Shown: positions 1 through 64,000 of the stretch, piece after piece | Numbering within the stretch: the stretch's first letter is position 1 | How the letters are laid out: every line of letters starts with the position of its first letter | NCBI GenBank assembly: GCA_000092065.1 | Contig: CP000598.1 | Reading direction: 5' to 3' (one strand) | From: Ostreococcus lucimarinus | Lineage: Eukaryota | DNA: 64,000 bases | Notes under the pieces: model-generated | The model's database searches: none | Seen by the model: the letters and a program-made list of their open reading frames with translations, nothing else | Told to the model about the DNA's origin: nothing | Program-made: the position numbers and the translations under genes

Positions 1-321
1 ATCGCAACATCGCTCGCCTTGAGTTCGGCGTTCGTGGCGTTGAGCGCGTCCAGTCTGCTCGTCATCACGGCACTCAACTCTACTTCCGTGGCGTTCAGAG
101 CGTTCACGCGCGATTCTAAAGCCGCATGCGTCGACTCCACGGTATCAACTCGACTCGAAATGCCCACGCTCGAAGACGCGCCGCAGTACACGTCGCCGTC
201 GACGCGCACCTTTTGTGTCTTCAAGACGATTTCGGCGTCCGTCCCAACGCTCTCCACGTACACGTCGCCGTCGTCGTTGGCGACCGTGACGCGCTTCAGC
301 GTTGAATCGTGCGCCACGGGC
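1..321 (-). CDS. Partial CDS running off the window start; protein fragment with DGDVY repeats and a heptad-like tail
   Basis: Reverse translation is open: ..QPVAHDSTLKRVTVANDDGDVYVESVGTDAEIVLKTQKVRVDGDVYCGASSSVGISSRVDTVESTHAALESRVNALNATEVELSAVMTSRLDALNATNAELKASDVA. A possible CAG acceptor lies near 322. Absent from the ORF track because no stop lies inside the window. Confidence 0.35.
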
Positions 322-800
322 TGCGCGGGGCGTCGAAAAGCAAAGAACGCGGTCAGTCGACTCGGGTCGGGCGGTCGGGGCGGGGAGCGAGAGATCGTTC
401 GTTCGTTTGACGACGGTCGGTGGCGCCACGCACCCAGCGTTGTGCGCGCACGACGATCATCGCCGCGGCGAAAACGCTCGCGAACGCGCGGATCGATCGC
501 GCCGCGCGCGGCGTTCGACGCGAGGGGCGTCGACGGCGTCGTCGGGCATCGTTCGCGGGGGGACGAAAGACGCTGTGAGGGTTTCGCCGCGCGATCCACG
601 TCGACGCGAAAGAAGCGCGCCGTGCGCGATCGCGCGGCGTCGAACGCATAGCGGACGTACGACGCGCGCTTCGGCGGCGCGCGCGATGATCAGAGACGTC
701 GCGCGCTTCGGCGACGCGCGTGCGGGCGCGGTGGCAGGAGCGGAGAAGAACGGCGCCACCGTCCGTCAGATTCGCAAAGACTGCGTACCGTGAACGCACG

Positions 801-875
801 TCGCGATTTCCCGCGCCGCGCGTCGCGCGTCGTCGGGTGCTGTGGACCGACCCCGCGGTTTTGTGCGAAATGAAA
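801..875. repeat. GC-rich ~75-bp repeat, second copy at 28351-28428
   Basis: tttcccgcgccgcgcgtcgcgcgtcgtcgggtgctg.gg.accgaccccgcggttttgtgcgaaatgaaa is shared almost exactly by both sites. Confidence 0.8.
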
Positions 876-1205
876 CGCGAATGAAATCGGCGCGGACGTG
901 ATTCGGATGCGGTGGCGTTACGTTCTGTTCCGATCCGCGTGCGCACGCACTTTTGTCACGTACTCACGCACATTTGTGTGGCATGTGATTACTCATGTGT
1001 GAAAAAAACGTTCCGAACCGTTCCGCACGGTTGTTCGAGGGTCGTCATCGGCGGAGAACGACGACAAAATTAAGGGGTATAAAGATTAGCGAATATGTAA
1101 ATGTAAGGAGTAACCATGGGCTCCAACGTTAATCGCCTCGAAATGCTTTCCGTTATCGATGACTTGCATGAAAAGTATCAACATTTACACCATAAATCGA
1201 AGCTC

Positions 1206-1362
1206 TAAACCCTAAACATAGTTTTCGTTTTTTTTGCTCAGGTTTCGCCAGGCACGTGTCAAAAATTGGCAAATTCTGAAACTCGTTTTTTGCTAGGGTT
1301 TAGCTTTAACGTCTCCGAACGCTCCGACGGGGAGGCGATGACGCCGCCGCCACTCGTCGACG
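1206..1362 (+). promoter_or_regulatory. Telo-box 5' module, copy A (upstream of the giant DUF285 gene)
   Basis: CCCTAAA repeats at 1206-1217. Core gtgtcaaaaa..ttctgaaactcg.tttttgctAGGGTTTAGc at 1256-1304. gccactcgtcgacg at 1349-1362. The same ordered blocks occur at 14937-15065, 18010-18176 and 19759-19946. Confidence 0.6.
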
Positions 1363-1838
1363 CCTCCGTCCGCGGTCGTTCGCGTCGACATAGTTCAAGT
1401 GGTACCCTTGGACGACGGGCCCACCCGTGCGCACCCACGGGTGGGTGAAGTGCGTTTCCGTGGCGCGCCGTCGCCGTTCGGTCCTTCGCGGGCGACCGTA
1501 GCGCAACCGGGCGATCTCCGTGCGGGCGGCGCGACGCGACGCCGGTGCACGCATCGCAAGGGGCACACGCCGGGGGCACGGCGCCATTCGCGGCGAACGG
1601 TACGCCACCACACACGTTCGCAGCGGCGGACGGCATGCGTGGGCGGGTTGGAGGCAACGTTGTATTGAAAATTGCGTACAGCACTGTTGGGCAGACCGGC
1701 TCGTTGAAGCAGCATACGGATCTACGAGCGAAAGCATTTTCTCCGTCGAATATCATAGGGAAACAGCATGATAGATCAGTTGCACGGTCGAATCACAGTG
1801 CTCGAGCATCCTTCAGTTATCATACGTTGAAGGTGAAA

Positions 1839-4800
1839 ATGATTTTAACACTCGTATCCATCGCTATATCCATGGGAAATACACTTGCGAGTGGTAGCAT
1901 AGCGCTCACCGACGCAACGTTTTCTACTGCGATCGCTAGTTGCCTCGAGGAGGCAGCGTCGGATGGCCTGTGTACTTCTTACGGCTTTGCAAGTGGGTTC
2001 GGAGCGATGCCTGATTGGGACACGGGCAATGTCACGAACATGGGTAGTGCATTTTCGTCTAAATACTACTTCAATGCATCCATCGGGAACTGGAACACGT
2101 CGCGAGTGACGTATATGGGTTCCATGTTTCAGTCTGCGTATTCGTTTAATCAGGACATCGGGAACTGGAACACGTCGCAGGTGACGAACATGTATTCCAT
2201 GTTTCAGTCTGCGAATTCGTTTAATCAGGACATCGGGAACTGGAACACGGCGCGAGTGACGTATATGGGTTCCATGTTTCAGTATGCATCTTCGTTTGAT
2301 CAGGACATCGGGGGCTGGAACACGTCGCAGGTGACGAACATGTATTCCATGTTTCAGTATGCGTCTTCGTTTGATCAGGATATCGGGAACTGGAACACGT
2401 CGCGAGTGACGTATATGTATTCCATGTTTCAGGGCGCATCTGCGTTTGATCAGGACATCGGGGGCTGGAACACGTCGCGAGTGACCAATATGGGTTCCAT
2501 GTTTCAGTATGCATCTTCGTTTGATCAGGACATCACAAACTGGAACACGTCGCGAGTGACCAATATGGGTTCCATGTTTCAGTATGCATCTTCGTTTGAT
2601 CAGGACATCACAAACTGGAACACGGCGCGAGTAACGTACATGACCAACATTTTCCAAAACGCGACGGCGTTTCAGGCGAAATATACATGTTCGACCGTTC
2701 AATCTGGACCCATCGCATCGTGTTCGCAGTGCGTTGCAAACTGTGCCGCTTGTAGTAACACTGCGTCGGGTGTTTGTAGTGTTTGCATGACTGGGTACAC
2801 ATTAGACGGAGGAATGTGTGCGGCACCCGCTGCGGCGCTCACCGACGCAACGTTTTCTACTGCGATCGCTAGTTGCCTCGAGGAGGCAGCGTCGGATGGC
2901 CTGTGTACTTCTTACGGCTTTGCAAGTGGGTTCGGAGCGATGCCTGATTGGGACACGGGCAATGTCACGAACATGGGTAGTGCATTTTCGTCTAAATACT
3001 ACTTCAATGCATCCATCGGGAACTGGAACACGTCGCGAGTGACGTATATGGGTTCCATGTTTCAGTCTGCGTATTCGTTTAATCAGGACATCGGGAACTG
3101 GAACACGTCGCAGGTGACGAACATGTATTCCATGTTTCAGTCTGCGAATTCGTTTAATCAGGACATCGGGAACTGGAACACGGCGCGAGTGACGTATATG
3201 GGTTCCATGTTTCAGTATGCATCTTCGTTTGATCAGGACATCGGGGGCTGGAACACGTCGCAGGTGACGAACATGTATTCCATGTTTCAGTATGCGTCTT
3301 CGTTTGATCAGGATATCGGGAACTGGAACACGTCGCGAGTGACGTATATGTATTCCATGTTTCAGGGCGCATCTGCGTTTGATCAGGACATCGGGGGCTG
3401 GAACACGTCGCGAGTGACCAATATGGGTTCCATGTTTCAGTATGCATCTTCGTTTGATCAGGACATCACAAACTGGAACACGTCGCGAGTGACCAATATG
3501 GGTTCCATGTTTCAGTATGCATCTTCGTTTGATCAGGACATCACAAACTGGAACACGGCGCGAGTAACGTACATGACCAACATTTTCCAAAACGCGACGG
3601 CGTTTCAGGCGAAATATACATGTTCGACCGTTCAATCTGGACCCATCGCATCGTGTCGATCGGGGTCACCATTTCAGAATTCGACCGAGTTGAAGCTTGC
3701 GGTCGACAGCTGTTTACTCGCGGATCCAACAGGAAATTGTGATTGCAGAAGTTCTCTGGTCGACTGCCGGGCGGCGAGCGGCGATTCAATATCGAAATGG
3801 GATACACGCTTCGTAACGAATATGAGCTCCTTGTTTGCAGGATCAGATCAATTTAACGCAGATTTAGGTGCTTGGAACACAAGTGCCGTTACTTCGATGT
3901 CGCACATGTTTCATGGAGCCGCTGCGTTCAACAAAGACATTAGTGGTACGTATAATGCGAATATCTTCGCGTGGGACGTGAGCGGCGTGACGGACATGAC
4001 TCGAATGTTCGAAGGCGCTAATAGTTTCGCTCAGGACATCAGCTCGTGGAACGTGGTGAACGTCGCGAGCATGGACAGTATGTTTTCGGGCGCAAACGCG
4101 TTCAACGCGCCCATCGGCAGTTGGAACACAGACGGCGTGACAAACATGTTTCAGATGTTCCACTCAGCACATGTGTTCGATCAACCAATCGGAAGCTGGA
4201 ACACGGAACGGGTGACGAGCATGCAGTGCATGTTCATGTATGCGCGTGAATTCAATCAGGATATCAGCTCCTGGAACACGGTCAACGTGGTAAATATGTG
4301 GGATATGTTTAATAGTGCGGATGCGTTCAACCAGAACATTGGGTTATGGAACACAGAGGAGGTGACGGATATGAGATACATGTTCTATAACGCGGGTGCG
4401 TTCAACCAGCCCATAGGGTCGTGGAACACCGCCAATGTCACGACCATGCGATCTATGTTTCAGGGCGCATCTGCGTTTAATCAGGACATCGGAAACTGGA
4501 ACACGACTTCTGTCACGGACATGTACAGCATGTTTGGTAGCGCGACGGCGTTCAATCAGAACATCACGGGATGGCACACGCCGAATACTGGTATTACTTG
4601 CGATTCATCGCAAACGGCGTGTGGTGATACAGGGTGTTTTGACATCGGTAATTGTGCTGCTGCGATGTTTTCCGGTGCGACAGCTTGGTTAGCGAGGTAT
4701 GCTCGCATGGATGGGAATGCGTCGAGCACCGATGGACCTCCGTCTCAGTGGGTCGGCCCGACACCATTTTTGAGTCGAGACGCTTTAGTCGCGGCGGTTG

Positions 4801-7800
4801 ATAATTGCTTGACCGAGGACGAGACGGGAAGTTGCGATTGCTCTGATTACGACGTCGATTGTGGCGCCGCCGTAAAGCTGCCGATCACGGAATGGGACGT
4901 GAGCCTCATCGTGGATATGAACGAGCTATTTAAGGCTCGAGCAGCTTTCAATCAACCGGTTGGTGTTTGGAACACTAGTAGCGTGACGGATATGAGCGGC
5001 ATGTTTGAGAGCGCATCCGCGTTTAACCAGCCCGTTGGTAACTGGAACACGGGTAGTGTGACGGACATGAGCGGCATGTTTGAGAGCGCATCCGCGTTTA
5101 ACCAGCCCATTGGTAACTGGGCCACGGGCAGTGTGGCGGATATGAGCGGGATGTTTGAGAGCGCATCTGAATTCAATCAGAATATTAGTAGCTGGTCAGT
5201 CGCTTCTGTGGTGAACATGCAATCCATGTTTTCCTCTGCTTCATCCTTCGAGCAAGACATCACTGGATGGATTTCAACTAGTGTCACGACGGACATGGCG
5301 ACGGACATGTTTCTCTCTGCGACAGCTTGGCTGCGAACATTCGCACGCACAGATGGCGAAGACACCCCCCATGGTCCACCATCCGATTGGGGCGAACCGT
5401 GTGGCAATGGGTGGTACGATGAGAAAGTTCAGGGGGAGAAGGAGGATGACTTTTGTGAGCCAAAAGTGAACGGGATTGAAGTGAAAGGATGTGCAGATGA
5501 CTGCAAAGTAAAAACGAACTGGAAGTGCGACAATGTCGACTTGCTACGCCCCGGTGATGACTTCGACAGCTACAATTGTACGTGCGACAACCCGGTGGGC
5601 ACGTATGCATCACCTAATCTTGATAATGATTGTGCTCGCACAGATTGCGTTTATGTCGAACGGTGTCTCGCTAACGGCCTAGGCTGTGCGCCCGGTGCCG
5701 GTGGAATGTGGGACGTGGGACGTGGAACGTGGGACGCGGTGAACGCATGCGGCAAGTGCTTGAGGGCCGCTGATATTGCCGAGCTCCCACTCAACGAACG
5801 AAGTAGGCACAACAAGGCTGGCTATTACAAGACTGGGCAGACGTGCACGGCTTGTCCTGCGACATCAGCCGCGGGACTTTTCGCTGCGGCTGCGGTTGTC
5901 GTCGTCCTCGCTTTTTGTGGTTTCAAAGCCTCTCAATTGATGGGCGCTCAAGCGACGAACAATTTGAAGAAAATTGTCGAGTCGCTGCAGTTCTTCTCTC
6001 TTTCGCTCAGTATGAGTATCAAGTGGCCTGGGCCCGTACTCAATCTCGGTAAATATTTGGAAGCTTTCACGTTCAGCATTGAGTTTCTACGACCCCAATG
6101 CGTCGCTGCGGGGCTGGATTGGCTCAATATATTTTTGTCCTCGGTGTTTGTCGTTCCCGCTCTCATCTTCATAATCATCGTCGTGAACAATAGACGGGCG
6201 AGGCACCGTTACAAAACAACGGTGCGCGCGATCGACAGTGAACGACACGAGGATGGCGAAACGGTCTACTGGATCGAGAAACCAGGGTTCCTGTGGGGTA
6301 CGCGGAGAGCTTACGAGTCCAAGGGCGGAGATAAGATTGTTCGTGAGTTGCAGCGCCAGTATCGGTTTCGAGCCGCGCTTCGATCTTTCGGCGTACTGTC
6401 ACTGACCATCCTGTACCTTCCCATCGTGCGTATGTGCCTTCAGTCATACGATTGCATAAAGATAGACGGCGTGGATGGGCTTCGATTGGAGCATGACATA
6501 GATATCCTCTGTGAAAGCGAAGGGCACGTGATCATCCAGGCCGCCGCCGCGGTGATGTTGGCCATTGTCGGTATCGGCATGCCAATTTACGTCGTTATGC
6601 AAGTTCGTAAGATCCGTTTGAGTGGTAAACTGGATGATCCGCAGACTATCGACTCGTATGGTCCGTTCTACGACGTCTACCGGCGCGAGGAGCTCACACA
6701 TGATCACAAATTGGAGATTGCGAGGATTCGACAAACCGCGGTCGAGTCGTCCTCATTTCGACGAGGCGAAGGCACGAGCGACGAACGTCCTTTCGATGCA
6801 GCAACTGATGATATTGCAGAAGAAATCGCAAATGAAGTCAGGGTCGACACGGAAGAAGATTCAAGCGACGTCGATCGTGTTGACGTCGAGGACGATAGTG
6901 GCACTCCACCACCTCAGAAAGTTTCATCCGGTCTCGGTAAGCTCGCTCGGGCGTTAACGATGACGAAGTCTGCTTTAGGCCGGACGACGTCAGCGAAAGC
7001 GCGCGAACGGGCACATCGAATGCACTGGAAGGACAGGTTCGCGCTTCACTACCTGGCCGTTGAACTAGTGCAGAAGAGTTGCGTCATTTTGACGACGTCT
7101 CCGATAGTGGCCGAAACCGCGGTGAGCGGTTGGGCTCTGGTTGTCGTACACTGGTTTACCGGCGCCTTCGTCTACGTGTGTCAGCCTTGGCGCATCATGA
7201 CGCTCGGCTTCGGCAAATACAAGGTGCGAAATTGCTTGAACAAAGTCGAGTCCTTGGCTGGATTTTTGCAGGGCGTGGGACCGTTCTTGGCAATGATCTT
7301 CCCTGTTCAGAGAAACGAGTTCGGTGAGGTGAAGCAAACTGTGACACTCTCAGCCATAACTGTCCTGCTGACCATCATAATCACCGGGCTGCTTTCTATT
7401 CGTATCATTGTTTTCGTCGGCGAACGCGTCGCCGTCAAACGAAAGAAGATGGATATCGACAAGGATCCCGAGAAATGCATGCAAAATGTTCACAAACAAC
7501 TGGTCAAGCTCGCAACCAACAGAGCGATTGTGAGCATGTTTGCTTTCAAGGCAGATTTCGACATTAAGCGCCGTAAAGCACGCGCGAGGCTGGAAGATAC
7601 TCGCCAAGCGATGTTATCGCGCATCGATATCTTGAAGTCACAACAGACCGACGAGGACCATTCCGATAAAATTACCGCGTTGTACGAAGTGGCGAATGAA
7701 ATGGCACACATCGTGAATACGATCGTACCCCAAGCACCGCCAACAGGTCCAAACGCAGAAGGGTGTATCGAATTGCTGGATGAACAACTGGCATCAATTC

Positions 7801-9368
7801 TCAAGGACGTCGACGTCCGAGCGCAGGCGAACGCGTTAGACGCTCCGAATTCTGCGGCGGTACATATCGTGATGAAGGTCCACGCGTTCGATACAATCAT
7901 ATGTCGACTTGACGAACATTTGCTCGAATTCGCGGCGGCAGAACGTGTGAGTGAGCTCGCCGAGCTGGGTCGAAGACACGCTGAATTACGACATACGCGA
8001 CGTTGTGTCGCGATAGGTTTCGGCGACGCAGAGCTTCGAGCTACTTTCGATGCGCTAAGATCGTGCATCGAGGCACTCCGCCATGCCGTTGAGAACGACG
8101 ACTTCGAAGCTGTATTCACAACTTTCAATGGTGGGAAGGAGATCATTGATTCTCACTTACGATGGTGTCGGGATCAATGTGAATTGTTCAAGAGCGCCGA
8201 GGACGAGCACCCCGATTTCCTCGAGGACGAGCCTCCACTGACGACCGAGTTTTTCAAGGCGACAGTCAAGGTGATACAATCCCATGAAAAGCAACTGTCT
8301 AAATTTAAATCGGAATGTATTCGTAACTGGCCCCCGCTTTTCAAGAACTTTGGCCGCGTCAAGTACATACAAGGCTTTGCTGAGCAACTTCAGAATCAAC
8401 TCCATCTCGATCTCAATGAAAGCACGCCGGAGGAGGCCAAGGCTGTTTTCGATCAGGTGTTGGCCTTCACAGATGGCTTCGCGCTTTGGTGCGGCGATTT
8501 AGTGGCACAGGTCGAAGGCTCAGATGTCTTCATCTTGTTTGAGCCAATCGCCCGCGCGATGGTGGAAAGCTTGAAAGCCATCAGAGCAGACGCTGAGTCG
8601 CAAAGTGCACTCGCGAGGCAAGCATTGAGTACGATAGATTATGTGGTGACGCAACGGGCGTTGGCCGCAACGACGCGGTCGGGCTTGCAGACAGCACTCG
8701 CGGATGGTACGTCTGCGCTTGAAGACCAGCTCGCCGCAGAAATTGCAGACATGGACGCTGCGAAGATTTCTCGAGAGACTACTTTCGAGACCGAAAAGAT
8801 GCGCACCGAGGAAGCTTTGAATACATTAGAGCAAGAGTTGGACGGTAGGCGAGCGGTTTTAGAGGACGACATTCGATCGCAACAGGACACTATCGCGCGG
8901 CTACAAAACTTGAAACGGGAAGAGGCCGCGGCATCGAGCTCTATAAACCCGTTGAAATGGGAGCGTTTCAGTCGAAGCACTGAGCTCGCCGAAGCTGTAA
9001 GTGCACTCCGTATGAGCAAACAAAACTTGAAGAATGAAGAGCTTGCAAATGAGAAGGCCCGCGGGGATGCGCGTAAGGCGGTTCATTCGTTGGAACGGGG
9101 CCTGAAAAAGGACCTGGTCGAATGTGACGTCCGAGCAAAGAAAATCCGAGACGATGTGGCAAAGGAGCTGAAGAAACAAACTATGGATGCTCAGAGGAAG
9201 ACACCCGAAGATGCTAAAGCCCATAAGGCTAGTCTGGCTTCCAGGCGCGCGGTGTTCCAGCAACAACGCGCCGCCGCTAAACTCATCGCGAGCGAAAGTA
9301 GAGAAGCTACGCGAATTCAAGCACAGCTTGCATACTACATGCGAAATTTAAAGGCGCGCGAATCGTGA
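1839..9368 (+). CDS. Giant surface-type protein: DUF285 (PF03382, BspA-type LRR) repeat ectodomain, Cys-rich stalk, multi-pass membrane region, long coiled-coil tail
   Basis: Uninterrupted ORF (track 1545..9368, non-ATG start). The in-frame ATG at 1839 precedes the signal-like peptide [19 protein letters not shown]. About 35 repeats of F..A..FNQDI..WNT..VT.M..MF fall in four blocks, each with a Cys cap (..AVDSCL..G.C..). Roughly six hydrophobic helices lie between 5860 and 7440, followed by an acidic linker and a heptad-rich tail. Confidence 0.85.
1902..3655 (+). repeat. Internal tandem duplication, period 933 bp (1902-2722 = 2835-3655)
   Basis: The two 821-bp arms read identically base for base wherever I compared them. 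Antisense ORFs at 1845..2702 and 2802..3635 have identical peptides. The arms are separated by a 112-bp Cys-rich linker ([25 protein letters not shown]). Confidence 0.9.
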
Positions 9369-9499
9369 TATAACGGTCGACTACGAGGAATACACGCATA
9401 GTCGAAACATGAGCACCCTGTCGCAGAAGGAGCTGAGTTTCCGCTTCGTTACGGATGAGATTGTGCGAGAAGACATGCCACATTCAAATTCGGGGCGAT

Positions 9500-9703
9500 G
9501 GCTCACAAATCAGGCAAGAGAAGACAGGTGCACGTGCAAACTCTCAGCGGAACGAGTTGGTCGTCTCGAAGATCTCGGTGTTTGGTGAGACCAAGCCGAC
9601 GCACAGGAGGAGCACTTCGATGCCTGGAGGTACAGAAGATGTAACTCATCTTAAGCGTACGACTATTCAGACCTTGGGGGTTCCGCTTAAGATTTCTTCG
9701 GAA
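9500..9703. repeat. Diverged 3'-flank module, paralogous to 21905-22140
   Basis: Alignable by eye at roughly three quarters identity: gacaggtgc..gcaaa..ggaagagcacttcg.tgcctg.gggtacagaagatgta..aagaccttgggg.ttc..gcttaagatttc. Confidence 0.7.
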
Positions 9704-10190
9704 TGGAATCTCTGAACGCAAGGCGTGGATGTACATTAAACCATGAACGAGGCGGGCCACGGTTCGATTTTTTGGATTACAAGTGTAGGTCTACTTTTAC
9801 GTTTCGTGGACTCTGCTTGAGTCGGCCGATGTCACCATGTCAGTCAGGTGCTTCGAGTGCACTAGAGACGTGACCGCCCATACACAGGACGTCGAGCTCG
9901 GCGTGCCTGATTTCACGACTCGGCGACCATGGTTTGAAACCGAAATGACCATCGGCTTCAGGCCCAGGCGCGGCCGCAATGCTACTTTAAACTTAATATT
10001 TTTTTTTTGAAAAAAGAGTAGTAAGAGTAATAAAAATAAACTTTTTTTTGTTTGAGTTGGGGCACCCCAACATGATAAAACCGCACATCGCGGCGAGCCG
10101 CGCGACGACGATCACTTCGGTCACATTTCCAGTCAGTGATTCTCGTCGTGTGATTCATCGTGTTTGACGTCGACGTTGATGTACCACATG
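9704..10190. mobile_element. 487-bp insertion flanked by 16-bp direct repeats (small non-autonomous element, type unknown)
   Basis: taagatttcttcggaa (9688-9703) and taagatctcttcagaa (10191-10206) flank it. The paralogous site at 22125-22140 has one copy and no insert. The first ~315 bp recur at 16396-16703. There is an internal T-run/A-run at 10008-10016. Confidence 0.6.
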
Positions 10191-10227
10191 TAAGATCTCT
10201 TCAGAACCAATCGTGTGAGTGAAGTGT

Positions 10228-10725
10228 TCAGGCCAAGTCGCGTAACTCATCTAGCGTAAATTGATACTTGTCGAGACTGCGCTTTGAAGGCAGCGTGCCA
10301 CGCGCTCGAGCATTCTTGAGGCACGTCTTACGCAGTATTCTTTTCGCGTGCTGCTTGTAATAATTGAGTTGTCTGTAGTTACCATCGCCGCCGTCACGCT
10401 TCGGCGTATATTGGGCTCTGCTGTAGGCTTGACTCTCGTCCACGTTCTCGTGACACGCGTGTTTCTGGCTGCGTCCAGCAGCTCGGGAGTTGAATAAGCC
10501 GTCGCGCTTCTCTCTCATGTATGCACTTTTACGTTGATGGAGCTCTCCAGCTGGAATGTCCTTTTCGAGAACTCTCACGTCCGCGTCGCCAAACGTGAAG
10601 ATTGGATGTCGTGCGTATTTATGCGAGGCAAGGCGCGCTCTGAGCGAACCTGTCGTCGATCCGATGTACGTTTTGTCACATTTCGCATTATCGCTAAACA
10701 TTTCGTACACGCACCCCGTAGGCAT
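10228..10725 (-). CDS. GIY-YIG family nuclease-like protein (copy 1)
   Basis: ATG verified. N-terminus MPTGCVYEMFSDNAKCDKTYIGSTTGSLRARLASHK fits the GIY-(10-11 aa)-YIG motif plus the conserved Arg, with downstream E and N residues (AYMREK, FNSR). Basic C-terminal tail. Confidence 0.6.
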   Translation of the reverse strand: MPTGCVYEMFSDNAKCDKTYIGSTTGSLRARLASHKYARHPIFTFGDADVRVLEKDIPAGELHQRKSAYMREKRDGLFNSRAAGRSQKHACHENVDESQAYSRAQYTPKRDGGDGNYRQLNYYKQHAKRILRKTCLKNARARGTLPSKRSLDKYQFTLDELRDLA

Positions 10726-10894
10726 TTGTCCTGGTTACCTATCCATCCCTAAGAAAATATTGTTGCCTCCTCCTGCGGTTTGCAGTCACATTCGAGAGAC
10801 CATAGGTACTCGTGTCGCTGCGTGGGGTGCAAGGTCCGGGGTGTAGATATCGAACCGCCTGATTTCACACCTGGACGTTCGTGATCCGACGAGA

Positions 10895-11085
10895 CCTGAC
10901 GAAATGACGAACTTGTTTTGTCGTCCCCAAATTCGTCAGCCCGTCGTTCGGTCACACTTTGTGTGTACCAATGATGAAAATGACGAAATGTTAAAATATT
11001 TTAATGTTTATTTTTATTTTAGATCTATGACAAGCAACAGTGTAGACCTTTATGAAAACAGTTCGTCATTCGTCATTTCGTCAGG
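10895..11085. repeat. Inverted repeat around an AT-rich spacer (also at 22837-23027)
   Basis: cctgacgaaatgacgaac (10895-10912) is the reverse complement of gttcgtcat(tcgtcat)ttcgtcagg (11061-11085). The arms resemble an internal piece of the 9704-10020 element (cctgatttcac, caaaccatggtc). Confidence 0.7.
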
Positions 11086-11150
11086 ATCCAAACCATGGTC
11101 TTTTCGGTGTCTTGTTGAGTCTTCATATTGCAAATGTACGAATCACAAAA

Positions 11151-11669
11151 TTAGTATGAACACCAGACGACCGCCGGCGCGAGCTCCGTCTCCCCCGTGT
11201 ACCCATTGTTCTTCAGCCACTCGAAGCACCCGTCGCGGTCAATTTCCCAATAGACGCCCTTCTCGTCCCTACCTTGCCTCAGGTGGTCCTCTTCCATTGG
11301 GATCCTGTGGCCCTTTTCCTTCTTGAAGAAGTCCTTGAGCTTATTGCCGACCTTCGTCGCGCTATCTTGTCCACGCGCAGCCGCTGGCAACCACGTCTGG
11401 TATTCGATGAAGATGTCACTGTTGCGGATTTTATTTCCAACCCACTTCTCAGGGAATTCAACAGTGACGCAATGCTCAAACCATCGAGTGAACTTGGGCA
11501 TGCAGCCACGCTTCATTTCCGAATACGCGTCGGTCGTAGGTCTCGTGCGCTCCACATGATAACCGGTACGGAGAAGTTTATATTTATTAATTAAAGACTC
11601 GCGCGTGTTGGCGCTAAATGATTTTATTGCTGCCGAGAGACTCAAGTTTGGCCGTCGTTTGAGTCGCAT
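11151..11669 (-). CDS. Hypothetical protein (copy 1); weak resemblance to the C-terminal region of D5/P4-type primase-helicases
   Basis: The track ORF 11151..11726 starts at TTG; the first ATG is at 11669 (MRLKRRPNLSL..). The segment FTRWFEHCV..IFIEYQTWL..KVGNKLKDFFKK..GVYWEIDRDGCFEWLKNNGY is the basis for the tentative similarity. Function is unverified. Confidence 0.45.
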   Translation of the reverse strand: MRLKRRPNLSLSAAIKSFSANTRESLINKYKLLRTGYHVERTRPTTDAYSEMKRGCMPKFTRWFEHCVTVEFPEKWVGNKIRNSDIFIEYQTWLPAAARGQDSATKVGNKLKDFFKKEKGHRIPMEEDHLRQGRDEKGVYWEIDRDGCFEWLKNNGYTGETELAPAVVWCSY

Positions 11670-11746
11670 CGATGGGTCGCGCCCGCCGATATAACGCCGG
11701 CGTTTCGGACACGATCTTGAAAACAAGCACTGGTTGACTTGATTGA

Positions 11747-14272
11747 TTAGGAAACCTTATCCGTGCCTTTTACGCTGAGCCCGGTCATGGACGGCTTCGT
11801 CGGCATGGTGAACGCGGTGTAGTCCGCCGCCGTGGGCACCGTGATGCTCGTGTCGTACGACATCCCGGAGCACGCCGACGCATCGGCGGGAGCAAGCATT
11901 TCGACACCACTTTCGAGTTTCAAGACGTACCGGTCGCCAGTCGATGGTTGTTTGAACGTGGTGCCATCGGGGATCAGGACATCCGGACGGCGATGGTAAC
12001 CATTGTTGTCGTCGCACTCCTCGTTGCCATACTGGTCGACCTCGGGCGCCGCGCGCGAACCAGTCATCGGATTGAAGCAAATGAACGGCGCGTCGCCCAA
12101 CCAACCGCCTTCGTAACGCACGTTGAGATTCACCCCGGAGTAGTCGGTACCGGATGGAGAGCGCAGCAACACGGCGTCCGTGGGTATCTTGCCTTGAAGC
12201 TGGAGAGGCGCATCCATGAACTTCTTTGACGCGGAGTCCGAAGGATCTTCGAGCCACGCCATGCCCTCCCAATTGCTTGAGCTCCACTCGTAGTGCACAT
12301 CCAATTTGTTGGGTTCCTCGCAAACGTCGGTAGTGGCGGTGCAACTCAAAGTGTCGAGGTTCGCAGGTGTAGCTTCGAAGAGAACCATATGAACTTCTCC
12401 CGAGTCAAAGAATGAGTTGGTTGGGTCCATTACGACTTCAGCGCCGAGGGTGCCGGAAACGTCTTCCTTCAACGAGCCGGTATCTTTGTCGAAGACGTAC
12501 TTTTTATAAGTGCTTCGAGCGTCGTTGTATCCGTTCGGCGAGCCGTAGAACTGGCTGTCGTGACTGCTCGCACTCGATAGCTTCGTCTGGTCGATACACC
12601 GCTCGCCGCACGTGAGTGCGAGGTGGCTGCTGAGCGACCCAGGGGGGACGGTTTGCGCGTCAGACACTTTGAAGTGCGTCAGGTTAAGCAAACTCGCAGA
12701 GCCTCGGCCGAAGATGCTTCCCCAGCAGCGTATGATTTGGTTGTCAATGTCAGCCATCGTGAGCGCACGCGGAGTCGTGATTGAGTTCGTGTTCAGCGAT
12801 CCACCGTTCCAAGTTCGCTTCGACGACAACACGAGTGCGTTCGCGTCGGAGTCATACCTGAACTTGACCTCAACTTCTGCAGCGTTAGTGTCATCCCAGA
12901 ACCAGCCTGTGATCGTCGCCCCTTGGTAGTCGCTTGCGCTTCGCACCGTCGCCGTGAACTTGTACAACACCCCGCGTGAGACTTTGAGCCTCTTGTTCAC
13001 GTTCAGTATCGGATCATCCCAATCGACAATTTCCTCTACTACGTTCCCGTCGGTGAACGCGGTTTGAGCGATAGTCTTCTCGGCGGTACTGAGCGCGGTG
13101 TCGGAAATGTAGTCGTAATCGGAAATGTAGAGATTGCCCGGATAGTGCAGATCAGCATTATACGTCTTGCCGTCGCTGCCTGTAGCCTGAAGATGCACGT
13201 AGCTTTGAAGGTTCACCTTCGCCCCGTTGCTGTCGTACGCGCCGTAGCGCTCACCGAAGAACGATCTGTTCTCGAGTTCATCGCAGAATGACTGCCCGTA
13301 CGCCTTCGTCTTGACGAGCGTAGCGGTAGTCACCAATTGACCCGCTTGTGTCGAACCATTATCAAAGTCGATGGTCTGGAAAGAGGCCTTCGTGATGTCG
13401 TTTTCTGCGCGCGATTTAGCACCCGCGGTGAATGAATTGCTGCCTCGTGTCACCTCTTCCCACCACGTGACCCCGGTCGCCGTGCAATCCGAATCCGCGT
13501 CGGTGGTTTCGCACTCGCGACGAACCACACCTTTGATGCGTTGGGACGCGGTCGAGCCAGTCGGCGATTGGTACGTAAAGGTAAAGTTTTTCACCAAGAT
13601 TTTGTCAGACTTGATGGCGACGTCATCGCGCTTGACGATCATTTCCGTGTCGATGTTCGGCATTTCTGGGGTATCGCTGAGGGCTACCCAGACGTTCGTC
13701 TTGAAATCACGGGTATCGCTCGCGTCGTCGATGTCTGGGCCCGTGGCGTTGACGACCCAACGGTACGTAACCTTACCCTTGATTCGGTCGCCGTCGCTGT
13801 TGTCACAGTGGAAAGGATCGATCTCAGCGATGTATGGGCCAGTGTTCAGGTTCGCCGTCCAGTTCACCGAGGCGACGTAGCAAAGAACCATGTTTGGTAT
13901 CTGGAAAATTTCGGTACTTACAGCGTCGACGAACGTCTCCGCCGGCGGCGCCGTGGCGTAGTCGGACGTCGAAGAGAACGAAGACACTTCGAGAGGCGTC
14001 ACCTCGACGAGCGAACGACCATCGATTCGAGACGAACCAGAAGACGTCGTCGAAACACCCTCTGACGGGATCATGGTGACTTTACGCGGCGTCAACGCCG
14101 CCTTGAGCGCGTTCGTCTTCGCCGCGCCCGACAGCCCGCTGACGGTGGTCGGGGTCGGGGCCGGGGCCGGGGTCGCGTCGTCATCCCTGAGCCCGATGCC
14201 GAGGCCGGTGCCAAGGGCGACCACCACGGCGGCGACACCAACGATCGCGATCGCAACGCCACGTCTCACCAT
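11747..14272 (-). CDS. 841-aa membrane-anchored protein with a large Cys-containing extracellular-type domain, unknown family (copy 1)
   Basis: ATG verified. N-terminal anchor MVRRGVAIAIVGVAAVVVALGTGLGIGL, a PAPAPTPTT linker, then a long uninterrupted ORF with a non-repetitive, protein-like sequence. Confidence 0.75.
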   Translation of the reverse strand: MVRRGVAIAIVGVAAVVVALGTGLGIGLRDDDATPAPAPTPTTVSGLSGAAKTNALKAALTPRKVTMIPSEGVSTTSSGSSRIDGRSLVEVTPLEVSSFSSTSDYATAPPAETFVDAVSTEIFQIPNMVLCYVASVNWTANLNTGPYIAEIDPFHCDNSDGDRIKGKVTYRWVVNATGPDIDDASDTRDFKTNVWVALSDTPEMPNIDTEMIVKRDDVAIKSDKILVKNFTFTYQSPTGSTASQRIKGVVRRECETTDADSDCTATGVTWWEEVTRGSNSFTAGAKSRAENDITKASFQTIDFDNGSTQAGQLVTTATLVKTKAYGQSFCDELENRSFFGERYGAYDSNGAKVNLQSYVHLQATGSDGKTYNADLHYPGNLYISDYDYISDTALSTAEKTIAQTAFTDGNVVEEIVDWDDPILNVNKRLKVSRGVLYKFTATVRSASDYQGATITGWFWDDTNAAEVEVKFRYDSDANALVLSSKRTWNGGSLNTNSITTPRALTMADIDNQIIRCWGSIFGRGSASLLNLTHFKVSDAQTVPPGSLSSHLALTCGERCIDQTKLSSASSHDSQFYGSPNGYNDARSTYKKYVFDKDTGSLKEDVSGTLGAEVVMDPTNSFFDSGEVHMVLFEATPANLDTLSCTATTDVCEEPNKLDVHYEWSSSNWEGMAWLEDPSDSASKKFMDAPLQLQGKIPTDAVLLRSPSGTDYSGVNLNVRYEGGWLGDAPFICFNPMTGSRAAPEVDQYGNEECDDNNGYHRRPDVLIPDGTTFKQPSTGDRYVLKLESGVEMLAPADASACSGMSYDTSITVPTAADYTAFTMPTKPSMTGLSVKGTDKVS

Positions 14273-14409
14273 CGTCGCGCGTTGAAATGCGGCGACGACA
14301 AGTGGCGACGGTGACGCGATCTGCCCGCACGCAATTCAATTCCTTCGGGTCACCTTATCTTTTGGAGCCCCCGGAAACGCGACTGTTTACCAATACGATG
14401 GTTCCCGGG

Positions 14410-14685
14410 TATTGATTACTGGGCCTGTTGGCGCCCCGCGGGTGTGTGTGTGCCAGCCCGTAGGGTTTAAGGTTTAGGATCCGAAATATGGAGCCTCGCT
14501 ATTAAGCCGGGGATCCTCCGCGGGCACGCGCCCCCGCGGGCGTGTGTGTTTTCGCGGTCGGTCGGACGGGAAGCCTGTTGGCGCCCCACGGGTTTGTGTG
14601 TCGGTCCTTAGCGTTTGGGGTTTAGTATCGGACATACGGAGCCTCACTATTTAGCGGTATGACCACATATATTAATTGATTTATA
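14410..14685. repeat. Degenerate telomere-like / subtelomere-like block (1.5 units); related block at 17466-17640
   Basis: Shared unit: ggggatcctccgc..ccgcgggcgtgtg..ttcgcggtcggtcggacg..ccgttggcgccccgcgggtttgtgtg..agggtttag.ggttaggatcggacatatggagcctcactatttagc. Confidence 0.8.
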
Positions 14686-14759
14686 CCATTCATCCCGCGC
14701 ATAAAATCGGGTAGATTACTGTACAGTAATCTACCCGACTTTATGCGCGGGATGAATGG
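14686..14759. repeat. 74-bp near-perfect palindrome (36 of 37 arm positions pair)
   Basis: ccattcatcccgcgcataaaatcgggtagattactgta|tacagtaatctacccgactttatgcgcgggatgaatgg; centre ctgtacag. Weaker arm similarity extends about 25 bp on each side. Confidence 0.9.
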
Positions 14760-14936
14760 CATAAATCCCATAGTATATGGGGACCGGACCGGCGGGACGT
14801 GTGATTTTTTACCGTAGGGGTCATGATTGGTCGTTCGGGGGTACTCGTATGAAATAATGAAACACCATACTTTTATTTACATTTTGGTTTATTAAAAAAA
14901 CCCGTACGTGCATTTACTACAGAATTGACCACTTTT

Positions 14937-15065
14937 CGCGCGGGTTTCACCAGAAAGCTTCAAAAATCGTGCCTTTTCTAAAACTCAATTTTCGCTAGGG
15001 TTTAGCGCCCCCGGTTTTCCGAGGATGCGGGCAGATCTCGCCGTCGGCGCCACTCGTCGACGACC
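14937..15065 (+). promoter_or_regulatory. Telo-box 5' module, copy B
   Basis: AGGGTTTAG at 14997-15005, gccactcgtcgacg at 15049-15062, upstream ATG at 15025, main ATG at 15066 in the context gaccATGG. Confidence 0.6.
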
Positions 15066-16181
15066 ATGGCCTCCCCGTCGCTCGATGCCGTGCGTTGGAG
15101 CGAATACCGGGCGCTCATGCAAGCGTGGGAAGCGTTTAACCCACACAGGGAGCTCCTGCGTCGGTTTTTACAGAAGCAATCGCACACGGAGCAGTGCCCA
15201 CCCGGCGTCCCGTACGTACCAGATCTGCCGGAGCCGGAGTACTTCGCCGTGAAGAGACGAATCGAGGCCGGGGAAACCGTTCCATGTCCTGGATTCTTAC
15301 GCGAACGCGACAACCGGCGCAATCAATGCCGCTGCGGGGCTCCACTCAGAGTTGATGACACTGGCAATATCTCCTGCACTTCCAAAATTCCCCGTCATGA
15401 GAACTATGGTCCTGTACCTCGTTGCTGTTGCTGGGCCGAAGAAGAGCACGCTCGTAACCAACGACATGACATGCCGCCGTATATTTTAAGGCCGCCACCC
15501 ATAGTGTCCCCCCCTCAAGTACCACCGTCGTCTCAAGTGCTCTTGAGCTTTTTGGAGGGGGTCAGGCCAAGCATGAACGCCAACTACCTGCGATGCGTTC
15601 AAGACATAGACGAAGAGCTCGCTCGTCTGAATGAGCAGCTTGCGGACAACAGCATTTCAACGACGAGGCGTGAAGCGATTCAACAGCATATAGTGAGCGA
15701 ACGCTCCAAACTTGAGGCCAAAGACACACAGTTACAAGATTTTTTTAACACGACGACCGCACTGGCAGAATCCGTGCACACGTTCGAGCACAGAGTGGCA
15801 GAGAAATACCAGAAAGCTGTGGATGCATACATTAAAGCGCAACTGGATGAAGTGGTCGTACCTCCGGATAGTAGAGGGAATCCAAAGTTTAAGGACTCAG
15901 TCGATGGCATCGACAGAGAGTTGGCCAAGTTAGAATCAGAAAATGGAGGCATCTCCAACGACAGCGCTCGCGCTCGCGTCGCCTCCAAACGTAAGAGCGT
16001 GGAAGAGTGTGAATCAGAGCACAAGCGCCTCAAAACCACTTCGGTTGAGTACAACTTGTCTATTTTGAAAGGGAGTTTGGAAAAAGACAAATCTATGTCT
16101 GCTGAAGACAAAAGACGCTGGGAATGCGTCATAAACGCCGTCGGGTTGTTACGAGCAAACGATGCACCAAGAACGCCGTAG
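15066..16181 (+). CDS. Coiled-coil protein of unknown function, paralogue of 18177..19220
   Basis: ATG verified. Shared block NYLRCVQDIDEELARLNEQLADNSISTTRREAIQQHIVSERSKLEAKDTQL versus NYLRTVERIDKNIQVLEAQLQDENISETRRSVIPQHIEDTRAKLKEQDNSL. Confidence 0.7.
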   Translation: MASPSLDAVRWSEYRALMQAWEAFNPHRELLRRFLQKQSHTEQCPPGVPYVPDLPEPEYFAVKRRIEAGETVPCPGFLRERDNRRNQCRCGAPLRVDDTGNISCTSKIPRHENYGPVPRCCCWAEEEHARNQRHDMPPYILRPPPIVSPPQVPPSSQVLLSFLEGVRPSMNANYLRCVQDIDEELARLNEQLADNSISTTRREAIQQHIVSERSKLEAKDTQLQDFFNTTTALAESVHTFEHRVAEKYQKAVDAYIKAQLDEVVVPPDSRGNPKFKDSVDGIDRELAKLESENGGISNDSARARVASKRKSVEECESEHKRLKTTSVEYNLSILKGSLEKDKSMSAEDKRRWECVINAVGLLRANDAPRTP

Positions 16182-16186
16182 CAACA

Positions 16187-16245
16187 GTATGGGCAAACAG
16201 TTAGGCGTTCTCCATGGCCTCCATTCGCGCGACCAGAGCGTTGAC
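16187..16245. repeat. 58-bp junction module, second copy at 20768-20825
   Basis: gtatgggcaaacagttag...ttctcca..gcctccattcgcgcgaccagagcgttga. It lies 5 nt after the TAG of 15066..16181 here, but inside the ORF at 20768. Confidence 0.8.
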
Positions 16246-16395
16246 GCGCTCTTCGAGTTCGTCGATGCGGCGTTGTTTAGCGTCGTTCGCGCTCTCTACA
16301 TCGGCGCGACATAGAATAACGATAATCTATATCTGCTATATCTGCTTAATATTCTGCTTAAGATTTCGGCACCCTCGCTTAAGATCTCTTCAGAA

Positions 16396-16703
16396 TGGAA
16401 TCTCTGAATGCAAGGCGTGGATGTACATTAAACCATGAACGGACCACGGTTCGATTTTTTTTATTACAAGTGTAGGTCTACTTTTACGTTTGGTGGACTC
16501 CGCTTGAGTCGGCCGATGTCACCGTGTCAGGTGTTCAGAGTGCACTAGAGACGTGACCGCCGATACACAGGGCGTCGAGCTCGGCGTGCCTGATTTCACG
16601 ACTCGGCGACCATGATTTGAAACCGAAATGACCATCGGCTTCAGGCCCAGGCGCGGCCGCAATGCTACTTTAAACTTAATATTTTTTTTTTGAAAAAAGA
16701 GTA
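16396..16703. mobile_element. Second copy of the 9704-10020 element core
   Basis: It starts immediately after cttaagatctcttcagaa (16378-16395), the same sequence as the flanking repeat at 9688-9703. It is collinear up to the T-run/A-run gaaaaaagagta, and no matching right-hand repeat is seen. Confidence 0.6.
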
Positions 16704-16756
16704 CTATAGTACTTTTGGTGTTTAAACGTGTTCGTGATATGATTGATAGTCCGTGA

Positions 16757-17407
16757 TTATACGTCGACTTTTGCGGGCGCCTGTTGGACGTAGATGACTT
16801 GCGGCTGCTGCGGCCGCGTCGCCACGGCGGTGGCGATGAGCTGGTCGCGTCGGTACGCGAAGCACCCGCACCGCCCACAGTAGCAGCACGAGACGATGAG
16901 CAACGTCAGGCCGACGACGGTACCAATGATGATGCCCGCGATCGCGCCACCGTCTGGTTTACAGCAGTCGTCACCGCAGCATACGTTTTGGCCGCCCGTG
17001 TACATACTGCACCATTTACCGCCTTTTTTGTGGAGTGGTGGGCACCCGTGGGCGCCGTCCCAGCATTTGGCTCCATTGGCAACTTCCGTGGCGATTTCTG
17101 TTCCACACGAGGTGTAACTGGAAATTGTGTCCGTACACTTGGACGGGCACGATTGGTCGATCGAGTTGCCATACGGTGGCGGTCCCGCGCTGCACCCGAA
17201 ACAGTCTGAGCACACACCGACCGTCACGCCGTTGTAGGTCCCGGTGTTGTAACAGAACTCTTCGCTCGATGCCCAGGGGTTCGCGCTCGCGTAGCCGCTC
17301 GAAACAACGCAGTCGGTGTGGGTTGAACACGTGTCGCCCGCGTCCGCGCGCGCGGTGTGCGCGACGGCGAGGCCGAAAACGAACGGTACGAGGAGGTTCT
17401 TAAACAT
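16757..17407 (-). CDS. Cys-rich type I membrane protein (signal peptide, Cys-rich ectodomain, one TM helix, short tail)
   Basis: ATG at 17407 gives MFKNLLVPFVFGLAVAHTARA. Many Cys residues (CCGDDCC). TM helix AIAGIIIGTVVGLTLLIVSCCYC. The track ORF extends to 17464 from a non-ATG start. Confidence 0.6.
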   Translation of the reverse strand: MFKNLLVPFVFGLAVAHTARADAGDTCSTHTDCVVSSGYASANPWASSEEFCYNTGTYNGVTVGVCSDCFGCSAGPPPYGNSIDQSCPSKCTDTISSYTSCGTEIATEVANGAKCWDGAHGCPPLHKKGGKWCSMYTGGQNVCCGDDCCKPDGGAIAGIIIGTVVGLTLLIVSCCYCGRCGCFAYRRDQLIATAVATRPQQPQVIYVQQAPAKVDV

Positions 17408-17465
17408 CTTTGGCGTGGGTTTATCTCGCAAAAGGATTTCAGCGAGGCTTGAGGTGCGCCGCAAA

Positions 17466-17640
17466 GTGAGGCCCGGAGATCCGGGGATCCTCCGCAGCCC
17501 CGCGGGCGTGTGCCTGGCGTGTGCCCTTCGCGGTCGGTCGGACGAGGGGCCCGTTGGCGCCCCGCGGGTTTGTGTGCCAGCCCCAGGGTTTAGGGGTTAG
17601 GATCGGACATATGGAACCTCACTAATTAGCCGCATGACCT
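17466..17640. repeat. Degenerate telomere-like block, homologous to 14515-14685
   Basis: See 14410-14685. Contains cagccccagggtttaggggttaggatcggacatatggaacctcactaattagc. Confidence 0.8.
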
Positions 17641-17838
17641 CATACATTAAGTTATTTATATCTAGTCATCGCGCGAAATGGCGTGGGTAAATTACCGTAC
17701 TAGGGTTTCCGTAAATAAAATACGTACCGAAAATAATGAATTAATTTACACGGGCGTGCCACGACGTCGTCGCACGCGCTCGTGAAAATTTGGTTGACGG
17801 CTTGGATTCGAGATTTTGGGGAGGTAAAATTCGGCCAA

Positions 17839-17880
17839 ATCCCGCGCATATATTACTGTACAGTAATCAAAGCGCGGGAT
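17839..17880. repeat. 42-bp palindrome related to 14686-14759
   Basis: atcccgcgcatatattactgta|cagtaatcaaagcgcgggat; same ctgtacag centre and same atcccgcgc/gcgcgggat arm ends. Confidence 0.85.
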
Positions 17881-18009
17881 GTGGCCAAAGTCTTTGGGTC
17901 ACAGCCCCTCACTTTGGGGGCTGCAGTGACGGGATGTGGGAATTTTACCGTATGGGTCGTGACTCGTCGTTGGGGGTACTACTATGAAATCCCATAATTC
18001 TATTGTACA

Positions 18010-18176
18010 TAGGGTTTAGAAATTAGGGTTTAGACGTCAAAAATCGCTCGGGTTCCATCAGAAACGTGTCAAAAACGGGCCTTTTCTGAAACTCGATTTT
18101 TGCTAGGGTTTAGCGCCCCCGGTTTTCCGAGGATGCGGGCAGAGCTCGCCGTCGGAGCCACTCGTCGCCGCACACG
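18010..18176 (+). promoter_or_regulatory. Telo-box 5' module, copy C
   Basis: tagggtttagaaattagggtttagac at 18010-18035, core with AGGGTTTAG at 18105-18113, and a 15-codon uORF (18133-18180) whose TGA overlaps the main ATG (ATGA). Confidence 0.6.
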
Positions 18177-19220
18177 ATGACCGATTCAGTCGCGCACGCC
18201 TCACCGACATGGAGAACGTACTCATTAAACCCGTCGCTGCAACCGGACTGGATGAACGGCACGGCGGAGGTAGAGGCGGTCAAAACAGCGGAGGATGATC
18301 TCGAGCGCTCGTACAAGAACAAGCCGTTCTTCAAGGACGCAAGCTACGAGGCATTCGCCAGACAACGAGACGAGTATGACAAACCGACGCCCGACGGCCT
18401 CGAGGAGTTCAAGCGCATCTTACGGTCGAATTATCTTCGCACCGTAGAGCGCATCGATAAAAATATCCAAGTTCTGGAAGCCCAGCTACAAGACGAGAAT
18501 ATCTCTGAAACGCGACGGTCGGTTATCCCGCAGCACATCGAGGACACTCGTGCGAAATTAAAAGAGCAAGACAATTCATTGAACGCGCTGTGCGCCGATG
18601 TGGATGCGGTTATCGCAGATTTGAAAGGCTTGCCCGATAAAATTGCCGACATTAAAGAGCGCGCCTCTGAACAACTTCAGCGACACAAAAGAAAAAGGAC
18701 TAATGCATCTTTGGAACGCAACCTCGAGGAGTTGAGCGATGCGTTGCGCAGCTACGAGGCGAAAAAAGAACAGGAGAGGCTCACCCTTTGTGAACACCAA
18801 ATTCGCCAACAGAATCTGCCATTGTCCCAGTATGTTCGCTACTCAGGGGGAGGAGTTATCGACGTTGTTCATCCTGTGGGTGTCATCGGCTGCGATGGTA
18901 GTAACCTCAGCGTTGATGGTCGTGGTGGTCGTGGTGGTCGTGGTGGTCGTGGTGGTCGTGGTGATCGTGTTCTTTCGGTTAATCGTCAACGTTACTTTGA
19001 AGTGCCACAATGGCGGCCTGAATGGGGACCTGAGAAGCAATTTTGTGCGTGCAAGAGCTTCCAAGAATGGTACAAAGTCGACGCCGGAGACCTTCTTTAC
19101 AGCGCGCTTCGTGGCGTAGAGGGCGCGCTAAAGGCGCTCAGTGGTTCGGGAGATGACACCTCTTCGCTTCGACGGCGCTTGGGCGATGCCAATTTGGACG
19201 AGGCAAGCACAGGGAGTTAA
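18177..19220 (+). CDS. Coiled-coil protein with an RGG repeat, paralogue of 15066..16181
   Basis: ATG verified. Shares the NYLR..ID...L..QL.D..IS.TRR block. DGRGGRGGRGGRGGRGDR is encoded by a GGTCGT-type microsatellite. Confidence 0.7.
   Translation: MTDSVAHASPTWRTYSLNPSLQPDWMNGTAEVEAVKTAEDDLERSYKNKPFFKDASYEAFARQRDEYDKPTPDGLEEFKRILRSNYLRTVERIDKNIQVLEAQLQDENISETRRSVIPQHIEDTRAKLKEQDNSLNALCADVDAVIADLKGLPDKIADIKERASEQLQRHKRKRTNASLERNLEELSDALRSYEAKKEQERLTLCEHQIRQQNLPLSQYVRYSGGGVIDVVHPVGVIGCDGSNLSVDGRGGRGGRGGRGGRGDRVLSVNRQRYFEVPQWRPEWGPEKQFCACKSFQEWYKVDAGDLLYSALRGVEGALKALSGSGDDTSSLRRRLGDANLDEASTGS
18918..18968 (+). repeat. In-frame hexanucleotide microsatellite (ggtcgt/ggtggt) encoding the RGG box
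   Basis: ggtcgtggtggtcgtggtggtcgtggtggtcgtggtggtcgtggtgatcgt read directly. Confidence 0.9.
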
Positions 19221-19276
19221 TATATGTGGACGTATATTTTGTTGTCCACGAATGGCGCGATATAGAATAACGATAT

Positions 19277-19504
19277 CTAGCCGCTCTCCACCGCCTCCAG
19301 TCTCGACACAATGTCACTGAGCTCACTGCGGAGTTCGTCGATTTGCTGATCTCTCGATGCAACGGCGGCCTCTAAATCGGCGATTTGAGCGTCGTGCTGT
19401 TGCTGTATGCGGTCAACTTCCTGTAATGCTGCGGTTGAGAGCGTTGAAATTGCCGATTCTTGGAGGTGCTTGAAATCGGTAACAACCTCACCGTAGACGA
19501 ACAA
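19277..19504 (-). CDS. Coiled-coil ORF fragment without an ATG (possible exon or relic)
   Basis: ..LQEVDRIQQQHDAQIADLEAAVASRDQQIDELRSELSDIVSRLEAVESG*. The track start is TTG and the frame stays open upstream into repeat 19507-19740. Confidence 0.3.
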   Translation of the reverse strand: MFVYGEVVTDFKHLQESAISTLSTAALQEVDRIQQQHDAQIADLEAAVASRDQQIDELRSELSDIVSRLEAVESG

Positions 19505-19506
19505 TC

Positions 19507-19740
19507 CGCGCCGCGCGCGCGCCAGTCCGGTGCGGGGTCGACCGAACTAGCCGTTGGTCGTAGTTTCCGACCGTTTGAATTTGAATTCGCTGCGCGCGCG
19601 GCGCTTGAAGACGACCGTTGGGGCCCAACGAGCATGTAAATCTTTGAGGCAGTTTTCGCCGCGCATGACGCGACGTGGTGTGCGTCGGAGTACGTCTCCG
19701 GCCGTCTCGACGGCGCGGAAAGGTTGCAAGAAGTCTCCTC
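19507..19740. repeat. Repeat Y, copy 1 (copy 2 at 62007-62240, same orientation)
   Basis: Shared: cgcgccgcgcgcgcg, ccgaccgttt.aatttgaattc, gtctccg.ccgt.tcgacggc.cggaaaggttg.aagaag.ct.ctc. Confidence 0.75.
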
Positions 19741-19758
19741 GACGCATTACATTAAATC

Positions 19759-19946
19759 TAGGGTTTAGAAATTAGGGTTTAGACATCAAAAATCGCCGAG
19801 GTTCCATCAGAAAGTTGTCAAAAACGTGGCTTTTCTAAAACTCGATTTTTACTAGGGTTTAGCGACCTCCGGTTTTTCGGCGGAGGAATTGCGTGCGGGC
19901 AGATCTCGTCGTTGTCGCCACTCGTCGACGCGGCGATGCTCTCAAC
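19759..19946 (+). promoter_or_regulatory. Telo-box 5' module, copy D
   Basis: tagggtttagaaattagggtttagac at 19759-19784, core AGGGTTTAG at 19853-19861, gccactcgtcgacg at 19917-19930. The upstream ATG of copies B and C is GTG here. Confidence 0.6.
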
Positions 19947-20767
19947 ATGGCAAAGGTGAAGATAATGCTAATATTGTCGATGGTGTTGATACTGCGCATG
20001 CCGAGCGCACTCGCAGGCGCACTCACACACGCACTCCTCCGTGTGGGTGGTCCACGTGTAAGGCAAGCTGTCGAAAAAGGGATGAAACAAGGCATTATGG
20101 ATTCGTTTCCAGGAGGCGTCCAGGACCTCCTCGCATACTTGCACCGCCACAGAGAGGACGAAATCAAACAGGAGTTTGGGTGCATGGCGCTCATGATCAT
20201 GTGCCGGGAAAACACTGAGAACAGACGCATCGCCGGAGAGCAGGGCGCGATCCAGGCCGTCGTGAACGCCTTGAACCGCCACAGAGAGAACAAGGAAGTG
20301 CAGAGGGACGGACACATGGCGCTCGTGATCATGTGCGAGGACAACACCGAGAACAGACGCATCGCCGGAGAGCAGGGCGCGATCCAGGCCGTCGTGGACG
20401 CCTTGAACCGCCACAGAGGGAACAGGGAAGTGCAGAGGGACGGACAACTGGCGCTCGCGATCATGTGCAAGGACAACACTGAGAACAGACGCATCGCCGG
20501 AGAGCAGGGCGCGATCCAGACCGTCGTGGACGCCTTGAACCGCCACAGAGGGAACAGGGAAGTGCAGAGGGACGGACAACTGGCGCTCGCGATCATGTGC
20601 AAGGACAACACTGAGAACAGACGCATCGCCGGAGAGCAGGGCGCGATCCAGACCGTCGTGGACGCCTTGAACCGCCACAGAGGGAACAAGGAAGTCCAGG
20701 CGAACGGGCACATGGCGCTCGCGAGCATGTGCATTAACAACACTGAGAACAGACGCATCGTAGACGC
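19947..20767 (+). CDS. ARM/HEAT-like repeat protein, probable exon 1 (the ORF itself continues to the stop at 20825)
   Basis: ATG at 19947 (MAKVKIMLILSMVLILRMPSALAG). About 4.5 tandem 44-aa units NTENRRIAGEQGAIQAVVDALNRHRGNREVQRDGQLALAIMCKD, which match the armadillo-repeat pattern. Confidence 0.6.
20110..20760 (+). repeat. 132-bp (44-codon) tandem repeat array inside the ARM-like gene
   Basis: Unit starts (aacac.gagaac) are at 20211, 20343, 20475, 20607 and 20739. Units 20343-20474 and 20475-20606 differ at 2 nt. Confidence 0.9.
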
Positions 20768-20817
20768 GTATGGGCAAACAGTTAGTTATTCTCCACAGCC
20801 TCCATTCGCGCGACCAG
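20768..20817 (+). other. Candidate 50-nt GT-AG intron joining the ARM ORF to the downstream ORF
   Basis: GTATGG donor at 20768 and CAG acceptor at 20815-20817. Removing it restores the frame (..RRIVDA|ALKDSGRSDDAQINALY..). Hypothesis only. Confidence 0.3.
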
Positions 20818-21832
20818 AGCGTTGAAGGACAGCGGGCGCAGTGATGATGCGCAAATAAACGCACTGTACGCGATTGCAAACGAGATGGCGCACGCTGTGA
20901 ACATGATCTCGATTCAAGGTGTCGCTGAAGGCCCGGGCGTTGAAGAACGAGTAAAACACACACAAGATTTCCTACAGCAACTTTTGTCGGACGTCGACAT
21001 CAAACTTGAGATCGAAGAAAAGCAAAACGCCGAGGCTCTGCGTGTGGTATTGCGAGTGCACGCGTATGGTCGTGCCATGAAAATTATCGAGGATCACATG
21101 CTAGAATATGCGCGCGCTGAACAAGTGGAGGAGCTGGCCGTGCTCGGACAAGAATCTGCGGCACTGTTAGAAGAACAAAACCTCCTTTCCATGGGTTTTG
21201 GCGTCAAGGAGCTGAATATGTCGATACTGGCAATCGACGCGGAGCATTTCACTGTGCACCTAGAGAAAGCTACTTCCCTGGACGAAGTCGGCAGTGCTGT
21301 GGCCATTCTCAACGCCGTCAATTCCATTGCAGTCCGTCATCTCGAGTGGAGAGATGCGAGCGTTGCAACTTTTAGCCACCTTGAAACCGAAGAGTCCATT
21401 GGTATTGAAGTCAAAATCAACAGGGACGTACTATATTCTGCTGCGATGCTTCTGAAAGATCACGAATCCCAGCTGAACCAAGAACTGGCGAGGCGCGCGC
21501 GCGAATGGAAGCTTCTGTTTAAGAATTTTGGAAAAGTGAAATTCAACCAGACGCTTGAAGAAATGGTTCAGGTGGAGCTCACCTCGCCTGAAGGCGCGGA
21601 CGCTGATTTAACACGCCGTGCTAAAAAATTTGTGGATTGGTGCGTGGAATCTTCACAGCAGCTGAGCCGAGGGGAGTTTAACCAGCGTCTTCCTGGGATT
21701 ACGGAAACGGCATATATCAGCCTAAAATCCCTCGCACAGAAGTCTGCCAGTTCGCTCGTTAAGATCGCACAAAAAACAGCTGCATCGAGGCGTAGCAAAA
21801 CAAAGACGTCAATATTCGGGTTTGCGCGCTAA
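20818..21832 (+). CDS. Domain paralogous to residues encoded at ~7640-8520 of the giant gene; probable exon 2 of the ARM gene, or a 5'-truncated relic
   Basis: INALYAIANEMAHAVNMI vs [53 protein letters not shown] vs [46 protein letters not shown] vs [11 protein letters not shown]. There is no ATG at its 5' end. Confidence 0.5.
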
Positions 21833-21904
21833 ATCCGCCAACCGAACGCCAGAATTGTTATGTTACGCTCGATGATAACATGGTTGGGTTGGGGCAAATG
21901 CCCA

Positions 21905-22124
21905 CAAATCAGCGTCAGGCGAAGGAAGACAGGTGCGTCTGCAAATTCCAAATTCTCGGCAGAACAAGTTCGTCGACTGGAAGAGCTCGGCCGGTTTGGA
22001 GACAAACCCGCCATATTGGAAGAGCACTTCGCTGCCTGAGGGTACAGAAGATGTAGCTAATCAGAAGCGTGCGACCGTTAAGACCTTGGGGATTCGACTC
22101 GCTTAAGATTTCGGCACCCTCGCT
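21905..22124. repeat. 3'-flank module, copy 2 (see 9500-9703)
   Basis: Collinear with 9500-9703 and carries the uninterrupted target sequence cttaagatttctccagaa at its right end. Confidence 0.7.
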
Positions 22125-22161
22125 TAAGATTTCTCCAGAACGAATCGTGTGAGTGAAGTGG

Positions 22162-22659
22162 TCAAGCCAAGCCACGCAACTCATCTACCGTAAATTGATA
22201 CTTGTCGAGACTGCGCTTCGAAGGCAGCGTGCCGCGCGCTCGAGCATTCTTGAGGCACGTCTTACGCAGTATTCTTTTCGCTTGCTGCTTGTAATAACTG
22301 AGTTGTCTGTAGTTACCATCGCCGCCGACCCGCTTCGGCGTATATTGAGCTCTGCTGTAGGCCGGACTCCCGTCCACGTTCTCGTGGCACGCGTGTTTCT
22401 GGCTGCGTCCAGCAACTCGGGAGTTGAATAAGCCGTCGCGCTTCTCTCTCATGTAGGCACTTTTACGTTGATGGAGCTCTCCAGCTGGAATGTCCTTTTC
22501 GAGAACTCTCACGTCCGCGTCGCCAAACTTGAAGATTGGATGTCGTGCGTATTTATGCGAGGCAAGGCGCGCTCTGAGCGAACCTGTCGTCGATCCGATG
22601 TACGTCTTGTTACATTTCGCATTATCGCTAAACATTTCGTACACGCATCCCGACGGCAT
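22162..22659 (-). CDS. GIY-YIG family nuclease-like protein (copy 2)
   Basis: Same 165-aa ORF as copy 1 with about 9 aa substitutions (for example CDK/CNK, FTF/FKF, DES/DGS). The frame is intact. Confidence 0.6.
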   Translation of the reverse strand: MPSGCVYEMFSDNAKCNKTYIGSTTGSLRARLASHKYARHPIFKFGDADVRVLEKDIPAGELHQRKSAYMREKRDGLFNSRVAGRSQKHACHENVDGSPAYSRAQYTPKRVGGDGNYRQLSYYKQQAKRILRKTCLKNARARGTLPSKRSLDKYQFTVDELRGLA

Positions 22660-23092
22660 TTGTCCTGATTACCTATCCATCCCTAAGAAAATATTGTTGC
22701 CAAAAGTGCTCCTCCTGTGGTTTGCAGTCACATTCGAGAGACCATAGGTACTCGTGTCGCTGCGTGGGGTGCAAGGTCCGGGGTGTAGATATCGAACCGC
22801 CTGATTTCACACCTGGACGTTCGTGATCCGACGAGACCTGACGAAATGACGAACTTGTTTTGTCGTCCCCAAATTCGTCAGCCCGTCGTTCGGTCACACT
22901 TTGTGTGTACCAATGATGAAAATGACGAAATGTTAAAATATTTTAATGTTTATTTTTATTTTAGATCTATGACAAGCAACAGTGTAGACCTTTATGAAAA
23001 CAGTTCGTCATTCGTCATTTCGTCAGGATCCAAACCATGGTCTTTTCGGTGTCTTGTTGAGTCTTCATATTGCAAATGTACGAATCACAAAA

Positions 23093-23611
23093 TTAGTATG
23101 AACACCAGACGACCGCCGGCGCGAGCTCCGTCTCCCCCGTGTACCCATTGTTCTTCAGCCACTCGAAGCACCCGTCGCGGTCAATTTCCCAATAGACGCC
23201 CTTCTCGTCCCTACCTTGCCTCAGGTGGTCCTCTTCCATTGGGATCCTGTGGCCCTTTTCCTTCTTGAAGAAGTCCTTGAGCTTATTGCCGACCTTCGTC
23301 GCGCTATCTTGGCCACGCGCAGCCGCTGGCAACCACGCCTGGTATTCGATGAAGATGTCACTGTTGCGGATTTTATTTCCAACCCACTTCTCAGGGAATT
23401 CAACAGTGACGCAATGCTCAAACCATCGAGTGAACTTGGGCATGCATCCACGCTTCATTTCCGAATACGCGTCGGTCGTAGGTCTCGTGCGCTCCACATG
23501 ATAACCGGTACGGAGAAGTTTATATTTATTAATTAAAGACTCGCGCGTGTTGGCGCTAAATGATTTTATTGCTGCCGAGAGACTCAAGTTTGGCCGTCGT
23601 TTGAGTCGCAT
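23093..23611 (-). CDS. Hypothetical protein (copy 2 of 11151..11669)
   Basis: Identical to copy 1 except for one substitution (EYQTWL to EYQAWL). Confidence 0.45.
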   Translation of the reverse strand: MRLKRRPNLSLSAAIKSFSANTRESLINKYKLLRTGYHVERTRPTTDAYSEMKRGCMPKFTRWFEHCVTVEFPEKWVGNKIRNSDIFIEYQAWLPAAARGQDSATKVGNKLKDFFKKEKGHRIPMEEDHLRQGRDEKGVYWEIDRDGCFEWLKNNGYTGETELAPAVVWCSY

Positions 23612-23688
23612 CGATGGGTCGCGCCCGCCGATATAACGCCGGCGTTTCGGACACGATCTTGAAAACAAGCACTGGTTGACTTGATTGA

Positions 23689-26220
23689 TTAGGAAACCTT
23701 ATCCGTGCCTTTTACGCTGAGCCCGGTCATGGACGGCTTCGTCGGCATGGTGAACGCGGTGTAGTCCGCCGCCGTGGGCACCGTGATGCTCGTGTCGTAC
23801 GACATCCCGGAGCACGCCGACGCATCGGCGGGAGCAAGCATTTCGACACCACTTTCGAGTTTCAAGACGTACCGGTCGCCAGTCGATGGTTGTTTGAACG
23901 TGGTGCCATCGGGGATCAGGACATCCGGACGGCGATGGTAACCATTGTTGTCGTCGCACTCCTCGTTGCCATACTGGTCGACCTCGGGCGCCGCGCGCGA
24001 ACCAGTCATCGGATTGAAGCAAATGAACGGCGCGTCGCCCAACCAACCGCCTTCGTAACGCACGTTGAGATTCACCCCGGAGTAGTCGGTACCGGATGGA
24101 GAGCGCAGCAACACGGCGTCCGTGGGTATCTTGCCTTGAAGCTGGAGAGGCGCATCCATGAACTTCTTTGACGCGGAGTCCGAAGGATCTTCGAGCCACG
24201 CCATGCCCTCCCAATTGCTTGAGCTCCACTCGTAGTGCACATCCAATTTGTTGGGTTCCTCGCAAACGTCGGTAGTGGCGGTGCAACTCAAAGTGTCGAG
24301 GTTCGCAGGTGTAGCTTCGAAGAGAACCATATGAACTTCTCCCGAGTCAAAGAATGAGTTGGTTGGGTCCATTACGACTTCAGCGCCGAGGGTGCCGGAA
24401 ACGTCTTCCTTCAACGAGCCGGTATCTTTGTCGAAGACGTACTTTTTATAAGTGCTTCGAGCGTCGTTGTATCCGTTCGGCGAGCCGTAGAACTGGCTGT
24501 CGTGACTGCTCGCACTCGATAGCTTCGTCTGGTCGATACACCGCTCGCCGCACGTGAGTGCGAGGTGGCTGCTGAGCGACCCAGGGGGGACGGTTTGCGC
24601 GTCAGACACTTTGAAGTGCGTCAGGTTAAGCAAACTCGCAGAGCCTCGGCCGAAGATGCTTCCCCAGCAGCGTATGATTTGGTTGTCAATGTCAGCCATC
24701 GTGAGCGCACGCGGAGTCGTGATTGAGTTCGTGTTCAGCGATCCACCGTTCCAAGTTCGCTTCGACGACAACACGAGTGCGTTCGCGTCGGAGTCATACC
24801 TGAACTTGACCTCAACTTCTGCAGCGTTAGTGTCATCCCAGAACCAGCCTGTGATCGTCGCCCCTTGGTAGTCGCTTGCGCTTCGCACCGTCGCCGTGAA
24901 CTTGTACAACACCCCGCGTGAGACTTTGAGCCTCTTGTTCACGTTCAGTATCGGATCATCCCAATCGACAATTTCCTCTACTACGTTCCCGTCGGTGAAC
25001 GCGGTTTGAGCGATAGTCTTCTCGGCGGTACTGAGCGCGGTGTCGGAAATGTAGTCGTAATCGGAAATGTAGAGATTGCCCGGATAGTGCAGATCAGCAT
25101 TATACGTCTTGCCGTCGCTGCCTGTAGCCTGAAGATGCACGTAGCTTTGAAGGTTCACCTTCGCCCCGTTGCTGTCGTACGCGCCGTAGCGCTCACCGAA
25201 GAACGATCTGTTCTCGAGTTCATCGCAGAATGACTGCCCGTACGCCTTCGTCTTGACGAGCGTAGCGGTAGTCACCAATTGACCCGCTTGTGTCGAACCA
25301 TTATCAAAGTCGATGGTCTGGAAAGAGGCCTTCGTGATGTCGTTTTCTGCGCGCGATTTAGCACCCGCGGTGAATGAATTGCTGCCTCGTGTCACCTCTT
25401 CCCACCACGTGACCCCGGTCGCCGTGCAATCCGAATCCGCGTCGGTGGTTTCGCACTCGCGACGAACCACACCTTTGATGCGTTGGGACGCGGTCGAGCC
25501 AGTCGGCGATTGGTACGTAAAGGTAAAGTTTTTCACCAAGATTTTGTCAGACTTGATGGCGACGTCATCGCGCTTGACGATCATTTCCGTGTCGATGTTC
25601 GGCATTTCTGGGGTATCGCTGAGGGCTACCCAGACGTTCGTCTTGAAATCACGGGTATCGCTCGCGTCGTCGATGTCTGGGCCCGTGGCGTTGACGACCC
25701 AACGGTACGTAACCTTACCCTTGATTCGGTCGCCGTCGCTGTTGTCACAGTGGAAAGGATCGATCTCAGCGATGTATGGGCCAGTGTTCAGGTTCGCCGT
25801 CCAGTTCACCGAGGCGACGTAGCAAAGAACCATGTTTGGTATCTGGAAAATTTCGGTACTTACAGCGTCGACGAACGTCTCCGCCGGCGGCGCCGTGGCG
25901 TAGTCGGACGTCGAAGAGAACGAAGACACTTCGAGAGGCGTCACCTCGACGAGCGAACGACCATCGATTCGAGACGAACCAGAAGACGTCGTCGAAACAC
26001 CCTCTGACGGGATCATGGTGACTTTACGCGGCGTCAACGCCGCCTTGAGCGCGTTCGTCTTCGCCGCGCCCGACAGCCCGCTGACGGTGGTCGGGGTCGG
26101 GGCCGGGGCCGGGGCCGGGGTCGCGTCGTCATCCCTGAGCCCGATGCCGAGGCCGGTGCCAAGGGCGACCACCACGGCGGCGACACCAACGATCGCGATC
26201 GCAACGCCACGTCTCACCAT
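23689..26220 (-). CDS. 843-aa membrane-anchored protein (copy 2 of 11747..14272)
   Basis: Identical peptide apart from one extra PA dipeptide in the linker (APAPAPTPTT). Confidence 0.75.
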   Translation of the reverse strand: MVRRGVAIAIVGVAAVVVALGTGLGIGLRDDDATPAPAPAPTPTTVSGLSGAAKTNALKAALTPRKVTMIPSEGVSTTSSGSSRIDGRSLVEVTPLEVSSFSSTSDYATAPPAETFVDAVSTEIFQIPNMVLCYVASVNWTANLNTGPYIAEIDPFHCDNSDGDRIKGKVTYRWVVNATGPDIDDASDTRDFKTNVWVALSDTPEMPNIDTEMIVKRDDVAIKSDKILVKNFTFTYQSPTGSTASQRIKGVVRRECETTDADSDCTATGVTWWEEVTRGSNSFTAGAKSRAENDITKASFQTIDFDNGSTQAGQLVTTATLVKTKAYGQSFCDELENRSFFGERYGAYDSNGAKVNLQSYVHLQATGSDGKTYNADLHYPGNLYISDYDYISDTALSTAEKTIAQTAFTDGNVVEEIVDWDDPILNVNKRLKVSRGVLYKFTATVRSASDYQGATITGWFWDDTNAAEVEVKFRYDSDANALVLSSKRTWNGGSLNTNSITTPRALTMADIDNQIIRCWGSIFGRGSASLLNLTHFKVSDAQTVPPGSLSSHLALTCGERCIDQTKLSSASSHDSQFYGSPNGYNDARSTYKKYVFDKDTGSLKEDVSGTLGAEVVMDPTNSFFDSGEVHMVLFEATPANLDTLSCTATTDVCEEPNKLDVHYEWSSSNWEGMAWLEDPSDSASKKFMDAPLQLQGKIPTDAVLLRSPSGTDYSGVNLNVRYEGGWLGDAPFICFNPMTGSRAAPEVDQYGNEECDDNNGYHRRPDVLIPDGTTFKQPSTGDRYVLKLESGVEMLAPADASACSGMSYDTSITVPTAADYTAFTMPTKPSMTGLSVKGTDKVS

Positions 26221-27354
26221 CGTCGCGCGTTGAAATGCGGCGACGACAAGTGGCGACGGTGACGCGATCTGCCCGCACGCAATTCAATTCCTTCGGGTCA
26301 CCTTATCTTTTGGAGCCCCGGAGATGCGACTGTTTACCAATACGATGGTTCCCTTTTTTCGGTCGCGAAAGCGCGCGGTCGCCGGGTCAACCAACACCTT
26401 CATCTCCGGGGGGGATCGGAGATTGTTTTTTACGGTCGCGCGCGCGGTCGCCGCGGACGCCCCCGCCCTCGTCGACGCCGCGCTGACTGTCGCGCGCTGA
26501 CTGACACGCGCTGACCGACGCGCGCGCGATCGAACGCCGCGAGTGGGGAAAGGCGAACGCGCGACGTCGTCGCGCGCGCCCCCGCGCGTCCCGGACCGAA
26601 CCGCGCGTCGTCGTCGTCGCCGTCGCCGTCGCGCGCGTACGCTTCGGACCGCGAAAATCGTTTTTCGTCGCGGGGGGACTGCGGTGCGGGTCGTCTCACA
26701 CTTCGGGACGCCGACGATGGTGTCGTCCGGCGACGCCGACGTCGACGACGCGGTCGAACGACGCCATCGGCGCGGTCGCGGTCGCGCCGTTCGCGATCTT
26801 CTGCCGTCGTCCTCGGCGGCGCGCGCGAACACCGTCCCGCCGTTTGAAGCAACCGGTCGAGGCGCGCTCCCGAGGTGGTTTTGCAAGAGCTGTCGGAAAG
26901 CGCTCGACGTGTTTCGTGATTTCGACGGGGAGCTGAAGACGTGTCGACTGTGTTTGCGCGCGCGCAAGAAAGACGCGAAACGCAAACGCGCGCTACGGCG
27001 GGCGGACGCGAAAAGGTCGGGCGACGGCGACGGTAAAAAAGGCGCGGCTTCGTAGAGAAGCCGAACGCAGGGAACGACGACGAGTCGCGGATGCGCGCGA
27101 AACGATCGATCTTTGATTCGACACGCCTTCGGTATAGTAGTGTGTTTTGCTCTGTAGCCTCGCGTGTTGTAACTACCGTTGTACATTTACATCAATGCGT
27201 CGTCGCGTTCGCGGCGATTTTACGTCGTCGTTCGTTCGCGACGCTTCGTTGGACATGGCGCTTCGACACAGAAGAATCCGACGCGCGCACAGTCCGTGGT
27301 GTCGCGCGCACGTCATCGCACACGTCTCATTTCTTATTTCTCCGCTCCAACTCG

Positions 27355-28270
27355 CTATCCTTCTGTCATAAAGCACACCCGGTCCGCGTCCGGGACGACG
27401 TCCTTCTCGTACTCGACGTTCGCGCAGTACATGTGTATTCGAAACAGCGCGCACCCCGTGCCGCACATGCCCGCGTGCACGTGATCGCCTCGAAAAAATA
27501 CGACGGCGCCGTTCGGCACGGGCACGAAGTCCGTTGCCTTGGTCGCGTTCATGGGTATCGGCTTCGACACGATCATCGAGATCTGCTTATGGTCGGAACA
27601 CTTTCGACCGTCGAGATCCGTGTGCCAGTCTTGGCGCTTCGTCTTGCTCTCGCCCTTCGGGGAGTGGCAATAGATGACGCTCGCGCCGCGTCGGTCGCCG
27701 CTCTCCTTCAACCCGCTCAAGAGCCACCCCTTGCGCGACGCCCGCGCGCTTCAGCGCGGCGCCGCAGTACGGATGGAACCGACGCGAGGTCTCGGGCGCT
27801 TCCCCGCGCGCGTTCACGACGTGCGTCCAGCGACTCTTCGTCCACGCCCCGCCCTTCGCTTCGCGCGCGTCGGTCGAGGGTTGGCGTCGATGATTTCTCG
27901 ACGGATCGTCTTCATCCGTGCGTCCGTGAGGCACCGCTCGAACACGGCGTAGCGCTCTTTGGACGGATCGAACATGGCCGCGCCGTGTGAGGTGCACTGT
28001 TTCCCCTTGATCTCCGCCGCGCTCGCTCCCGCCGCGCGCGCGTGTCCAGACCCACGGCGTACGCGAGACGGCGCGTCGTCGCCGCGCTCGTCGGCTTCCA
28101 CGCGTTCGGGAACCTGACGTGTTTGGGTAACCCACGAACGGCGCGCGCGGCGAGCGCCTCCAGGCGCGCGCGCCGCGCGGGAACTCTTCACCGTGCGCGC
28201 GTTTCCACTCGGCGAACACGCCGAGGGCGAGCGCGACTACGCGTCGACGGTGCGTTCCGCGAGTTCGCAC
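27355..28270 (-). pseudogene. Possible Fe(II)/2OG-dioxygenase or cupin-like gene whose reading frame changes at least twice
   Basis: Protein-like pieces lie in three frames. In order: FDPSKERYAVFERCLTDARMKTIRREIIDANP; then WTKSRWTHVVNARGEAPETSRRFHPYCGAALKRAG; then WLLSGLKESGDRRGASVIYCHSPKGESKTKRQDWHTDLDG..FFRGDHVHAG. The family call is weak. Confidence 0.25.
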
Positions 28271-28350
28271 CCGCGCCGGCGACGCCTGATCGTCTCGGCG
28301 CGCGATCGTCGCGGCATGGGACGCGTTGGAGGGCGGGGGTCGGGACGCGT

Positions 28351-28428
28351 CGCGGTTTCCCGCGCCGCGCGTCGCGCGTCGTCGGGTGCTGCGGGGACCG
28401 ACCCCGCGGTTTTGTGCGAAATGAAATC
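28351..28428. repeat. Second copy of the 801-875 GC-rich repeat
   Basis: See 801-875. Confidence 0.8.
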
Positions 28429-29262
28429 GTTCGTCTAACCGTACTGCTGCGAGTAGTCTCGGTCGTTCAAGTAAAGGTGGCGCGCCCAGTGCTGGTCGGC
28501 CGGAAACACCACGCGCGAGGGGAGGGGCGGCTGAAAATTCGGTTTCTGAGGTATTCTCGAGCGCGTGGTTGTCCCTCCCGAGCGCGCGTTTCGCCGTGGA
28601 ATCGTCCTTCGTCGAGTGCTCGTCGAAGCGTGACTCACCGTCGTCCGCTGACGTGGCGTCACGAGTCGATACGCGATTTCGCGGGTCACTCTCCCCGATT
28701 CGTGAACCGCCAAACGTAAATTAATATCTTTGCGCGCGAAAAAAGATCTTTTGACAGCTGTCAAAAAGCCGTTCGAATGCGCGAACGCTCGAATGGCGCC
28801 GCGCCAGCAGTTCGCCGCGCGCGCGACGAGGCGACGAGTCGATCGACCCGATTCATTGATTTCCAAACATCTTTGATTCGCGATAAAACGCTCGCTCGCT
28901 CGCTCGCTCGCGCCATGAGTGAACCTACGGAAACGAAAACGGCGGACCCGTTGAATTGGAAGAATGAGGAAAACGTCAAGCGCTTCGTTCGACCGAGTCG
29001 CTGGTTGTCTCTCGATATCGCGGGCTACCCGGTGCGTGACACATTTCTGTCGATCGAATTTCGCTCGCGCGTCCTGCGCGAAGCGCGCGCGTAGGACGCG
29101 TTTGGGTCGAATGCACCGCGGCCCGATTTTCGAAATTATTTCGCGCGCGATGACACCTTCGTCACGAGTATCGTCGCTTCTGGCGACGTGCGCGCGCAAA
29201 GACAACGAACTGGCAAATACAAAATCCATCATCGACTGACTCGCGAATCCCGCGCGACGTAG

Positions 29263-31488
29263 ATGTTGCGCATCAACTGGGTCTCCGCCGCGCTCGCGTC
29301 CTCCCTGCTCTGGGGCTTCATCATCTGGGTGCTCGTCGACGAGACGGGATCGTCAAGCGAAGTGACGCGTTGGACGAAGTGGATCACGAGTAACTTTACG
29401 TGGCTGTACGTCGTCACGCAGGATGTCTGGTTTATCTTCATCTTGTATCTTTTGGGTACAAAGTACAAAGACGTGAAACTCGGTCGCGACGACGAAGAAC
29501 CCGCCTTTGACTATTACGAATGGTTTTCCATGATGTTTGCGTGCGGTATCGGCGTTGGTCTGTACACTTTCAGCGTCATGGAACCCATCAGCTACTACCG
29601 CGGCGTCGTGTCAAAGCTTCCGATCGTCAACGACGATCAGCGCGCGCAGCAGGCGATCACGCTCACGCTCTTCCACTGGGGCCTTCACGGTTGGATTCCG
29701 TACGTCCTCGTCGCGATGACTTTGGGCGTCGTGTGCTACCGTCACGGACGTCCGATGACTATCCGCTCCGCGTTTTATCCGCTCTTCGGCGAAAATATCA
29801 ACGGTCTCTTCGGCGACGCGATCGACGCGTTGTCCATCGCGACGACGACGTTCGGCGTGTGCACGTCCCTCGGGCTCGGCGTCACGACGATCGCGTCTAC
29901 GATGAACCGCTTGAACAGCGATGTGGATCCAAACGATGACGCCACCAAGATCCTAATCATCTGGTTGATCACTGCCGTCGCATGTACGTCGGTCATTTTG
30001 GGTTTGAAGAACGGCATCAGAAGGCTTTCCAAGATTACGTTCTCCATCGGTCTCATCTTGCTCTTTGGAATCATCGTCGCGGACAACCCTTGGTTCTTAC
30101 TCAACTCTTTCGTGCAATCGATGGGTCATTACGTGCAATGGGTCACGCAGCTCGGCTGGGACACGGACACGTGGCCCGCGTCCGAAGCCATCATGCGCGA
30201 CACGGGCGCTTGGCACTACCTCGCTTGGGGCGCCAAGGGTGAGAGCGATGCGATCGCGCGGACGCTTTCGACGCGTGGCGCCACCGCCCTGACCGACACT
30301 GAGCTTAACACCATGTGGGGCGTGCGAACCGACGACGGTTTCATGAACACGTGGACCCTCTTCTATTGGGGGTGGTGGATTTCGTGGGCCCCGTTCGTCG
30401 GCATGTTCATCGCCAGGATCTCGCGTGGTAGAACCGTCGGTGAAGTCATCAAGGGTGCATTCATCGCGCCTATTTTGTTTGGTTTCTTTTACCTCACCGT
30501 TTTGGGCTCCCTCGGAATCAAAATGGAGCGCATCGCCGAGCTCGCGTTGACGACGGCGCCGGCGGACGTCGACTGGCGAAGCGGCGACGTCAAGTGCACC
30601 ACCCTCGGGTACGCCGCTGACGGGACGCCGACCACCGCCGGATCGATTCAGCTCGCGAAAGAGGGCTACTACGCTCTGTCGTGCCGTCCGACATCGTCGC
30701 ACATCCTTGACATCGTTGAGCCTTACGGCAAATTATCGACGCTCTTTCAAGCGATGATTCTCATCGCCATCATCCTGTACTTTATCACGTCGTCGGATTC
30801 TGGATCGTACGTCGACGACTTGATCTCCGCCATGGGCTACGAAAATCCGCCAGTGTTGCAAAAGGTTTACTGGGCGTGCACCGAAGGCGCGCTCGCGCAA
30901 GCTTTGGTGACTTCCGGCGGCTTGAAAGTGGTGCAAGGCGTCTCCATCGTCTGCGGTTTGCCGTTTACGTTTGCTCTCAACTTTATGGTCGTCTCTCTCT
31001 GGCGCGCGCTGAAGGATGAATTCAACGACGAGGCGCAACAAAAAACTCGCAAGGGGTTCAATACGTGCATGCTGGACGTCCTCGAAGGGTACGAGCCGGA
31101 AACCGCAGGCGCGAACGCGCCGGATCGCAAAACGCGCGTCGTCGCCGCATTGAAAAATTTCATCTACCCGTTCGACGCGATTCGCAAGGCGAAGATCGCC
31201 GTGGGGACGGATGAAAAATTTGCCTCCATCAACGCCGCCGTGGTCACTGGCGTGCTGTGGACTGCGATCGGTCTCCTCGCGTCCACGAAAGCCGGCGCGG
31301 GCGCGCACTCCGTGGCGTGGCTCTTCTACCTCATCTTGATTTTCTGCATCGCGAACATTCGCCGAGAAGTTCGCGCGTCCAGAAACATTCTCGGTAACAT
31401 CATGGAGGATTACACCGCCGCTGCTTTGTATCCGCTCGCGCTCGCGCAGATGGAACACGAGGCTGAATCCGACCCGAAGCTGGCGTAG
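29263..31488 (+). CDS. BCCT-family transporter (betaine/carnitine/choline type)
   Basis: ATG verified. 741-aa multi-pass protein with FHWGLHGWIPYVLVAMTLGVVCYRHGRPMTIRSAFYPLFG and the signature-like WTLFYWGWWISWAPFVGMFIARISRGRTVGEVI. Confidence 0.9.
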   Translation: MLRINWVSAALASSLLWGFIIWVLVDETGSSSEVTRWTKWITSNFTWLYVVTQDVWFIFILYLLGTKYKDVKLGRDDEEPAFDYYEWFSMMFACGIGVGLYTFSVMEPISYYRGVVSKLPIVNDDQRAQQAITLTLFHWGLHGWIPYVLVAMTLGVVCYRHGRPMTIRSAFYPLFGENINGLFGDAIDALSIATTTFGVCTSLGLGVTTIASTMNRLNSDVDPNDDATKILIIWLITAVACTSVILGLKNGIRRLSKITFSIGLILLFGIIVADNPWFLLNSFVQSMGHYVQWVTQLGWDTDTWPASEAIMRDTGAWHYLAWGAKGESDAIARTLSTRGATALTDTELNTMWGVRTDDGFMNTWTLFYWGWWISWAPFVGMFIARISRGRTVGEVIKGAFIAPILFGFFYLTVLGSLGIKMERIAELALTTAPADVDWRSGDVKCTTLGYAADGTPTTAGSIQLAKEGYYALSCRPTSSHILDIVEPYGKLSTLFQAMILIAIILYFITSSDSGSYVDDLISAMGYENPPVLQKVYWACTEGALAQALVTSGGLKVVQGVSIVCGLPFTFALNFMVVSLWRALKDEFNDEAQQKTRKGFNTCMLDVLEGYEPETAGANAPDRKTRVVAALKNFIYPFDAIRKAKIAVGTDEKFASINAAVVTGVLWTAIGLLASTKAGAGAHSVAWLFYLILIFCIANIRREVRASRNILGNIMEDYTAAALYPLALAQMEHEAESDPKLA

Positions 31489-31844
31489 TAACGTCGACGC
31501 CGTCCAAGACTTCTTTTTTCCAAACCGTCCTTTTATTAATCGAGCTCGATGACGACGAGTCGCAGACTTTTCGTTCATCAAGAGCAATCAAATCACGTTG
31601 GGTGAGCGATCACCGTTCACGGGCCCGCGAGGCCGGTGAGCTTTTACCATCGGTTGACCTGCGTCGTCGTCACCCGTACGCGTTGGAACAAATCATACGT
31701 GTTGTGCGTGTTGTCCACCGTCGCCGCTCGAACTGCATCCAGCGTCGACGGTGCTCGTTGTTGTGTTTGACTTTATTACATTTCTCTCATCGGTCCTACG
31801 TAATACTTTGGCTGACATGAATTAATTTAATAACCACAAGAAAT

Positions 31845-32471
31845 TTACTTTACGAAACCGTCGTCGTCCGCGCGCCGCGTCCGCGCGTTCGCGTCGTTCA
31901 TCTTGAAAACACCCGCGAGATACCGATAGATGAATCCAGAGTACGGTACCACCGCTCGCCGGTCTCTCGCTCGCGACGCGTCGCCGACGGCGGTGGACGT
32001 CGTGCGACGTTCTGCGTCGGGAACGCGCATGGCCTCCGACGCGCCCGGGACGTAGTTTTCGTCGCGCGTCGTCTTCGTGTCACCGCCACGTCCGACCGAT
32101 TTCTTTGACGCCTTCACCGACTTGAGGAAATGCTTTTGCGCGTGCGATCTGATTTGCGCCGCCGTCCTCGTCCCGACGTGTGTTTCGATCCGTTTCCAGT
32201 CGCGATCGTACAACTCGAGCGCGCGTAAAAACTTGTCGTGTTCGATCCTCGTCCACGGCGCGCGCGTCTTCGTTCGCACGTACGGTTTTCGCGGTTTCTT
32301 TGAACGCATCAGCGGCGCGCGCGCCGTGGTGGCTCTCGCCCGCGCGGCTTCGTTCTCGCTCGCGATTTTTCGTACGGCGGCGTCGACGAGCGCCCGCACC
32401 GAGAGCGACGACGACGACGACGGCGACGTCGTCGCGTGTTTTTCGCTGTTTGGGCGGTCGTCGTTCGTCAT
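31845..32471 (-). CDS. Single-repeat MYB transcription factor, SHAQKYF class (CCA1/RVE-like)
   Basis: ATG verified. [45 protein letters not shown]. Confidence 0.8.
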
Positions 32472-33773
32472 CGGCGACGGCGCGTCGGCGTCTGCCGCGT
32501 GACGAACTACAAACGCCCGATGAGACTCCGAGAAGACGACGACGCGCGCGGACGCGCGTCCAATCTCCAGGGCGCGTCGTCATACAACCACTTTATATAG
32601 AATAATTCGAATTATTATACTGCCTCAAAATCAATATAATGACGACACGCATACCAGTTTACCGTAGAAATGGTAATAGCCCTTTCGCCAATCGAAGCTC
32701 GCGGGTAAGGTCGGTCGATACACACACGTCACGTTTCCTCAGGCTGAGAGCGCCACGCCTTTTGACGCGAGCGATACTGCCTTGAGCCTTTCTTCACGAG
32801 TTTCACCGTAGCGCATCGCACAAGAAAACACAAAAACTCAGCCCTGCGTAGACAGACGAGGGTGGCGCCGGAGTATGACGGCGAAACGCGCCGCACGAGT
32901 TCAACGGGTTTCTCTCCAGAGCACTGGAACGGCGCGTTTTTTGTCGCGAATCCACGCAGCCCTTCTCTACCGCCGTAAAAGGTAAGTGCTTGTTGAAAAG
33001 CCGTGATTGCTTGCTGCTGCGTTGTCGCGTCAGCCGCTTCGCGCACGTATAAGCCCGCCGCGAGCCGTGAAAGTAAACGGGTACTCCGTGATGAGCGCTG
33101 TTTTTGGAAATCGGGATCCTCGTGGCTCCCAACGTTGTTAGCGAAAGGATGGAACGTGCATTCAGACCGTCGCCGTGTTCGGCTCCCGTATATTTGCCAC
33201 GCACTCGTCGTGCGTATACTTCACCTTGTAGTAGGGGTCGTTTTGCTTGCGCTGGTTCGCAACGAAACCCCGGCCGCGACCACGTCGAGCACACGATCGT
33301 TGCCGTGATAACCTGCGATGGTTGCGCGTAAAATGCGAGCAGCGCACCGCAGCGAAGGCAGCACCGCTCAACGCGTACCGGAGAAAGGTATACGAAGCGA
33401 TCGCCGCGGGCGTCGCGAGATACGTTTGGTATCCTAGTTTGAGCGGTCTATCGGCGTCGTAGAAAACTTCCGGGGCGGGGAGTATGGAGTTCATTCAGCC
33501 AATGCTTACTCGCCGTAGTCGGTTCATCTGTCGACATGCGTGCTGTGACTCAGGATGCGCGGCAGTGGCGCGTATCGTTAGACTTGCGACGGTGTGTCTC
33601 GCCAGAAATCAAAAGCACACATTTATTGAGTCGGGATGGCGTGGTGTTGTAAGTATTTACGTGGATTTAGCTCATGGCTATTAAATGCACGCCGAGGAAG
33701 TATGCCACACATACGACGCATCGTGAGTGCGACAAATCTAACATTGCTACCGCGAGAACGTTCGAGTGTGTCT

Positions 33774-34700
33774 TCAAATCAGCGCGACGCCAGGAGACCA
33801 CGGAAAGCGTCCCGCGAATCGTCGCCGAGGACACGCGTCTAAATACGTCCAAAACGATTTGAGTGATTTCACCGTTGAGCTATATGACGCGCGTTCGTTG
33901 AACGGATCCAGTGCTTGCCCCGTCGACCCGACGTCGTTTCGACACCCGTACGGATCGCGCGCGAACGCATCGCACGCTTTCGCTTCGCGCGTCGCCAGTT
34001 CGTTTTCGTTCACCGCCGCGGTACCGATGTAGGTCATATTGCTCCAGGAATACCCCATCGCGTCGAGATGAAGCTTTTCGAACCGCGCGCGCTCGACGTG
34101 AAACCCGACGACGGTGATCTTTGAAGGAAACTTTCGAGCGAGTTGAAAGAACCGACACACGCTGAATAACGCGTGCTCGAACCCGTCGTTCGCGTGTTCT
34201 TCCGTGAACGTCCTAGACTCGACCTTCGCGTCGACGCCGAACCAATCGTTCGCCCTGGCGACTTGCCAATACGAGCTCGCCCGAGTCATCACCGCGCCGG
34301 CGTCGATTGATTTTCCTCCACTGAAAACGAGCACTGCGTGTGGGTTCCTCGCTGCCTCGCGAACACCGATCTCGATGTGTTCGACCAGCGACCGTACGTA
34401 TCCTTCCGACGACGTTTGATCGCGCTCTAAAGCCCAGTCGCCCGGGTCTTCCGCGGCTTTCGCGAAATCGCTACCCAAGTAAACCGCGCGCGCGGGAACG
34501 ACGACGAGCTCGTCCACGTCCGTCACCGCGGGCACTATCTTCTTCTCCTGTGCGCTCAGTCGCATCACCGTGTGCGTGATCGCTGCTCGCGGCGCATGAT
34601 TCGTCCTCCTGAGCGCTTCTATCGTGACGCAACACACGCACAGAAGAAACCAGAGCGAACGTTCGAGGTTAAGAATCCTCGTCGCGCGCTTCGCCCACAT
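33774..34700 (-). CDS. DUF218 (YdcF/ElyC-like) domain protein
   Basis: The first ATG is at 34700 (the track start at 34730 is GTG). AVLVFSGGKS..SSYWQVARANDWFGVDAKVESRTFTEEHANDGFEHALFSV..KITVVGFHVERARF fits the DUF218 pattern. Confidence 0.55.
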   Translation of the reverse strand: MWAKRATRILNLERSLWFLLCVCCVTIEALRRTNHAPRAAITHTVMRLSAQEKKIVPAVTDVDELVVVPARAVYLGSDFAKAAEDPGDWALERDQTSSEGYVRSLVEHIEIGVREAARNPHAVLVFSGGKSIDAGAVMTRASSYWQVARANDWFGVDAKVESRTFTEEHANDGFEHALFSVCRFFQLARKFPSKITVVGFHVERARFEKLHLDAMGYSWSNMTYIGTAAVNENELATREAKACDAFARDPYGCRNDVGSTGQALDPFNERASYSSTVKSLKSFWTYLDACPRRRFAGRFPWSPGVALI

Positions 34701-34929
34701 CCGAGCGTATCGAGTGAACGCATACGTCACGCGATCGCGGACTCGCGATGCGTACGTCGACGCGTTCGGCGCCGCGACGTCGTCGACTCGTCGGCGGACG
34801 CGCGCGCGTGTCCTTCGTCGCGCGCTGTGCAGGGCCGGAGTTTTTCACGCCCTCGGCTGCGTCAAACAAAAACCCGTCCTCCGAAACACACCGGCGTCCT
34901 CACACCGCCGCGCTCGCGGCGTCGCCTCG

Positions 34930-37266
34930 ATGCGTCTGCGCGTCGCGTCGCTCTTCTCCGGCATCGGCGGTCTCGATCTCGGGCTCGAGCGCGCCGGACA
35001 CGACGTGGTGTTGCGCGTCGAGCGCGACGCGCACTGTCGCGAGTTGCTTCGACGGCAATACCCCGACGGCGCGCTCATGGACGACGTCGCCGCCGTCATG
35101 CCGCGCGATCTCGACGGCGTCGATCTGCTCGCCGCCGGGTTCCCGTGCAACGATTGCTCGTTCGAAAACGCGGCGCGACCGGGTTTGGAACACGGCCGCG
35201 ACACGCGTCTCGTGCGACACGTCTTTCGCCTGCTTCGCGAGAGACGCGTGGAGTGGGTGCTCCTGGAGAACGTCGTCGGGCTTTTGCGTTGGCACAGGCG
35301 GCGTCGTCGGAACGAGCGCCAGGGAGAGAACACGTCGCGGTCGCGCGATGCGCGTGCGCGGCCGCCGGCGATCGATCACATCGTCACCGAATTCGAAAAA
35401 CTCGGCTACCGCTGGGCGTATCGCGTGGTCGATTTGCTCGCCTTTGGCGTGCCGCACAAGCGCCGACGCGTCTTCATCGTCGCGAGCGCGCACGGCGACC
35501 CGCGAGACGTGCTTCTGAGTCAAGACTCGCAGTGTCAAGGCCGGTGCGAGACTTTCGCGGCGCACGCGCGCGTCCACCGCCGTCGGTGTTACGACTGCTT
35601 CAACGCGCCGCCGCGCGACGCCGCGACGGTCGAAGCCGTGTCCATCGACGTCGGCGAGAACAGACGACCGCCTCTGCGCGACATTTGCCAGTGCTTGACG
35701 ACGTCGAACGGGCGGCGGACGTGCGTGGTGACGCGCGCGGCGAACGACGCGCGCGAGACGTCGACGACGCGCGCGCTCGCCGTCGAGGACGCCGAACGCC
35801 TGATGGGATTCGAGCCGGGGTACACCGCGTCGTGCTACCCGATCGCCGACGCCAACGGGCGCGCGCCGATGAGTTTCAACGTCGACGCGCAAACGCGCAA
35901 ACGGTTCGCGTTGTTGGGGCTCGCGTGCGCGGTGCCTCAGAGTGCGTGGCTCGGCGAGCGCCTGCGAAACCCGTACGCCGTCAAGTTTCCGTACGCCGCG
36001 CTGTGCGCGCCGTTCCGCCGCGCGTGTCCGGGCGGGGACGACGACGACCAGGAAGGCGCGTGGCCGCTCGCAGCGTACAACGTATTCGAGCTCGACGACG
36101 CGGACGAGCCGAGATGGAAAAGCCGCCGACGCGCGCCGAAGACGCTCTCGGAATCCCCCGTCGTGCGCGCGTTCGTGCCGCTGGGTGAGTTTTTGAAGTT
36201 TCAACGTCGCGCGCGGGACGTCGATCCCGAAACTTTGCGCACGTACGCGCGGCGACTCCGCGCGAGCGGCCACGACGACGTCGACGAGCTCGTGCGTCTC
36301 GCGTTGCTCGGCGACGAGCGACGCGATGGCAAGCGTCGGCGGATCGCGGCGCCGCACGTCGGTACTACCGTTCGTCGCGCCGAATCCGTCTGGTCGTCGA
36401 GCGACGACGAACGCGATGATTCCCGAGACGACGATGCGATGCCGACGTTCGGCGCGCGCGCGTGGGTGCGGTGGCGAGGCAAACGCGGCGACGTGGCGAC
36501 GCGTTGGCCGTGTCTCGTGCTCGACGCGGGCGAAGATGGGGTGCGAGGCGTGACGACGCATCGCCACGTGGTATTTTTCGACGCCGCGCGTTCGCACGCG
36601 CGCGTCAGATCGACGGATATCGTCGGCCGATTTGGTGGAGACGACGACGACGGCGACAATATATCAGAACGCGCGGACATCGTCGGCGCGATCGAGCGCG
36701 CGAGGGTGTGGAAACGCGACGATCGAAATCACGAGTACGACCCGATCGCGTGGTCGTTTCGCGAACCGACGGCGTGTCTCGAGTGCGCAACGTGTCGCGA
36801 AGACGCGCCGCCCGCGGTGTCGACGCCCGATCGCAGTCGCGGCGGCAACGACGGTGTGTTGTCGCGAAGTCTTCGATCGAGCTTTGCGTCGGATTCAAAA
36901 ACATCATCATCATCGAAGTGTCCGCAAGCGACGGAAATAATTCCTCGCGCGCGCCTCGGGCACGTCGGCGCGACGCTCGCGTTGCGCCGCGGCGACGCCG
37001 TCGGACGAAGACTGCGCGTGTTTTGGCCCATCGAAAACGCGTTTTTCGCGGGCACGATCGCGGCGTTCGACAAACAAACGTACACGTTTCGCGTCGATTA
37101 CGACGACGGCGACGTCGAGGTGGCGTTCAAGCCGTGGATGGAGTCGGTGTGGCCGCTGAGGGGTGAAGATGAGTTCGCGACGTGTGGGGTGAAAACCCCT
37201 CGTGCGATCACACCATTCAATCAAAACACGCCAGAAATCTGCGAAGCACCAAAGACTCACTTTTAA
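34930..37266 (+). CDS. DNA (cytosine-5) methyltransferase with C-terminal PWWP-like and Tudor-like modules
   Basis: ATG at 34930 (MRLRVASLFSGIGGLDLG, motif I). Motif IV GFPCNDCS, motif VI LLENVVGLL, motif VIII PHKRRRVFIVAS, motif X-like GLACAVPQS. PWWP-like AWVRWRGKRGDVATRWPCLVLD..VVFFD. Tudor-like RVFWPIENAFFAGTIAAFD..FRVDYDDGDVE. Confidence 0.85.
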   Translation: MRLRVASLFSGIGGLDLGLERAGHDVVLRVERDAHCRELLRRQYPDGALMDDVAAVMPRDLDGVDLLAAGFPCNDCSFENAARPGLEHGRDTRLVRHVFRLLRERRVEWVLLENVVGLLRWHRRRRRNERQGENTSRSRDARARPPAIDHIVTEFEKLGYRWAYRVVDLLAFGVPHKRRRVFIVASAHGDPRDVLLSQDSQCQGRCETFAAHARVHRRRCYDCFNAPPRDAATVEAVSIDVGENRRPPLRDICQCLTTSNGRRTCVVTRAANDARETSTTRALAVEDAERLMGFEPGYTASCYPIADANGRAPMSFNVDAQTRKRFALLGLACAVPQSAWLGERLRNPYAVKFPYAALCAPFRRACPGGDDDDQEGAWPLAAYNVFELDDADEPRWKSRRRAPKTLSESPVVRAFVPLGEFLKFQRRARDVDPETLRTYARRLRASGHDDVDELVRLALLGDERRDGKRRRIAAPHVGTTVRRAESVWSSSDDERDDSRDDDAMPTFGARAWVRWRGKRGDVATRWPCLVLDAGEDGVRGVTTHRHVVFFDAARSHARVRSTDIVGRFGGDDDDGDNISERADIVGAIERARVWKRDDRNHEYDPIAWSFREPTACLECATCREDAPPAVSTPDRSRGGNDGVLSRSLRSSFASDSKTSSSSKCPQATEIIPRARLGHVGATLALRRGDAVGRRLRVFWPIENAFFAGTIAAFDKQTYTFRVDYDDGDVEVAFKPWMESVWPLRGEDEFATCGVKTPRAITPFNQNTPEICEAPKTHF

Positions 37267-37382
37267 ACGCTTTGGTTGTGGCGTATAACCAACGATGGAG
37301 GAAACTTCAACAACACGTCAACTCTGCTCGCGCGTTGTTTTCTCAAAGCGCTTTGACGAAGACTATCTCAATGCGAAACTTG

Positions 37383-38300
37383 TCAGCAGTTGACAAAAAA
37401 TAGTTTACAAAGATTTCGCGCGCGCTCGATGACTTCCATTTCGTCGTGCGTAGCGGCGAACTCCAATTCAGGCCACGTCACTAGAGGCGCGCGCTTTCCC
37501 GCGTGCGCGTTATGATTCTTTCGTCGTTCGATGGCGCCTTTGAAATCCAAGTCTTCACACCCGATGAAATGAGAACGCGCGCATAACATTTCGAACAGTT
37601 TTGAATCGTTCGCGTCCTCAATTTTGAACCAACATTCCGCCGCTTCGTATCCAAGATTTGTGTATGTCGTCCACCACTCTAAACATTGCACGTCGTGTCG
37701 CAAAGAGTTGAAAACGCTTATGTTGACCTCAAAATCGCGACGAATGTCCTTACCAGCCATTTCAGAGTTGAAATTTGTATCAAATTGCCACTTCGTTCCT
37801 CTGCAGCTGCGTATCACTTGGAGCGGATGTCGAACGATGAGGAAAGTATTCGTGAATACTTCGATTGATCTAATGGGAAATTGTGGTGAACTCGCCAGCC
37901 AGTTTGAGCTTCCGTTCACTCCGAATGTCTCGTGACCTATGTCTACGCCAACATCGCGAAATACTTGAGATACAAAGCCGGTTCCTGAATAGCCGGCTCC
38001 GGTTATGAGAGCTGCGGACGCGATTGCGGATTTGTCGCCCACCCGTACCGGTTTTGAACGACGTCGGAACGACGTCTCGCTGAGAGCATCTTCTGAGAGA
38101 CATTGGTCTAGGCATGCGGCACAAACCGTTTCTGATGCAGTAACAAAGAACGAATCGTTCAAATTAACGTACCCCGTTAGCAATAAGGCGAGAATAGTCG
38201 ACAGAAATCCACCGACCCTGGTAAAGCGCTCTCTGACTTTGACGAGCGAATACTCGTCACGAGTGACTCGAACTTCACACGCCAGCGGCGATTCGATCAT
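37383..38300 (-). CDS. Type II membrane protein, sulfotransferase-like (tentative)
   Basis: ATG verified. Anchor FLSTILALLLTGYV. GAGYSGTGFVSQVF resembles the 5'-PSB loop and IVRHPLQVIRS resembles the 3'-PB motif of sulfotransferases. Confidence 0.4.
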   Translation of the reverse strand: MIESPLACEVRVTRDEYSLVKVRERFTRVGGFLSTILALLLTGYVNLNDSFFVTASETVCAACLDQCLSEDALSETSFRRRSKPVRVGDKSAIASAALITGAGYSGTGFVSQVFRDVGVDIGHETFGVNGSSNWLASSPQFPIRSIEVFTNTFLIVRHPLQVIRSCRGTKWQFDTNFNSEMAGKDIRRDFEVNISVFNSLRHDVQCLEWWTTYTNLGYEAAECWFKIEDANDSKLFEMLCARSHFIGCEDLDFKGAIERRKNHNAHAGKRAPLVTWPELEFAATHDEMEVIERARNLCKLFFVNC

Positions 38301-38818
38301 TTGAGATCACCACACATTGCCATAGCCATAAAATCGTCAGTGAATGACGCACACGAACGGTTCTGTGTGACTTGCACGGCTGCACGGCCCAACAGGGGCG
38401 ACGGTTCGATTGTTTTTACAGCTTCATTTATTACATACGAAAAGAGGCAGCTTTGCGTTGAGGCGACTTGAACCTAAGCTTTTCATCTCCACTAGGCCAC
38501 ACCAATGTTCGCGTCGCAGTAGACGTGCAGGACAGACATTCGAATCGGTGCAACGTCGCGCTGTGAGTGGAAAGAACGACGCGGAGTGGTACGCCTCGAT
38601 GAATCGTCACACTCTGTCTTATGATGCGCGGATTCACGCGCTGTCGGCGTTCATCGCACGAGTTCTGCTCGCACGCAAATGCGAAGGCGTACCAAAAGCT
38701 ATTTCGTGTAGCCCTTTGACAACGACTGGAGGATGGCTGTGCGACCGTTTGGCGCTCGACGCGATTTCCAATTCTGTGTCGATCACCCTAAGTAAATCGT
38801 AATCTTCTTGTGGGAACG

Positions 38819-39928
38819 TCAGGAATACGTGCTGCACAATTCTGTGACTTGTGCTTTTGCAGACGCGTCGTGAAGTGGATTCACCTTTAACCAATGCTTG
38901 CAGCGAGTACAGTAAATGTCGGTTTGGTTGTCGGTTGTTTTGGCGTTCCAATCTCGTTCCAATCTCGCGCCGATGTCCAGTTCTTCTGTATCTGAAATCG
39001 ATTCAACGAAATCTAAGAGTAAATAACATTTGTACCCTTGAAGTCGGATGATTTCCTCCATTAACTCAATCGCTCTGTGAAGACTAAAGCTCGTGCGCTC
39101 GCGATACCACACCGCGGTGTACTCAAAAAACACATTTTTCACCGTTTTCGTTCTGAAGATGCGCATGCCGGACGACAAGACGCTCAGTTCATTACCTTCC
39201 GTATCTATGGCCAATATTTCAACGTCGTCATCATTCAAAGGGATGTCATCGAGCGCGATTGACGACACGATTTTGTGTCCAGCGCCGACGCCTTCGGCGT
39301 GTGTGTGAAACGTGCCAGAGCAAGTGTTGATCGGGGTGTCGATCGCGATCGGCACATCGCTGACGTAGTTGTTATACAACGAAACCCGTCTGACGAACTG
39401 CCGTGGGTACAAGGAAAACGTTTCCTGAATGCCAGAAACACAGAGAGGCAGAGGTTCTACGGCGTACACTCGGTACCCGCTGAGCATGAAAATCACGCAG
39501 AAAAAGCATTCATGCGCTCCGATGTTTATTGTTGCACCTCTACCACGGGACACACTAGAAATCGCATTAGATTTGTATTCGACTGGCGTCGAAGCCAATA
39601 GATTGCGCAGAATTTGTTGAATTTTCAATTCGCCTCCGTTCACTGGTAACCACTCAAACGTGTCTTCCCTCTTCAGCACGATAGGGAGATTTACGTAACC
39701 GTACACTTCAGTTTTTACGTCCGCCTTGTCTTTGACGAGGGTATGCGTGTCTTCGACGCCGTTTAAGGTGATTTCGCTGATGTTGGTGTGGCGAGGCGTG
39801 AAAACGACCTCTTGTTCGGGGCTCGCTGACACGCTGTAGTTGACACCACGTCGGAGCAGCGTAGGAATAATAAAGAGCGAAAGGAGAAGCGTATGTTTCG
39901 CACGCACTGAAACTTGCAGACTCTGCAT
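38819..39928 (-). CDS. FkbM-family methyltransferase (Methyltransf_21-like) with N-terminal anchor
   Basis: ATG verified. INIGAHECFFCVIFMLSGYRVYAVEPLP and ILAIDTEGNELSVL match the FkbM motifs. Confidence 0.7.
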   Translation of the reverse strand: MQSLQVSVRAKHTLLLSLFIIPTLLRRGVNYSVSASPEQEVVFTPRHTNISEITLNGVEDTHTLVKDKADVKTEVYGYVNLPIVLKREDTFEWLPVNGGELKIQQILRNLLASTPVEYKSNAISSVSRGRGATINIGAHECFFCVIFMLSGYRVYAVEPLPLCVSGIQETFSLYPRQFVRRVSLYNNYVSDVPIAIDTPINTCSGTFHTHAEGVGAGHKIVSSIALDDIPLNDDDVEILAIDTEGNELSVLSSGMRIFRTKTVKNVFFEYTAVWYRERTSFSLHRAIELMEEIIRLQGYKCYLLLDFVESISDTEELDIGARLERDWNAKTTDNQTDIYCTRCKHWLKVNPLHDASAKAQVTELCSTYS

Positions 39929-40225
39929 GACCCAAGCGTCGTTCCGGTGAGTGACGTTCGCTGTATGTCGAGCTGTTCTATGTTAAGTCAAACTGATATG
40001 AAGCTCATCAGTTATCGCGTCCTTGAAGAAAAATCTAATAATACGTCGAATAAACCAGTCACGGCTCGTTGCGTATCGGTACTTGAAAGTGCGCGCATAT
40101 ACAAGTGTACTTTACACTTCAAAATGTTTTCAACGCCTGGAGTGATATTGCTACAAAATTCACCTACTAGATCAGCCACTCGCCTCGTTTGCGAAGCGAG
40201 AGCTTTCGCCGGTGTCTGCGAGCAT

Positions 40226-41548
40226 CTAACGCTCTCCTGGTAGTATCGTTGCGCGTTGATCTATCGCTTGCCCTGTTGGATCCCAGGAAGGGTATCTCGT
40301 CATATTCGATAAGCGCAACGCCAAGGGCGTGTAAAATTGCTCGGCGTTCTCACCGGCTTTGACGAGCTCGTCGACCCTTCTCATGCGCGCGCCATACGCG
40401 CGTACTGGATCGTTCAAACAAAACAATCGCAATTCTTGCATCGTTTGTTCACAAGTCTTATTTGTACCGCTCTTAATGTTTCCTATGAAGTCATCGAATC
40501 CACCGTATTCCGTCGCCGTCATCATTTTTAGGATATACTGAGGCGGGAAACAATAATTCGTCGCGTGGAATCCTCGACCGAGAACGTGTTCCATGCGCCC
40601 TCGAGGAAGGAGCATTTGGTCGAGGCGATTCGCTACGGTCACACCGGGATCACCGAGCGTCCACGGCATGTTACGCGCCGGAAAGTCGGATCGAAATGCG
40701 AAATTTAGGTTTCCGTACGGAAACCAAATGCCGAAATTACCCGGCAACGCCGTTTCGCAGCGCGCTGCTTTCCAAACGTCTTCCCTCGCCGGTATCTCGT
40801 CCACGTGACCAAAAATAACGAGCGTTTTCTCGTCGTAGCGTTTGGCGAGTTCCCGCGCTATGGCGCTCTCTTTCTCTGCTTCGAATTGGAAATTGACCCC
40901 GTTCGGCGCCGCGGCGCCGGCTTGCGCGTGTTTGAAAATTTCCACCTTGTCGCGAATCGATTCAAACCTCGCCGTCTGTAATAATGATTCAAGCGCGTCA
41001 AAAGTGGCTTCGCCTTTGTGCGTGACGTTCGACGTCACGGCGATAAACTTATCGACGACAGGGTGTAATTCGTACAGACGAATCTCCAACGTATCGACTT
41101 CGCCGCCGCCGAAGAGGAAAACATCCACAATATTCCTAGGTTCGTCTAAAGTTTTGCCAGCGTCGCACTCGAATTGAACGCTTGATGCGGGTTGTAATGC
41201 TATGGAGGAATCGTCATAATCTGTGGGACTCAGAGCCGACGGAAACTGCGCGCGCGTGAGCAGTTCGATCACCCGACGGTGATCGCTCGATATGCGAACC
41301 AACTCTTCACACAGATCACTCGATGGCGCTAACGGTTCATTGAACGCACGAGGCGTGTTCTCATCTGCCGTTTCGCTCACGCTCGCGTCGATCGATTCAC
41401 TCTGGTCACCTACTGTGCCGTTCACCGTGACTCCTGTGATGCGAACCAACTCTCGTGGAAAGTCGAAATCGACGTAGAGGTGCACGTACGCGTAAGTCAG
41501 CGTGACGACGACGAAAGCGACGATCTGAAACGCGCGCAGCTGTCTCAT
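40226..41548 (-). CDS. Glycosyltransferase family 17-like (GnT-III-like) type II membrane protein
   Basis: ATG verified. IVDVFLFGGGEVDTLEIRLYELHPVVDKFIAVTSNVTHKGE and VIFGHVDEIP match GT17 hallmarks. Confidence 0.7.
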   Translation of the reverse strand: MRQLRAFQIVAFVVVTLTYAYVHLYVDFDFPRELVRITGVTVNGTVGDQSESIDASVSETADENTPRAFNEPLAPSSDLCEELVRISSDHRRVIELLTRAQFPSALSPTDYDDSSIALQPASSVQFECDAGKTLDEPRNIVDVFLFGGGEVDTLEIRLYELHPVVDKFIAVTSNVTHKGEATFDALESLLQTARFESIRDKVEIFKHAQAGAAAPNGVNFQFEAEKESAIARELAKRYDEKTLVIFGHVDEIPAREDVWKAARCETALPGNFGIWFPYGNLNFAFRSDFPARNMPWTLGDPGVTVANRLDQMLLPRGRMEHVLGRGFHATNYCFPPQYILKMMTATEYGGFDDFIGNIKSGTNKTCEQTMQELRLFCLNDPVRAYGARMRRVDELVKAGENAEQFYTPLALRLSNMTRYPSWDPTGQAIDQRATILPGER

Positions 41549-41764
41549 GGTGCATGTATGTGACTTGAACCACTTAAATCGAGGACGTTACCTTCGTCGA
41601 CGGTGCGTCCTCGATCGAGCCCCCGAGTGCGGCAACGCGACCGCAGGTCCGCCACTTCGCGGCGTCAACTTGACGCGCGAGAGTCGAAGAATAAGCGCTT
41701 CACGCGTATCGATCGTTGTGTGAGGTAGTGGCTTAAACAGAAGACCAGGTGCGCTGGCAACTGA

Positions 41765-42787
41765 ATGGCTGAACTATCCACGGGGAAAGTCGAAACCGGC
41801 TTGGTGAGCCCAACGATGGGCGTTCGAACCGCCTCGCTGGCGTCGCGAAAGCATCAAGCGCTGGCGCTTTTCATCTTGACGATCCAAAACACCGCCTTGG
41901 TGCTCGTGACGAAGTTTTCGTATAGAAAATCTGCGACGCCTTACGTCGTGTCCACAGTCATCGCGAGCGCCGAGCTCGTCAAACTCGCTTTGAGCTATAT
42001 TTTGTTGGTCGCGTCCGACGGACAAAGCGCCGCCCGGGACGCGCTCCGCGAGGTGCCGTCCAACGCGACGCGGCTCGCGGTCCCATCCGTGCTGTACGTA
42101 ATACAAAACAACCTCCTTTTCGAGGGCGTGCGGTTGCTGAGCCCGACCGCATACATGGTGTGTTCGCAGAGCAAAATTCTCACGAGCACGATTTGTAGCG
42201 TCTTGCTCCTAGGAACGCGAATCACGCGTAAACAATATGTAGCGTTGTTGGTCCTCGCGTGTGGGATGATCATGGTACAGAACGAAGAAGGACGTGGACG
42301 CGATTTGCCGTCGGATAGAGCGCAGGTGAGACAAACTGTGCGAGGTATGGTCGTCGTGCTCACCGCCGCGTTTACGTCTGGCTTCGCGGGGGCGTATTTA
42401 GAGAAAATGTACAAAGAAGTGGGCGCTCAAAAGCGATCGGTATGGTTCCGCAACGCACAACTGGCGTGCTTTTCACTTCCAGTGGCGTTGATCGGATCAG
42501 TGTGGCGCGATGGAGAGCGCTTGCGCGCGAACGAAAGCGTGTTTCAAGGATACGACGGCGTCGTGTTGCTCGTCATCGCGCTACAAGCCGCCGGTGGTTT
42601 AGTCGTCGCGGCGGTGTTGCGATACGCGGGAAACGTGCTCAAGTGCTTCGCCGTGTCTATTTCTATATGTAATTGCGCCCTCGCGACGACGGTGTTTGCC
42701 AACGACGGACACAACCTGAGCGTTACGGCATCTCTCGGCATAGCGCTCGTCATCGGGTCGACGTTTCTTTATTCAAACGTAGTGTAG
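41765..42787 (+). CDS. Nucleotide-sugar transporter (CMP-sialate/UDP-galactose transporter family)
   Basis: ATG verified. About 10 hydrophobic helices; AVPSVLYVIQNNLLF and the overall layout are typical of the family. Confidence 0.8.
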   Translation: MAELSTGKVETGLVSPTMGVRTASLASRKHQALALFILTIQNTALVLVTKFSYRKSATPYVVSTVIASAELVKLALSYILLVASDGQSAARDALREVPSNATRLAVPSVLYVIQNNLLFEGVRLLSPTAYMVCSQSKILTSTICSVLLLGTRITRKQYVALLVLACGMIMVQNEEGRGRDLPSDRAQVRQTVRGMVVVLTAAFTSGFAGAYLEKMYKEVGAQKRSVWFRNAQLACFSLPVALIGSVWRDGERLRANESVFQGYDGVVLLVIALQAAGGLVVAAVLRYAGNVLKCFAVSISICNCALATTVFANDGHNLSVTASLGIALVIGSTFLYSNVV

Positions 42788-42924
42788 TGATTATATCATT
42801 CTGTGCGTTTAAACAAGAAAGATCAGGTATTTTCAAACGAGTGTAGCGGCGCGTTTTTATGCCTTCTATCTTCAAACGCGGAGCTAGAAATACCAAATCT
42901 CATCGACGCTACTAGAGTTCCTCA

Positions 42925-43761
42925 TCAGACTGATCGATATTCATCCGTAAATTCGATTTGACTACCGACTAAACTCGATGCTAGAGACCGCCGTGCTACA
43001 TCGCACGGTTCCGTTTGGCAGTAATCGCGTCGAATTGACAAACACGCCGAGTCTTCACATCGAAATATGGTACCTCGATAAACTTCGCCCGCTGCAGTGC
43101 TCAGTTTACCGACTTGGTAACTCGCAGACGCCATCTGTATTCTACACTCCGACCACGACCAACGATCGCCGCATGTATTCTCGCTCGGTGGGTGGGTACT
43201 GATACAATTTTCGTATGCATTTGCCATCGTAGCGAAACTATCCAAGGCTTCTCTCGGTATGATGGTGAACGTGTCCGTCATAAAAGAAACTTCTCGACCT
43301 GATCCAACACTATTCCCGTCCACTTCGTCGCGATAGATCACCATTCCATTGAGAACAAGATTTCTTTTAAGCCCATACCACGTCTCTCCAGGCGGCAGTC
43401 TAGCGTAATATTCTATGTCTGTCCTCGTCAGGATGAAGTGATCGAACTCAACGTCACTTCGATTTCCGTACGCTTGTACGTCTCGCAAACACTCGCGCTG
43501 TCGATAAACTTGGGGATACCCTGCAGAAACGCACCCTACCTCGCCTACGCGCCCGTGTGGTTCCACGTCGTAGACGCGCAGAGATTCTAGCGAGAACCAA
43601 GAACGTAGCTCGGTTTCGACGTCGACGTTCACGCCCTTCTTATCAAGATGTAGAAATACGTGGACTTTTCCGCCGATCAAAAGTGGAGCAAGTACGGCGT
43701 CGTATATATGATCTTGGATATCCTTGCGCACGAGAGTGCGCACCTGACCAACGATGCACAC
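42925..43761 (-). CDS. Hypothetical protein; ORF lacks an in-frame ATG near its 5' end (missing exon or 5'-truncated)
   Basis: The track start is GTG. The frame is open upstream only as KNHGRRGSSHLRVDQPGDRTADDAPKAHAPTFAV after a TGA, and the first in-frame ATG is about 130 codons in. Confidence 0.4.
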   Translation of the reverse strand: MCIVGQVRTLVRKDIQDHIYDAVLAPLLIGGKVHVFLHLDKKGVNVDVETELRSWFSLESLRVYDVEPHGRVGEVGCVSAGYPQVYRQRECLRDVQAYGNRSDVEFDHFILTRTDIEYYARLPPGETWYGLKRNLVLNGMVIYRDEVDGNSVGSGREVSFMTDTFTIIPREALDSFATMANAYENCISTHPPSENTCGDRWSWSECRIQMASASYQVGKLSTAAGEVYRGTIFRCEDSACLSIRRDYCQTEPCDVARRSLASSLVGSQIEFTDEYRSV

Positions 43762-44137
43762 CGCGAAAGTCGGCGCGTGTGCTTTCGGCGCGTCGTCTGC
43801 TGTTCGATCGCCCGGTTGGTCAACGCGCAGGTGTGAAGAACCGCGACGTCCATGGTTTTTTCACCCGAGCGGCGAGCGTTAACGCTCAGCTTCCGATCAT
43901 GAGCATTAATCCGTCGTGCGCATGCGAATGCCGTCTCAAAGTGGAGGCGTGGTATCTACATTCCGACTGGTTAAACGTGCCGCCGACTCGTAATTCGAGT
44001 CACGTATCATCGGCCTTTTTTTCTTCTCTCAGCAAGGGCGTGCAAGGCACGTCAGTCGACGACGATCGTTTTAAAAAACCGCACACTGCGCACGCGTGCA
44101 TGCCACTAAATCTCTATCTTCGAAGCCGCGCGCGCGC

Positions 44138-45181
44138 ATGGGATCGCGTAAGCAACGCGTCGCCGTTGTCCTGGCGCTCGTTGCCCTCGTCGCTGGAGGT
44201 GGACTAGTGAAACAGCTGGACACGCGCGGGTGTTCGAAAGATACTTCAGCCGCGACGGTAAGTGGCGCTTCGTCATCAGCTCAACCACGCTCGACGGGAG
44301 CTGAATCGCGAGACAATAAACGCGAGACGCCACCTATCGATGCTGTCTCCGCGACGAAGATTGATGATCGAGCTGAAAAGTACGCTATAATCGTCCCTAT
44401 GCACGCCGTCACGCAGCTCGAAGTCATGAAAACCACGTGGAAAATATTTCCACCTTGCGCTGCCGATGCGCGAGCCGCACAAATAATTGATTTGATTTTC
44501 TTATCCGACGTAGACCTCTCGTCGCTCGACGTCACAGGGGGTCACTGCTTTCAGCGAGTGTATCGCCTGCGACCGTTCATCCCGAGCTGCTACAACGTAT
44601 ACGCACAAGCACCACCGTATTGCTTCTTCACGATGATACTTCATCTCGACTTAGACCGTACGTACGACGCCATACTTCAAGTAGAAGCTGATTCCGTGCC
44701 CGTGAAATCCAATTGGTTGGACGCCGCCGTGGAAAACATATTAAAGCCGACATCGGGCGAAGTGTGGATACACGCAGCGAAAAATGAACGCGGTGGAAAC
44801 AATTTCAACGGTAATGGCGCGTACAACTTGCAAAATGACGAATTTCGTCAATTCATAATAGGTTACAGGGAATGGTTTTACACAAAGGCGGTCAACTCTG
44901 GCGACACGGCGTTCGATACAAACATGATTACGTTTGCAAAAGAAGTGGGGTCTTTCGGAAATTTCTCCAACACGCATCTGCGTGCGTCGAAAAGTCTTCG
45001 GAACTGCGATCTCATGTCCCTGACAGCGTGTCGGTCGGCGGTGGATGCGTCCACGTGGGGCGGCGCGACGCCTGAAGCTCTTTTCGTTCACAGTCACGAT
45101 CTGAAAGATCCTTCGCGAGTGAGGAGTCAAATCTTGGTGGAAATGCTTGGTAGAGACGATGGTATACGGCAATTCAAATGA
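44138..45181 (+). CDS. Type II membrane protein of unknown function (glycan-island context)
   Basis: ATG at 44138 gives MGSRKQRVAVVLALVALVAGGGLV (anchor), a Ser/Ala-rich stem, then a globular domain. No family recognised. Confidence 0.5.
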   Translation: MGSRKQRVAVVLALVALVAGGGLVKQLDTRGCSKDTSAATVSGASSSAQPRSTGAESRDNKRETPPIDAVSATKIDDRAEKYAIIVPMHAVTQLEVMKTTWKIFPPCAADARAAQIIDLIFLSDVDLSSLDVTGGHCFQRVYRLRPFIPSCYNVYAQAPPYCFFTMILHLDLDRTYDAILQVEADSVPVKSNWLDAAVENILKPTSGEVWIHAAKNERGGNNFNGNGAYNLQNDEFRQFIIGYREWFYTKAVNSGDTAFDTNMITFAKEVGSFGNFSNTHLRASKSLRNCDLMSLTACRSAVDASTWGGATPEALFVHSHDLKDPSRVRSQILVEMLGRDDGIRQFK

Positions 45182-45697
45182 GTATGCTTGCGACTATTGA
45201 GTTTTCGACATGCTGATGATTTCTTCGTACAGGGCGTCCCACGCCGCCGGAAGCGCTCGCCCGCACTTATCGAGAAGAGTGTACGGACAGCGGACACCCA
45301 TGGCAACATTATTCACGCGTATCGGACGCAGATCTGCATCAAACAAATCTTTATTCAACGCATAACGATTTACTTGCCGCTGCTGCATGGTCACTTCTAA
45401 TTGACCGATGCGTAGGACCTCCTTGAAGTTTGGAGTCTCTGTATGCAAGAACATCGTGTCGCCGCAGTCGCCCAAAACGCCAACTTCCACATAACTCTGC
45501 GCTCTCAAAATCGAGCGGACGTCCTCCTTCGGTCGCGCGATGGTGAAAATGTGAACCTATAAAACCGCGCGTGTGCGTCGTACGACGCCGAAGTGCTAGT
45601 AAATGTTGCCCACTCCGACTGCACCGGTCGTTCTCACGCGTCCATCGACGCCGATACGCGCCGCGTCGCGGTATGCGTTTATCGAAAAAGTCTGAAT

Positions 45698-45976
45698 GAC
45701 CCCCTGAAATTTCAGGGGGTCTATGAGTCACTAGACCCCCTGAAATGTCAGATACTTTCTAGACCGTCTAGAAAGTGTCTGCGAGCTATACCTTATAAAT
45801 TGTGATCAATCGGGCCTAGTGCGTCGATAAGTGATGATGATTACAAGGAGCTATCATTGATTAGTTCATTAATGAGTGTTAACTCGTCAATTAGTCATCC
45901 TAGGTTAACTAGGGGAAGCTATACTTCATATTTTACTCTTCAGATTTCTAACAGTGTCTGACATTTCCAGGGGGTC
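45698..45976. mobile_element. MITE-like element with ~21-bp terminal inverted repeats plus an abutting 24-bp perfect palindrome made of two TIR halves
   Basis: Palindrome gaccccctgaaatttcagggggtc at 45698-45721. Left TIR gaccccctgaaatgtcagata at 45734-45754. Right TIR tgtctgacatttccagggggtc at 45955-45976. GAAT lies on both outer flanks. Internal hairpin at 45749-45781. Confidence 0.6.
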
Positions 45977-46127
45977 GAATCAGTAAGATCCGTGTTCATG
46001 CCTAGAGATTTGAGCGCTCGGTGACAGCGGCAGCTTCCTGAAACGCTCCTCCAGACCCGGACGAGAGCGAGCCGTGAAGCCGTGCGCAAAAGTTCGGCGG
46101 TCGTCGATAGGTCTGGCAACGTCGGTC

Positions 46128-47060
46128 ATGCGTTGGTTGAGGGGACGTGGTGTCAAGGCGATAATGTGCGTCGCCCTTGTCGCAGGTTTCGCCAAGGTAC
46201 CAGATCTGCACGTCAATAAGTATACTATGACACAGACACTGCAAGGCGACGGCTTTGGTTCACAGTTTCAAAATATCACATCTACCGCGGCTGCTCTGCA
46301 CGTCAATAAGTGTACTATGACACAGACACTGCAAGGCGACGGCTTTGGTTCACAGTTTCAAAATATCATATCTACCGCGGTTTTCGCTCAAACCTTGAAC
46401 AAACACTTTTGCGTGACCCCTATCGAAAGCATGGAGCACAACTACGACAATCGCTCAACGTTCCTTCGAGAAGTCAGCGAACTGATTAATTTACCAGTAC
46501 TTTCAAGTCAAGAGGACATGGACATTGAAAAGTGCGAGGTTAAAAAAGGCTGGCTGGATAGCTACATAGTTCAGGAAGCAAATCAGTTGGACGTTCGTAC
46601 AAAATTGGGTAACATTCGAAAGCAGTTCTTGGGTAACAAGCGCTCGTTGTCGGAACTTCGTAAACACGCTGCCGTGCACATCAGGAGGCAGAATTCTTTT
46701 GATAATCGAAACACTGTTTCTCATGATGAAGTCGTGTGCTTTGTGATGAGGGAAATTCTCACTCAAAACAGCAATATTCAGTTTCATGTATTTAGCCAGG
46801 GCGATATTTCGGAGTTTTGGCGCTACCAGAACGATTCAAGAATCGTCCTACGTCTCGACGAACCCATCAACGTGACGTTCACTGAAATGGTTGTCGCCAA
46901 AATTTTGGTCACAGCCACGTCGTCATTTAGCTATGCAGCAGCACTTCTCTCAGAGGGTGAGATATGGGCCCCAAGACCGTTCTGGCACAACTACCCTTCC
47001 TTCTGGAAGACATATCAGCTTTCTCGTACATTGTCTAACTTTGAGACATGCCTACCATGA
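46128..47060 (+). CDS. Fucosyltransferase-like glycosyltransferase (GT11/GT23-like motifs), tentative
   Basis: ATG at 46128 (MRWLRGRGVKAIMCVALVAGFA). GDGFGSQFQNI resembles the G-x-G-N-Q-x-F-Q motif and AAVHIRRQNSFD resembles the HxRRxD motif of alpha-1,2-/NodZ-type fucosyltransferases. Confidence 0.4.
   Translation: MRWLRGRGVKAIMCVALVAGFAKVPDLHVNKYTMTQTLQGDGFGSQFQNITSTAAALHVNKCTMTQTLQGDGFGSQFQNIISTAVFAQTLNKHFCVTPIESMEHNYDNRSTFLREVSELINLPVLSSQEDMDIEKCEVKKGWLDSYIVQEANQLDVRTKLGNIRKQFLGNKRSLSELRKHAAVHIRRQNSFDNRNTVSHDEVVCFVMREILTQNSNIQFHVFSQGDISEFWRYQNDSRIVLRLDEPINVTFTEMVVAKILVTATSSFSYAAALLSEGEIWAPRPFWHNYPSFWKTYQLSRTLSNFETCLP
46206..46380 (+). repeat. In-frame 90-bp tandem duplication (2 units)
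   Basis: ctgcacgtcaataag.atactatgacacagacactgcaaggcgacggctttggttcacagtttcaaaatatca.atctaccgcgg occurs twice (starts 46206 and 46296), encoding LHVNK(Y/C)TMTQTLQGDGFGSQFQNI(T/I)STA. Confidence 0.9.
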
Positions 47061-48372
47061 TACCAGTTTTAATTGTGGGGTGTTAATGCTATCGTTTGTG
47101 AGACACACTCGAGCGCCCTGTAGACTACTCGACTCTATCGCAGTACAAGTTCAGACAACACCAGGCAGAGGGCGTAGGCTAAGCCCCTTTTGCCCGTTCC
47201 CTCTGCCGCACTCTAAGAGCCTACTGCTGTCACAATGGTGCACGCGCTAGTAAGTATATTTTTCCTTCGGGGGTAACCTAGGCGAGTTTTTCTTATTCTA
47301 AAGCTAGTTAGTCAGAGTACTTTTTTATTTTGTGATGGTGACCGAATACAGCGAACACGGTGAAGTCGTCACGTGTGCAAGTCAGTGGCAGTGGCGGGTT
47401 AATGACTTTTCTAGATGAATTCTTTAGTTTGTACAATTCATTGGACATCGATGACCATGTTGATTGGCAGATGTTTAGCACTGCATTACACGAGTACGTG
47501 TTGCTGCTTTGAAAACAATCGGTGGTGACGATTTGTGAGACGAAACAAGGAGCGTATATCTGTGACGTCAGAATACGACGATGCACGGCATAACATCTTG
47601 GAAATTGAGCGCACGTGAACTCTCTGACATAGCACTGCATCGCAAGAATCTCTTAGTCGTCGTTGAGCGTTGTAAAACACCACACGCGCGTCAGCGTACA
47701 TTGTCTGTACAAACTGTCAAATTGTGATTGCGTGAGTACTTTGACGCTCAAGTGAAATCGAAGAAAAAATCCAGGTCCAACATGTTATTCAAAACAACTT
47801 ATTCATGCGTGTAAGTGCATGCAATGGCCGAAAGAGTCAGCGTTGCGGAATCCAGTCAAAGCAAGTTCAGGCTTCCTCAAAACGTTTAACATAATTTTTT
47901 GAATTCTATTCCCGGGTCCATTGGGCGTGAGGGTCGGCGCCACGTTTGCGAAACAGTCAAAATCACGCATGTCGACGAATCATGACTCATCACGCAGTCC
48001 CTCCGCCCCAGCATGATGTTCTGAAATCTGTGACGATCTTTGACGACCGAGTGCGCCGTCGACACGTGCTGCACACCGCTGGAAATCGGTGAACGATGTT
48101 AAAACGAGTGTTGAACGCGTGATCGTCGTTTCACAAGCGCGTGCACGGGTCGTGTGCGATCGCTCGCTCATCAGATGACGCATTTCTGAAAATGGGCGAA
48201 ATAATGTGCGTGTATGTAACCAGTCACTAAAGTGCCTACCTAGGTTACGATTTTGTCAGTTTCGGATCAAAACCGATTGCTGATGGTGATCTTGATTATG
48301 AGCGCGCACAGAGCTGATTCTACCATCATAACGAATCATCCTGACACTTTCTTCACCACGAACTGTCTGTCT

Positions 48373-49581
48373 CTACAACCCCTGGCAGAGCACTTGAGCA
48401 ACATGCCGCATGTGGCGAAATCGCATGTTCAAGAATAAATCGTCGGCGCAATCATGATTCAAACCTCTTGGGAGGTATTCAAAGCCCAACGAGGTGATAA
48501 AGTCGCGAAGTTCATGCTCGCCATGCTGATCAGCGTAGCCGGTAACCACTAGCTCCGGTTGAATCCAGACAACTCGTTTCGATAGCCAATGCCGAGCCCC
48601 TTTGATAATCTCTAAGTCATGGCCCTGTGCGTCAATCTTCAACATGTCGATATATTGGACGCGGCCACCTTGAACACCTAGAGACTCTGACTTTGGAACT
48701 GACACGGACCAAGGCAGAAGGGTAAAGAAATCATGAAGATTCCAAACAGGGACCTGAATTTCATTCTGCACGTCAAACTTGACCGGTTTGTGTAAGCTTG
48801 ATGTCCCTGGATCACCAGCGGTCGCGTAAAATGTCTGCAAGTGTAGAGGAGAAGAGCCCATCGCCACACAAGATAAAAAGTAGCGTTTGCCAACTAAGTC
48901 CAACGGCACACAGAGGTCTCCTGTGGAGCAAGCACAACCCTTCAGTATGTTCTTGCAACTTGTCGGATTAGGCTCAAACGCAAAAACTGTCAGCTGATCC
49001 GGATCGGAAGTGCTGCTGAACCATAAGGCGGAGTTTGGAGCGTTGTAAGACTCACCAATAGATATTTTCACACGCCGCGTATGCCTCGGCAGTGCAATTT
49101 TTCCACGCCGCAGGTGCACTGGAAGTAAGGCACGCGTGGCGTGACGAGTGCGCGAGATATCTTTGATACGTTCGGCCCCTACGAGTGGATCACTTTTTGG
49201 TTCTTCACAGCTACTCCCAAGTGAGTCGCTGTACGATTCAGTCACAGGAAGTCCGCGTGCTGACGCAAACGCAAGGAGTACGAGCGAACCCAGCGAACCG
49301 AGCAAACAGCCCGCAACCAACCTAAATTTCATACTGAATTTCATTCTGACAGGGACTCGCACGTTCTCGTGTCGCTTAAAGCCCGTATTTTGCTCCATCT
49401 CTTCGCGGTCTAAATACTGTATAAAGTGGGTGTGTAGTACGCTCTTTTCCGTTCTTCGGCCTGGGTGTTCAGTATGCTGTTTCCGGTCTTCAGTTTCTTC
49501 ATCTCGACGGCTTCGGGGCGACCACTTTGGCCGGCGACGAGTTTGCCCTGTACCATAGGACATCGTGGCCGCACACAGCAT
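48373..49581 (-). CDS. FkbM-family methyltransferase, second member
   Basis: ATG at 49581 verified; an alternative ATG at 49344 precedes the anchor MKFSMKFRLVAGCLLGSLGSLVLLAFA. VFAFEPNP and MLKIDAQGHDLEIIKGA are FkbM motifs. Confidence 0.7.
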   Translation of the reverse strand: MLCAATMSYGTGQTRRRPKWSPRSRRDEETEDRKQHTEHPGRRTEKSVLHTHFIQYLDREEMEQNTGFKRHENVRVPVRMKFSMKFRLVAGCLLGSLGSLVLLAFASARGLPVTESYSDSLGSSCEEPKSDPLVGAERIKDISRTRHATRALLPVHLRRGKIALPRHTRRVKISIGESYNAPNSALWFSSTSDPDQLTVFAFEPNPTSCKNILKGCACSTGDLCVPLDLVGKRYFLSCVAMGSSPLHLQTFYATAGDPGTSSLHKPVKFDVQNEIQVPVWNLHDFFTLLPWSVSVPKSESLGVQGGRVQYIDMLKIDAQGHDLEIIKGARHWLSKRVVWIQPELVVTGYADQHGEHELRDFITSLGFEYLPRGLNHDCADDLFLNMRFRHMRHVAQVLCQGL

Positions 49582-49788
49582 TTCGAGGCCTATATATTAT
49601 AATATCTCTTGTTTTTGTCAGAGGCCTATTTCTCAGAAACATCGTGTCCTTATGCGAAAATGAGGTGGATTAAGAGATGCGAAATTCGAAAATAGAATCG
49701 GCGATTTATTCCGATAAGGGCCGTTTTTTCCCACATCGGAATGAATCGGGCCTTTGTATTCCGAAAAGATACTTGTCAAAATAGCGCG

Positions 49789-49806
49789 ACTCGTCACGTG
49801 ACGAGT
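49789..49806. promoter_or_regulatory. Perfect 18-bp palindrome centred on a G-box (CACGTG) in a divergent intergenic region
   Basis: actcgtcacgtgacgagt lies between the 5' ends of 48373..49581 (-) and 50081..52366 (+). Several tattccg/cggaat motifs are nearby. Confidence 0.5.
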
Positions 49807-50080
49807 TAATTTTAGGGGGTCCTATTCCGACAACGCTATTCCGGCTATCTCTTTTGAAAAACTAGCGACGCGAAATGAAGACGCGCAGTCGCCCCACTAG
49901 TGCGCGTCACTTGTTGAACTCGTTCTTCACCGAACGGGGTTTTAAAGACGTACATGTGTCCTCAGGGAACCGCATGCGGATTGTCGTCGATCTCCTTTGA
50001 CCTCGGACGCTGAGGCCTCGGACCTTAAAGTCCCCGCTTCCGACGTAAAAAGTTCTGTCAGTGCGAGTTTTAGCCACGCT

Positions 50081-52366
50081 ATGAACTGGAGACTGAGTAT
50101 GTCGGAGTCGAAGTCGTTGTTGATTCTTCTCGTTGCATATGCATTTTGCAGCTCGACTCTCTTGATTCTCAATAAAGTTGCGTTGCAGACCATAAACTCG
50201 GGTACATTTTTGCTCCTACTACAGTGCGTGTTCACTTGTATGGCTCTTGGGACTCTCGACCATTTTGGATTTACTTCGGCTATTTCGCCTCTGGAGGCAG
50301 CCGAGCGCGAGCGATTTACTGTGGTGGTTGCCCTGTTCGTGACAACTCTATTTGCCAACATGAAATGTCTACAACTCGCAAACGTCGATACCGTTATCTG
50401 TATCCGCATGACGTGTCCTTTGTTAGTGAGTTTGCTCGATTATCTCTTTCTTGGAAGGGAGCTGCCCACTCGCACTTCAACCCTAGCATTGGTTGCAACT
50501 TGTGTGAGCTTTGCCTCATTTTTACTCGTTGAACAGAACTCTTCATGGATCACAATATTTTGGCTATCATTTTGGTACTGTGCTATGGTATTTGAGACCG
50601 TATTCGTCAAGTTTGTTGTCAGTGACTCGTCGCTTTCAACAGCGGCACAGTCCTTCTATCAAAATTTACTTGCGATCCCGGTGTTGACAGTGATATGGTT
50701 TTCCACAGAGATCCCAACTAGTGTTTTTGAACAAATTTCTTTGTCTACTTCGGAATTCTCCTTGGTTCTGTCCACTTGTATTCTCGGGTTAGGGATGAGC
50801 TACTTGTCGTTTGCTGTGCGTGAACGGGTATCGGCGACGAGCTTTTCAATGCTTGGTAATACGTGCAAGTTGATAACAATTCTAACGAATTATTTACTAT
50901 GGGAAAAACATGCTACAGGTGTTGGAACTTTTGCAGTCCTTTTCTGTCTTGCATCCAGTACCTTTTATCGCCAGGCGCCGTTGCGACATCCTATTAATCA
51001 TAAGGCGCAGTCATGGTTTCCCGCCCCTTGTACCATCAAGGCTACTGAAGAAGTCAATATGAGGATCATTGCAGCTGGGTTACTCGGTATCCTGGCGCTT
51101 GGCTTGCACTTTACTTCATATTTTCGTAGTTCTGTGAACTGGAACCTTGAAGAACAAACAGGTGTTTCTGGCGTTTCAGGAAAATTATTTACTGGTGCAC
51201 AAGTGCGGCAGTATTTTCCTTCGCATGACGATCGTCCTTCCAAGAAAAATCGTTCGACCTCTTCTCCCTTCTTTTCTGATCATATGTCTTGCGAAAATTG
51301 GGCCGTTTGTACCACCATCTTCGTCGAGTCAGACGCAGTGCGTGACGTTTGTAAAATACTACCGTCGTACTGCCTACTTGTCGTCGCAGATAAGAAAGGT
51401 CCACTAGAATACTTCATCGACGGGAACTGCACGTTCGCATACTTATCTGTAGAGCAACAAGAAGACATGTTAACAGACTCAGACTTCATCACAGAAACGC
51501 CGTGGAATCACTTTGGGCGGAAAAATCTAGGGTACTTGTTTGCAATAGCGAATGGTGCGAAGATGATATGGGATTTTGATGATGACAATCAAATAATCAG
51601 TTCAAAATTTTTTCTCGATCAGGCAGGAGAGCACCAACTAGTTACAGTCGAACCAATTACTTCGATGCTGAATCCTTACCCCTTACTTGGTGCCGAAAAG
51701 TTTTCCTGGCCTCGTGGTTTTCCACTCGACGGTATAAAAAACGAGGCATCACAACCAAGCGTTGACGATCTACGAGTTTCTGTCGTCGACTTCGAACGTG
51801 TCGGAGTACTGCAATCACTGGCGAATAATGATCCAGATGTTGATGCTATTTACAGGCTTCAGAGAGACCTGCCTTTCAGCTTCAAAGGCTGGTCGAGTCC
51901 TGCAAGTGTTTTCGTTTTGCCAGGCGCTTCTTTTGCTCCCTGGAATGCTCAAGCCACCCTTTTCAGGATGCGGGATGCACTCTGGGTTTCGTATTTACCT
52001 ATCTCTATTCATGGTAGGGTATCTGATATATGGAGATCATACATAGCGCAGCGACTTTTGCGGAACGTGTGTATTCACATCGCCTTCGCTGTGGAGCCAC
52101 TTGTTGTGCAACATCGAAATCAGCATTCCTACCTTGCCGATTTCGATGCGGAGCAAGATTTGTATTACAAATCAGGTAAACTGATCGAGCTTCTTGGAGA
52201 GTGGACCGCAAAATCTTCCTTTCCTCAAGAGCAGATTGTGGAGCTCTTCAGGATTCTGTATGAACATGATTATGTTGGAATCAAAGATGTTCGAATGATC
52301 GAACTCTGGATTTCAGAGCTCAACCGAGCGGGATACATCTTTCCAAAGAGCTGCAGTGTCCGCTAG
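50081..52366 (+). CDS. Single ORF fusing a TPT/GDP-sugar-transporter-like domain to a STELLO/DUF288-like glycosyltransferase domain
   Basis: ATG at 50081 (the track start at 49997 is TTG). The N-terminal half has ~9-10 helices (LLILLVAYAFCSSTLLILNKVAL, CIRMTCPLLVSLLDYLFLGRELP). The C-terminal half has NWAVCTTIF..LLVVADKKGP..NHFGRKNLGYLFAIANGAKMIWDFDDDN. An internal ATG at 51059 precedes a second anchor (MRIIAAGLLGILALGLHF). Confidence 0.7.
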   Translation: MNWRLSMSESKSLLILLVAYAFCSSTLLILNKVALQTINSGTFLLLLQCVFTCMALGTLDHFGFTSAISPLEAAERERFTVVVALFVTTLFANMKCLQLANVDTVICIRMTCPLLVSLLDYLFLGRELPTRTSTLALVATCVSFASFLLVEQNSSWITIFWLSFWYCAMVFETVFVKFVVSDSSLSTAAQSFYQNLLAIPVLTVIWFSTEIPTSVFEQISLSTSEFSLVLSTCILGLGMSYLSFAVRERVSATSFSMLGNTCKLITILTNYLLWEKHATGVGTFAVLFCLASSTFYRQAPLRHPINHKAQSWFPAPCTIKATEEVNMRIIAAGLLGILALGLHFTSYFRSSVNWNLEEQTGVSGVSGKLFTGAQVRQYFPSHDDRPSKKNRSTSSPFFSDHMSCENWAVCTTIFVESDAVRDVCKILPSYCLLVVADKKGPLEYFIDGNCTFAYLSVEQQEDMLTDSDFITETPWNHFGRKNLGYLFAIANGAKMIWDFDDDNQIISSKFFLDQAGEHQLVTVEPITSMLNPYPLLGAEKFSWPRGFPLDGIKNEASQPSVDDLRVSVVDFERVGVLQSLANNDPDVDAIYRLQRDLPFSFKGWSSPASVFVLPGASFAPWNAQATLFRMRDALWVSYLPISIHGRVSDIWRSYIAQRLLRNVCIHIAFAVEPLVVQHRNQHSYLADFDAEQDLYYKSGKLIELLGEWTAKSSFPQEQIVELFRILYEHDYVGIKDVRMIELWISELNRAGYIFPKSCSVR

Positions 52367-52743
52367 CAAGGTTTAGGATCGGTAAAAATAAAATTACACG
52401 CGTGTCGGTATTCGTTTCGTCGCTTCCGTCGGTTGCGCGCCACCGCTGGGCATTTGAAGTTAGCACTTCTCGATCGCCACGCGCGCGTTGTGGCGTCGTC
52501 GCGACTTATTAGCACTTCCGACGGCGCGCACGTATTAGGGACGTGGAGTGGAATACATACGTAGTTTTCTAATAACGAAAGAAGGAATTCGACTCACAAA
52601 TAAAACAAGTCATGAACACAAACACTTGGACGCGATGCGATGAACCGCAACGACCGTGGACGCCGTGTGGCTCACGCGTCGTATATAGCACTTCGCTTCT
52701 CTCAACGACGACAATGAGAACCGCGGGAGCATCTACTTGTTTT

Positions 52744-53988
52744 TCACTCTGGAAACAAGGTACGCGTTTTTCTTCTCCAGTGCTTCAAGATATCGGCAAT
52801 TGTGTTTGTGATGTTTGGGTCAGGAATCCACCCCGTCAGCTCTCGTATTTTCCTATTATCTGACAAAAGTATCTTCTCATCGTAAAGCCGCTCACGTGCA
52901 CCATCAAACAGCGTCGTGATGTCTGGTCTTGTTGACAGTGAAATCGCTGTGTCTAGGATGTCCTTCATTGAAAGTGCGATGCCACTACCGATGTTGTACG
53001 ACTCTCCAGGCTCTCCAAGGTCTACAAGTTTCGTTACCACTCGTGCAGAATCGCGGAGGTCAGTTATGTCCCTTTTTGTGGTAATGCGCCCATGTCTCAC
53101 CACTGGGCTTTGCAATCCGAGCTCGATCATTGCTATCTGCCGACAAAACTCTTGAGGTGCGAGACTCTCAGTCCCACCCGCTGAAACTTGGATAAAAAAT
53201 CGAGCGGTGACGACGTGCATGCCGTGGCTGTGCACATATTGCTGAGCAAGTAGGTCTGCTGCAACCTTGCTTACTCCATAAGGAGACACGGGCGCCAATG
53301 GTGCTTCTTCAGGTATGGCCCCTTCCCACGTATCAGCAGTTTTTCCATATTCTGTGCTTGAACCAGCCAGCAGAAAGCGCGTTTTGTTGGAGAGTCCTGC
53401 AAATCGCACTGCTTCTAGCATGTTGAAGGTGCCTTTGATGTTGGTATCTAAAGTCAGCTCAGCGGAGTCATATGAAACCCCGTTGATTGCTTGTGCAGCA
53501 AAATGGAAAATAACTGTTGGGCAGATTTCTGCGACCACCTGTTTGACACGAGTTCCGTCCAGAATGTCTCCACGAACGAGCTGTATGTTGTTCAATTCGC
53601 CTGCCAAATTTGACAGGTCAGATCGGTATCGCACAAGACCGTGAACCTCATACTTTCCTTCCTGTATCAACTGTTTCACAACGTAGCTGCCTATCATTCC
53701 AGACACACCTGTCACGAGAGCTCTTGGTCTTGCAGATAGAGCACTCAAGCAAGGCGTGTAATCTTTACTCTTTGCATTAAGATTTGTAGCAAAAGAGGAT
53801 TCCTCACGGTACATATGAGTTTTTGAAGGTTGAACATTGTATCGTGAAGTAACCGGGCTTGAAAGTCCTGATTTGAATTGCACAGCCTGATATGACGGAT
53901 GTAACACAACAGCTGCTAAAACAAACGATGAAACAGCCAATATTCGTGCAGTCTTTCCCAGCGTGTGCTTGAAGCGACTGTCGCGCAT
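52744..53988 (-). CDS. Membrane-anchored NAD-dependent sugar epimerase/dehydratase (extended SDR)
   Basis: ATG verified. Anchor ILAVSSFVLAAVVLH. ALVTGVSGMIGSYVV (GxxGxxG). SPYGVSKVAADLL (YxxxK). GSSTEYG. Confidence 0.8.
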   Translation of the reverse strand: MRDSRFKHTLGKTARILAVSSFVLAAVVLHPSYQAVQFKSGLSSPVTSRYNVQPSKTHMYREESSFATNLNAKSKDYTPCLSALSARPRALVTGVSGMIGSYVVKQLIQEGKYEVHGLVRYRSDLSNLAGELNNIQLVRGDILDGTRVKQVVAEICPTVIFHFAAQAINGVSYDSAELTLDTNIKGTFNMLEAVRFAGLSNKTRFLLAGSSTEYGKTADTWEGAIPEEAPLAPVSPYGVSKVAADLLAQQYVHSHGMHVVTARFFIQVSAGGTESLAPQEFCRQIAMIELGLQSPVVRHGRITTKRDITDLRDSARVVTKLVDLGEPGESYNIGSGIALSMKDILDTAISLSTRPDITTLFDGARERLYDEKILLSDNRKIRELTGWIPDPNITNTIADILKHWRRKTRTLFPE

Positions 53989-54210
53989 AGATAGCTGTCC
54001 TTAGCAAGTGATGACTATGTTATACTTCGAAGGTGTGCGGGACAAAATTCGCGACTGCCCTTGAGCGGCACGGAATGAGTTCAACAAGTGAGGCGCGCTG
54101 GCAGGGCGACGGCGCGCGTATACGTGTCGCGTCTCTTCATTTGCCATCATTTTTTATGTACAGTACAAGGGGGCTAGTAGTACTTTAGTAAAGTAATTGT
54201 ACTAATTGTA

Positions 54211-54254
54211 GTCATGATTGGTCGTTGTGCAGCATTGAGTCATGATTCGTCGTT
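54211..54254 (+). promoter_or_regulatory. Two copies of the motif GTCATGATT(G/C)GTCGTT, also found upstream of genes at 15066 and 18177
   Basis: 54211-54226 and 54239-54254. Related copies at 14820-14835 (gtcatgattggtcgtt) and 17956-17971 (gtcgtgactcgtcgtt). All lie 206-259 bp upstream of an ATG. Confidence 0.4.
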
Positions 54255-54469
54255 TTACCCCTCCCAAACGTTGGCGGTATTTAGCCAGATCCGAATGTAC
54301 ACAGTCAGACGGTCGCTCTTGGGTCATGACTTGTCAAATGGGCTCAAAAACTCGCCCCGGCCGTGATCACCACAATGCCCTGACGCTCACTTTTTCGCTC
54401 AAAACGCTATCCTATGCCAAACGATGCCCGCACAACGGAGGACGCAGTCAAACGACTACAAACACTAGC

Positions 54470-55663
54470 ATGGCGTCCGTAGCGTCCGTTATCGCCGCCA
54501 AGCGCGCTGGCTTCATCGGTATGGGTCGTCTGGGATTGTGTACCGCCCTCAAGTTTGAGCAAGCGGGTTGGGATGTCTGTGGGTCTGACGTCTTTCCGTC
54601 GTACGTTGAAAGTATCAACGACAAGAGTCTTCGAAGCAAAGAGCCCGGAGTCGAAGAGGCTTTGCGAAAGAGCACGCGTTTGCGAGCGACTCTGAATCTC
54701 CTTGATGTCCTAGAGCATGCCGATATCGTTTTCATTCTCGTCGCGACTCCAACCAGCGCGGGCGAAGAGGCCTACGACACGACAACTCTGAGCAGGGTCT
54801 TGAGTGATATCGCTAAATTAAGGCCGACAAACAAACACATCGTGATTTGCTGCACAGTGTTGCCTGGTTACATCTCGAACATCGGTAGTTACCTTATCGA
54901 AAGTTGCACTGGATGTAGTTTGAGTTACAATCCAGAGTTCATCGCCCAGGGTGAGATCATGAAGGGCCTCAGTGAACCCGACGTGGTGCTCATAGGGGAA
55001 GGAAGCGAAGAAGCCGGTGATATTCTACAGTTTTTATACGAGACCGCGACGTCCAATGAGCCTCGGATCTGTCGCATGTCTCCGCAAAGCGCTGAGATAA
55101 TGAAACTAAGCGTAAACTGCTTTGTTACCACGAAGATCAGCTTCGCCAATATGATTGGTGACATTGCTGACGCGACGCCTGGTGCAGACAAATTCGACAT
55201 CCTTAGAGCCGTTGGTCAGGATACACGTGTCGGCCACCGGTGCATCCTTCCAGGTTACGGCTTCGGAGGTCCTTGCTTTCCACGTGATAATAGAGCACTC
55301 GGAATGTACGCACGCAAGGTTGGAATCACTCCTTCAATTTGCGACGCGACGGATGAATACAACCGACTTCACGCGGACGCCATGGTAAAGGCTCTTTTGG
55401 AACAAAAACTAGAGCATTATACCATCAGTGATGTTGCTTACAAGCCACAGTGTCCGGTGGATATTATTGAAGAGTCGCAACCACTCGAAGTGGCCAAGAG
55501 ACTTGTTCAAGCAGGCAAGCGAGTCGTTATACGCGATCGACCCGCCATCATCGAGCTCGTACGCCGCGCTTACGGGCGTATGTTTACCTACGGAGCATAC
55601 AAAGTACCTAACGAAGAACCAAATACTTCTGCTGGCAACCCGTTATCAAGCTACGCGAGGTAA
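54470..55663 (+). CDS. Nucleotide-sugar 6-dehydrogenase (UDP-glucose / UDP-ManNAc dehydrogenase family)
   Basis: ATG at 54470 verified (MASVASVIAAKRAGFIGMGRLG, Rossmann GxGxxG). NPEFIAQG. Catalytic-Cys motif GFGGPCFPRDN. Confidence 0.85.
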   Translation: MASVASVIAAKRAGFIGMGRLGLCTALKFEQAGWDVCGSDVFPSYVESINDKSLRSKEPGVEEALRKSTRLRATLNLLDVLEHADIVFILVATPTSAGEEAYDTTTLSRVLSDIAKLRPTNKHIVICCTVLPGYISNIGSYLIESCTGCSLSYNPEFIAQGEIMKGLSEPDVVLIGEGSEEAGDILQFLYETATSNEPRICRMSPQSAEIMKLSVNCFVTTKISFANMIGDIADATPGADKFDILRAVGQDTRVGHRCILPGYGFGGPCFPRDNRALGMYARKVGITPSICDATDEYNRLHADAMVKALLEQKLEHYTISDVAYKPQCPVDIIEESQPLEVAKRLVQAGKRVVIRDRPAIIELVRRAYGRMFTYGAYKVPNEEPNTSAGNPLSSYAR

Positions 55664-56440
55664 GCTCAACCATGTTCACGTTTCAACGCTGTCACCAACT
55701 CACCGCGTGTCTGATGCGCTGGTGGCCAGATCTTTTGATTTAATATCTATCCATGATATAATCACAGATCTTTCACATCTTAGCCACCGTGCTCGTCGTT
55801 TCCTCGGATCTCGCACGAAGTTGAGATAAATTTCATGTATAAATTACTCACCCTAATATCATACTGCATACACTTTAAGTGCGTCGATAAAGAGCTTTGA
55901 GGTCGTGACAACGGCTGGAATCTACGAACCTGTTTCACGCATCAAAGTCCACCATGCTTTGAACCCTGCGGTTTGTGGCGCGTGATGAGCAAGTAGCAAG
56001 TGCCACCCAAACCTGCGTTCTATGGTGCGCACGAGAGCATCCGGCATAGCCGCGAACCACGGCTCTTTTTTGTATGTGTACGATGTATATGATTTGTATG
56101 TGTATGATTTGTTCGGGCGTTTTTTCCTTCGACTAATTTTGTCATCATCATCGAAACGGAACGTTTAATTCGAGCTCTCCACATTTTAGGGCTAATTTTG
56201 GGAAAAGTGTGACTGTCCATGTATAGACACAACACCAAACTCGATTAAAAAGCTCCTCAAAAAATGTGCGGGAATTGTCTCGAGTGTGTGGCGCTTGCGA
56301 TTGTGGCACGCGTTGAAGCGACTCGCGGTACGGCACGTACGTAGTCTTGAACACGAATATATGTGAATACGATTCACGTTCGAACGCTCTTGGAGTTGCG
56401 CTTCGACATGCTACTGAAAGTAGCTTGCGATTCCGGTACT

Positions 56441-57961
56441 ATGGCTCGCCGAACGGTCATTCTGTTTGCGGTTGTGGCCGTGTTGCTTTGGAGACTGTTC
56501 TTGTTCGATATTGGTGACAGCAGATTTAAAAGTATCACACCACATCCATCACCGGAGCAAAGACGACAACAAAATCACCGAGCAAGATTTTTAGAGCTCA
56601 CACATAACGAAACCTACAAAACCGCAAATGTCGAAGAGAGGAACGATGAACATTTCAAGATGGAACGATATGAAGAATCACCTGCAAGATTACAAGCGTC
56701 AGCTAATTTGGATACACAGAGCACCCGCGTCTTGGTTTTAAGTTGGCATGGTGGTACCGCGAAAGACACAGCGATGCAACTTCATAACGCTGGAGTTCGT
56801 CGCGAAAATATCGTGTGTGGAGGCATTATTTGGTACGAGAAAGTCCTCGATTCTGCTCCTTGCGTAAGAGATCATGCATTATCTGAGGCTTTGAATCGAT
56901 TGACACAGCGTGTAAGAGGTTTTCCCATGGCTATCGATCCAGCAGACGAGAAATGGTTGGATGATTTCGCAGCTGAGGCTAGCGAGATGCTATCTACGTT
57001 CCATGTGCTCTGGGCGGACTTTCCTACCGCCCTTTGTCTTCTATTAAACAAGATTGCCCCACATAAATTGATAGTACGCACAACGCATCGTTTTGATCAC
57101 CAGGTGGCTCATTCGAAGATAAATCACACGTCATTTGTACGTAAAAGCCTCATGCGCGTTCTACGCGAGGCGCCAATACTTCTTGCTGGGAGCGAGTACG
57201 ATCGGGCATACATGAAGTTCTACACATGTCGTGAACCTGAACGTCTATTCATAACATGGCCAACACAGTATTTGGAGAGTTTGGGCGCATCGCGTACACT
57301 TACGAACGAGTCATGCTTCATCTTGTGGGGGGGGTCGAACAACGAAGGTAGTTCAAGCATATCGATTACATTTGATAGAATACGAGTCCTCGGGCGCACT
57401 ATGGAGTCACAAGTTCCCATGAAAAGTCGCCCAACGAGTTTTGCTCACGCTTCGGAATTTGCAACAGAGCAAGCCGTAGTATATTTCCCATACAGTATGC
57501 CGAGTTCCGCATTTCATGAACTTTACGCGAGTGGTGTCCCCCTTTTCGTGCCATCGTTGACTTTCATGCTCGATGAGTTTTCAAAAAACCGTGGCTATCC
57601 TCACAAAGTAGCTGGTAATGTCCCTTGTGCTTCACCATCTTTTTACGAAAACGCTGAGGCAGTGGAGTTCTGCTGTCTTGACGATACTGGGGTATGTCAT
57701 GATCCAAATTCATGCGATCCTGAAGCGCTGAAACAATGGGTATCATTAGGTGACCTTTACACCACCCCGCATGTGACGTATTTCGACAGTGCCGAGCATG
57801 CTGTGGAACTCATGAGCAACTGGATGAAGCATCCAGACCAACGGGATCGAACGATCGAGGACATGGAGTCACACAACGTTGCTAACCTTCGATGGAATGC
57901 TCGTGTCGTTCAAGCCGCAATTCGTCATGTCAAACAAAGCAGCGCGCTTGAACTGGATTGA
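56441..57961 (+). CDS. Type II membrane protein, putative GT-B-fold glycosyltransferase
   Basis: ATG at 56441 (MARRTVILFAVVAVLLWRLFLF). The C-terminal AVVYFPYSMPSSAFHELYASGVPLFVPS resembles the GT1/GT4 E-x7-E region. The assignment is weak. Confidence 0.45.
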   Translation: MARRTVILFAVVAVLLWRLFLFDIGDSRFKSITPHPSPEQRRQQNHRARFLELTHNETYKTANVEERNDEHFKMERYEESPARLQASANLDTQSTRVLVLSWHGGTAKDTAMQLHNAGVRRENIVCGGIIWYEKVLDSAPCVRDHALSEALNRLTQRVRGFPMAIDPADEKWLDDFAAEASEMLSTFHVLWADFPTALCLLLNKIAPHKLIVRTTHRFDHQVAHSKINHTSFVRKSLMRVLREAPILLAGSEYDRAYMKFYTCREPERLFITWPTQYLESLGASRTLTNESCFILWGGSNNEGSSSISITFDRIRVLGRTMESQVPMKSRPTSFAHASEFATEQAVVYFPYSMPSSAFHELYASGVPLFVPSLTFMLDEFSKNRGYPHKVAGNVPCASPSFYENAEAVEFCCLDDTGVCHDPNSCDPEALKQWVSLGDLYTTPHVTYFDSAEHAVELMSNWMKHPDQRDRTIEDMESHNVANLRWNARVVQAAIRHVKQSSALELD

Positions 57962-58094
57962 AAATGCTGGTCGATACAAAGAAGCTGTGGGGGCGATACT
58001 TTGGACATCGTATTCAATATCTTACTTGGCGTACCTCGCCATGTAGAGTCTCACGCCTAGCGTATGTACGCGAAGTGAAAATAGATTTGAGTTT

Positions 58095-58766
58095 TCATTT
58101 AGTGTAACTCGATAGCGGGTTTTCCATGGTGGTGTTCGGGATGGGCGCTACTCCCCCTGCCGTAGTATCGCATATTTCGTAATCGAACAACTGCCCGTAC
58201 GTTCCTCGCACTAAGTGAACAATCGCCACCCGGTCGAAAACTGTCACTTTCTTCCCCCGTCGCACGAGTCGTTTCGCGATTTCGAGCAGCTGGGACTCTT
58301 CGATGATATCCACAGGACAATTCGATTCATATGCGACGTAGGATACCTTACACCTATCGAGATCTAGCCAGGTAACACCGTGCCTCAAATCATCAAGTGT
58401 TTGTTCTCGGGGTTCAAGTCGCTAATATCACTCAAAAAACCGACTGAGCGCGCTTGTGTCGTACGCTTGATCTCCAGAGTCAGTGGGCGTGGCGACGAGG
58501 ATGAAGACCATATCGACGCGATCGATCACTTCACGCAGCTTTAAAGTTGCGCGCAGATGTTTGCTCGATCGAAGCGCTTCCTCGACTCTTGGCTCAGTCA
58601 AACGAAGCGTGATTTCGTTGATGCTGTCCACGTGCGCCGGAAAGACATCCGAACCAACGATATCCCAATCAGCTTGTTCACACTTGAGAGCCGTACATAG
58701 TCCGAGTCGGCCCAGACCGACGAATCTGGCGCGCGTTGTTTGCAAGATCGATCGAGTGGTAGCCAT
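58095..58766 (-). pseudogene. Internally deleted copy of the 54470..55663 dehydrogenase, inverted orientation
   Basis: N-terminal part: MATTRSILQTTRARFVGLGRLGLCTALKCEQADWDIVGSDVFP..ILVATPTDSGDQAYDTSALSR, then a stop. C-terminal part (58095-58388): VAYESNCPVDIIEESQLLEIAKRLV..NPLSSYTK. The central ~240 codons, including the catalytic Cys, are absent. Confidence 0.8.
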
Positions 58767-59010
58767 CTTCGCTCTGCGACGTTGCAACGTCAGAGACGGC
58801 GACTGGCCCAAGATCACTCCACTCTCTTAAAGCATGTCTCTTTCTGGACTTTATTATCCCTGGTACTTTGTTAGGTATATGTCGTAGGAACGCAACCGCG
58901 GACCACAGCCTCGGTGTTGACTCACCACTGCTTTCCTCTGCGTCGAAACTACCGCAACAACGCTCTTGACACGCGCACTAACATTAAGTACACCGGTCGT
59001 GAGCGACGCC

Positions 59011-59600
59011 ATGCGCGAGTCGAATGAGTTCGTGAAAACGTTTTACGATGATCGCCCTTGTAACATTCGGCTCGAAGGAATACTTTGAAGAAGTGACGCG
59101 GCGTAAATATTTCGTCGAGAACCACACTTTGGCATTCGCAAGTCTCGACGCGTACGAAAACAATCTGTTCTCGAGGTTGGTTGCGGTATAGGGACCGCGA
59201 CACAAAGTTTTACTGAAGCTGGCGCGGTTTACACAGGCATCGACGTTTCCTTGCGAAGTGTAGAACTCGCTGAGAAGCGACTCAAACTGTTCAAACTCAA
59301 TGGTGAGGTGCGCGTTGCAGATATACAGACCGATGAATTCATGCACGACCATTTTGATCCTCTTTTTAGTTTCGGAGTTCTGCATCACATCGCCGATGTA
59401 CAACCCGCCGTGAAGGATATTTCATGACTCTCAAACCGGGAGGCGAGTGCAAGCTGATGATGTACGCAAATAATTCTTGGAAAAAAACTTGGAAAAAGAC
59501 TTTCGTCGACTCGGGATTGGACCAATTTGAACCACAATCTGGAGTTCCAATCACTCACACTTACAAAGCCAGTGTCGTGCAATCATCAAGCTCGTTTGTG
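59011..59600 (+). pseudogene. Class I SAM-dependent methyltransferase (type 11-like) with several frameshifts and a truncated 3' end
   Basis: The pieces lie in four frames. In order: MRESNEFVKTFYDDRP; SKEYFEEVTRRKYFVENHTLAFASLDAYENN; SVLEVGCGIGTATQSF..SFGVLHHIADVQPAVKDIS; FMTLKPGGECKLMMYANNSWKK. It runs into the 3' end of the convergent dehydratase gene. Confidence 0.6.
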
Positions 59601-60559
59601 AAATCAAACTCGAGCGATCGTCGTCGACCGTCCGCGCTCGCCGAAGGGTGCGGGCGCAACGCAGGTGAGAATTCGCCCCAGTAGGCGCTCAAGTCGTTAT
59701 TCGAGTACCAACGCACGGTTTCCGCGAGACCGACGTCCCAGGACTTTTCTTGTCGCCATCCGAGCGCTAAAAGCTTTGAGCAATCGATGAAATATCTTCG
59801 GTCGTTGAAGGCTCGATCGCTCACGTGCTCGATGGTCGTTTCCGGGTCGCGATCGAGGAGCTTACAGACATCCCGAGCGACGGACAAGATCGTCCGCTCT
59901 TCGCGCGAGCCGATGTTATAAATCTGCGCCGTCGTCCCGCGGTGGAGAATGACATCGAACGCCGAAGACGCATCGTCAACGTGCATGTACGAACGCGTCG
60001 CGTCGCCGTCGCCGTGTATCGAAATCTTTTCCCCGCGTTTCGCGAGGATTGAAAACTTTGGAATCGCCTTCTCTGGATACTGATTCGGCCCATACACGTT
60101 GTTTCCGCGAGTGATGATGTACGGTAGTCCGTACGAGCGTCCATACGCCATGACGAGCATCTCCGCGCCCGCCTTGGTCGCGGCGTACGGGTTGGTGGGC
60201 GTCAGGAGCGACGCGTGCTCGGTGTTTGAATCCATGAGATTTTCCCCGTATACCTCATCCGTGGACACGTGCAGGAATCGTCGAATTTCGGTCTTCTGCG
60301 CTCGCACGCACGCCTCGAGTAACGCGTGCGTGCCCTCGATGTTATTCTTCGTGAACTCGTACGAGTTCCCGAAAGAGTTGTCCACGTGACTCTGCGCGGC
60401 GAAGTGCATGACGGTGTCGATGCGCTCGCTTTGCAAGACGTAACTCAATAAATCGAACGAACGCACATCGCCCTTGACGAACCGCACGTTCGCGCATTCT
60501 TTCGCGCGCTCGAGATTTTTCAAGCTCGAGCAATAGTCGAGCTTGTCCAGGATGACAAT
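59561..60559 (-). CDS. UDP/dTDP-glucose 4,6-dehydratase (RHM/RfbB-like), exon 2
   Basis: IVILDKLDYCSSLKNL..HFAAQSHVDNSF..VSTDEVYGE..PTNPYAATKAGAEMLV..GDGDATRSYMHVDD. The frame is continuous with the track ORF 59561..60523. Confidence 0.9.
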   Translation of the reverse strand: MVILDKLDYCSSLKNLERAKECANVRFVKGDVRSFDLLSYVLQSERIDTVMHFAAQSHVDNSFGNSYEFTKNNIEGTHALLEACVRAQKTEIRRFLHVSTDEVYGENLMDSNTEHASLLTPTNPYAATKAGAEMLVMAYGRSYGLPYIITRGNNVYGPNQYPEKAIPKFSILAKRGEKISIHGDGDATRSYMHVDDASSAFDVILHRGTTAQIYNIGSREERTILSVARDVCKLLDRDPETTIEHVSDRAFNDRRYFIDCSKLLALGWRQEKSWDVGLAETVRWYSNNDLSAYWGEFSPALRPHPSASADGRRRSLEFDFTNELDDCTTLAL

Positions 60560-60666
60560 CTGTCGAGCGCGACGAGTCGTTCGCGGTCAGTCGTTCGCGC
60601 GAGAGATGGGTGCAAAGTCCGTGCGTTGTTCGACGCACGCGCACGGGGTCGAAATCGTGCGCGCAC
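60560..60666 (-). other. Spliceosomal intron (107 nt, GTGCGC...CAG)
   Basis: Exon 1 ends ..HPEYT at 60667. The donor gt is at 60666-60665 and the acceptor cag at 60562-60560. Splicing gives HPEYT|IVILDKLDYC, the expected contiguous Rossmann-fold sequence. Confidence 0.85.
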
Positions 60667-60750
60667 CGTGTACTCGGGATGCCTCGACGCGAGGCGCTCG
60701 GCGACGTGCGAGCCGATGAAGCCGGCGCCACCGGTGAGAAGGATGCGCAT
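60667..60750 (-). CDS. UDP/dTDP-glucose 4,6-dehydratase, exon 1
   Basis: ATG at 60750; MRILLTGGAGFIGSHVAERLASRHPEYT (GxxGxxG). Confidence 0.85.
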
Positions 60751-61242
60751 GCGGGCGGACGGGCGTCTCGGTCGAGCGCGTCTAGATTTTCGCAGATTAT
60801 CTCGACGACATGCTCGCGAATACCGCGCGCGCCTCGAGGGCGTTCGCGAGTGCTGCGCGCGATGTCCACGCGACGCCGCGCCTTTTGACGCCACTCGCAC
60901 CGGCGCGCAGAAAACGAACGGCGGTTCGGCGGGGCGCGAAAGTGATTACTCCTTCGGGGGTAACCTAGGCGAGCTTCCCGTATTCATGTACAAATTACTC
61001 ACCCATATATCATACCTGGTATTGATCCGACACGCGTCAGAGATAACGGGGAGAATAAAACCACAGAAATTCATGTACACGCGGCACTTCGACAAAGTCT
61101 TTCGATCGTTAAAGCACTGGTGACCCCTCTACCCTCCACGTTCTGTCAGAGGCTAGTTCTGTGAGTCTCTCAGTCTGTATTCTTTTACACCGAAGGTCGC
61201 TCCGAGGACGAAACTATCTTGTGTTTATTTTTGGATCTGGTC

Positions 61243-61825
61243 TACTGCATACACTTTAAGTGCGCCGATAAAGAGCTTTGACTTCGTGACAACGGCTGTC
61301 ATCTACGAACCTGTTTCACGCATCAAAGTCCACCATGCTTTGAATCCTGTGGCTTGTGGCACGTGATGAGCAAGTGCCACCCGAACCTGCGTTCTATGGT
61401 GCGCACGAGAGCGTCCGCACGAGAGCATCCGGCATGGCCGCGAACCACGGCTCTTTTCTGGATGAAGCATCCAGACCAACGGGATCGAACGATCGAGGAC
61501 ATGGAGTCACACAACGTCGCTAACCTTCGATGGAATGTTCGTGTCGTTCAAGCCGCAATTCGTCACGTCAAACAAAGCAGCGCGCTTGAACTGGATTGAA
61601 AATGCTGGTCGATACAAAGAAGCTGTGGGGACGATACTTTGGACATCGTATTCAATATCTTACTTAGCGTACCTCGCCGTGTAGAGTCTCACGCCTAGCG
61701 TACGTACGCGAAGTGAAAATAGATTTGAGTTTTCATTTAGTGTAACTCGATAGCGGGTTTCCCATGGTGGTGTTCGGGATGGGCGCTACTCCCCCTGCCG
61801 TAGCATCGCATATTTCGTAATCGAA
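61243..61825 (+). pseudogene. Deletion derivative of 55866-58187: upstream region joined directly to the last 45 codons of the 56441..57961 gene plus its 3' flank
   Basis: 61243-61458 matches 55866-56066. 61459-61825 matches 57823-58187 (MKHPDQRDRTIEDMESHNVANLRWN.RVVQAAIRH VKQSSALELD). About 1.75 kb is missing at the junction ggctcttttc|tggatgaag. Confidence 0.85.
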
Positions 61826-61847
61826 AAGTTAACGTGCCCATCGAGTA

Positions 61848-61929
61848 CTAATCAATGATAGCTACTTGTAATCATCATCACTTATTGACGCAGGCCCGAT
61901 TGATCGCATAGTATTAGGTATAGCTCGCA
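61848..61929 (-). mobile_element. Fragment of the 45734-45976 element, inverted orientation
   Basis: ctaatcaatgatagct.cttgtaatcatcatcacttat.gacgca..ggcccgattgatc.ca is the reverse complement of 45781-45864, with a few changes. Confidence 0.7.
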
Positions 61930-62006
61930 TTTCGAAAATAATGTATGAGGGTAAAATAATGAATTTAATTAACGTCGACGTTTGTCGCGCCGTCGCGCGC
62001 CACTTC

Positions 62007-62240
62007 GCGCCGCGCGCGCGTCCGGGCGGCGCGGAGTCAACCGATGTTTCCGCGTATCGTGATATCCGACCGTTTAAGTTTGAATTCTGTGCGTGGGTGT
62101 TGACGGAACACGACCGTTGGAGCTCGATGGGCACGTTAACTTTTGGGCCAGATTCTGTCGCGTATGACGCACCCTCGCGCGCGCCGAAGCGCGTCTCCGA
62201 CCGTGTCGACGGCACGGAAAGGTTGTAAGAAGGCTTCTCA
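62007..62240. repeat. Repeat Y, copy 2
   Basis: See 19507-19740. Confidence 0.75.
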
Positions 62241-62812
62241 GCGATCTTCAGCCTCGCTGGGAGGAGCAGAGGCAACGACGGCTCCCGCTTGCGACGACGA
62301 AGACTGGCGCGCTCAAGTGGCCAAAGATGCTCGTGAGGTTGCCGTTTCTTTGCTCGCGAACAAACGTCGCCGGGAGGTTTCTGTTTCTGATACTATACTA
62401 TACTTAGGGCTAGCTCATTCAGGCGATGTGAAACGTCCGTGACGACGCGCTCATACGTAAATTCTTGCATGAATGCGCGAGCATTTGCTGTGATTTCACG
62501 CAACCTCGTTAGCGATTCGCCATCGGTGTTCGCCACAATCTTCGTTTTCTCAGCCAAATCGTGCAAATCTTCGGATATTCCGATGAAGTGTATCACATCT
62601 ACTAGCTTGTCGCTGTAAGTGATCGATTTCTAAAAAAGTTGCACGAGGTAAAAACACCCCGGCGGAGTCCTCACCCTTTACCCATACTCTTGAGTCATGA
62701 ACGGCCAAAACCGAGCTAAATTTAGCGAAGCCCGGGCGAACCACGATTCATTCCTCCGTGAAGGACGTCCGCGTGCCCGAAGATTCCGACGCCAGCATAC
62801 ATCGCGGAGTTG

Positions 62813-64000
62813 ATGGGACGGTTAAAAAGTATCCTCGTCCTCGATCGCCGAAGAGCGAGAACTCTGATCTCGTTAGTCTCGTTAGTCTCGCTAGTCTCGT
62901 TGTGTTTCGCCGCCCTGCTATCGGTGAACAAACATGCCGGTTGGCCGCGAAAAGGCGATCCTCCCACGCCCTCGTTGGACTCGATGAAAGATATCGAGTC
63001 AGAACGTTTCGACAGAACGGCCTATTCTGCTGAAATCAAAATCGCGATTGTCTTCGGTACGCGACCAGAGGCTGTGAAAATGGCTCCGGTGATTCAAGCG
63101 GTGGCCAGATCGTCGACTCTGAGTGCGATACTGATCTCCACGGGTCAACACAAACAGATGCTTGAGCAAGTTCTGCGCCAGTTCAGCTTGCAAGATAAAA
63201 TTCAACACGAGCTAGCGCTGATGAAGCCAAATCAACAGCTCGCAGAGCTCACATCGAGCGCGGTGCGCGCGGTAGACGGCGTGCTACGTTCGTCAAAACC
63301 AGACGCGGTGCTCGTGCAGGGCGATACAACGACAGCGTTTATCACGTCTTTGGCGGCGTTTTACTTGAAAATACCAGTTGGACACATCGAAGCGGGTCTT
63401 CGTACGCGTGATATCTACTCACCCTTTCCCGAAGAAGTCAATAGACAGTGTATCTCAGTTATGGCGACGTATCACTTCGCACCCACCGAACACGCGGCAA
63501 AAAATCTGTACGACGAGGGTAGACGCACGAATGTGTTTACAACCGGTAACACTGTTGTCGATGCCCTATATGCAATTTTAAAGACTGAACCGAGTGATCG
63601 AGTGATTGAGCTATCCAAAGTCGTGAAGACTGTATCCACTCTGCGCGACGTGAGGCTGTTACTTCTCACCGCTCATCGACGTGAAAACCTTGGCGAACCC
63701 ATACTCAACATCTTCACAAGCATAGAGAAGCTTCTGCAAGAATACCCTGACGTCGTCGTGATTTATCCCATTCACTTGAACCCTATGGTGAAGCACTTAG
63801 CAGAACAGCACTTCGGCGTTGATACATTCCACAGCCTTGTACAGTCGGACCACGCGCCGCCAACGACTACGCACTTACGGCGATTGCTGATAGTACCACC
63901 TCTAGACCATGCAGATTTATTATTCATGATGAAAGAGAGTTTTTTCGTCATGACAGATTCGGGAGGTATCCAAGAGGAAGCGGTCACTCTAGGAAAACCG
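62813..64000 (+). CDS. UDP-N-acetylglucosamine 2-epimerase (WecB/MnaA family), partial; runs off the window end
   Basis: The frame is open from 62762 to the window end (not in the track because there is no stop). ATG at 62813 gives the anchor ISLVSLVSLVSLLCFAALLSV; an alternative ATG is at 62984. KIAIVFGTRPEAVKMAPV, VQGDTTTAF, GHIEAGLRT, FPEE, LLTAHRREN, TDSGGIQEEA. Confidence 0.85.
   Translation, partial: MGRLKSILVLDRRRARTLISLVSLVSLVSLCFAALLSVNKHAGWPRKGDPPTPSLDSMKDIESERFDRTAYSAEIKIAIVFGTRPEAVKMAPVIQAVARSSTLSAILISTGQHKQMLEQVLRQFSLQDKIQHELALMKPNQQLAELTSSAVRAVDGVLRSSKPDAVLVQGDTTTAFITSLAAFYLKIPVGHIEAGLRTRDIYSPFPEEVNRQCISVMATYHFAPTEHAAKNLYDEGRRTNVFTTGNTVVDALYAILKTEPSDRVIELSKVVKTVSTLRDVRLLLLTAHRRENLGEPILNIFTSIEKLLQEYPDVVVIYPIHLNPMVKHLAEQHFGVDTFHSLVQSDHAPPTTTHLRRLLIVPPLDHADLLFMMKESFFVMTDSGGIQEEAVTLGKP

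Follow-up and report, generated by a model that had tools for sequence, protein, structure and literature searches.

A glycan gene cluster on the small outlier chromosome of Ostreococcus lucimarinus and the variable placement of a 6.7-kb block within it

The window analysed here, a stretch of 64,000 nucleotides, is part of chromosome 18 of O. lucimarinus CCE9901, the small outlier chromosome (SOC) of this alga, and carries a real 26-kb cluster of sugar-building genes. In all likelihood the region is a secretory-pathway glycan toolkit that is reshuffled between strains and is expected to alter the surface glycans met by prasinoviruses.

The chromosome was identified from positions 50099-50977, which are 100% identical to the NCBI protein XP_001422304.1 of O. 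lucimarinus CCE9901, encoded on a 149,386-bp record, and from the GC content of the whole window (53.4%), which agrees with the published description of chromosome 18 as 149 kb long with 53% GC (Moreau 2012). The preliminary description had proposed a locus of the same kind as the Ostreococcus SOC, which is borne out in the strongest sense, as the window is that chromosome. The island is its low-GC part (0.499 vs 0.612 in the adjoining 26-37.4 kb). As the SOC has been described and its gene classes tabulated, the locus is not new and the cluster confirms published work: SOCs, chromosome 18 included, are enriched in sugar and methyltransferase genes (Moreau 2012; Yau 2016), and 11 methyltransferases, 8 glycosyltransferases, 6 epimerase/dehydratases and 4 sugar transporters have been listed for O. 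lucimarinus (Yau 2016, Table 1). The hypothesis that links SOCs to virus resistance is also in print (Moreau 2012; Yau 2016). The literature searched contained neither the per-gene assignments, the uninterrupted 755-residue fusion frame and the five block contexts reported below, nor a biochemical characterisation of the island enzymes, and in this biochemical sense the pathway is indeed undescribed.

The island belongs to the Mamiellales SOC system (O. lucimarinus chromosome 18, O. tauri chromosome 19, Bathycoccus chromosome 19, Micromonas chromosomes 17/19) without categorical difference. Like the rest of this system, it is low in GC, holds many orphan genes along with duplications and transposon-related sequence, is rearranged between strains and is enriched in glycosyltransferases, nucleotide-sugar enzymes, sugar transporters and methyltransferases. 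The hypervariable phage-resistance islands of Prochlorococcus are also low in GC, strain-variable and rich in sugar-modifying enzymes and methyltransferases, an analogy drawn by Moreau 2012, but they belong to another organism and another mechanism, and this is a resemblance only.

Gene content of the island

All ORFs of the preliminary description were found at the positions given there. A family or fold could be assigned to ten genes, and 5 of the 14 ORFs are without a profile-supported family. Two FkbM-family methyltransferases are encoded on the minus strand, at 38819-39928 (Pfam Methyltransf_21, E 8.5e-17; TIGR01444, 45.7 bits vs a cutoff of 37.7) and at 48373-49581 (Methyltransf_21, E 7e-9; hydrophobic segment at aa 88-106). 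The GT17-like glycosyltransferase at 40226-41548 (minus strand; anchor at aa 4-26) scores above the Pfam cutoff (Glyco_transf_17, E 8.8e-14) with a match that covers just positions 67-197 of the 348 in the profile. It is followed by an SLC35A-type nucleotide-sugar transporter at 41765-42787 (plus strand), which matches Nuc_sug_transp over its full length (E 3.9e-71).

The transporter-STELLO fusion, first placed at 50081, lies at 50099-52366 (plus strand) and is one continuous ORF of 755 aa (STELLO, 5e-20; EamA, 1.2e-8 on the N-terminal half), which relatives with 47-80% identity possess in full; the NCBI model of this gene comprises the first 293 aa only, as a partial transporter. A TPT/EamA-type sugar transporter of about ten helices is followed by an extra, eleventh helix (aa 323-339), according to hydropathy prediction, and then by the STELLO-like glycosyltransferase domain; the PDB matches were 7xpu (1.5e-10) and Vrg4 (0.12). 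Other prasinophyte proteins also carry a transporter N-terminal to a glycosyltransferase domain, namely O. tauri ostta19g00600 (triose-phosphate-transporter domain and GT92) and a transporter-GT37 protein of Pseudoscourfieldia marina, from which the fusion differs in that its second domain is STELLO-like (PF03385) and that the extra predicted helix stands between the halves.

The gene at 52744-53988 (minus strand), announced as an SDR epimerase/dehydratase, indeed codes for an extended SDR with an N-terminal anchor at aa 10-31 (Pfam GDP_Man_Dehyd, 8.9e-63; PDB 2pk3, 3e-54); it had no equivalog match, and by similarity it appears closest to GDP-6-deoxy-D-lyxo-4-hexulose reductase (RMD). The sugar dehydrogenase at 54470-55663 (plus strand) is a nucleotide-sugar 6-dehydrogenase of the bacterial/archaeal type (NCBIfam subfamily TIGR03026, 222 bits vs a cutoff of 189.8; PDB 3vtf, 2.5e-43), whose score is far under every NCBIfam equivalog cutoff; its frame reaches upstream to 54242, and the catalytic GGPCFPRD stands at residue 342 of this longer frame. 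An anchored GT-B-fold glycosyltransferase of a family without a Pfam model (56408-57961, plus strand) corresponds to the GT-B-like gene first placed at 56441. The UDP/dTDP-glucose 4,6-dehydratase at 59561-60750 (minus strand) is intact only once a 107-nt GT..AG intron (60666-60560) is spliced out between exon 1 (60750-60667) and exon 2 (60559-59561), after which it aligns from end to end with TIGR01181 (348 bits) and PDB 6vlo (8e-87). A non-hydrolysing UDP-GlcNAc 2-epimerase of the WecB type (62813-64000, plus strand; TIGR00236, 333 bits vs a cutoff of 210; Epimerase_2, 4.6e-82; anchor at aa 18-36) runs off the window.

Some earlier family names were not confirmed. The protein of 305 aa at 37383-38300 (minus strand; anchor at aa 29-47) was called sulfotransferase-like from its motifs, of which TGxGYSGTG and VRHPLxVxxSCRG are invariant; it matched nothing in Pfam, NCBIfam or PDB, has only 4 homologues among 5.8e9 proteins and is thus lineage-restricted, and its AF2 model has a pLDDT of 32.7. 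Nothing except these two short motifs lies behind a sulfated glycan. Similarly, the proposed fucosyltransferase at 46128-47060 (plus strand) is an anchored protein with the GT11-like motifs DGFGSQFQN, HIRRQ and SSFSYAAALL and no profile match; a 90-nt tandem duplication (46205-46380) doubles the first motif. Two ORFs had been listed as anchored unknowns. The one at 44138-45181 (plus strand, 347 aa) carries its hydrophobic segment at aa 22-40, counted in the longer ORF from 44096, and has no Pfam match, as described. The one at 42925-43761 (minus strand), to which no family was assigned, lacks both an ATG before residue 140 and a hydrophobic segment in the Kyte-Doolittle scan, and is possibly 5'-truncated or provided with an exon not found; the environmental contig L035 departs from the window directly after the transporter stop at 42786.

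Three pseudogenes were identified. The dehydrogenase remnant at 58098-58766 (minus strand; first placed at 58095) retains residues 77-212 and 390-473 (50-57% identity to the intact copy) and has lost the central domain (about 213-389) with the catalytic Cys. The sequence at 61243-61825 (plus strand) derives, as proposed, from the GT-B gene region by deletion, being a copy of 55862-58187 minus 56077-57819 of which only the flanks remain (85% and 97.6% identity). The class I SAM-methyltransferase at 59017-59568 (plus strand; first placed at 59011; Methyltransf_12/11/25, E 3e-14 to 1e-13) is decayed, with five in-frame stops, but it does not count as a decayed copy of an island gene, since no intact paralogue is found within the window.

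An N-terminal anchor on nearly every product had been the argument for a lumenal pathway. A scan of the 12 non-transporter proteins with a 19-residue Kyte-Doolittle window detected N-terminal anchors in eight; this statement was therefore too strong, the dehydrogenase at 54470, the 4,6-dehydratase, the ORF at 42925 and the FkbM protein at 38819 being without one. Where enzymes are anchored, a lumenal pathway is plausible, but the dehydrogenase and the dehydratase have no anchor.

The gene families also recall bacterial O-antigen, capsule and enterobacterial-common-antigen clusters, in which WecB, NDP-sugar dehydrogenase, RmlB-type dehydratase, Rmd and GT4 occur and which show a similar cassette-like presence or absence between strains. 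We consider, as a tentative possibility, that the island is essentially a bacterial-type polysaccharide gene set, O-antigen or capsule-like, that entered through horizontal transfer before its adaptation to a eukaryotic host. The WecB protein exceeds a bacterial equivalog cutoff, the dehydrogenase is nearer to archaeal/bacterial enzymes than to eukaryotic UGDH, both the RMD-like reductase and the GT-B fold have bacterial proteins as their nearest solved relatives, bacterial clusters typically contain FkbM, and candidates for horizontal transfer are reported to be enriched on SOCs (Moreau 2012). However, the island lies in a eukaryotic genome and combines Golgi-type transporters, one of them SLC35A, with GT17 and STELLO domains, enzymes with type-II anchors and one gene with a spliceosomal-type intron; transporter-glycosyltransferase fusions are shared with other prasinophytes, and neither Wzx/Wzy/ABC export nor an undecaprenyl-phosphate priming enzyme was found in the window, unlike in bacterial clusters. 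This question concerns the origin of the genes and is compatible with a glycan toolkit.

Structural polymorphism among strains

A variable block of 6.7 kb (54198-60931) begins at a sharp left end, TAATT|GTAGTCATGATTGG. In environmental contigs of 98-100% identity, five different upstream contexts are all joined at this same end, and two of the five were each found in at least two independent assemblies. In one assembly the block is missing from the reference site, contig L010 being without 54167-61928, and another contig of the same NCBI assembly (L042) carries it in another context. In principle, sibling lineages, and not strains of a single species, could be the source of some of the environmental contigs.

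Mobile elements occur at these junctions. DDE transposases adjoin the block in contig L014 and occupy the site in L010, with a remnant at 62164-62406 in the window. A pogo/Tc5-type DDE transposon has left its 5' part at 61929-62406 (plus strand), and L010 holds a full-length copy at the same position. A MITE-like element of 226 bp with 14-nt terminal inverted repeats (GAAATGTCAGAYAC) lies at 45742-45967, with a partial inverted copy at 61847-61929 and another copy downstream of the block in contig L011.

The island had been called fast-evolving, which holds for its structure, the block being rearranged or absent elsewhere, but not for its sequence. Blocks are 97.7-100% identical between strains, and ten contigs are collinear over the left 8 kb (34-42.8 kb), so that the whole island is not hypervariable.

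These observations could also reflect neutral turnover, without a role in virus defence, on a gene-poor, transposon-rich chromosome under low constraint, with the cluster producing a polysaccharide or glycoprotein, secreted or at the surface, for housekeeping. The pseudogenes and the deletion derivative are tolerated and common to strains at 99% identity, the junctions hold transposase genes or their remnants and the MITE-like element, and the reference site can be without the whole block. We nevertheless regard this explanation as unlikely, as the intact block recurs in five contexts with 99% identity, and this speaks for retention rather than decay, and as SOC glycosyltransferases are specifically over-expressed in virus-resistant O. 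tauri lines, together with SOC rearrangement (Yau 2016), and SOC size correlates with resistance in this species (Yau 2016; Blanc-Mathieu 2017), in whose populations the SOC is hypervariable (Blanc-Mathieu 2017).

Proposed working of the island

Derivation of the island from prasinoviruses through an exchange of genes is very improbable, since IMG/VR scans, a method that detects close relatives only, revealed no relative of the GT-B protein or the 4,6-dehydratase, and since an intron and anchors of the host type occur in it. Prasinoviruses do carry 4,6-dehydratases, glycosyltransferases and FkbM-type genes of their own; OtV5 encodes GDP-mannose and dTDP-glucose 4,6-dehydratases and several glycosyltransferases (Yau 2016).

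In the following model of the glycan toolkit we infer the substrates, the lumenal topology, the target of methylation and whatever part the island may play in virus resistance. In the cytosol, the two soluble enzymes, nucleotide-sugar 6-dehydrogenase and glucose 4,6-dehydratase, would activate or modify nucleotide sugars, which the two transporters, one of the SLC35A type and one of the TPT type fused to a glycosyltransferase, may then import. Membrane-anchored enzymes would carry out further conversions, the WecB 2-epimerase to UDP-ManNAc and the RMD-like 4-reductase to a 6-deoxyhexose, before the anchored GT17-like, STELLO-like and GT-B transferases could transfer the sugars to acceptors, and the product is probably O-methylated by the FkbM methyltransferases. 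Between strains, the content is reshuffled through rearranged blocks, duplications, deletions and the activity of transposons.

What is added here to annotation and published work is that one 6.7-kb block is placed differently among wild strains; from the analogy of chromosome 19 in O. tauri, one would expect such reshuffling to alter the glycans that prasinoviruses meet on the cell surface.

Chromosomal setting of the island

The protein record XP_001422304.1/ABP00621.1 (O. lucimarinus CCE9901, 149,386-bp record) is 100% identical to positions 50099-50977 and places the window on chromosome 18 (chr18), the small outlier chromosome (SOC) of this species. The island (37383-64000), which the preliminary description had likened to a surface-glycan locus of the SOC type, is thus part of the SOC itself. 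This chromosome measures 149 kb and has a GC content of 53%, compared to >59% genome-wide (Moreau 2012). The values obtained for the island (0.499) and the whole window (0.534) are both below the published genome-wide figure, and the adjoining upstream stretch from 26 to 37.4 kb reaches 0.612. The chromosome that carries the island is the smallest of this Mamiellales genome and atypical in composition. Sixteen sugar-metabolism genes and 5 methylation genes were assigned to chr18 by Moreau 2012, and 11 methyltransferases, 8 glycosyltransferases, 6 NAD epimerase/dehydratases and 4 sugar transporters by Yau 2016. Since the window belongs to the chromosome described in these two studies, the preliminary description re-derived its published interpretation from sequence, and both the locus and its meaning were already in print.

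The SOC of O. tauri has an FkbM gene and a gene that fuses a transporter to GT92, and its glycosyltransferases are over-expressed in virus-resistant lines (Yau 2016). The link between SOC expression or rearrangement and prasinovirus resistance has been demonstrated in O. tauri alone (Yau 2016), in which the SOC is also hypervariable (Blanc-Mathieu 2017).

Several features were recorded upstream of the island. An 11-kb block (26001-37382) has the standard GC content (0.61) within the outlier chromosome and encodes a BCCT transporter, a Myb protein and a C5 DNA methyltransferase with CXXC and Tudor domains. Its translocation from a standard chromosome is suggested, because the closest non-identical BCCT gene (86%) sits among housekeeping genes on a contig of 839 kb. 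A 4.2-kb direct repeat (10191-14406 and 22125-26353, 98.8% identity) contains in each copy an ORF of 841 or 843 aa (11747, 23689) whose product has an anchor at the N-terminus and a stalk rich in Pro, Thr and Ser, and for which no Pfam or PDB match was found. These properties and the lack of detectable homology led us to reject a transposase; the ORF has the appearance of a gene for a surface protein that was duplicated recently. A 2607-aa ORF (1545-9368, plus strand) with DUF285 (BspA-like) repeats and 75-nt periodic DNA repeats is paralogous to ORF 20822-21832 (31% identity) and is reminiscent of the 'cell surface repeat' class described for the O. tauri SOC. A perfect-centre palindrome without spacer lies at 14663-14782 (two 60-nt arms, 88% complementary), and a 132-nt tandem repeat (20053-20844, 5 copies, up to 95% identical) lies inside the armadillo-repeat ORF 19893-20825. 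Finally, a repeated element of 69-130 nt (1236-1304, 14938-15006, 18046-18114 and 19795-19863), ends in the telomere-repeat-like CTAGGGTTTAGC and closely precedes several ORFs, among them the paralogues 15066 and 18177; it may act as a common promoter or in recombination.

Enzyme families and gene remnants of the island

Within the island there are 14 ORFs that look intact, remnants of three genes and several fragments of repeats or transposons. Family assignments were tested with Pfam and NCBIfam profiles against their curated cutoffs, by PDB searches and by a fold search. For ten of the 14 ORFs a glycan-related family or fold is supported, and four are unknown; most of the families proposed earlier from motifs were recovered by profile.

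Both FkbM methyltransferases exceed the PF05050 cutoff of 22.7 bits (62.2 bits for 38819 and 36.5 for 48373), the second one falling below that of TIGR01444 (26.9 versus 37.7). ORF 40226 scores 51.8 bits against PF04724 (glycosyltransferase family 17, cutoff 26) over profile positions 67-197 of 348, and given this partial coverage of the domain the label 'GT17-like' is fitting. The nucleotide-sugar transporter 41765 matches Nuc_sug_transp over its full length. ORF 52744 is an extended SDR by profile, matches no NCBIfam equivalog and has GDP-6-deoxy-D-lyxo-4-hexulose reductase (2pk3, 3e-54) as its nearest solved structure. The sugar dehydrogenase (54242/54470) belongs to the UDP-glucose/GDP-mannose-dehydrogenase family; the sole NCBIfam model passed is the generic nucleotide-sugar dehydrogenase subfamily TIGR03026 (222 versus 189.8 bits). 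It stays below the equivalog cutoffs for UDP-glucose 6- and UDP-ManNAc dehydrogenases (AglM, 156 versus 670; WecC, 57-88 versus 459-750), and the nearest solved structure is 3vtf, an archaeal UDP-glucose dehydrogenase. The UDP-GlcNAc 2-epimerase 62813 passes the equivalog TIGR00236 for the non-hydrolysing WecB type (333 versus 210 bits), even though the window ends within the gene. The GT-B-like gene (56441) belongs to a family without Pfam model, and a profile of this family found no match among PDB sequences; the fold search alone succeeded, superposing its two Rossmann-like domains on GT-B enzymes of known structure (GT4-like).

The 4,6-dehydratase gene (59561-60750, minus strand) appears split across two frames. 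From the ATG at 60750, 28 codons lead to a GT at 60666, and the long ORF continues in frame after an AG at 60561-60560. A frameshifted gene was rejected, as removal of this predicted 107-nt GT..AG intron (60560-60666) restores an end-to-end alignment of the 360-aa product with TIGR01181 (348.1 bits) and gives a match to PDB 6vlo (8e-87), with the catalytic STDEVYG and YxxxK motifs both present. On this basis the gene is taken as intact with one predicted intron. Its score is just under the dTDP equivalog cutoff of 365.1, and it is classed by family as a 4,6-dehydratase of UDP- or dTDP-glucose.

The proposed transporter-STELLO fusion is encoded by one uninterrupted ORF (50099-52366) of 755 aa from the ATG at 50099. 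Its N-terminal half matches EamA (1.2e-8) and, weakly, the yeast GDP-mannose transporter. At the C-terminus PF03385 (STELLO) scores 72 bits (cutoff 27.8) over profile positions 1-111 of 387 only, corresponding to residues 674-784 of the ORF counted from 49997, and a further match (1.5e-10), to the PDB 7xpu family, covers residues 450-685 of the 755-aa protein. As relatives at 47-80% identity keep the same length, the fusion is, judged from these alignments, real and conserved. The hydropathy profile suggests about ten helices and an extra helix at residues 323-339, which would place the C-terminus of the transporter and the transferase domain on different sides of the membrane. Clustered at 90%, the protein groups with XP_001422304.1/ABP00621.1, titled 'DMT family transporter: GDP-mannose, partial'. 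This NCBI model spans the first 293 residues of an ORF that is full-length in the relatives, and appears to be misannotated in the reference genome. Just downstream, at 52460, an insertion/deletion of ~200 nt was seen in three independent contigs (L003, L004 and L010).

Three other assignments were not recovered. ORF 37383 had been described as sulfotransferase-like; no Pfam or NCBIfam match (E<=10) and no match in a PDB sequence search was found, and only four homologues exist in all among 5.8e9 proteins searched. Three of these homologues had no Pfam match, and the PDB gave none through the homologues either. The AF2 model built from the 4-sequence alignment is unusable (pLDDT 32.7). The resemblance is thus limited to two short invariant motifs, GYSGTG and VRHPLQVIRS, and the usual 5'-PSB Lys/Arg is absent. 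In 46128, proposed as a fucosyltransferase, three short GT11-like motifs can be seen by eye, the first with an in-frame 90-nt tandem duplication. With or without this duplication the protein matches no Pfam profile at E<=10, PF01531 (GT11) included. A PDB search gave no support either, and BLASTP against an approximate sequence of H. pylori FutC gave an E value of 0.052. ORF 42925, called an anchored unknown, lacks an ATG ahead of residue 140, no hydrophobic segment was seen in a hydropathy scan, and no convincing upstream ATG exon was found.

The same simple scan detected N-terminal anchors in 8 of the 12 non-transporter proteins, including the WecB-like epimerase and the RMD-like SDR. Anchoring of nearly every product was overstated, as the dehydrogenase, the 4,6-dehydratase, 42925 and FkbM 38819 have none. 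All three decayed copies are real. The dehydrogenase pseudogene (58098-58766, minus strand) corresponds to residues 77-212 and 390-473 of the intact copy (50-57% identity), without the central domain bearing the catalytic cysteine. The GT-B deletion derivative (61243-61825) is a copy of the flanks 55862-56076 and 57820-58187 from which the gene itself is missing. These two match island genes, as had been claimed for all three, but the class I SAM methyltransferase pseudogene (59017-59568, plus strand, five in-frame stops) has no intact paralogue within the window.

Rearrangement among strains

The window was compared to contigs from environmental and other assemblies (97.7-100% identity). Gene content proved collinear in some parts and variable in others. 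The stretch from 34 to 42.8 kb, with the DNA methyltransferase, 37383, FkbM, GT17-like and transporter genes, is collinear in ten contigs, and one contig diverges directly after the transporter stop (breakpoint 42786). Contig L001 is collinear from FkbM 48373 to the dehydrogenase and L010 from 44357 to 54166, from where L010 jumps to 61929 and thus has no dehydrogenase, GT-B gene, dehydratase, GT remnant or either of the pseudogenes. Beyond the jump it runs into a pogo/Tc5-type DDE transposase, of which the window retains only an 87-residue 5' remnant (62164-62406).

The segment 54198-60931 (6.7 kb, with the dehydrogenase, the GT-B gene, two pseudogenes and the 4,6-dehydratase) is preceded by one of five distinct sequences while itself being 99% identical throughout: context A in the window, L001 and L015, context B in L011 and L012, context C in L013, L016 and L042, context D in L014, with a DDE transposase upstream, and context E in L043. 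All five converge at the junction of TAATT and GTAGTCATGATTGG, which is the left end of the block. Chimeric assembly does not account for contexts B and C, because each was found in independent assemblies. Since L042 and L010 share one NCBI assembly, the block has moved rather than been lost in that assembly. The variation is one of block rearrangement and not of rapid sequence change, as the block shifts context while the DNA compared stays 97.7-100% identical; 'fast-evolving' thus describes the structure of the locus but not its sequence.

A MITE-like element of 226 bp (45742-45967) has 14-nt terminal inverted repeats (GAAATGTCAGAYAC), and further copies lie beside right-hand rearrangement junctions (a partial one at 61847-61929, another in L011 at 9763-9937). 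Genes for pogo/Tc5-type DDE transposases were located in other strains (L010, 10306-11862; L014, 3-1727), and truncated 5' remnants in the window (62164-62406 and 19665-19763) lie at or near block junctions. Five independent Logan contigs stop exactly at 49700, in the interval from FkbM 48373 to the fusion gene. These shared ends point to a population-level junction or repeat, even though L001 and L010 span the position collinearly.

We tentatively consider, as a possibility that we rate below even, that the block 54198-60931 is a discrete mobile glycan cassette with a nucleotide-precise left end, present in at least five SOC contexts in wild O. lucimarinus populations and possibly moved by the adjoining pogo/Tc5-type DDE transposons. 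Scans of viral contigs (IMG/VR) with the GT-B protein and the 4,6-dehydratase, able to detect close relatives only, found no relative.

Proposed glycan pathway and significance

From the known biochemistry of the families, nucleotide sugars would be oxidised and 4,6-dehydrated in the cytosol and imported by the two transporters. Membrane-anchored enzymes would then carry out UDP-GlcNAc 2-epimerisation and the 4-reduction of a 4-keto-6-deoxy sugar, transfer would be performed by the GT17-like, STELLO-like and GT-B enzymes, and the FkbM proteins may O-methylate the product. By analogy with O. tauri, reshuffling of the gene content could alter surface glycans and virus susceptibility. The preliminary description rested on a real and mostly accurate observation, and its interpretation was right apart from sulfation, for which ORF 37383 offers nothing beyond two short motifs.

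The window adds nothing categorical to the picture of the SOC. The gain is a cleaner gene list for chr18, with an uninterrupted transporter-STELLO-like ORF, anchored WecB and RMD-like enzymes and a GT-B family absent from Pfam, and one sharply bounded block whose position varies among wild strains. What remains of interest is the uncharacterised chemistry and this relocating block of 6.7 kb, and the list and the block offer a basis for work on glycan chemistry and for virus host-range tests. Chromosomes given over entirely to surface-glycan variation are rare in eukaryotes, and the SOC is such a case; it is also the leading candidate for the means by which the smallest free-living eukaryotes evade their very abundant giant viruses. 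If the block is indeed a mobile cassette, it would parallel, in a eukaryote, the exchange of O-antigen cassettes among bacteria, and virus-driven selection could act on it as a defined unit.

Follow-up and report, generated by a model that had tools for sequence, protein, structure and literature searches.

An apparent MITE on chromosome 18 of Ostreococcus lucimarinus may be a palindromic repeat split by a solo-LTR-like insertion

The small outlier chromosome (SOC) of the Mamiellales is linked to virus resistance and rearranges fast, and to our knowledge the sequence features behind this rearrangement are poorly defined. Among known repeats, MITEs are short, AT-rich, non-coding and bounded by terminal inverted repeats (TIRs), while foldback elements of the Drosophila FB type and unstable palindromes, such as the AT-rich palindromic repeats at human translocation breakpoints, have near-perfect arms with almost no loop. 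Solo LTRs carry 5'-TG...CA-3' termini and a target-site duplication of 4-6 bp. In Ostreococcus, a TRIM derived from retrostreo2 lies on chromosome 19 of O. tauri, the SOC of that species (PMC5082852), and a 1,001-bp "spacer" with 225-bp inverted repeats has been proposed to be a non-autonomous transposable element in O. mediterraneus (PMC13390643). Chromoanagenesis-like rearrangement, with NHEJ-type junctions, has been described on the O. mediterraneus SOC as well (PMC13390643).

The structure analysed here, in a 64-kb window that comprises the whole stretch of DNA examined (64,000 nt), shares features with each of these systems. Like MITEs, it is short, AT-rich, non-coding and bounded by terminal inverted repeats, and its arms are common to different interiors, in the window and in a related scaffold (L001); unlike MITEs, it is associated with no target-site duplication, insertion polymorphism or matching transposase, its copy number is apparently very low, and its "TIRs" make better sense as palindrome arms that an insertion has separated. 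With foldback elements and unstable palindromes it shares near-perfect and almost loopless arms, a centre-deleted derivative beside a longer copy, and copy and structural-variant boundaries at the base of a hairpin, but its palindromes are much shorter (24 and 65 nt) and lack the tandem subrepeats and 9-bp duplication of foldback elements, and any role of theirs in breakage is putative. A 174-nt insert within the structure resembles solo LTRs and TRIMs in its TG...CA ends, in the 5-6-bp duplication seen at two independent sites and in its location on an Ostreococcus outlier chromosome, whereas paired LTRs, PBS/PPT and gag-pol were not found here and any terminal inverted repeat is limited to TG..AG. 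The O. mediterraneus "spacer", on or near the SOC of a sister species, is likewise low-copy, ORF-less and bounded by inverted repeats; it has much longer arms and a different size, and is likened to the present structure by description rather than by sequence.

The account that we favour, with slightly more than even confidence, is that two adjacent members of a palindromic family lie side by side, that one of them was split by a solo-LTR-like insertion of 174 nt, and that a fragment of the insert family later served as filler in a mosaic junction. The whole feature is more likely a composite of ordinary repeat debris in an intergenic spacer. Its novelty is modest, since it adds new members of known repeat kinds to a chromosome whose wealth of repeats and rearrangements was already known, but it provides a base-level O. 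lucimarinus example of a palindromic family, an insertion with target duplication and a mosaic junction at a 7.76-kb variable segment.

Genomic setting and palindromic arms

The window lies on chromosome 18 of O. lucimarinus CCE9901, which we take to be the SOC of this species. The ORF at 46128-47060 is 100% identical to XP_001422303.1 of the same strain. A domain search of the window ORFs, compared with the gene content described for the Mamiellales SOC (Yau et al. 2016, PMC5082852), returned a typical repertoire: glycosyltransferases (GT17, STELLO-like and fucosyltransferase-like), FkbM methyltransferases, a nucleotide-sugar transporter, sugar epimerases and dehydratases, a UDP-glucose dehydrogenase, a DUF285 repeat protein of 2,607 aa and a C5 DNA methyltransferase with CXXC and Tudor domains. 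The palindromic structure and its insert occupy an intergenic spacer of ~950 bp, between an upstream stop codon at 45181 and a downstream ATG at 46128, and end ~140 nt upstream of this ATG, which belongs to the fucosyltransferase-like gene. Both genes flanking the spacer are on the same strand and encode type-II membrane glycosyltransferase-like proteins. The fucosyltransferase-like gene itself carries a 90-nt tandem duplication at 46205-46380 (98% identity) that adds a 30-aa repeat and is found in every strain contig.

The palindrome, the 21-bp inverted ends bounding 243 bp and the internal hairpin that had been proposed at this locus are all present where they had been placed, and all are far above chance. 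The 9-mer GACCCCCTG occurs five times in the 64-kb window, against 0.24 expected, with four of the five occurrences within 280 nt, and a 13-mer pattern allowing up to two mismatches has five matches in the window, against 0.73 expected. Folding of the 296-nt unit yields a z-score of -6.4. The arms follow the consensus CTGAWT(C)-GACCCCCTG(G)AAATKTCAGAYAC and the family pattern CTGAWTC-GACCCCCTG-GAAATKTCAGACA, with CTGAWTCGACCCCCTGGAAATKTCAGACA as the family arm sequence and GACCCCCTGGAAAT as its GG variant; the loose motif CTGAWT(C)GACCCCCTG matches the window only at 45692 and at 45968-45983.

Read along the plus strand, the structure opens with an 8-nt flank resembling an arm extension (45690-45697, GTCTGAAT), followed by a perfect palindrome of 24 nt (45698-45721, GACCCCCTGAAA|TTTCAGGGGGTC) with 12-nt arms that are 100% complementary and have no spacer between them. 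Because this palindrome amounts to the outermost 12 nt of both arms of the longer palindrome described below, it reads as a centre-deleted copy of that 65-nt palindrome; we found nothing in support of the suggestion that it is an excision footprint. A 12-nt spacer (45722-45733, plus strand, TATGAGTCACTA) separates the two palindromes. An alternative 20-bp hairpin, with the central 8 nt of this spacer as its loop, pairs 45704-45723 with 45732-45751 (95% complementary) and is the one used in the minimum-free-energy fold. The second palindrome begins with a left arm of 31 nt (45734-45764, GACCCCCTGAAATGTCAGATACTTTCTAGAC), the first 21 nt of which had been taken as the left TIR. Its right arm, also read on the plus strand, is in two parts: an inner part at 45766-45781 (GTCTAGAAAGTGTCTG), and an outer part at 45953-45976 (AGTGTCTGACATTTCCAGGGGGTC), which had been taken as the right TIR. 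The inverted ends, GACCCCCTGAAATGTCAGATACT (45734-45756) and AGTGTCTGACATTTCCAGGGGGTC (45953-45976), pair over 21-24 nt with one indel and one mismatch, and the arms of the internal hairpin (45749-45764 and 45766-45781) are 94% complementary.

Alignment to a 43-nt inverted repeat in L001 revealed that the conserved right arm runs ~15 nt beyond 45976, to ~45991 (GAATCAGTAAGATCCG). This extension (45977-45991, plus strand, GAATCAGTAAGATCC(G)) is homologous to the outermost 15 nt of the inverted repeats in L001, and it bears directly on the tetranucleotide GAAT, which had been noted on both sides of the unit. GAAT is indeed present at 45694-45697, as the last four bases of the left flank, and at 45977-45980, within the right extension, but the corresponding bases read CTGATTC|GACCCCC in L001 and GTCTGAAT|GACCCCC in both the window and L001. 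Since GAAT is thus conserved family sequence, it is not a target-site duplication.

An 8-nt repeat and the 174-nt insert

The feature that most alters the interpretation of this locus had previously gone unnoticed. The 8-nt sequence AGTGTCTG is present twice, at 45774-45781, where it forms the 3' end of the inner part of the right arm, and at 45953-45960, where it begins the outer part. A single stretch of the left arm, 45749-45756 (CAGATACT), is complementary to both copies. Deletion of 45782-45952 merges the "TIRs" and the "internal hairpin" into one near-perfect palindrome of 65 nt, in which the restored right arm GTCTAGAAAGTGTCTGACATTTCCAGGGGGTC, of 32 nt, faces the 31-nt left arm across a 1-nt loop with one indel and one mismatch. 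The rebuilt region of 124 nt folds into two adjacent hairpins (-42.2 kcal/mol, z = -10.55). Both palindromes show the long arms and minimal loop of foldback elements (12+12 nt without a loop, and 31+32 nt with a 1-nt loop), with no flanking duplication found and no empty site known for them. The uninterrupted junction that a split palindrome implies is GTCTAGAAAGTGTCTGACATTTCC; no uninterrupted 65-nt palindrome was found in the sequences compared.

The interrupting sequence measures 171 nt when counted between the 8-nt repeats (45782-45952), and 174 nt when read as a unit with TG...CA termini on the plus strand (45780-45953, TGCGAGCTATACC...TTTCTAACA). Its ends are TGCGAGC...TCTAACA, and it is flanked by a duplication of 5-6 bp (GTGTC or GTGTCT). 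The insert has no ORF and no terminal inverted repeat, and neither the insert nor the element as a whole has an Rfam match. An RNA gene was also considered as an explanation and set aside: at E <=1, Rfam returned only a sub-threshold miRNA match that lies outside the element, and no tRNA was detected in the window.

A second copy of the insert, in contig L002 (19641-19753), has the same ends (TGCGAGCTATA to ATCTAACA) and internal deletions. TTAAG(T) stands on either side of it, and it has neither TIRs nor the GACCCCCTG motif. On both sides, homology between L002 and the window stops at the edges of the 8-nt repeats of the window. The two copies are consistently defined as a unit of ~174 nt with TG...CA ends and a 5-bp duplication (GTGTC in the window, TTAAG in L002) or, alternatively, as a G...CA unit with a 6-bp duplication. 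Their termini and the length of the duplicated sequence, GTGTC(T) in the window and TTAAG(T) in L002, are those of solo LTRs, an assignment drawn from the two sites at which complete copies were seen (window and L002). In neither the window nor the 142 loci compared did we detect a full-length LTR element, paired LTRs, PBS/PPT or a gag-pol partner.

As judged from sequence, the 8-nt overlap is what an insertion at a staggered cut would leave, and the TG...CA ends with their 5-6-bp duplication would fit a solo LTR or another integrase-type insertion. The mobile piece is thus likely to be the interior insert, the "TIRs" being the arms of a pre-existing palindrome. In the order of events that we propose, two adjacent foldback-like family members, a centre-deleted copy of 24 nt and a copy of 65 nt with 31/32-nt arms, would have been in place before a unit of 171-174 nt (TGCGAGC...TCTAACA) entered the right arm of the 65-nt palindrome by what was presumably an integrase-type or similar reaction. 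This insertion would have duplicated 5-8 nt of its target (GTGTC within AGTGTCTG) and displaced the outer 24 nt of the arm by 180 nt, giving rise to an apparent 243-bp MITE with 21-bp TIRs and an "internal hairpin". The case carries a caution for annotation, in that an insertion into a palindrome yields a convincing false MITE. Because a templated insertion that re-primed a few bases upstream could also make an 8-nt repeat, the event in the window alone cannot separate transposition from template switching.

Related loci and the transposon reading

The palindromic family recurs in related environmental Ostreococcus contigs, L001 and L136 and probably L057. L001 is a Tara scaffold that is ~96% identical to the window in two genes and carries a relative of the structure at a different place (10517-11178), with 43-nt arms (GGACTKTGCKGATTCGACCCCCTGGAAATTTCAGACAGTTTCC) that are 95% identical and enclose an unrelated interior of 577 nt. 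In this scaffold a mini-palindrome is abutted by the GTCTGAAT 8-mer, read there as ATTCAGAC (...CAGGGGGTCATTCAGAC), and the ends of the element have no direct repeat. L136 is a more distant relative, with a diverged arm (GTCTGATTCATCCCTCTGAAAATTTCAGAC) in an intergenic spacer and a diverged form of the flank (GTCTGATTC); this arm is the sole relative among the sugar-transporter contigs L136-L142. A scan of metagenomes with an arm pattern that does not match the GG variant (GACCCCCTGGAAAT) returned 116 stretches, among which only L022 represents the same locus and nearly all others are chance matches. Matches in L026, L070, L076, L084 and L089 extend by only 4-5 nt and were treated as chance. 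The probable exception is L057, which presents a 25/26-nt match and further copies of the motif and is probably a member of the family. Members occur in non-homologous contexts in related genomes, with no target-site duplications.

Two further similarities were recorded in these contigs. L057 contains, beside its GACCCCCTG cluster, an element of ~1 kb (1223-2219) with inverted repeats of ~170 nt (106 nt at 84% identity plus flanking pieces) that is reminiscent of the inverted-repeat "spacer" element of O. mediterraneus. Window positions 54293-54365, upstream of the UDP-glucose dehydrogenase gene, are ~80% identical over ~60-75 nt to a subterminal part of the L001 element interior (11041-11115), and contain a GGGGGTC-(N)-TGAGTCAC-like module, as at 45715-45731.

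The original prediction of a MITE-like element is upheld in part. Its inverted termini are those of a repeat family, shared with L001, but the 243-bp unit that they bound is probably not the mobile unit, given the split palindrome and the occurrence of the insert without TIRs in L002. A genuine MITE would be a non-autonomous DNA transposon moving as a whole, either 45734-45976 or, with the arm extensions, 45692-45991; the copies of the interior alone, in L002 and at 61.9 kb, would then be TIR-less deletion derivatives, and the 24-nt palindrome an internally deleted sibling. We regard this as unlikely, even though the ends are real and conserved (21-24-nt arms here, 43-nt arms at 95% in L001) and are shared with L001 around a different interior, and the unit is small, AT-rich and non-coding. 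Copies of the motif also cluster in both orientations near one end, like subterminal transposase-binding sites, and low-copy non-autonomous elements with inverted repeats have been reported in O. mediterraneus (PMC13390643). Against these points, the proposed target-site duplication has no counterpart in L001, where the ends of the element show no direct repeat, and GAAT belongs to the family sequence. The search for other copies with the same termini had a mixed outcome: the arms in L001 have the same sequence, and L136 a diverged arm, but there is one TIR-bearing locus in the 64-kb window, and the metagenome scan, in which exact arm variants were tested, recovered only the orthologous locus. 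This reading also leaves unexplained the 8-nt overlap, and the fact that homology with L002 stops at the edges of the TIRs with a flanking repeat of its own.

Comparison among strains points in the same direction. L022, from a strain that is 98% identical and carries the whole structure, and L134 both span it without any change of site or orientation, and L135, which starts inside the element, agrees with the window over the right-hand 77 nt that it covers. The element is thus fixed in L022 and L134, and no empty site or insertion polymorphism was seen among the three strain contigs. An invertible segment was likewise rejected, since the orientation is the same in every strain contig covering the element.

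Nor was an autonomous partner identified in the window or the contigs compared with it. No window ORF of at least 200 aa has a transposase, reverse transcriptase or integrase domain, and the pogo-like element present in related contigs does not carry the motif. This pogo/Tc5-like transposase was rejected as a partner because the termini of its transposon (GTGTAGCCCCGCG... and ...CACGTGTAC) are unrelated and lack GACCCCCTG; the transposon is absent from the window. It is a DDE transposon (HTH_Tnp_Tc5 + DDE_1) found in L022 (10534-11862), where it starts just past the point at which L022 diverges from the window (62383), and in L124-L133; copies with 99.5% identity or more occupy at least five different gene contexts among marine metagenome contigs, which suggests recent activity in Ostreococcus populations. 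A phage or virus origin of the structure was also discarded: there was no match in the phage collection searched, and the arm and core patterns gave one chance match in viral contigs, in a phage coding region.

The mosaic junction and the 7.76-kb variable segment

The partial inverted copy that had been reported near 61.9 kb is borne out: when 61847-61929 is aligned to the reverse complement of 45780-45865, the two are 88% identical over 86 columns, with a core of 46 nt at 96%. It is a minus-strand fragment of the insert, 83 nt in length, without TIRs and without a duplication of its own. Its location at the boundary of a structural variant also holds, as L022 lacks window 54167-61928. L022 is collinear with the window over 44357-54166, continues with 13 unmatched bases and then resumes at window position 61929 (...TACAGTAC-TTGTACCTAGGGA-TTTCGAAAAT...), so that a strain-variable segment of 7.76 kb (54167-61928) is present in the window and absent from this 98%-identical strain. 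The right edge of the segment is the exact end of the fragment copy.

Self-comparison of the window revealed that the fragment is the last of six tiles in a mosaic of abutting short copies (60950-61929). From left to right, 60950-60985 corresponds to 47263-47298, 60983-61015 to 55832-55864, 61243-61464 to 55862-56076, 61458-61825 to 57820-58187 (97.6%), 61824-61845 to the reverse complement of 62123-62144 (22/22) and 61847-61929 to the reverse complement of 45780-45865 (88%). Its left limit falls where the window ceases to be homologous to L001 (60947), and its right limit is the point from which L022 is again homologous to the window (61929). At its last junctions, tiles overlap by 2 nt (61824-61825) or are separated by 1 nt (61846), as is usual for template switching or end-joining. 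Such a mosaic fits serial template switching or the end-joining of fragments rather than transposition. The fragment is only 88% identical to the copy at 45.8 kb, while neighbouring tiles are 97.6-100% identical to their sources, so it was probably copied from another, unseen member of the family. These observations do not bear out the implication of the element in the rearrangement, because the copy at 61.9 kb is one tile among several and looks like a by-product, not a cause. In the order of events set out above, a diverged 83-nt fragment of the insert was incorporated later, in inverted orientation, as the final tile at 60950-61929, and serial template switching or end-joining of fragments would be the simplest explanation of the mosaic.

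Two candidate features of this region were rejected. A 7/8 flanking repeat for the 61.9-kb copy (ATTTCGTA/ATTTCGAA) is spurious, its left copy lying inside the duplicate of 57820-58187, and a presumed element fragment at the start of the 7.76-kb segment had a local alignment score below the shuffled mean. Inverted repeats were recorded at both ends of the region. The perfect 22-nt repeat at 61824-61845 and 62123-62144 encloses 277 nt, including the fragment copy; its left arm is specific to the window and its right arm common to L022. Repeats of 44 nt (84%) at 49882-49925 and 54073-54116 flank a two-gene block of 4.1 kb, and between the right arm of this pair and the left breakpoint of the 7.76-kb segment, where L135 ends, there are 50 nt.

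The mosaic raises the possibility that no transposition took place at all, and that the entire structure at 45.8 kb is the scar of template switching or fold-back priming with templated insertion, the same process as in the mosaic. Template switching typically generates quasi-palindromes and short return duplications, the tiles of the mosaic are short copies, direct and inverted, that abut with overlaps of 0-2 nt, and a perfect inverted copy of 22 nt adjoins the fragment. Chromoanagenesis-like rearrangement and NHEJ junctions on the O. mediterraneus SOC (PMC13390643) are also in keeping with this explanation. We nonetheless consider it quite improbable: the insert is bounded by the same ends at two unrelated sites, both of which show a flanking direct repeat, and the palindrome arms occur in non-homologous contexts of other genomes, which argues for a family and not for a single local accident.

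A more speculative proposal gives the palindromes an active part. The source boundary of the fragment (45780/45781) marks one end of the TG...CA unit and also the base of an arm of the palindrome, and either could explain the coincidence; a boundary at the arm base is what stalling of replication at a hairpin would predict. Palindromes of the GACCCCCTG type might therefore be protein-recognised or hairpin signals in SOC spacers that stall replication or attract cleavage, seeding mosaics, cassette shuffling and presence-absence variants, a proposal that we would call a long shot. If it were true, the boundary of the 61.9-kb fragment at the arm base would be the footprint of a hairpin-seeded rearrangement, and palindromes acting as recurrent breakpoints would provide a testable handle on the hypervariability of this chromosome, for which the present basis is one boundary coincidence.

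Least probable of all, in our estimation, is that the palindromes are functional cis-elements, either sites for a dimeric protein or recombination/inversion sites around a promoter-bearing segment of the fucosyltransferase-like gene: the core CTGAAATTTCAG is palindromic (candidate duplex GACCCCCTGAAATTTCAGGGGGTC), the motif is retained in lineages with sugar-transporter genes that are ~78-96% identical (protein or DNA), the unit lies ~140 nt upstream of ATG 46128, and its 20-nt inverted arms, with an 8-nt spacer between them, resemble recombinase sites, if only in their layout, but no inversion variant was seen (L022 and L134 have the same orientation and L135 agrees at the right end), there is one cluster in 64 kb, and no recombinase gene is found nearby among the window ORFs.

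Other repeats and length differences in the window were noted in the course of these comparisons. At 52458, the window is missing a non-coding segment of ~200 nt that is present in L022 (8120-8323) and L135 (~6577-6777), from two environmental strains, in the spacer between the STELLO-like and epimerase genes; neither inverted repeats nor a target duplication are evident in it. The repeat-rich half of the window contains a second, unrelated family of palindromes, with a 120-nt member at 14663-14782 (60-nt arms, 88%) and a shorter related one at 17830-17889, which share CCCGCGCATA...ACTGTAC. A direct duplication of ~4 kb (10191-14371 and 22125-26319, ~11.94 kb apart), with stretches that are 93-100% identical, includes an ORF of 841/843 aa without a Pfam match. 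A dispersed repeat of 69 nt is present at 1236-1304, 14938-15006, 18046-18114 and 19795-19863, and its terminal sequence, GCTAGGGTTTAGC, includes TTTAGGG, the telomere unit of plant type.

What the first reader, a model, noticed from the sequence alone, without database searches (positions are those of the whole stretch)
50081..52366. Nucleotide-sugar-transporter domain and STELLO/DUF288 glycosyltransferase-like domain in one 762-codon ORF
- The N-terminal ~330 residues look like a TPT/GDP-sugar transporter.
- After the last helix, the ORF continues without a stop into a second anchor (ATG at 51059, MRIIAAGLLGILALGLHF).
- It then continues into a DUF288 domain (RKNLGYLFAIANGAKMIWDFDDDN).
- Physical coupling of substrate import and transfer would be a neat channeling device; I am not aware of it as a described architecture.
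- The internal ATG also allows two products from one locus.
Basis: partly seen in the sequence, partly recalled or inferred. Interest (0 to 1): 0.6.

Follow-up and report, generated by a model that had tools for sequence, protein, structure and literature searches.

The report
Sugar-nucleotide transporter fused to STELLO-like enzyme
A tiny marine green alga carries one gene that joins a Golgi importer of activated sugars to a sugar-handling enzyme sitting just inside the Golgi; the fusion is real, conserved and rare, it lies on the alga's virus-resistance chromosome, and a related fusion was already noted there in passing.

Summary
Window 50081-52366 (+) is one open frame of 761 codons plus a stop codon.

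- **Source:** residues 7-299 are 100% identical to the Ostreococcus lucimarinus RefSeq model "GDP-mannose transporter, partial". That model sits on a 149-kb contig, the size of the small outlier chromosome, and covers only the transporter half.
- **N-terminal half:** a 10-helix Vrg4-like GDP-sugar transporter.
- **Link:** an 11th helix, the retained signal anchor, carries the chain into the lumen.
- **C-terminal half:** a STELLO-like domain. Its closest solved relatives are the GT75 GDP-sugar pyranose/furanose mutase MtdL and rice UAM2.

The fusion is genuine. Five divergent loci (57% down to 31.5% identity) keep one uninterrupted frame across both halves. It is also rare: about 6-9 of the best 150 family representatives are fused. 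Close relatives exist as ordinary type II proteins.

The internal ATG at 51059 is not conserved, so two products are not supported.

The neighbouring membrane-anchored GDP-mannose-dehydratase-like gene is fused to a STELLO-like domain in another organism. This links the two genes functionally.

Whether the lumenal domain transfers a sugar or rearranges one is open. A transporter-GT92 fusion on the O. tauri outlier chromosome was noted in 2016, so this is a new variant, not a new kind.

The parts
50081..52366 (+). Whole fused gene: 761 codons plus a stop codon. An alternative start is Met7 at nt 50099, which public gene calls and RefSeq use.
   Evidence: The ORF is. It is 100% identical to P0001. 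Residues 7-299 equal XP_001422304.1 of O. lucimarinus CCE9901. The frame is kept uninterrupted across both halves in five divergent loci.
50099..50977 (+). 10-helix SLC35/DMT nucleotide-sugar transporter domain (residues 7-299), Vrg4-like, probably specific for a GDP-sugar.
   Evidence: - Pfam EamA 36.2 bits.
- The alignment profile matches Vrg4 at E 1.3e-17.
- Foldseek target TM-score 0.78-0.79 to Vrg4 structures 5oge/5ogk.
- Ten helices appear in the AlphaFold model and in hydropathy.
- FYQN (192-195) aligns with the Vrg4 guanine motif FYNN. GNTCK (259-263) aligns with GALNK (motif roles from PMC6789118).
50978..51055 (+). Short linker (residues 300-325), net positive charge, inferred to be cytosolic.
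   Evidence: The sequence is. Its length is conserved and its sequence is variable across fusions. The side of the membrane is inferred from the known cytosolic C-terminus of 10-helix nucleotide-sugar transporters and from the positive-inside rule.
51056..51124 (+). 11th transmembrane helix (about residues 326-348): the retained type II signal anchor of the enzyme half. The internal ATG at 51059 lies here.
   Evidence: Kyte-Doolittle peak 1.76 at 329-347. AlphaFold helix 316-351. A hydrophobic segment is present at this place in all fusions. It corresponds to the N-terminal anchor of the stand-alone relatives P0012, P0014, P0015 and P0020. Met327 is not conserved.
51125..51292 (+). Lumenal stem (residues 349-404) holding the conserved motif VSGVSGKLFTGAQVR (residues 362-376, nt 51164-51208).
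   Evidence: pLDDT is below 50 for residues 351-367 and rises to about 86 over 371-380. The motif is conserved in fused and unfused relatives and at the junction of the dehydratase fusion P0040.
51293..52363 (+). Lumenal STELLO-like, GT75-related nucleotide-sugar enzyme domain (residues 405-761).
- DxD motif: D500-D502, nt 51578-51586.
- R545, in WPRGFPL: nt 51713-51715.
- DPDVD: residues 584-588.
- The Pfam STELLO match covers residues 646-756, nt 52016-52348.
   Evidence: - Pfam STELLO 72 bits.
- Foldseek best hit is MtdL (7xpu), E 1.9e-14, target TM-score 0.77. Rice UAM2 (8cid) also matches.
- The alignment profile matches MtdL at E 1.6e-22.
- Residue mapping uses together with PMC9937993.
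52744..53988 (-). Convergent neighbour: a membrane-anchored SDR of 414 aa with an N-terminal hydrophobic anchor. Its best family match is GDP-mannose 4,6-dehydratase. It is probably functionally linked to the fusion.
   Evidence: Pfam GDP_Man_Dehyd 8.9e-63. NCBIfam best match is gmd at 2.5e-38, far below the equivalog cut-off. The anchor is at residues 10-31. It is 49% identical to the N-terminal half of P0040, whose C-terminal half is a STELLO-like domain.
48373..49581 (-). Divergent neighbour: an FkbM-type methyltransferase with a membrane anchor. This is context only; the linkage is not conserved in relatives.
   Evidence: Pfam Methyltransf_21 7.1e-09. Anchor at residues 88-106. No counterpart next to the fusion in L001, L010, L012, L013 or L014.

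Best explanation
This is one gene of Ostreococcus lucimarinus, on the small outlier chromosome. It encodes a single Golgi membrane protein of about 85 kDa with 11 transmembrane helices.

**How it most likely works**
- The first ten helices form a Vrg4-type antiporter. It imports a GDP-sugar from the cytosol, in exchange for GMP.
- The chain then re-crosses the membrane through an 11th helix. This helix is the signal anchor of a former type II Golgi protein.
- It ends in a lumenal, Mn2+/DxD-dependent, GT75-related STELLO-type domain that uses the imported GDP-sugar.
- Most likely this domain transfers the sugar to a lumenal acceptor or to its own Arg545, as proposed for plant STELLO. The sugar may first be modified by the neighbouring lumenal GDP-mannose-dehydratase-like enzyme.

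**What the fusion achieves**
- It places importer and consumer in the same cisterna in a 1:1 ratio.
- It makes a portable one-gene glycosylation cassette on a chromosome that shuffles glycan genes and is tied to virus resistance.

**Shown here:** single conserved reading frame, both folds, motif conservation, and the helix count behind the topology.

**Inferred:** Golgi location, GDP-sugar identity, transferase rather than mutase chemistry, and any kinetic channelling.
For: **One gene**
- The frame is open in 0 of 2000 shuffles.
- One uninterrupted match spans both halves in five loci, down to 31.5% identity. There are six more full-span representatives.
- GC and GC3 are alike in both halves.

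**Origin by fusion with a type II protein**
- Stand-alone relatives at 56-60% identity start with Met, a short tail and an anchor, followed by the same SGVSGxLF motif.

**Topology**
- There are 10+1 helices.
- The linker is net positive and the lumenal flank net negative.
- The STELLO domain was shown experimentally to be lumenal in Arabidopsis (PMC4906169).

**GDP-sugar theme, from four sides**
- The closest solved transporter is Vrg4. The guanine-selecting Asn of FYNN is kept in FYQN195, and Lys of GALNK is kept as K263.
- The closest solved enzyme is the GDP-sugar mutase MtdL. Its guanine-binding Asp40 is kept as the invariant D437.
- The neighbouring SDR matches GDP-mannose dehydratase best.
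- The related transporter P0039 is fused to a GT37-like domain, a family annotated as fucosyltransferases. That hit is weak and below Pfam's cut-off.

**Active-site residues, invariant in the fusions**
- DxD 500-502, R545, D586, Q624, R646, D649, R679 and H682.
- The two Asp motifs correspond to the ones needed for STELLO function in planta.

**Functional link to the neighbour**
- P0040 fuses a 49%-identical SDR to a STELLO-like domain in one frame.

**Context**
- The outlier chromosome is enriched in glycosyltransferases, methyltransferases, epimerases and sugar transporters. A transporter-GT92 fusion there rises by log2 6.6 in virus-resistant O. tauri.
Against: - There is no transcript or protein evidence. 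I could not tell whether the gene-sized Logan contigs come from RNA. Their ends fall in the flanks partly by selection, because only contigs holding the whole gene were retrieved.
- No member of the STELLO family has a demonstrated biochemical activity.
- The sugar-discriminating GALNK motif is changed to GNTCK, so the sugar is unknown.
- Three residues important in MtdL are replaced family-wide: D87 to F478, S228 to A623, and the Mn ligand H287 to Q677. Metal binding and chemistry may therefore differ from both models.
- The closest solved relatives are mutases, not transferases.
- The SDR adjacency is not conserved in five other loci.
- pTM is 0.69, so the model says little about how the two halves pack.
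Confidence: 0.6

Rival explanations
1. Same fused protein, but the lumenal domain is a nucleotide-sugar pyranose-to-furanose mutase of the GT75 type, like MtdL, Hyg20 and plant UAM. It would act in the Golgi lumen. The importer delivers a GDP-pyranose, possibly first made 6-deoxy by the neighbouring lumenal SDR. The domain converts it, through an Arg545-sugar adduct, into the rare GDP-furanose donor for other transferases.
For: - The best structural and sequence matches are MtdL and rice UAM2.
- The autoglycosylated catalytic Arg159, D195, Q229, R257, D260, R289, H292 and the DxD are all conserved.
- In other organisms the domain is fused to a nucleotide-sugar-modifying SDR (P0040). It is also fused to a weakly GT2-like domain in P0008 and P0013. 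That order suits a make-then-transfer line for an unstable furanose donor.
- Canonical GT75 is reported missing from prasinophytes, although they have GT77 arabinosyltransferases (PMC3797821).
Against: - MtdL D87 and the Mn ligand H287 are replaced by invariant Phe and Gln, and S228 by Ala, across the whole STELLO-like family. D87N abolishes MtdL activity, and H287 is not conserved in the inactive AtRGP5.
- In Arabidopsis STELLO the equivalent Arg (R271A) is dispensable, while the DxD motifs are required.
- No Pfam RGP/GT75 match was found even at E up to 10.
- A mutase releases no GDP, so it would not feed the antiporter with GMP.
Confidence: 0.2
2. The locus gives two proteins. One route is an internal promoter or translation start at ATG 51059, producing a stand-alone type II STELLO-like enzyme alongside the full-length protein. 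The other is cleavage of the fusion after helix 11, so that transporter and enzyme work as separate molecules.
For: - Met327 sits exactly where stand-alone relatives begin their cytosolic tail and anchor. It is also present in the 80%-identical relative P0002.
- The RefSeq curators modelled only the transporter half.
Against: - Met327 is absent from all eight other aligned fusions. The protein has 15 Met in 761 residues, so one near the anchor is unremarkable.
- Selection has kept the frame open through the linker at 31-57% identity. That would not be needed for two independent products.
- None of the retrieved contigs starts near nt 51000. This is weak evidence.
Confidence: 0.1
3. The lumenal domain is catalytically dead. 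It would serve as a nucleotide-sugar or glycan sensor that regulates the attached transporter, or as a scaffold that recruits other Golgi enzymes, much as plant STELLO binds cellulose synthase.
For: - The Mn-ligand His and two sugar-pocket residues of the characterised relatives are replaced.
- Plant STELLO acts through protein-protein contacts with CesA.
- No activity is known for the family.
Against: - The DxD, the catalytic Arg, the general-base Asp and the phosphate-binding Arg/His are invariant over 30% sequence divergence.
- DxD mutations abolish STELLO function in planta.
Confidence: 0.07
4. Artefact: two adjacent genes that happen to lie in one frame in this strain, or an assembly error, with no fused protein in nature.
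For: The RefSeq annotation lists only a partial transporter.
Against: - The same sequence was recovered at 99.7-100% identity in eight independent public assemblies.
- The fusion is conserved as one frame in five divergent loci and in several 50%-identity clusters.
- The frame is open in 0 of 2000 shuffles.
Confidence: 0.02

Closest known systems
[quoted passage not shown] 2016, PMC5082852)
   Same: Both are a TPT/EamA-type sugar-nucleotide transporter and a glycosyltransferase-type domain in one gene, on the small outlier chromosome of an Ostreococcus species, among clustered sugar-modifying genes.
   Different: The enzyme half there is GT92; here it is the GT75-related STELLO type. The O. 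tauri case was mentioned in one sentence and one table row, with no analysis of topology or distribution. I did not have its sequence, so homology between the two transporter halves is untested.
Arabidopsis STELLO1/2 (DUF288, Pfam PF03385; Zhang et al. 2016, PMC4906169)
   Same: - The Pfam match is above threshold.
- A membrane anchor directly precedes the domain.
- The DxD and DVD motifs needed for STELLO function are present: DFDDDN 498-503 and DPDVD 584-588.
- The Arg equivalent to the RGP self-glycosylation site is present.
   Different: - Here the anchor is the 11th helix of a transporter, not the N-terminus.
- Only the first 111 of 387 Pfam positions are present, so the long plant C-terminal region is missing.
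- The plant role is assembly of rosette cellulose synthase complexes. That cannot apply in a wall-less prasinophyte, because rosette CesAs are unknown outside charophytes and land plants.
GT75 NDP-pyranose mutases: MtdL and Hyg20 (GDP-L-Gal/GDP-L-Fuc) and plant UAM/RGP (UDP-Ara) (PMC9937993)
   Same: They share the fold (Foldseek target TM-score 0.77, E 1.9e-14) and are detectable by sequence (profile E 1.6e-22). The DxD, catalytic Arg, D195, Q229, R257, D260, R289, H292 and the guanine-binding D40 are conserved.
   Different: D87 becomes Phe, S228 becomes Ala, and the Mn ligand H287 becomes Gln, all family-wide. This protein is membrane-tethered and lumenal, not soluble. There is no Pfam RGP match.
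Yeast and fungal GDP-mannose transporter Vrg4 (SLC35; PDB 5oge, 5ogk, 9s35)
   Same: Both have the 10-helix fold (target TM-score 0.78-0.79). Y28, the bulky residue at position 281, the second Asn of FYNN and the Lys of GALNK are all kept.
   Different: FYNN is FYQN and GALNK is GNTCK. Pairwise identity is about 20%. This protein carries a 460-residue C-terminal extension with an extra helix and an enzyme.
Non-covalent transporter-glycosyltransferase assemblies in mammalian Golgi (SLC35A3 with MGAT1-5; PMC6453868)
   Same: The idea is the same: importer and consumer of a nucleotide sugar are held together in the Golgi membrane (abstract).
   Different: There the partners are separate proteins detected by proximity assays. 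Here the link is covalent and genetically fixed.

Membership tests
SLC35/DMT nucleotide-sugar transporter (Vrg4-like GDP-sugar clade) | Ten transmembrane helices in the DMT 5+5 fold | tested here: met
   The AlphaFold model has ten helices between residues 7 and 293. Foldseek target TM-score to Vrg4 is 0.78-0.79 over about 290 columns. Hydropathy agrees.
SLC35/DMT nucleotide-sugar transporter (Vrg4-like GDP-sugar clade) | Significant sequence match to the family | tested here: met
   Pfam EamA scores 36.2 bits against a cut-off of 28.2 when the N-terminal part is scanned alone. The alignment profile matches Vrg4 at E 1.3e-17. Stand-alone relatives P0032 and P0035 match Pfam TPT.
SLC35/DMT nucleotide-sugar transporter (Vrg4-like GDP-sugar clade) | Guanine-recognition motif FYNN on TM7 and sugar/phosphate motif GALNK on TM9 | tested here: inconclusive
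   FYQN195 aligns with FYNN221, and the selectivity-determining second Asn is kept. GNTCK263 aligns with GALNK289, and only Gly and Lys are kept. This fits a GDP-sugar but leaves the sugar open.
SLC35/DMT nucleotide-sugar transporter (Vrg4-like GDP-sugar clade) | GDP-sugar/GMP antiport activity | not testable with these tools
   This needs proteoliposome transport assays or complementation of a yeast vrg4 mutant.
STELLO / DUF288 (Pfam PF03385) | Pfam match above the gathering score | tested here: met
   72.2 bits against a cut-off of 27.8, but only profile positions 1-111 of 387 are matched (residues 646-756). The plant-type C-terminal two thirds are absent.
STELLO / DUF288 (Pfam PF03385) | GT75-related region with the two Asp motifs required in planta (DD205-206 and DVD297-299 of STL1) | tested here: met
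   DFDDDN 498-503 and DPDVD 584-588 are invariant in nine fusions and nearly so in 39 relatives.
STELLO / DUF288 (Pfam PF03385) | Membrane anchor followed by a lumenal catalytic domain (type II orientation) | tested here: inconclusive
   The anchor lies directly upstream of the domain, and the helix parity (10+1) predicts a lumenal domain. The orientation itself is inferred, not measured.
STELLO / DUF288 (Pfam PF03385) | Interaction with cellulose synthase and a role in assembling its complex | not testable with these tools
   This is unlikely to apply. Prasinophytes are regarded as wall-less, and rosette CesAs are confined to charophytes and land plants.
GT75 NDP-pyranose mutase / reversibly glycosylated polypeptide | GT-A-like fold with the GT75 core and helix domains | tested here: met
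   Foldseek to MtdL: E 1.9e-14, target TM-score 0.77. To rice UAM2: E 5.6e-08.
GT75 NDP-pyranose mutase / reversibly glycosylated polypeptide | Autoglycosylated catalytic Arg (MtdL R159) and general-base Asp (D260) | tested here: met
   R545 in WPRGFPL and D649 in GRVSDIW are both invariant.
GT75 NDP-pyranose mutase / reversibly glycosylated polypeptide | Mn2+ ligand His287, and sugar-pocket residues Asp87 and Ser228 | tested here: not met
   These are aligned with Q677, F478 and A623, which are conserved as such across the STELLO-like family. D87N abolishes MtdL activity, and H287 is not conserved in the inactive AtRGP5.
GT75 NDP-pyranose mutase / reversibly glycosylated polypeptide | Match to the family's sequence model (Pfam RGP) | tested here: not met
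   No RGP match was listed for the C-terminal part even at E up to 10. It is related to GT75 but not filed as a member.
Transporter-glycosyltransferase single-gene fusions of Mamiellales outlier chromosomes | A TPT/EamA-type transporter and a GT-type domain in one reading frame | tested here: met
.
Transporter-glycosyltransferase single-gene fusions of Mamiellales outlier chromosomes | Location on the small outlier chromosome | tested here: met
   The protein is 100% identical to the O. lucimarinus CCE9901 protein on a 149,386-bp contig. The outlier chromosome, number 18, is given as 150 kb. The window's gene content matches it: methyltransferases, glycosyltransferases, epimerases, sugar transporters and a DUF285 surface-repeat protein.

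The most novel reading that the evidence does not exclude
The lumenal domain is a GDP-sugar pyranose-to-furanose mutase working inside the Golgi, covalently tied to its own importer. Together with the adjacent membrane-anchored GDP-mannose-dehydratase-like enzyme it would form a lumenal pathway: import, 6-deoxygenation or epimerisation, then ring contraction. The product would be a rare GDP-furanose donor for cell-surface glycans.

If true, this would:
- be the first nucleotide-sugar mutase placed in the secretory lumen;
- explain why prasinophytes seem to lack canonical GT75;
- assign a donor class (GDP-sugars) and a chemistry to the whole STELLO family, whose biochemical activity has been unknown since 2016;
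- tie a specific glycan feature to the virus-resistance chromosome.
Probability: 0.15. Interest if true: 0.8.

Novelty: new variant of a known kind. Interest (0 to 1): 0.5.

Why it matters
**Coupling of transporters and transferases.** Whether Golgi nucleotide-sugar transporters physically couple to the transferases they feed has been argued for years from proximity assays. A natural covalent fusion, conserved over deep divergence and with unfused sister genes at hand, allows a clean comparison of fused and split forms.

**Donor for the STELLO family.** Three observations point to GDP-sugars as the donor class:
- the Vrg4-type importer with a guanine motif;
- a GDP-mannose-dehydratase-like partner, adjacent here and fused elsewhere;
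- a conserved guanine-binding Asp.

This gives a concrete set of substrates to test on plant STELLO proteins, which regulate cellulose synthase assembly and have no known biochemistry.

**Virus resistance.** The gene sits on the hypervariable outlier chromosome, whose glycan genes are implicated in prasinovirus resistance. One-gene import-plus-use cassettes would be an efficient way to shuffle surface glycan traits.

**Annotation.** The RefSeq model of this gene holds only the transporter half.

Tried and rejected
- **Full-length Pfam scan.** It reported only STELLO. EamA appeared only when the N-terminal part was scanned alone. No TPT match was reported for this protein, only for the stand-alone relatives P0032 and P0035.
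- **NCBIfam on the fusion.** Nothing useful.
- **Gene-sized Logan contigs as transcript evidence.** Three start at the same base, 49833, and all end in the flanking intergenic regions. I could not establish that the runs are RNA. The retrieval also selects contigs that hold the complete gene, so I treat this as no more than suggestive.
- **Conserved neighbourhood.** None of the window's neighbours recurs next to the fusion in L001, L010, L012, L013 or L014.
- **Viral origin.** There is no relative in IMG/VR.
- **Prokaryotic origin.** The only hit is one 1.6-kb contig in a Bacteroidota MAG, probably eukaryotic contamination.
- **Source organism of the most distant fusion** (P0018, GCA_014466295.1). 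The accession appears in no searchable paper, and its cluster carries no name.
- **AFDB fold search** for the same architecture in UniProt. That library was not available.
- **Literature searches** for a described transporter-STELLO or transporter-GT fusion. They found only the O. tauri GT92 remark.
- **Chance-ORF artefact.** Considered and rejected.


Full report
**1. What is in the sequence**

The ORF listing shows one open frame at 49997..52366 on the + strand. The first ATG is at 50081, giving 761 codons plus a stop codon. Met327, at nt 51059, starts MRIIAAGLLGILALGLHF. Residues 480-503 read RKNLGYLFAIANGAKMIWDFDDDN. None of 2000 shuffles of the stretch keeps the frame open. GC and GC3 are alike in both halves.

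**2. Where it comes from**

- The protein is 100% identical to the public cluster representative P0001.
- One member of that cluster is XP_001422304.1, [quoted passage not shown]. It sits on a 149,386-bp contig.
- That model equals residues 7-299 of the window protein with no mismatch.
- Yau et al. 2016 give the O. lucimarinus small outlier chromosome as number 18, 150 kb. They count 11 methyltransferases, 8 glycosyltransferases, 6 epimerase/dehydratases and 4 sugar transporters on it (PMC5082852).

The window has this gene content:

| Coordinates | Strand | Gene |
|---|---|---|
| 1545-9368 | + | 2607-aa DUF285 repeat protein |
| 34624-37266 | + | DNA methyltransferase |
| 38819-39928 | - | FkbM methyltransferase |
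| 40226-41548 | - | GT17 |
| 41765-42787 | + | SLC35A-type transporter |
| 48373-49581 | - | FkbM methyltransferase |
| 52744-53988 | - | SDR |
| 54242-55663 | + | NDP-sugar dehydrogenase |
| 59561-60523 | - | dTDP-glucose-dehydratase-like SDR |

 The reference annotation therefore records only the transporter half of this gene.

**3. The two halves**

*N-terminal half*
- Scanned alone, residues 1-326 match Pfam EamA above threshold.
- A profile of nine fusions matches yeast Vrg4 at E 1.3e-17.
- The AlphaFold model (mean pLDDT 87, pTM 0.69) superposes on Vrg4 with target TM-score 0.78-0.79.
- In the pairwise alignment, FYQN (192-195) lies on the Vrg4 FYNN motif. The second Asn of that motif discriminates guanine from adenine.
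- GNTCK (259-263) lies on GALNK, whose Lys binds phosphate. Y20 and F255 match Y28 and Y281 (motif roles from PMC6789118).

*C-terminal half*
- Pfam STELLO scores 72 bits, but only profile positions 1-111 of 387 are matched.
- The best solved relatives are the GT75 GDP-sugar pyranose/furanose mutase MtdL and rice UAM2. Foldseek gives E 1.9e-14 and target TM-score 0.77 for MtdL; the sequence profile gives E 1.6e-22.
- Zhang et al. 2016 had already described STELLO as a GT75-related region plus DUF288. They showed it is lumenal and needs its two Asp motifs but not the RGP-like Arg (PMC4906169).

**4. Active-site mapping**

I used the HMMER alignments and the residue roles in PMC9937993.

| MtdL residue | Role | Window residue | Status |
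|---|---|---|---|
| D40 | guanine N1/N2 | D437 | conserved |
| D109-D111 / N112 | DxD motif | D500-D502 / N503 | conserved |
| R159 | autoglycosylated Arg | R545 | conserved |
| D195 | sugar pocket | D586 | conserved |
| Q229 | sugar and phosphate binding | Q624 | conserved |
| R257 | phosphate and sugar binding | R646 | conserved |
| D260 | general base | D649 | conserved |
| R289 | diphosphate binding | R679 | conserved |
| H292 | diphosphate binding | H682 | conserved |
| D87 | sugar pocket; D87N abolishes activity | F478 | replaced |
| S228 | sugar binding | A623 | replaced |
| H287 | Mn2+ ligand | Q677 | replaced |

The three replacements hold across 30 or more fused and unfused relatives, including animal and holozoan ones. 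They therefore mark the STELLO-like family as a whole. The domain is related to GT75 but fails three of its functional residues, and I do not file it as a GT75 mutase.

**5. One gene or two?**

- The nine-way alignment keeps the transporter, a short linker, a hydrophobic helix, the motif ISGVSGxLFxGxKxR and the enzyme domain in register.
- tblastn gives a single uninterrupted match across both halves in five separate loci: L010 57%, L014 50%, L012 45%, L013 33%, L001 31.5%.
- The exhaustive search of 1.84 billion representatives found 4818 relatives, 979 of them below E 1e-30. Among the best 150, six span both halves: P0003, P0066-P0069 and P0121. Two or three more cross the junction.

So the fusion is real, old or recurrent, and rare. 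Unfused relatives at 56-60% identity (P0012, P0014, P0015) and the more distant P0020 begin with Met, a short tail and a signal anchor, followed by the same SGVSG motif. The 11th helix is therefore the retained type II anchor.

Met327 is not conserved in any of the other eight aligned fusions. It recurs only in the 80%-identical P0002. The two-product idea is not supported, though it is not excluded.

**6. Topology**

The model and hydropathy give ten helices plus helix 316-351. Ten-helix nucleotide-sugar transporters have both termini in the cytosol; this is established knowledge for Vrg4 and the CMP-sialic acid transporter. One more helix then places the enzyme in the lumen. The linker is net positive and the lumenal flank net negative. 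This matches the measured orientation of plant STELLO. It remains an inference for this protein.

**7. Linked genes and related architectures**

- The convergent neighbour at 52744-53988 is an SDR with an N-terminal anchor. Its best family match is GDP-mannose 4,6-dehydratase, far below the equivalog cut-off.
- P0040, from a metagenome contig, joins a 49%-identical SDR to a 35%-identical STELLO-like domain in one frame, with no helix between them. That fits both parts being lumenal, and it links the two window genes functionally.
- The same transporter clade is also fused to other lumenal modules: a weakly GT37-like one (P0039), an unknown one (P0031), STELLO plus a weakly GT2-like domain (P0008), and STELLO plus an unknown 280-aa Cys-rich domain (P0017, P0018).
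- The neighbourhood itself is not conserved.

**8. Mechanism**

Best reading, confidence about 0.6 overall (my own estimates: about 0.9 for a single fused protein, and lower for the chemistry): a Golgi GDP-sugar/GMP antiporter covalently tethered to a lumenal DxD-dependent STELLO-type enzyme that consumes the imported donor. The donor may first be modified by the neighbouring SDR.

A transferase is favoured over a mutase, for three reasons:
- three MtdL residues are replaced;
- the plant R271A result;
- GDP release would feed the antiporter.

The mutase reading stays alive at about 0.2. The catalytic Arg and general base are invariant, and the domain is fused elsewhere to a nucleotide-sugar-modifying SDR and to a second GT-like domain.

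**9. Comparison with what is known, and novelty**

- Yau et al. [quoted passage not shown] It rises by log2 6.6 in virus-resistant lines. The general idea of a transporter-GT fusion on this kind of chromosome is therefore on record.
- I found no description of the transporter-STELLO combination, its topology, its distribution or its link to GDP-sugar enzymes.
- No relatives turned up in viral contigs. In prokaryotic genomes there was only one tiny, probably contaminant, contig.

I rate it a new variant of a known kind, with interest 0.5. It is a useful natural test case for transporter-transferase coupling and a lead to the unknown donor of the STELLO family. It is not a new principle.

Noticed in passing
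window 52744-53988 (-); L011 1-2627: The neighbouring GDP-mannose-dehydratase-like SDR carries an N-terminal membrane anchor and a stem of about 55 aa, so it is probably lumenal. To my knowledge that is unusual for GDP-sugar enzymes. In the metagenome contig L011 a 49%-identical SDR is fused in frame to a STELLO-like domain. The last third of that domain is shifted to another frame after a gap of about 250 nt, which suggests an intron or a frameshift.
   Followed up: partly
window 50099-50977, against RefSeq XP_001422304.1: The O. lucimarinus RefSeq protein, flagged "partial", stops at residue 299 (YRQA) of an ORF that continues for 462 more codons. The reference annotation therefore misses the enzyme half.
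   Followed up: yes
window 10191-14406 and 22125-26353: A 4.2-kb direct duplication at 98.8% identity. Each copy holds an ORF of 841 or 843 aa with no Pfam match.
   Followed up: partly
window 1545-9368 (+): A giant 2607-aa ORF made of DUF285 (BspA-like) repeats. It contains a perfect 822-bp internal duplication (1902-2723 = 2835-3656) and many 75-bp-register repeats.
   Followed up: no
L004 and L005, against window 52456 onward: Two environmental contigs are 99.8% identical through the gene. They diverge completely about 90 nt after the stop codon. This suggests structural polymorphism immediately 3' of the fusion in natural populations.
   Followed up: no
window 54242-55663 (+): An NDP-sugar dehydrogenase (UDP-glucose/GDP-mannose dehydrogenase family) with an 88-aa N-terminal extension and no predicted membrane helix. 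The first ATG may not be the real start.
   Followed up: no
window 38819-42787: A second small glycan cluster: an FkbM methyltransferase, a GT17 with a type II anchor, and an SLC35A-type nucleotide-sugar transporter. Here the transporter and the transferase are separate, divergently transcribed genes, in contrast to the fusion.
   Followed up: no
window 44096-45181, 46074-47060, 56363-57961: Three ORFs with a single N-terminal anchor and no Pfam match. They are possibly further type II Golgi enzymes of unknown family. The 46074 ORF contains a duplicated segment of about 29 aa (HVNK[YC]TMTQTLQGDGFGSQFQNI).
   Followed up: no
window 57820-58187 and 61458-61825: A 368-bp direct repeat at 97.6% identity. 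It overlaps the 3' end of the 56363-57961 ORF, and the two copies flank the dTDP-glucose-dehydratase-like gene (59561-60523).
   Followed up: no
L015 (Bacteroidota MAG contig, 1588 bp): This is the only hit in 185,579 prokaryotic genomes: a 40%-identical STELLO-like ORF on a 1.6-kb contig. It is most likely eukaryotic contamination of the MAG.
   Followed up: no
P0031, P0039, P0008, P0017, P0018 (relatives, not in the window): The same transporter clade is fused to at least four different lumenal modules: unknown, weakly GT37-like, STELLO plus weakly GT2-like, and STELLO plus a Cys-rich domain of about 280 aa. This suggests repeated use of the transporter as a membrane platform for Golgi enzymes.
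   Followed up: partly
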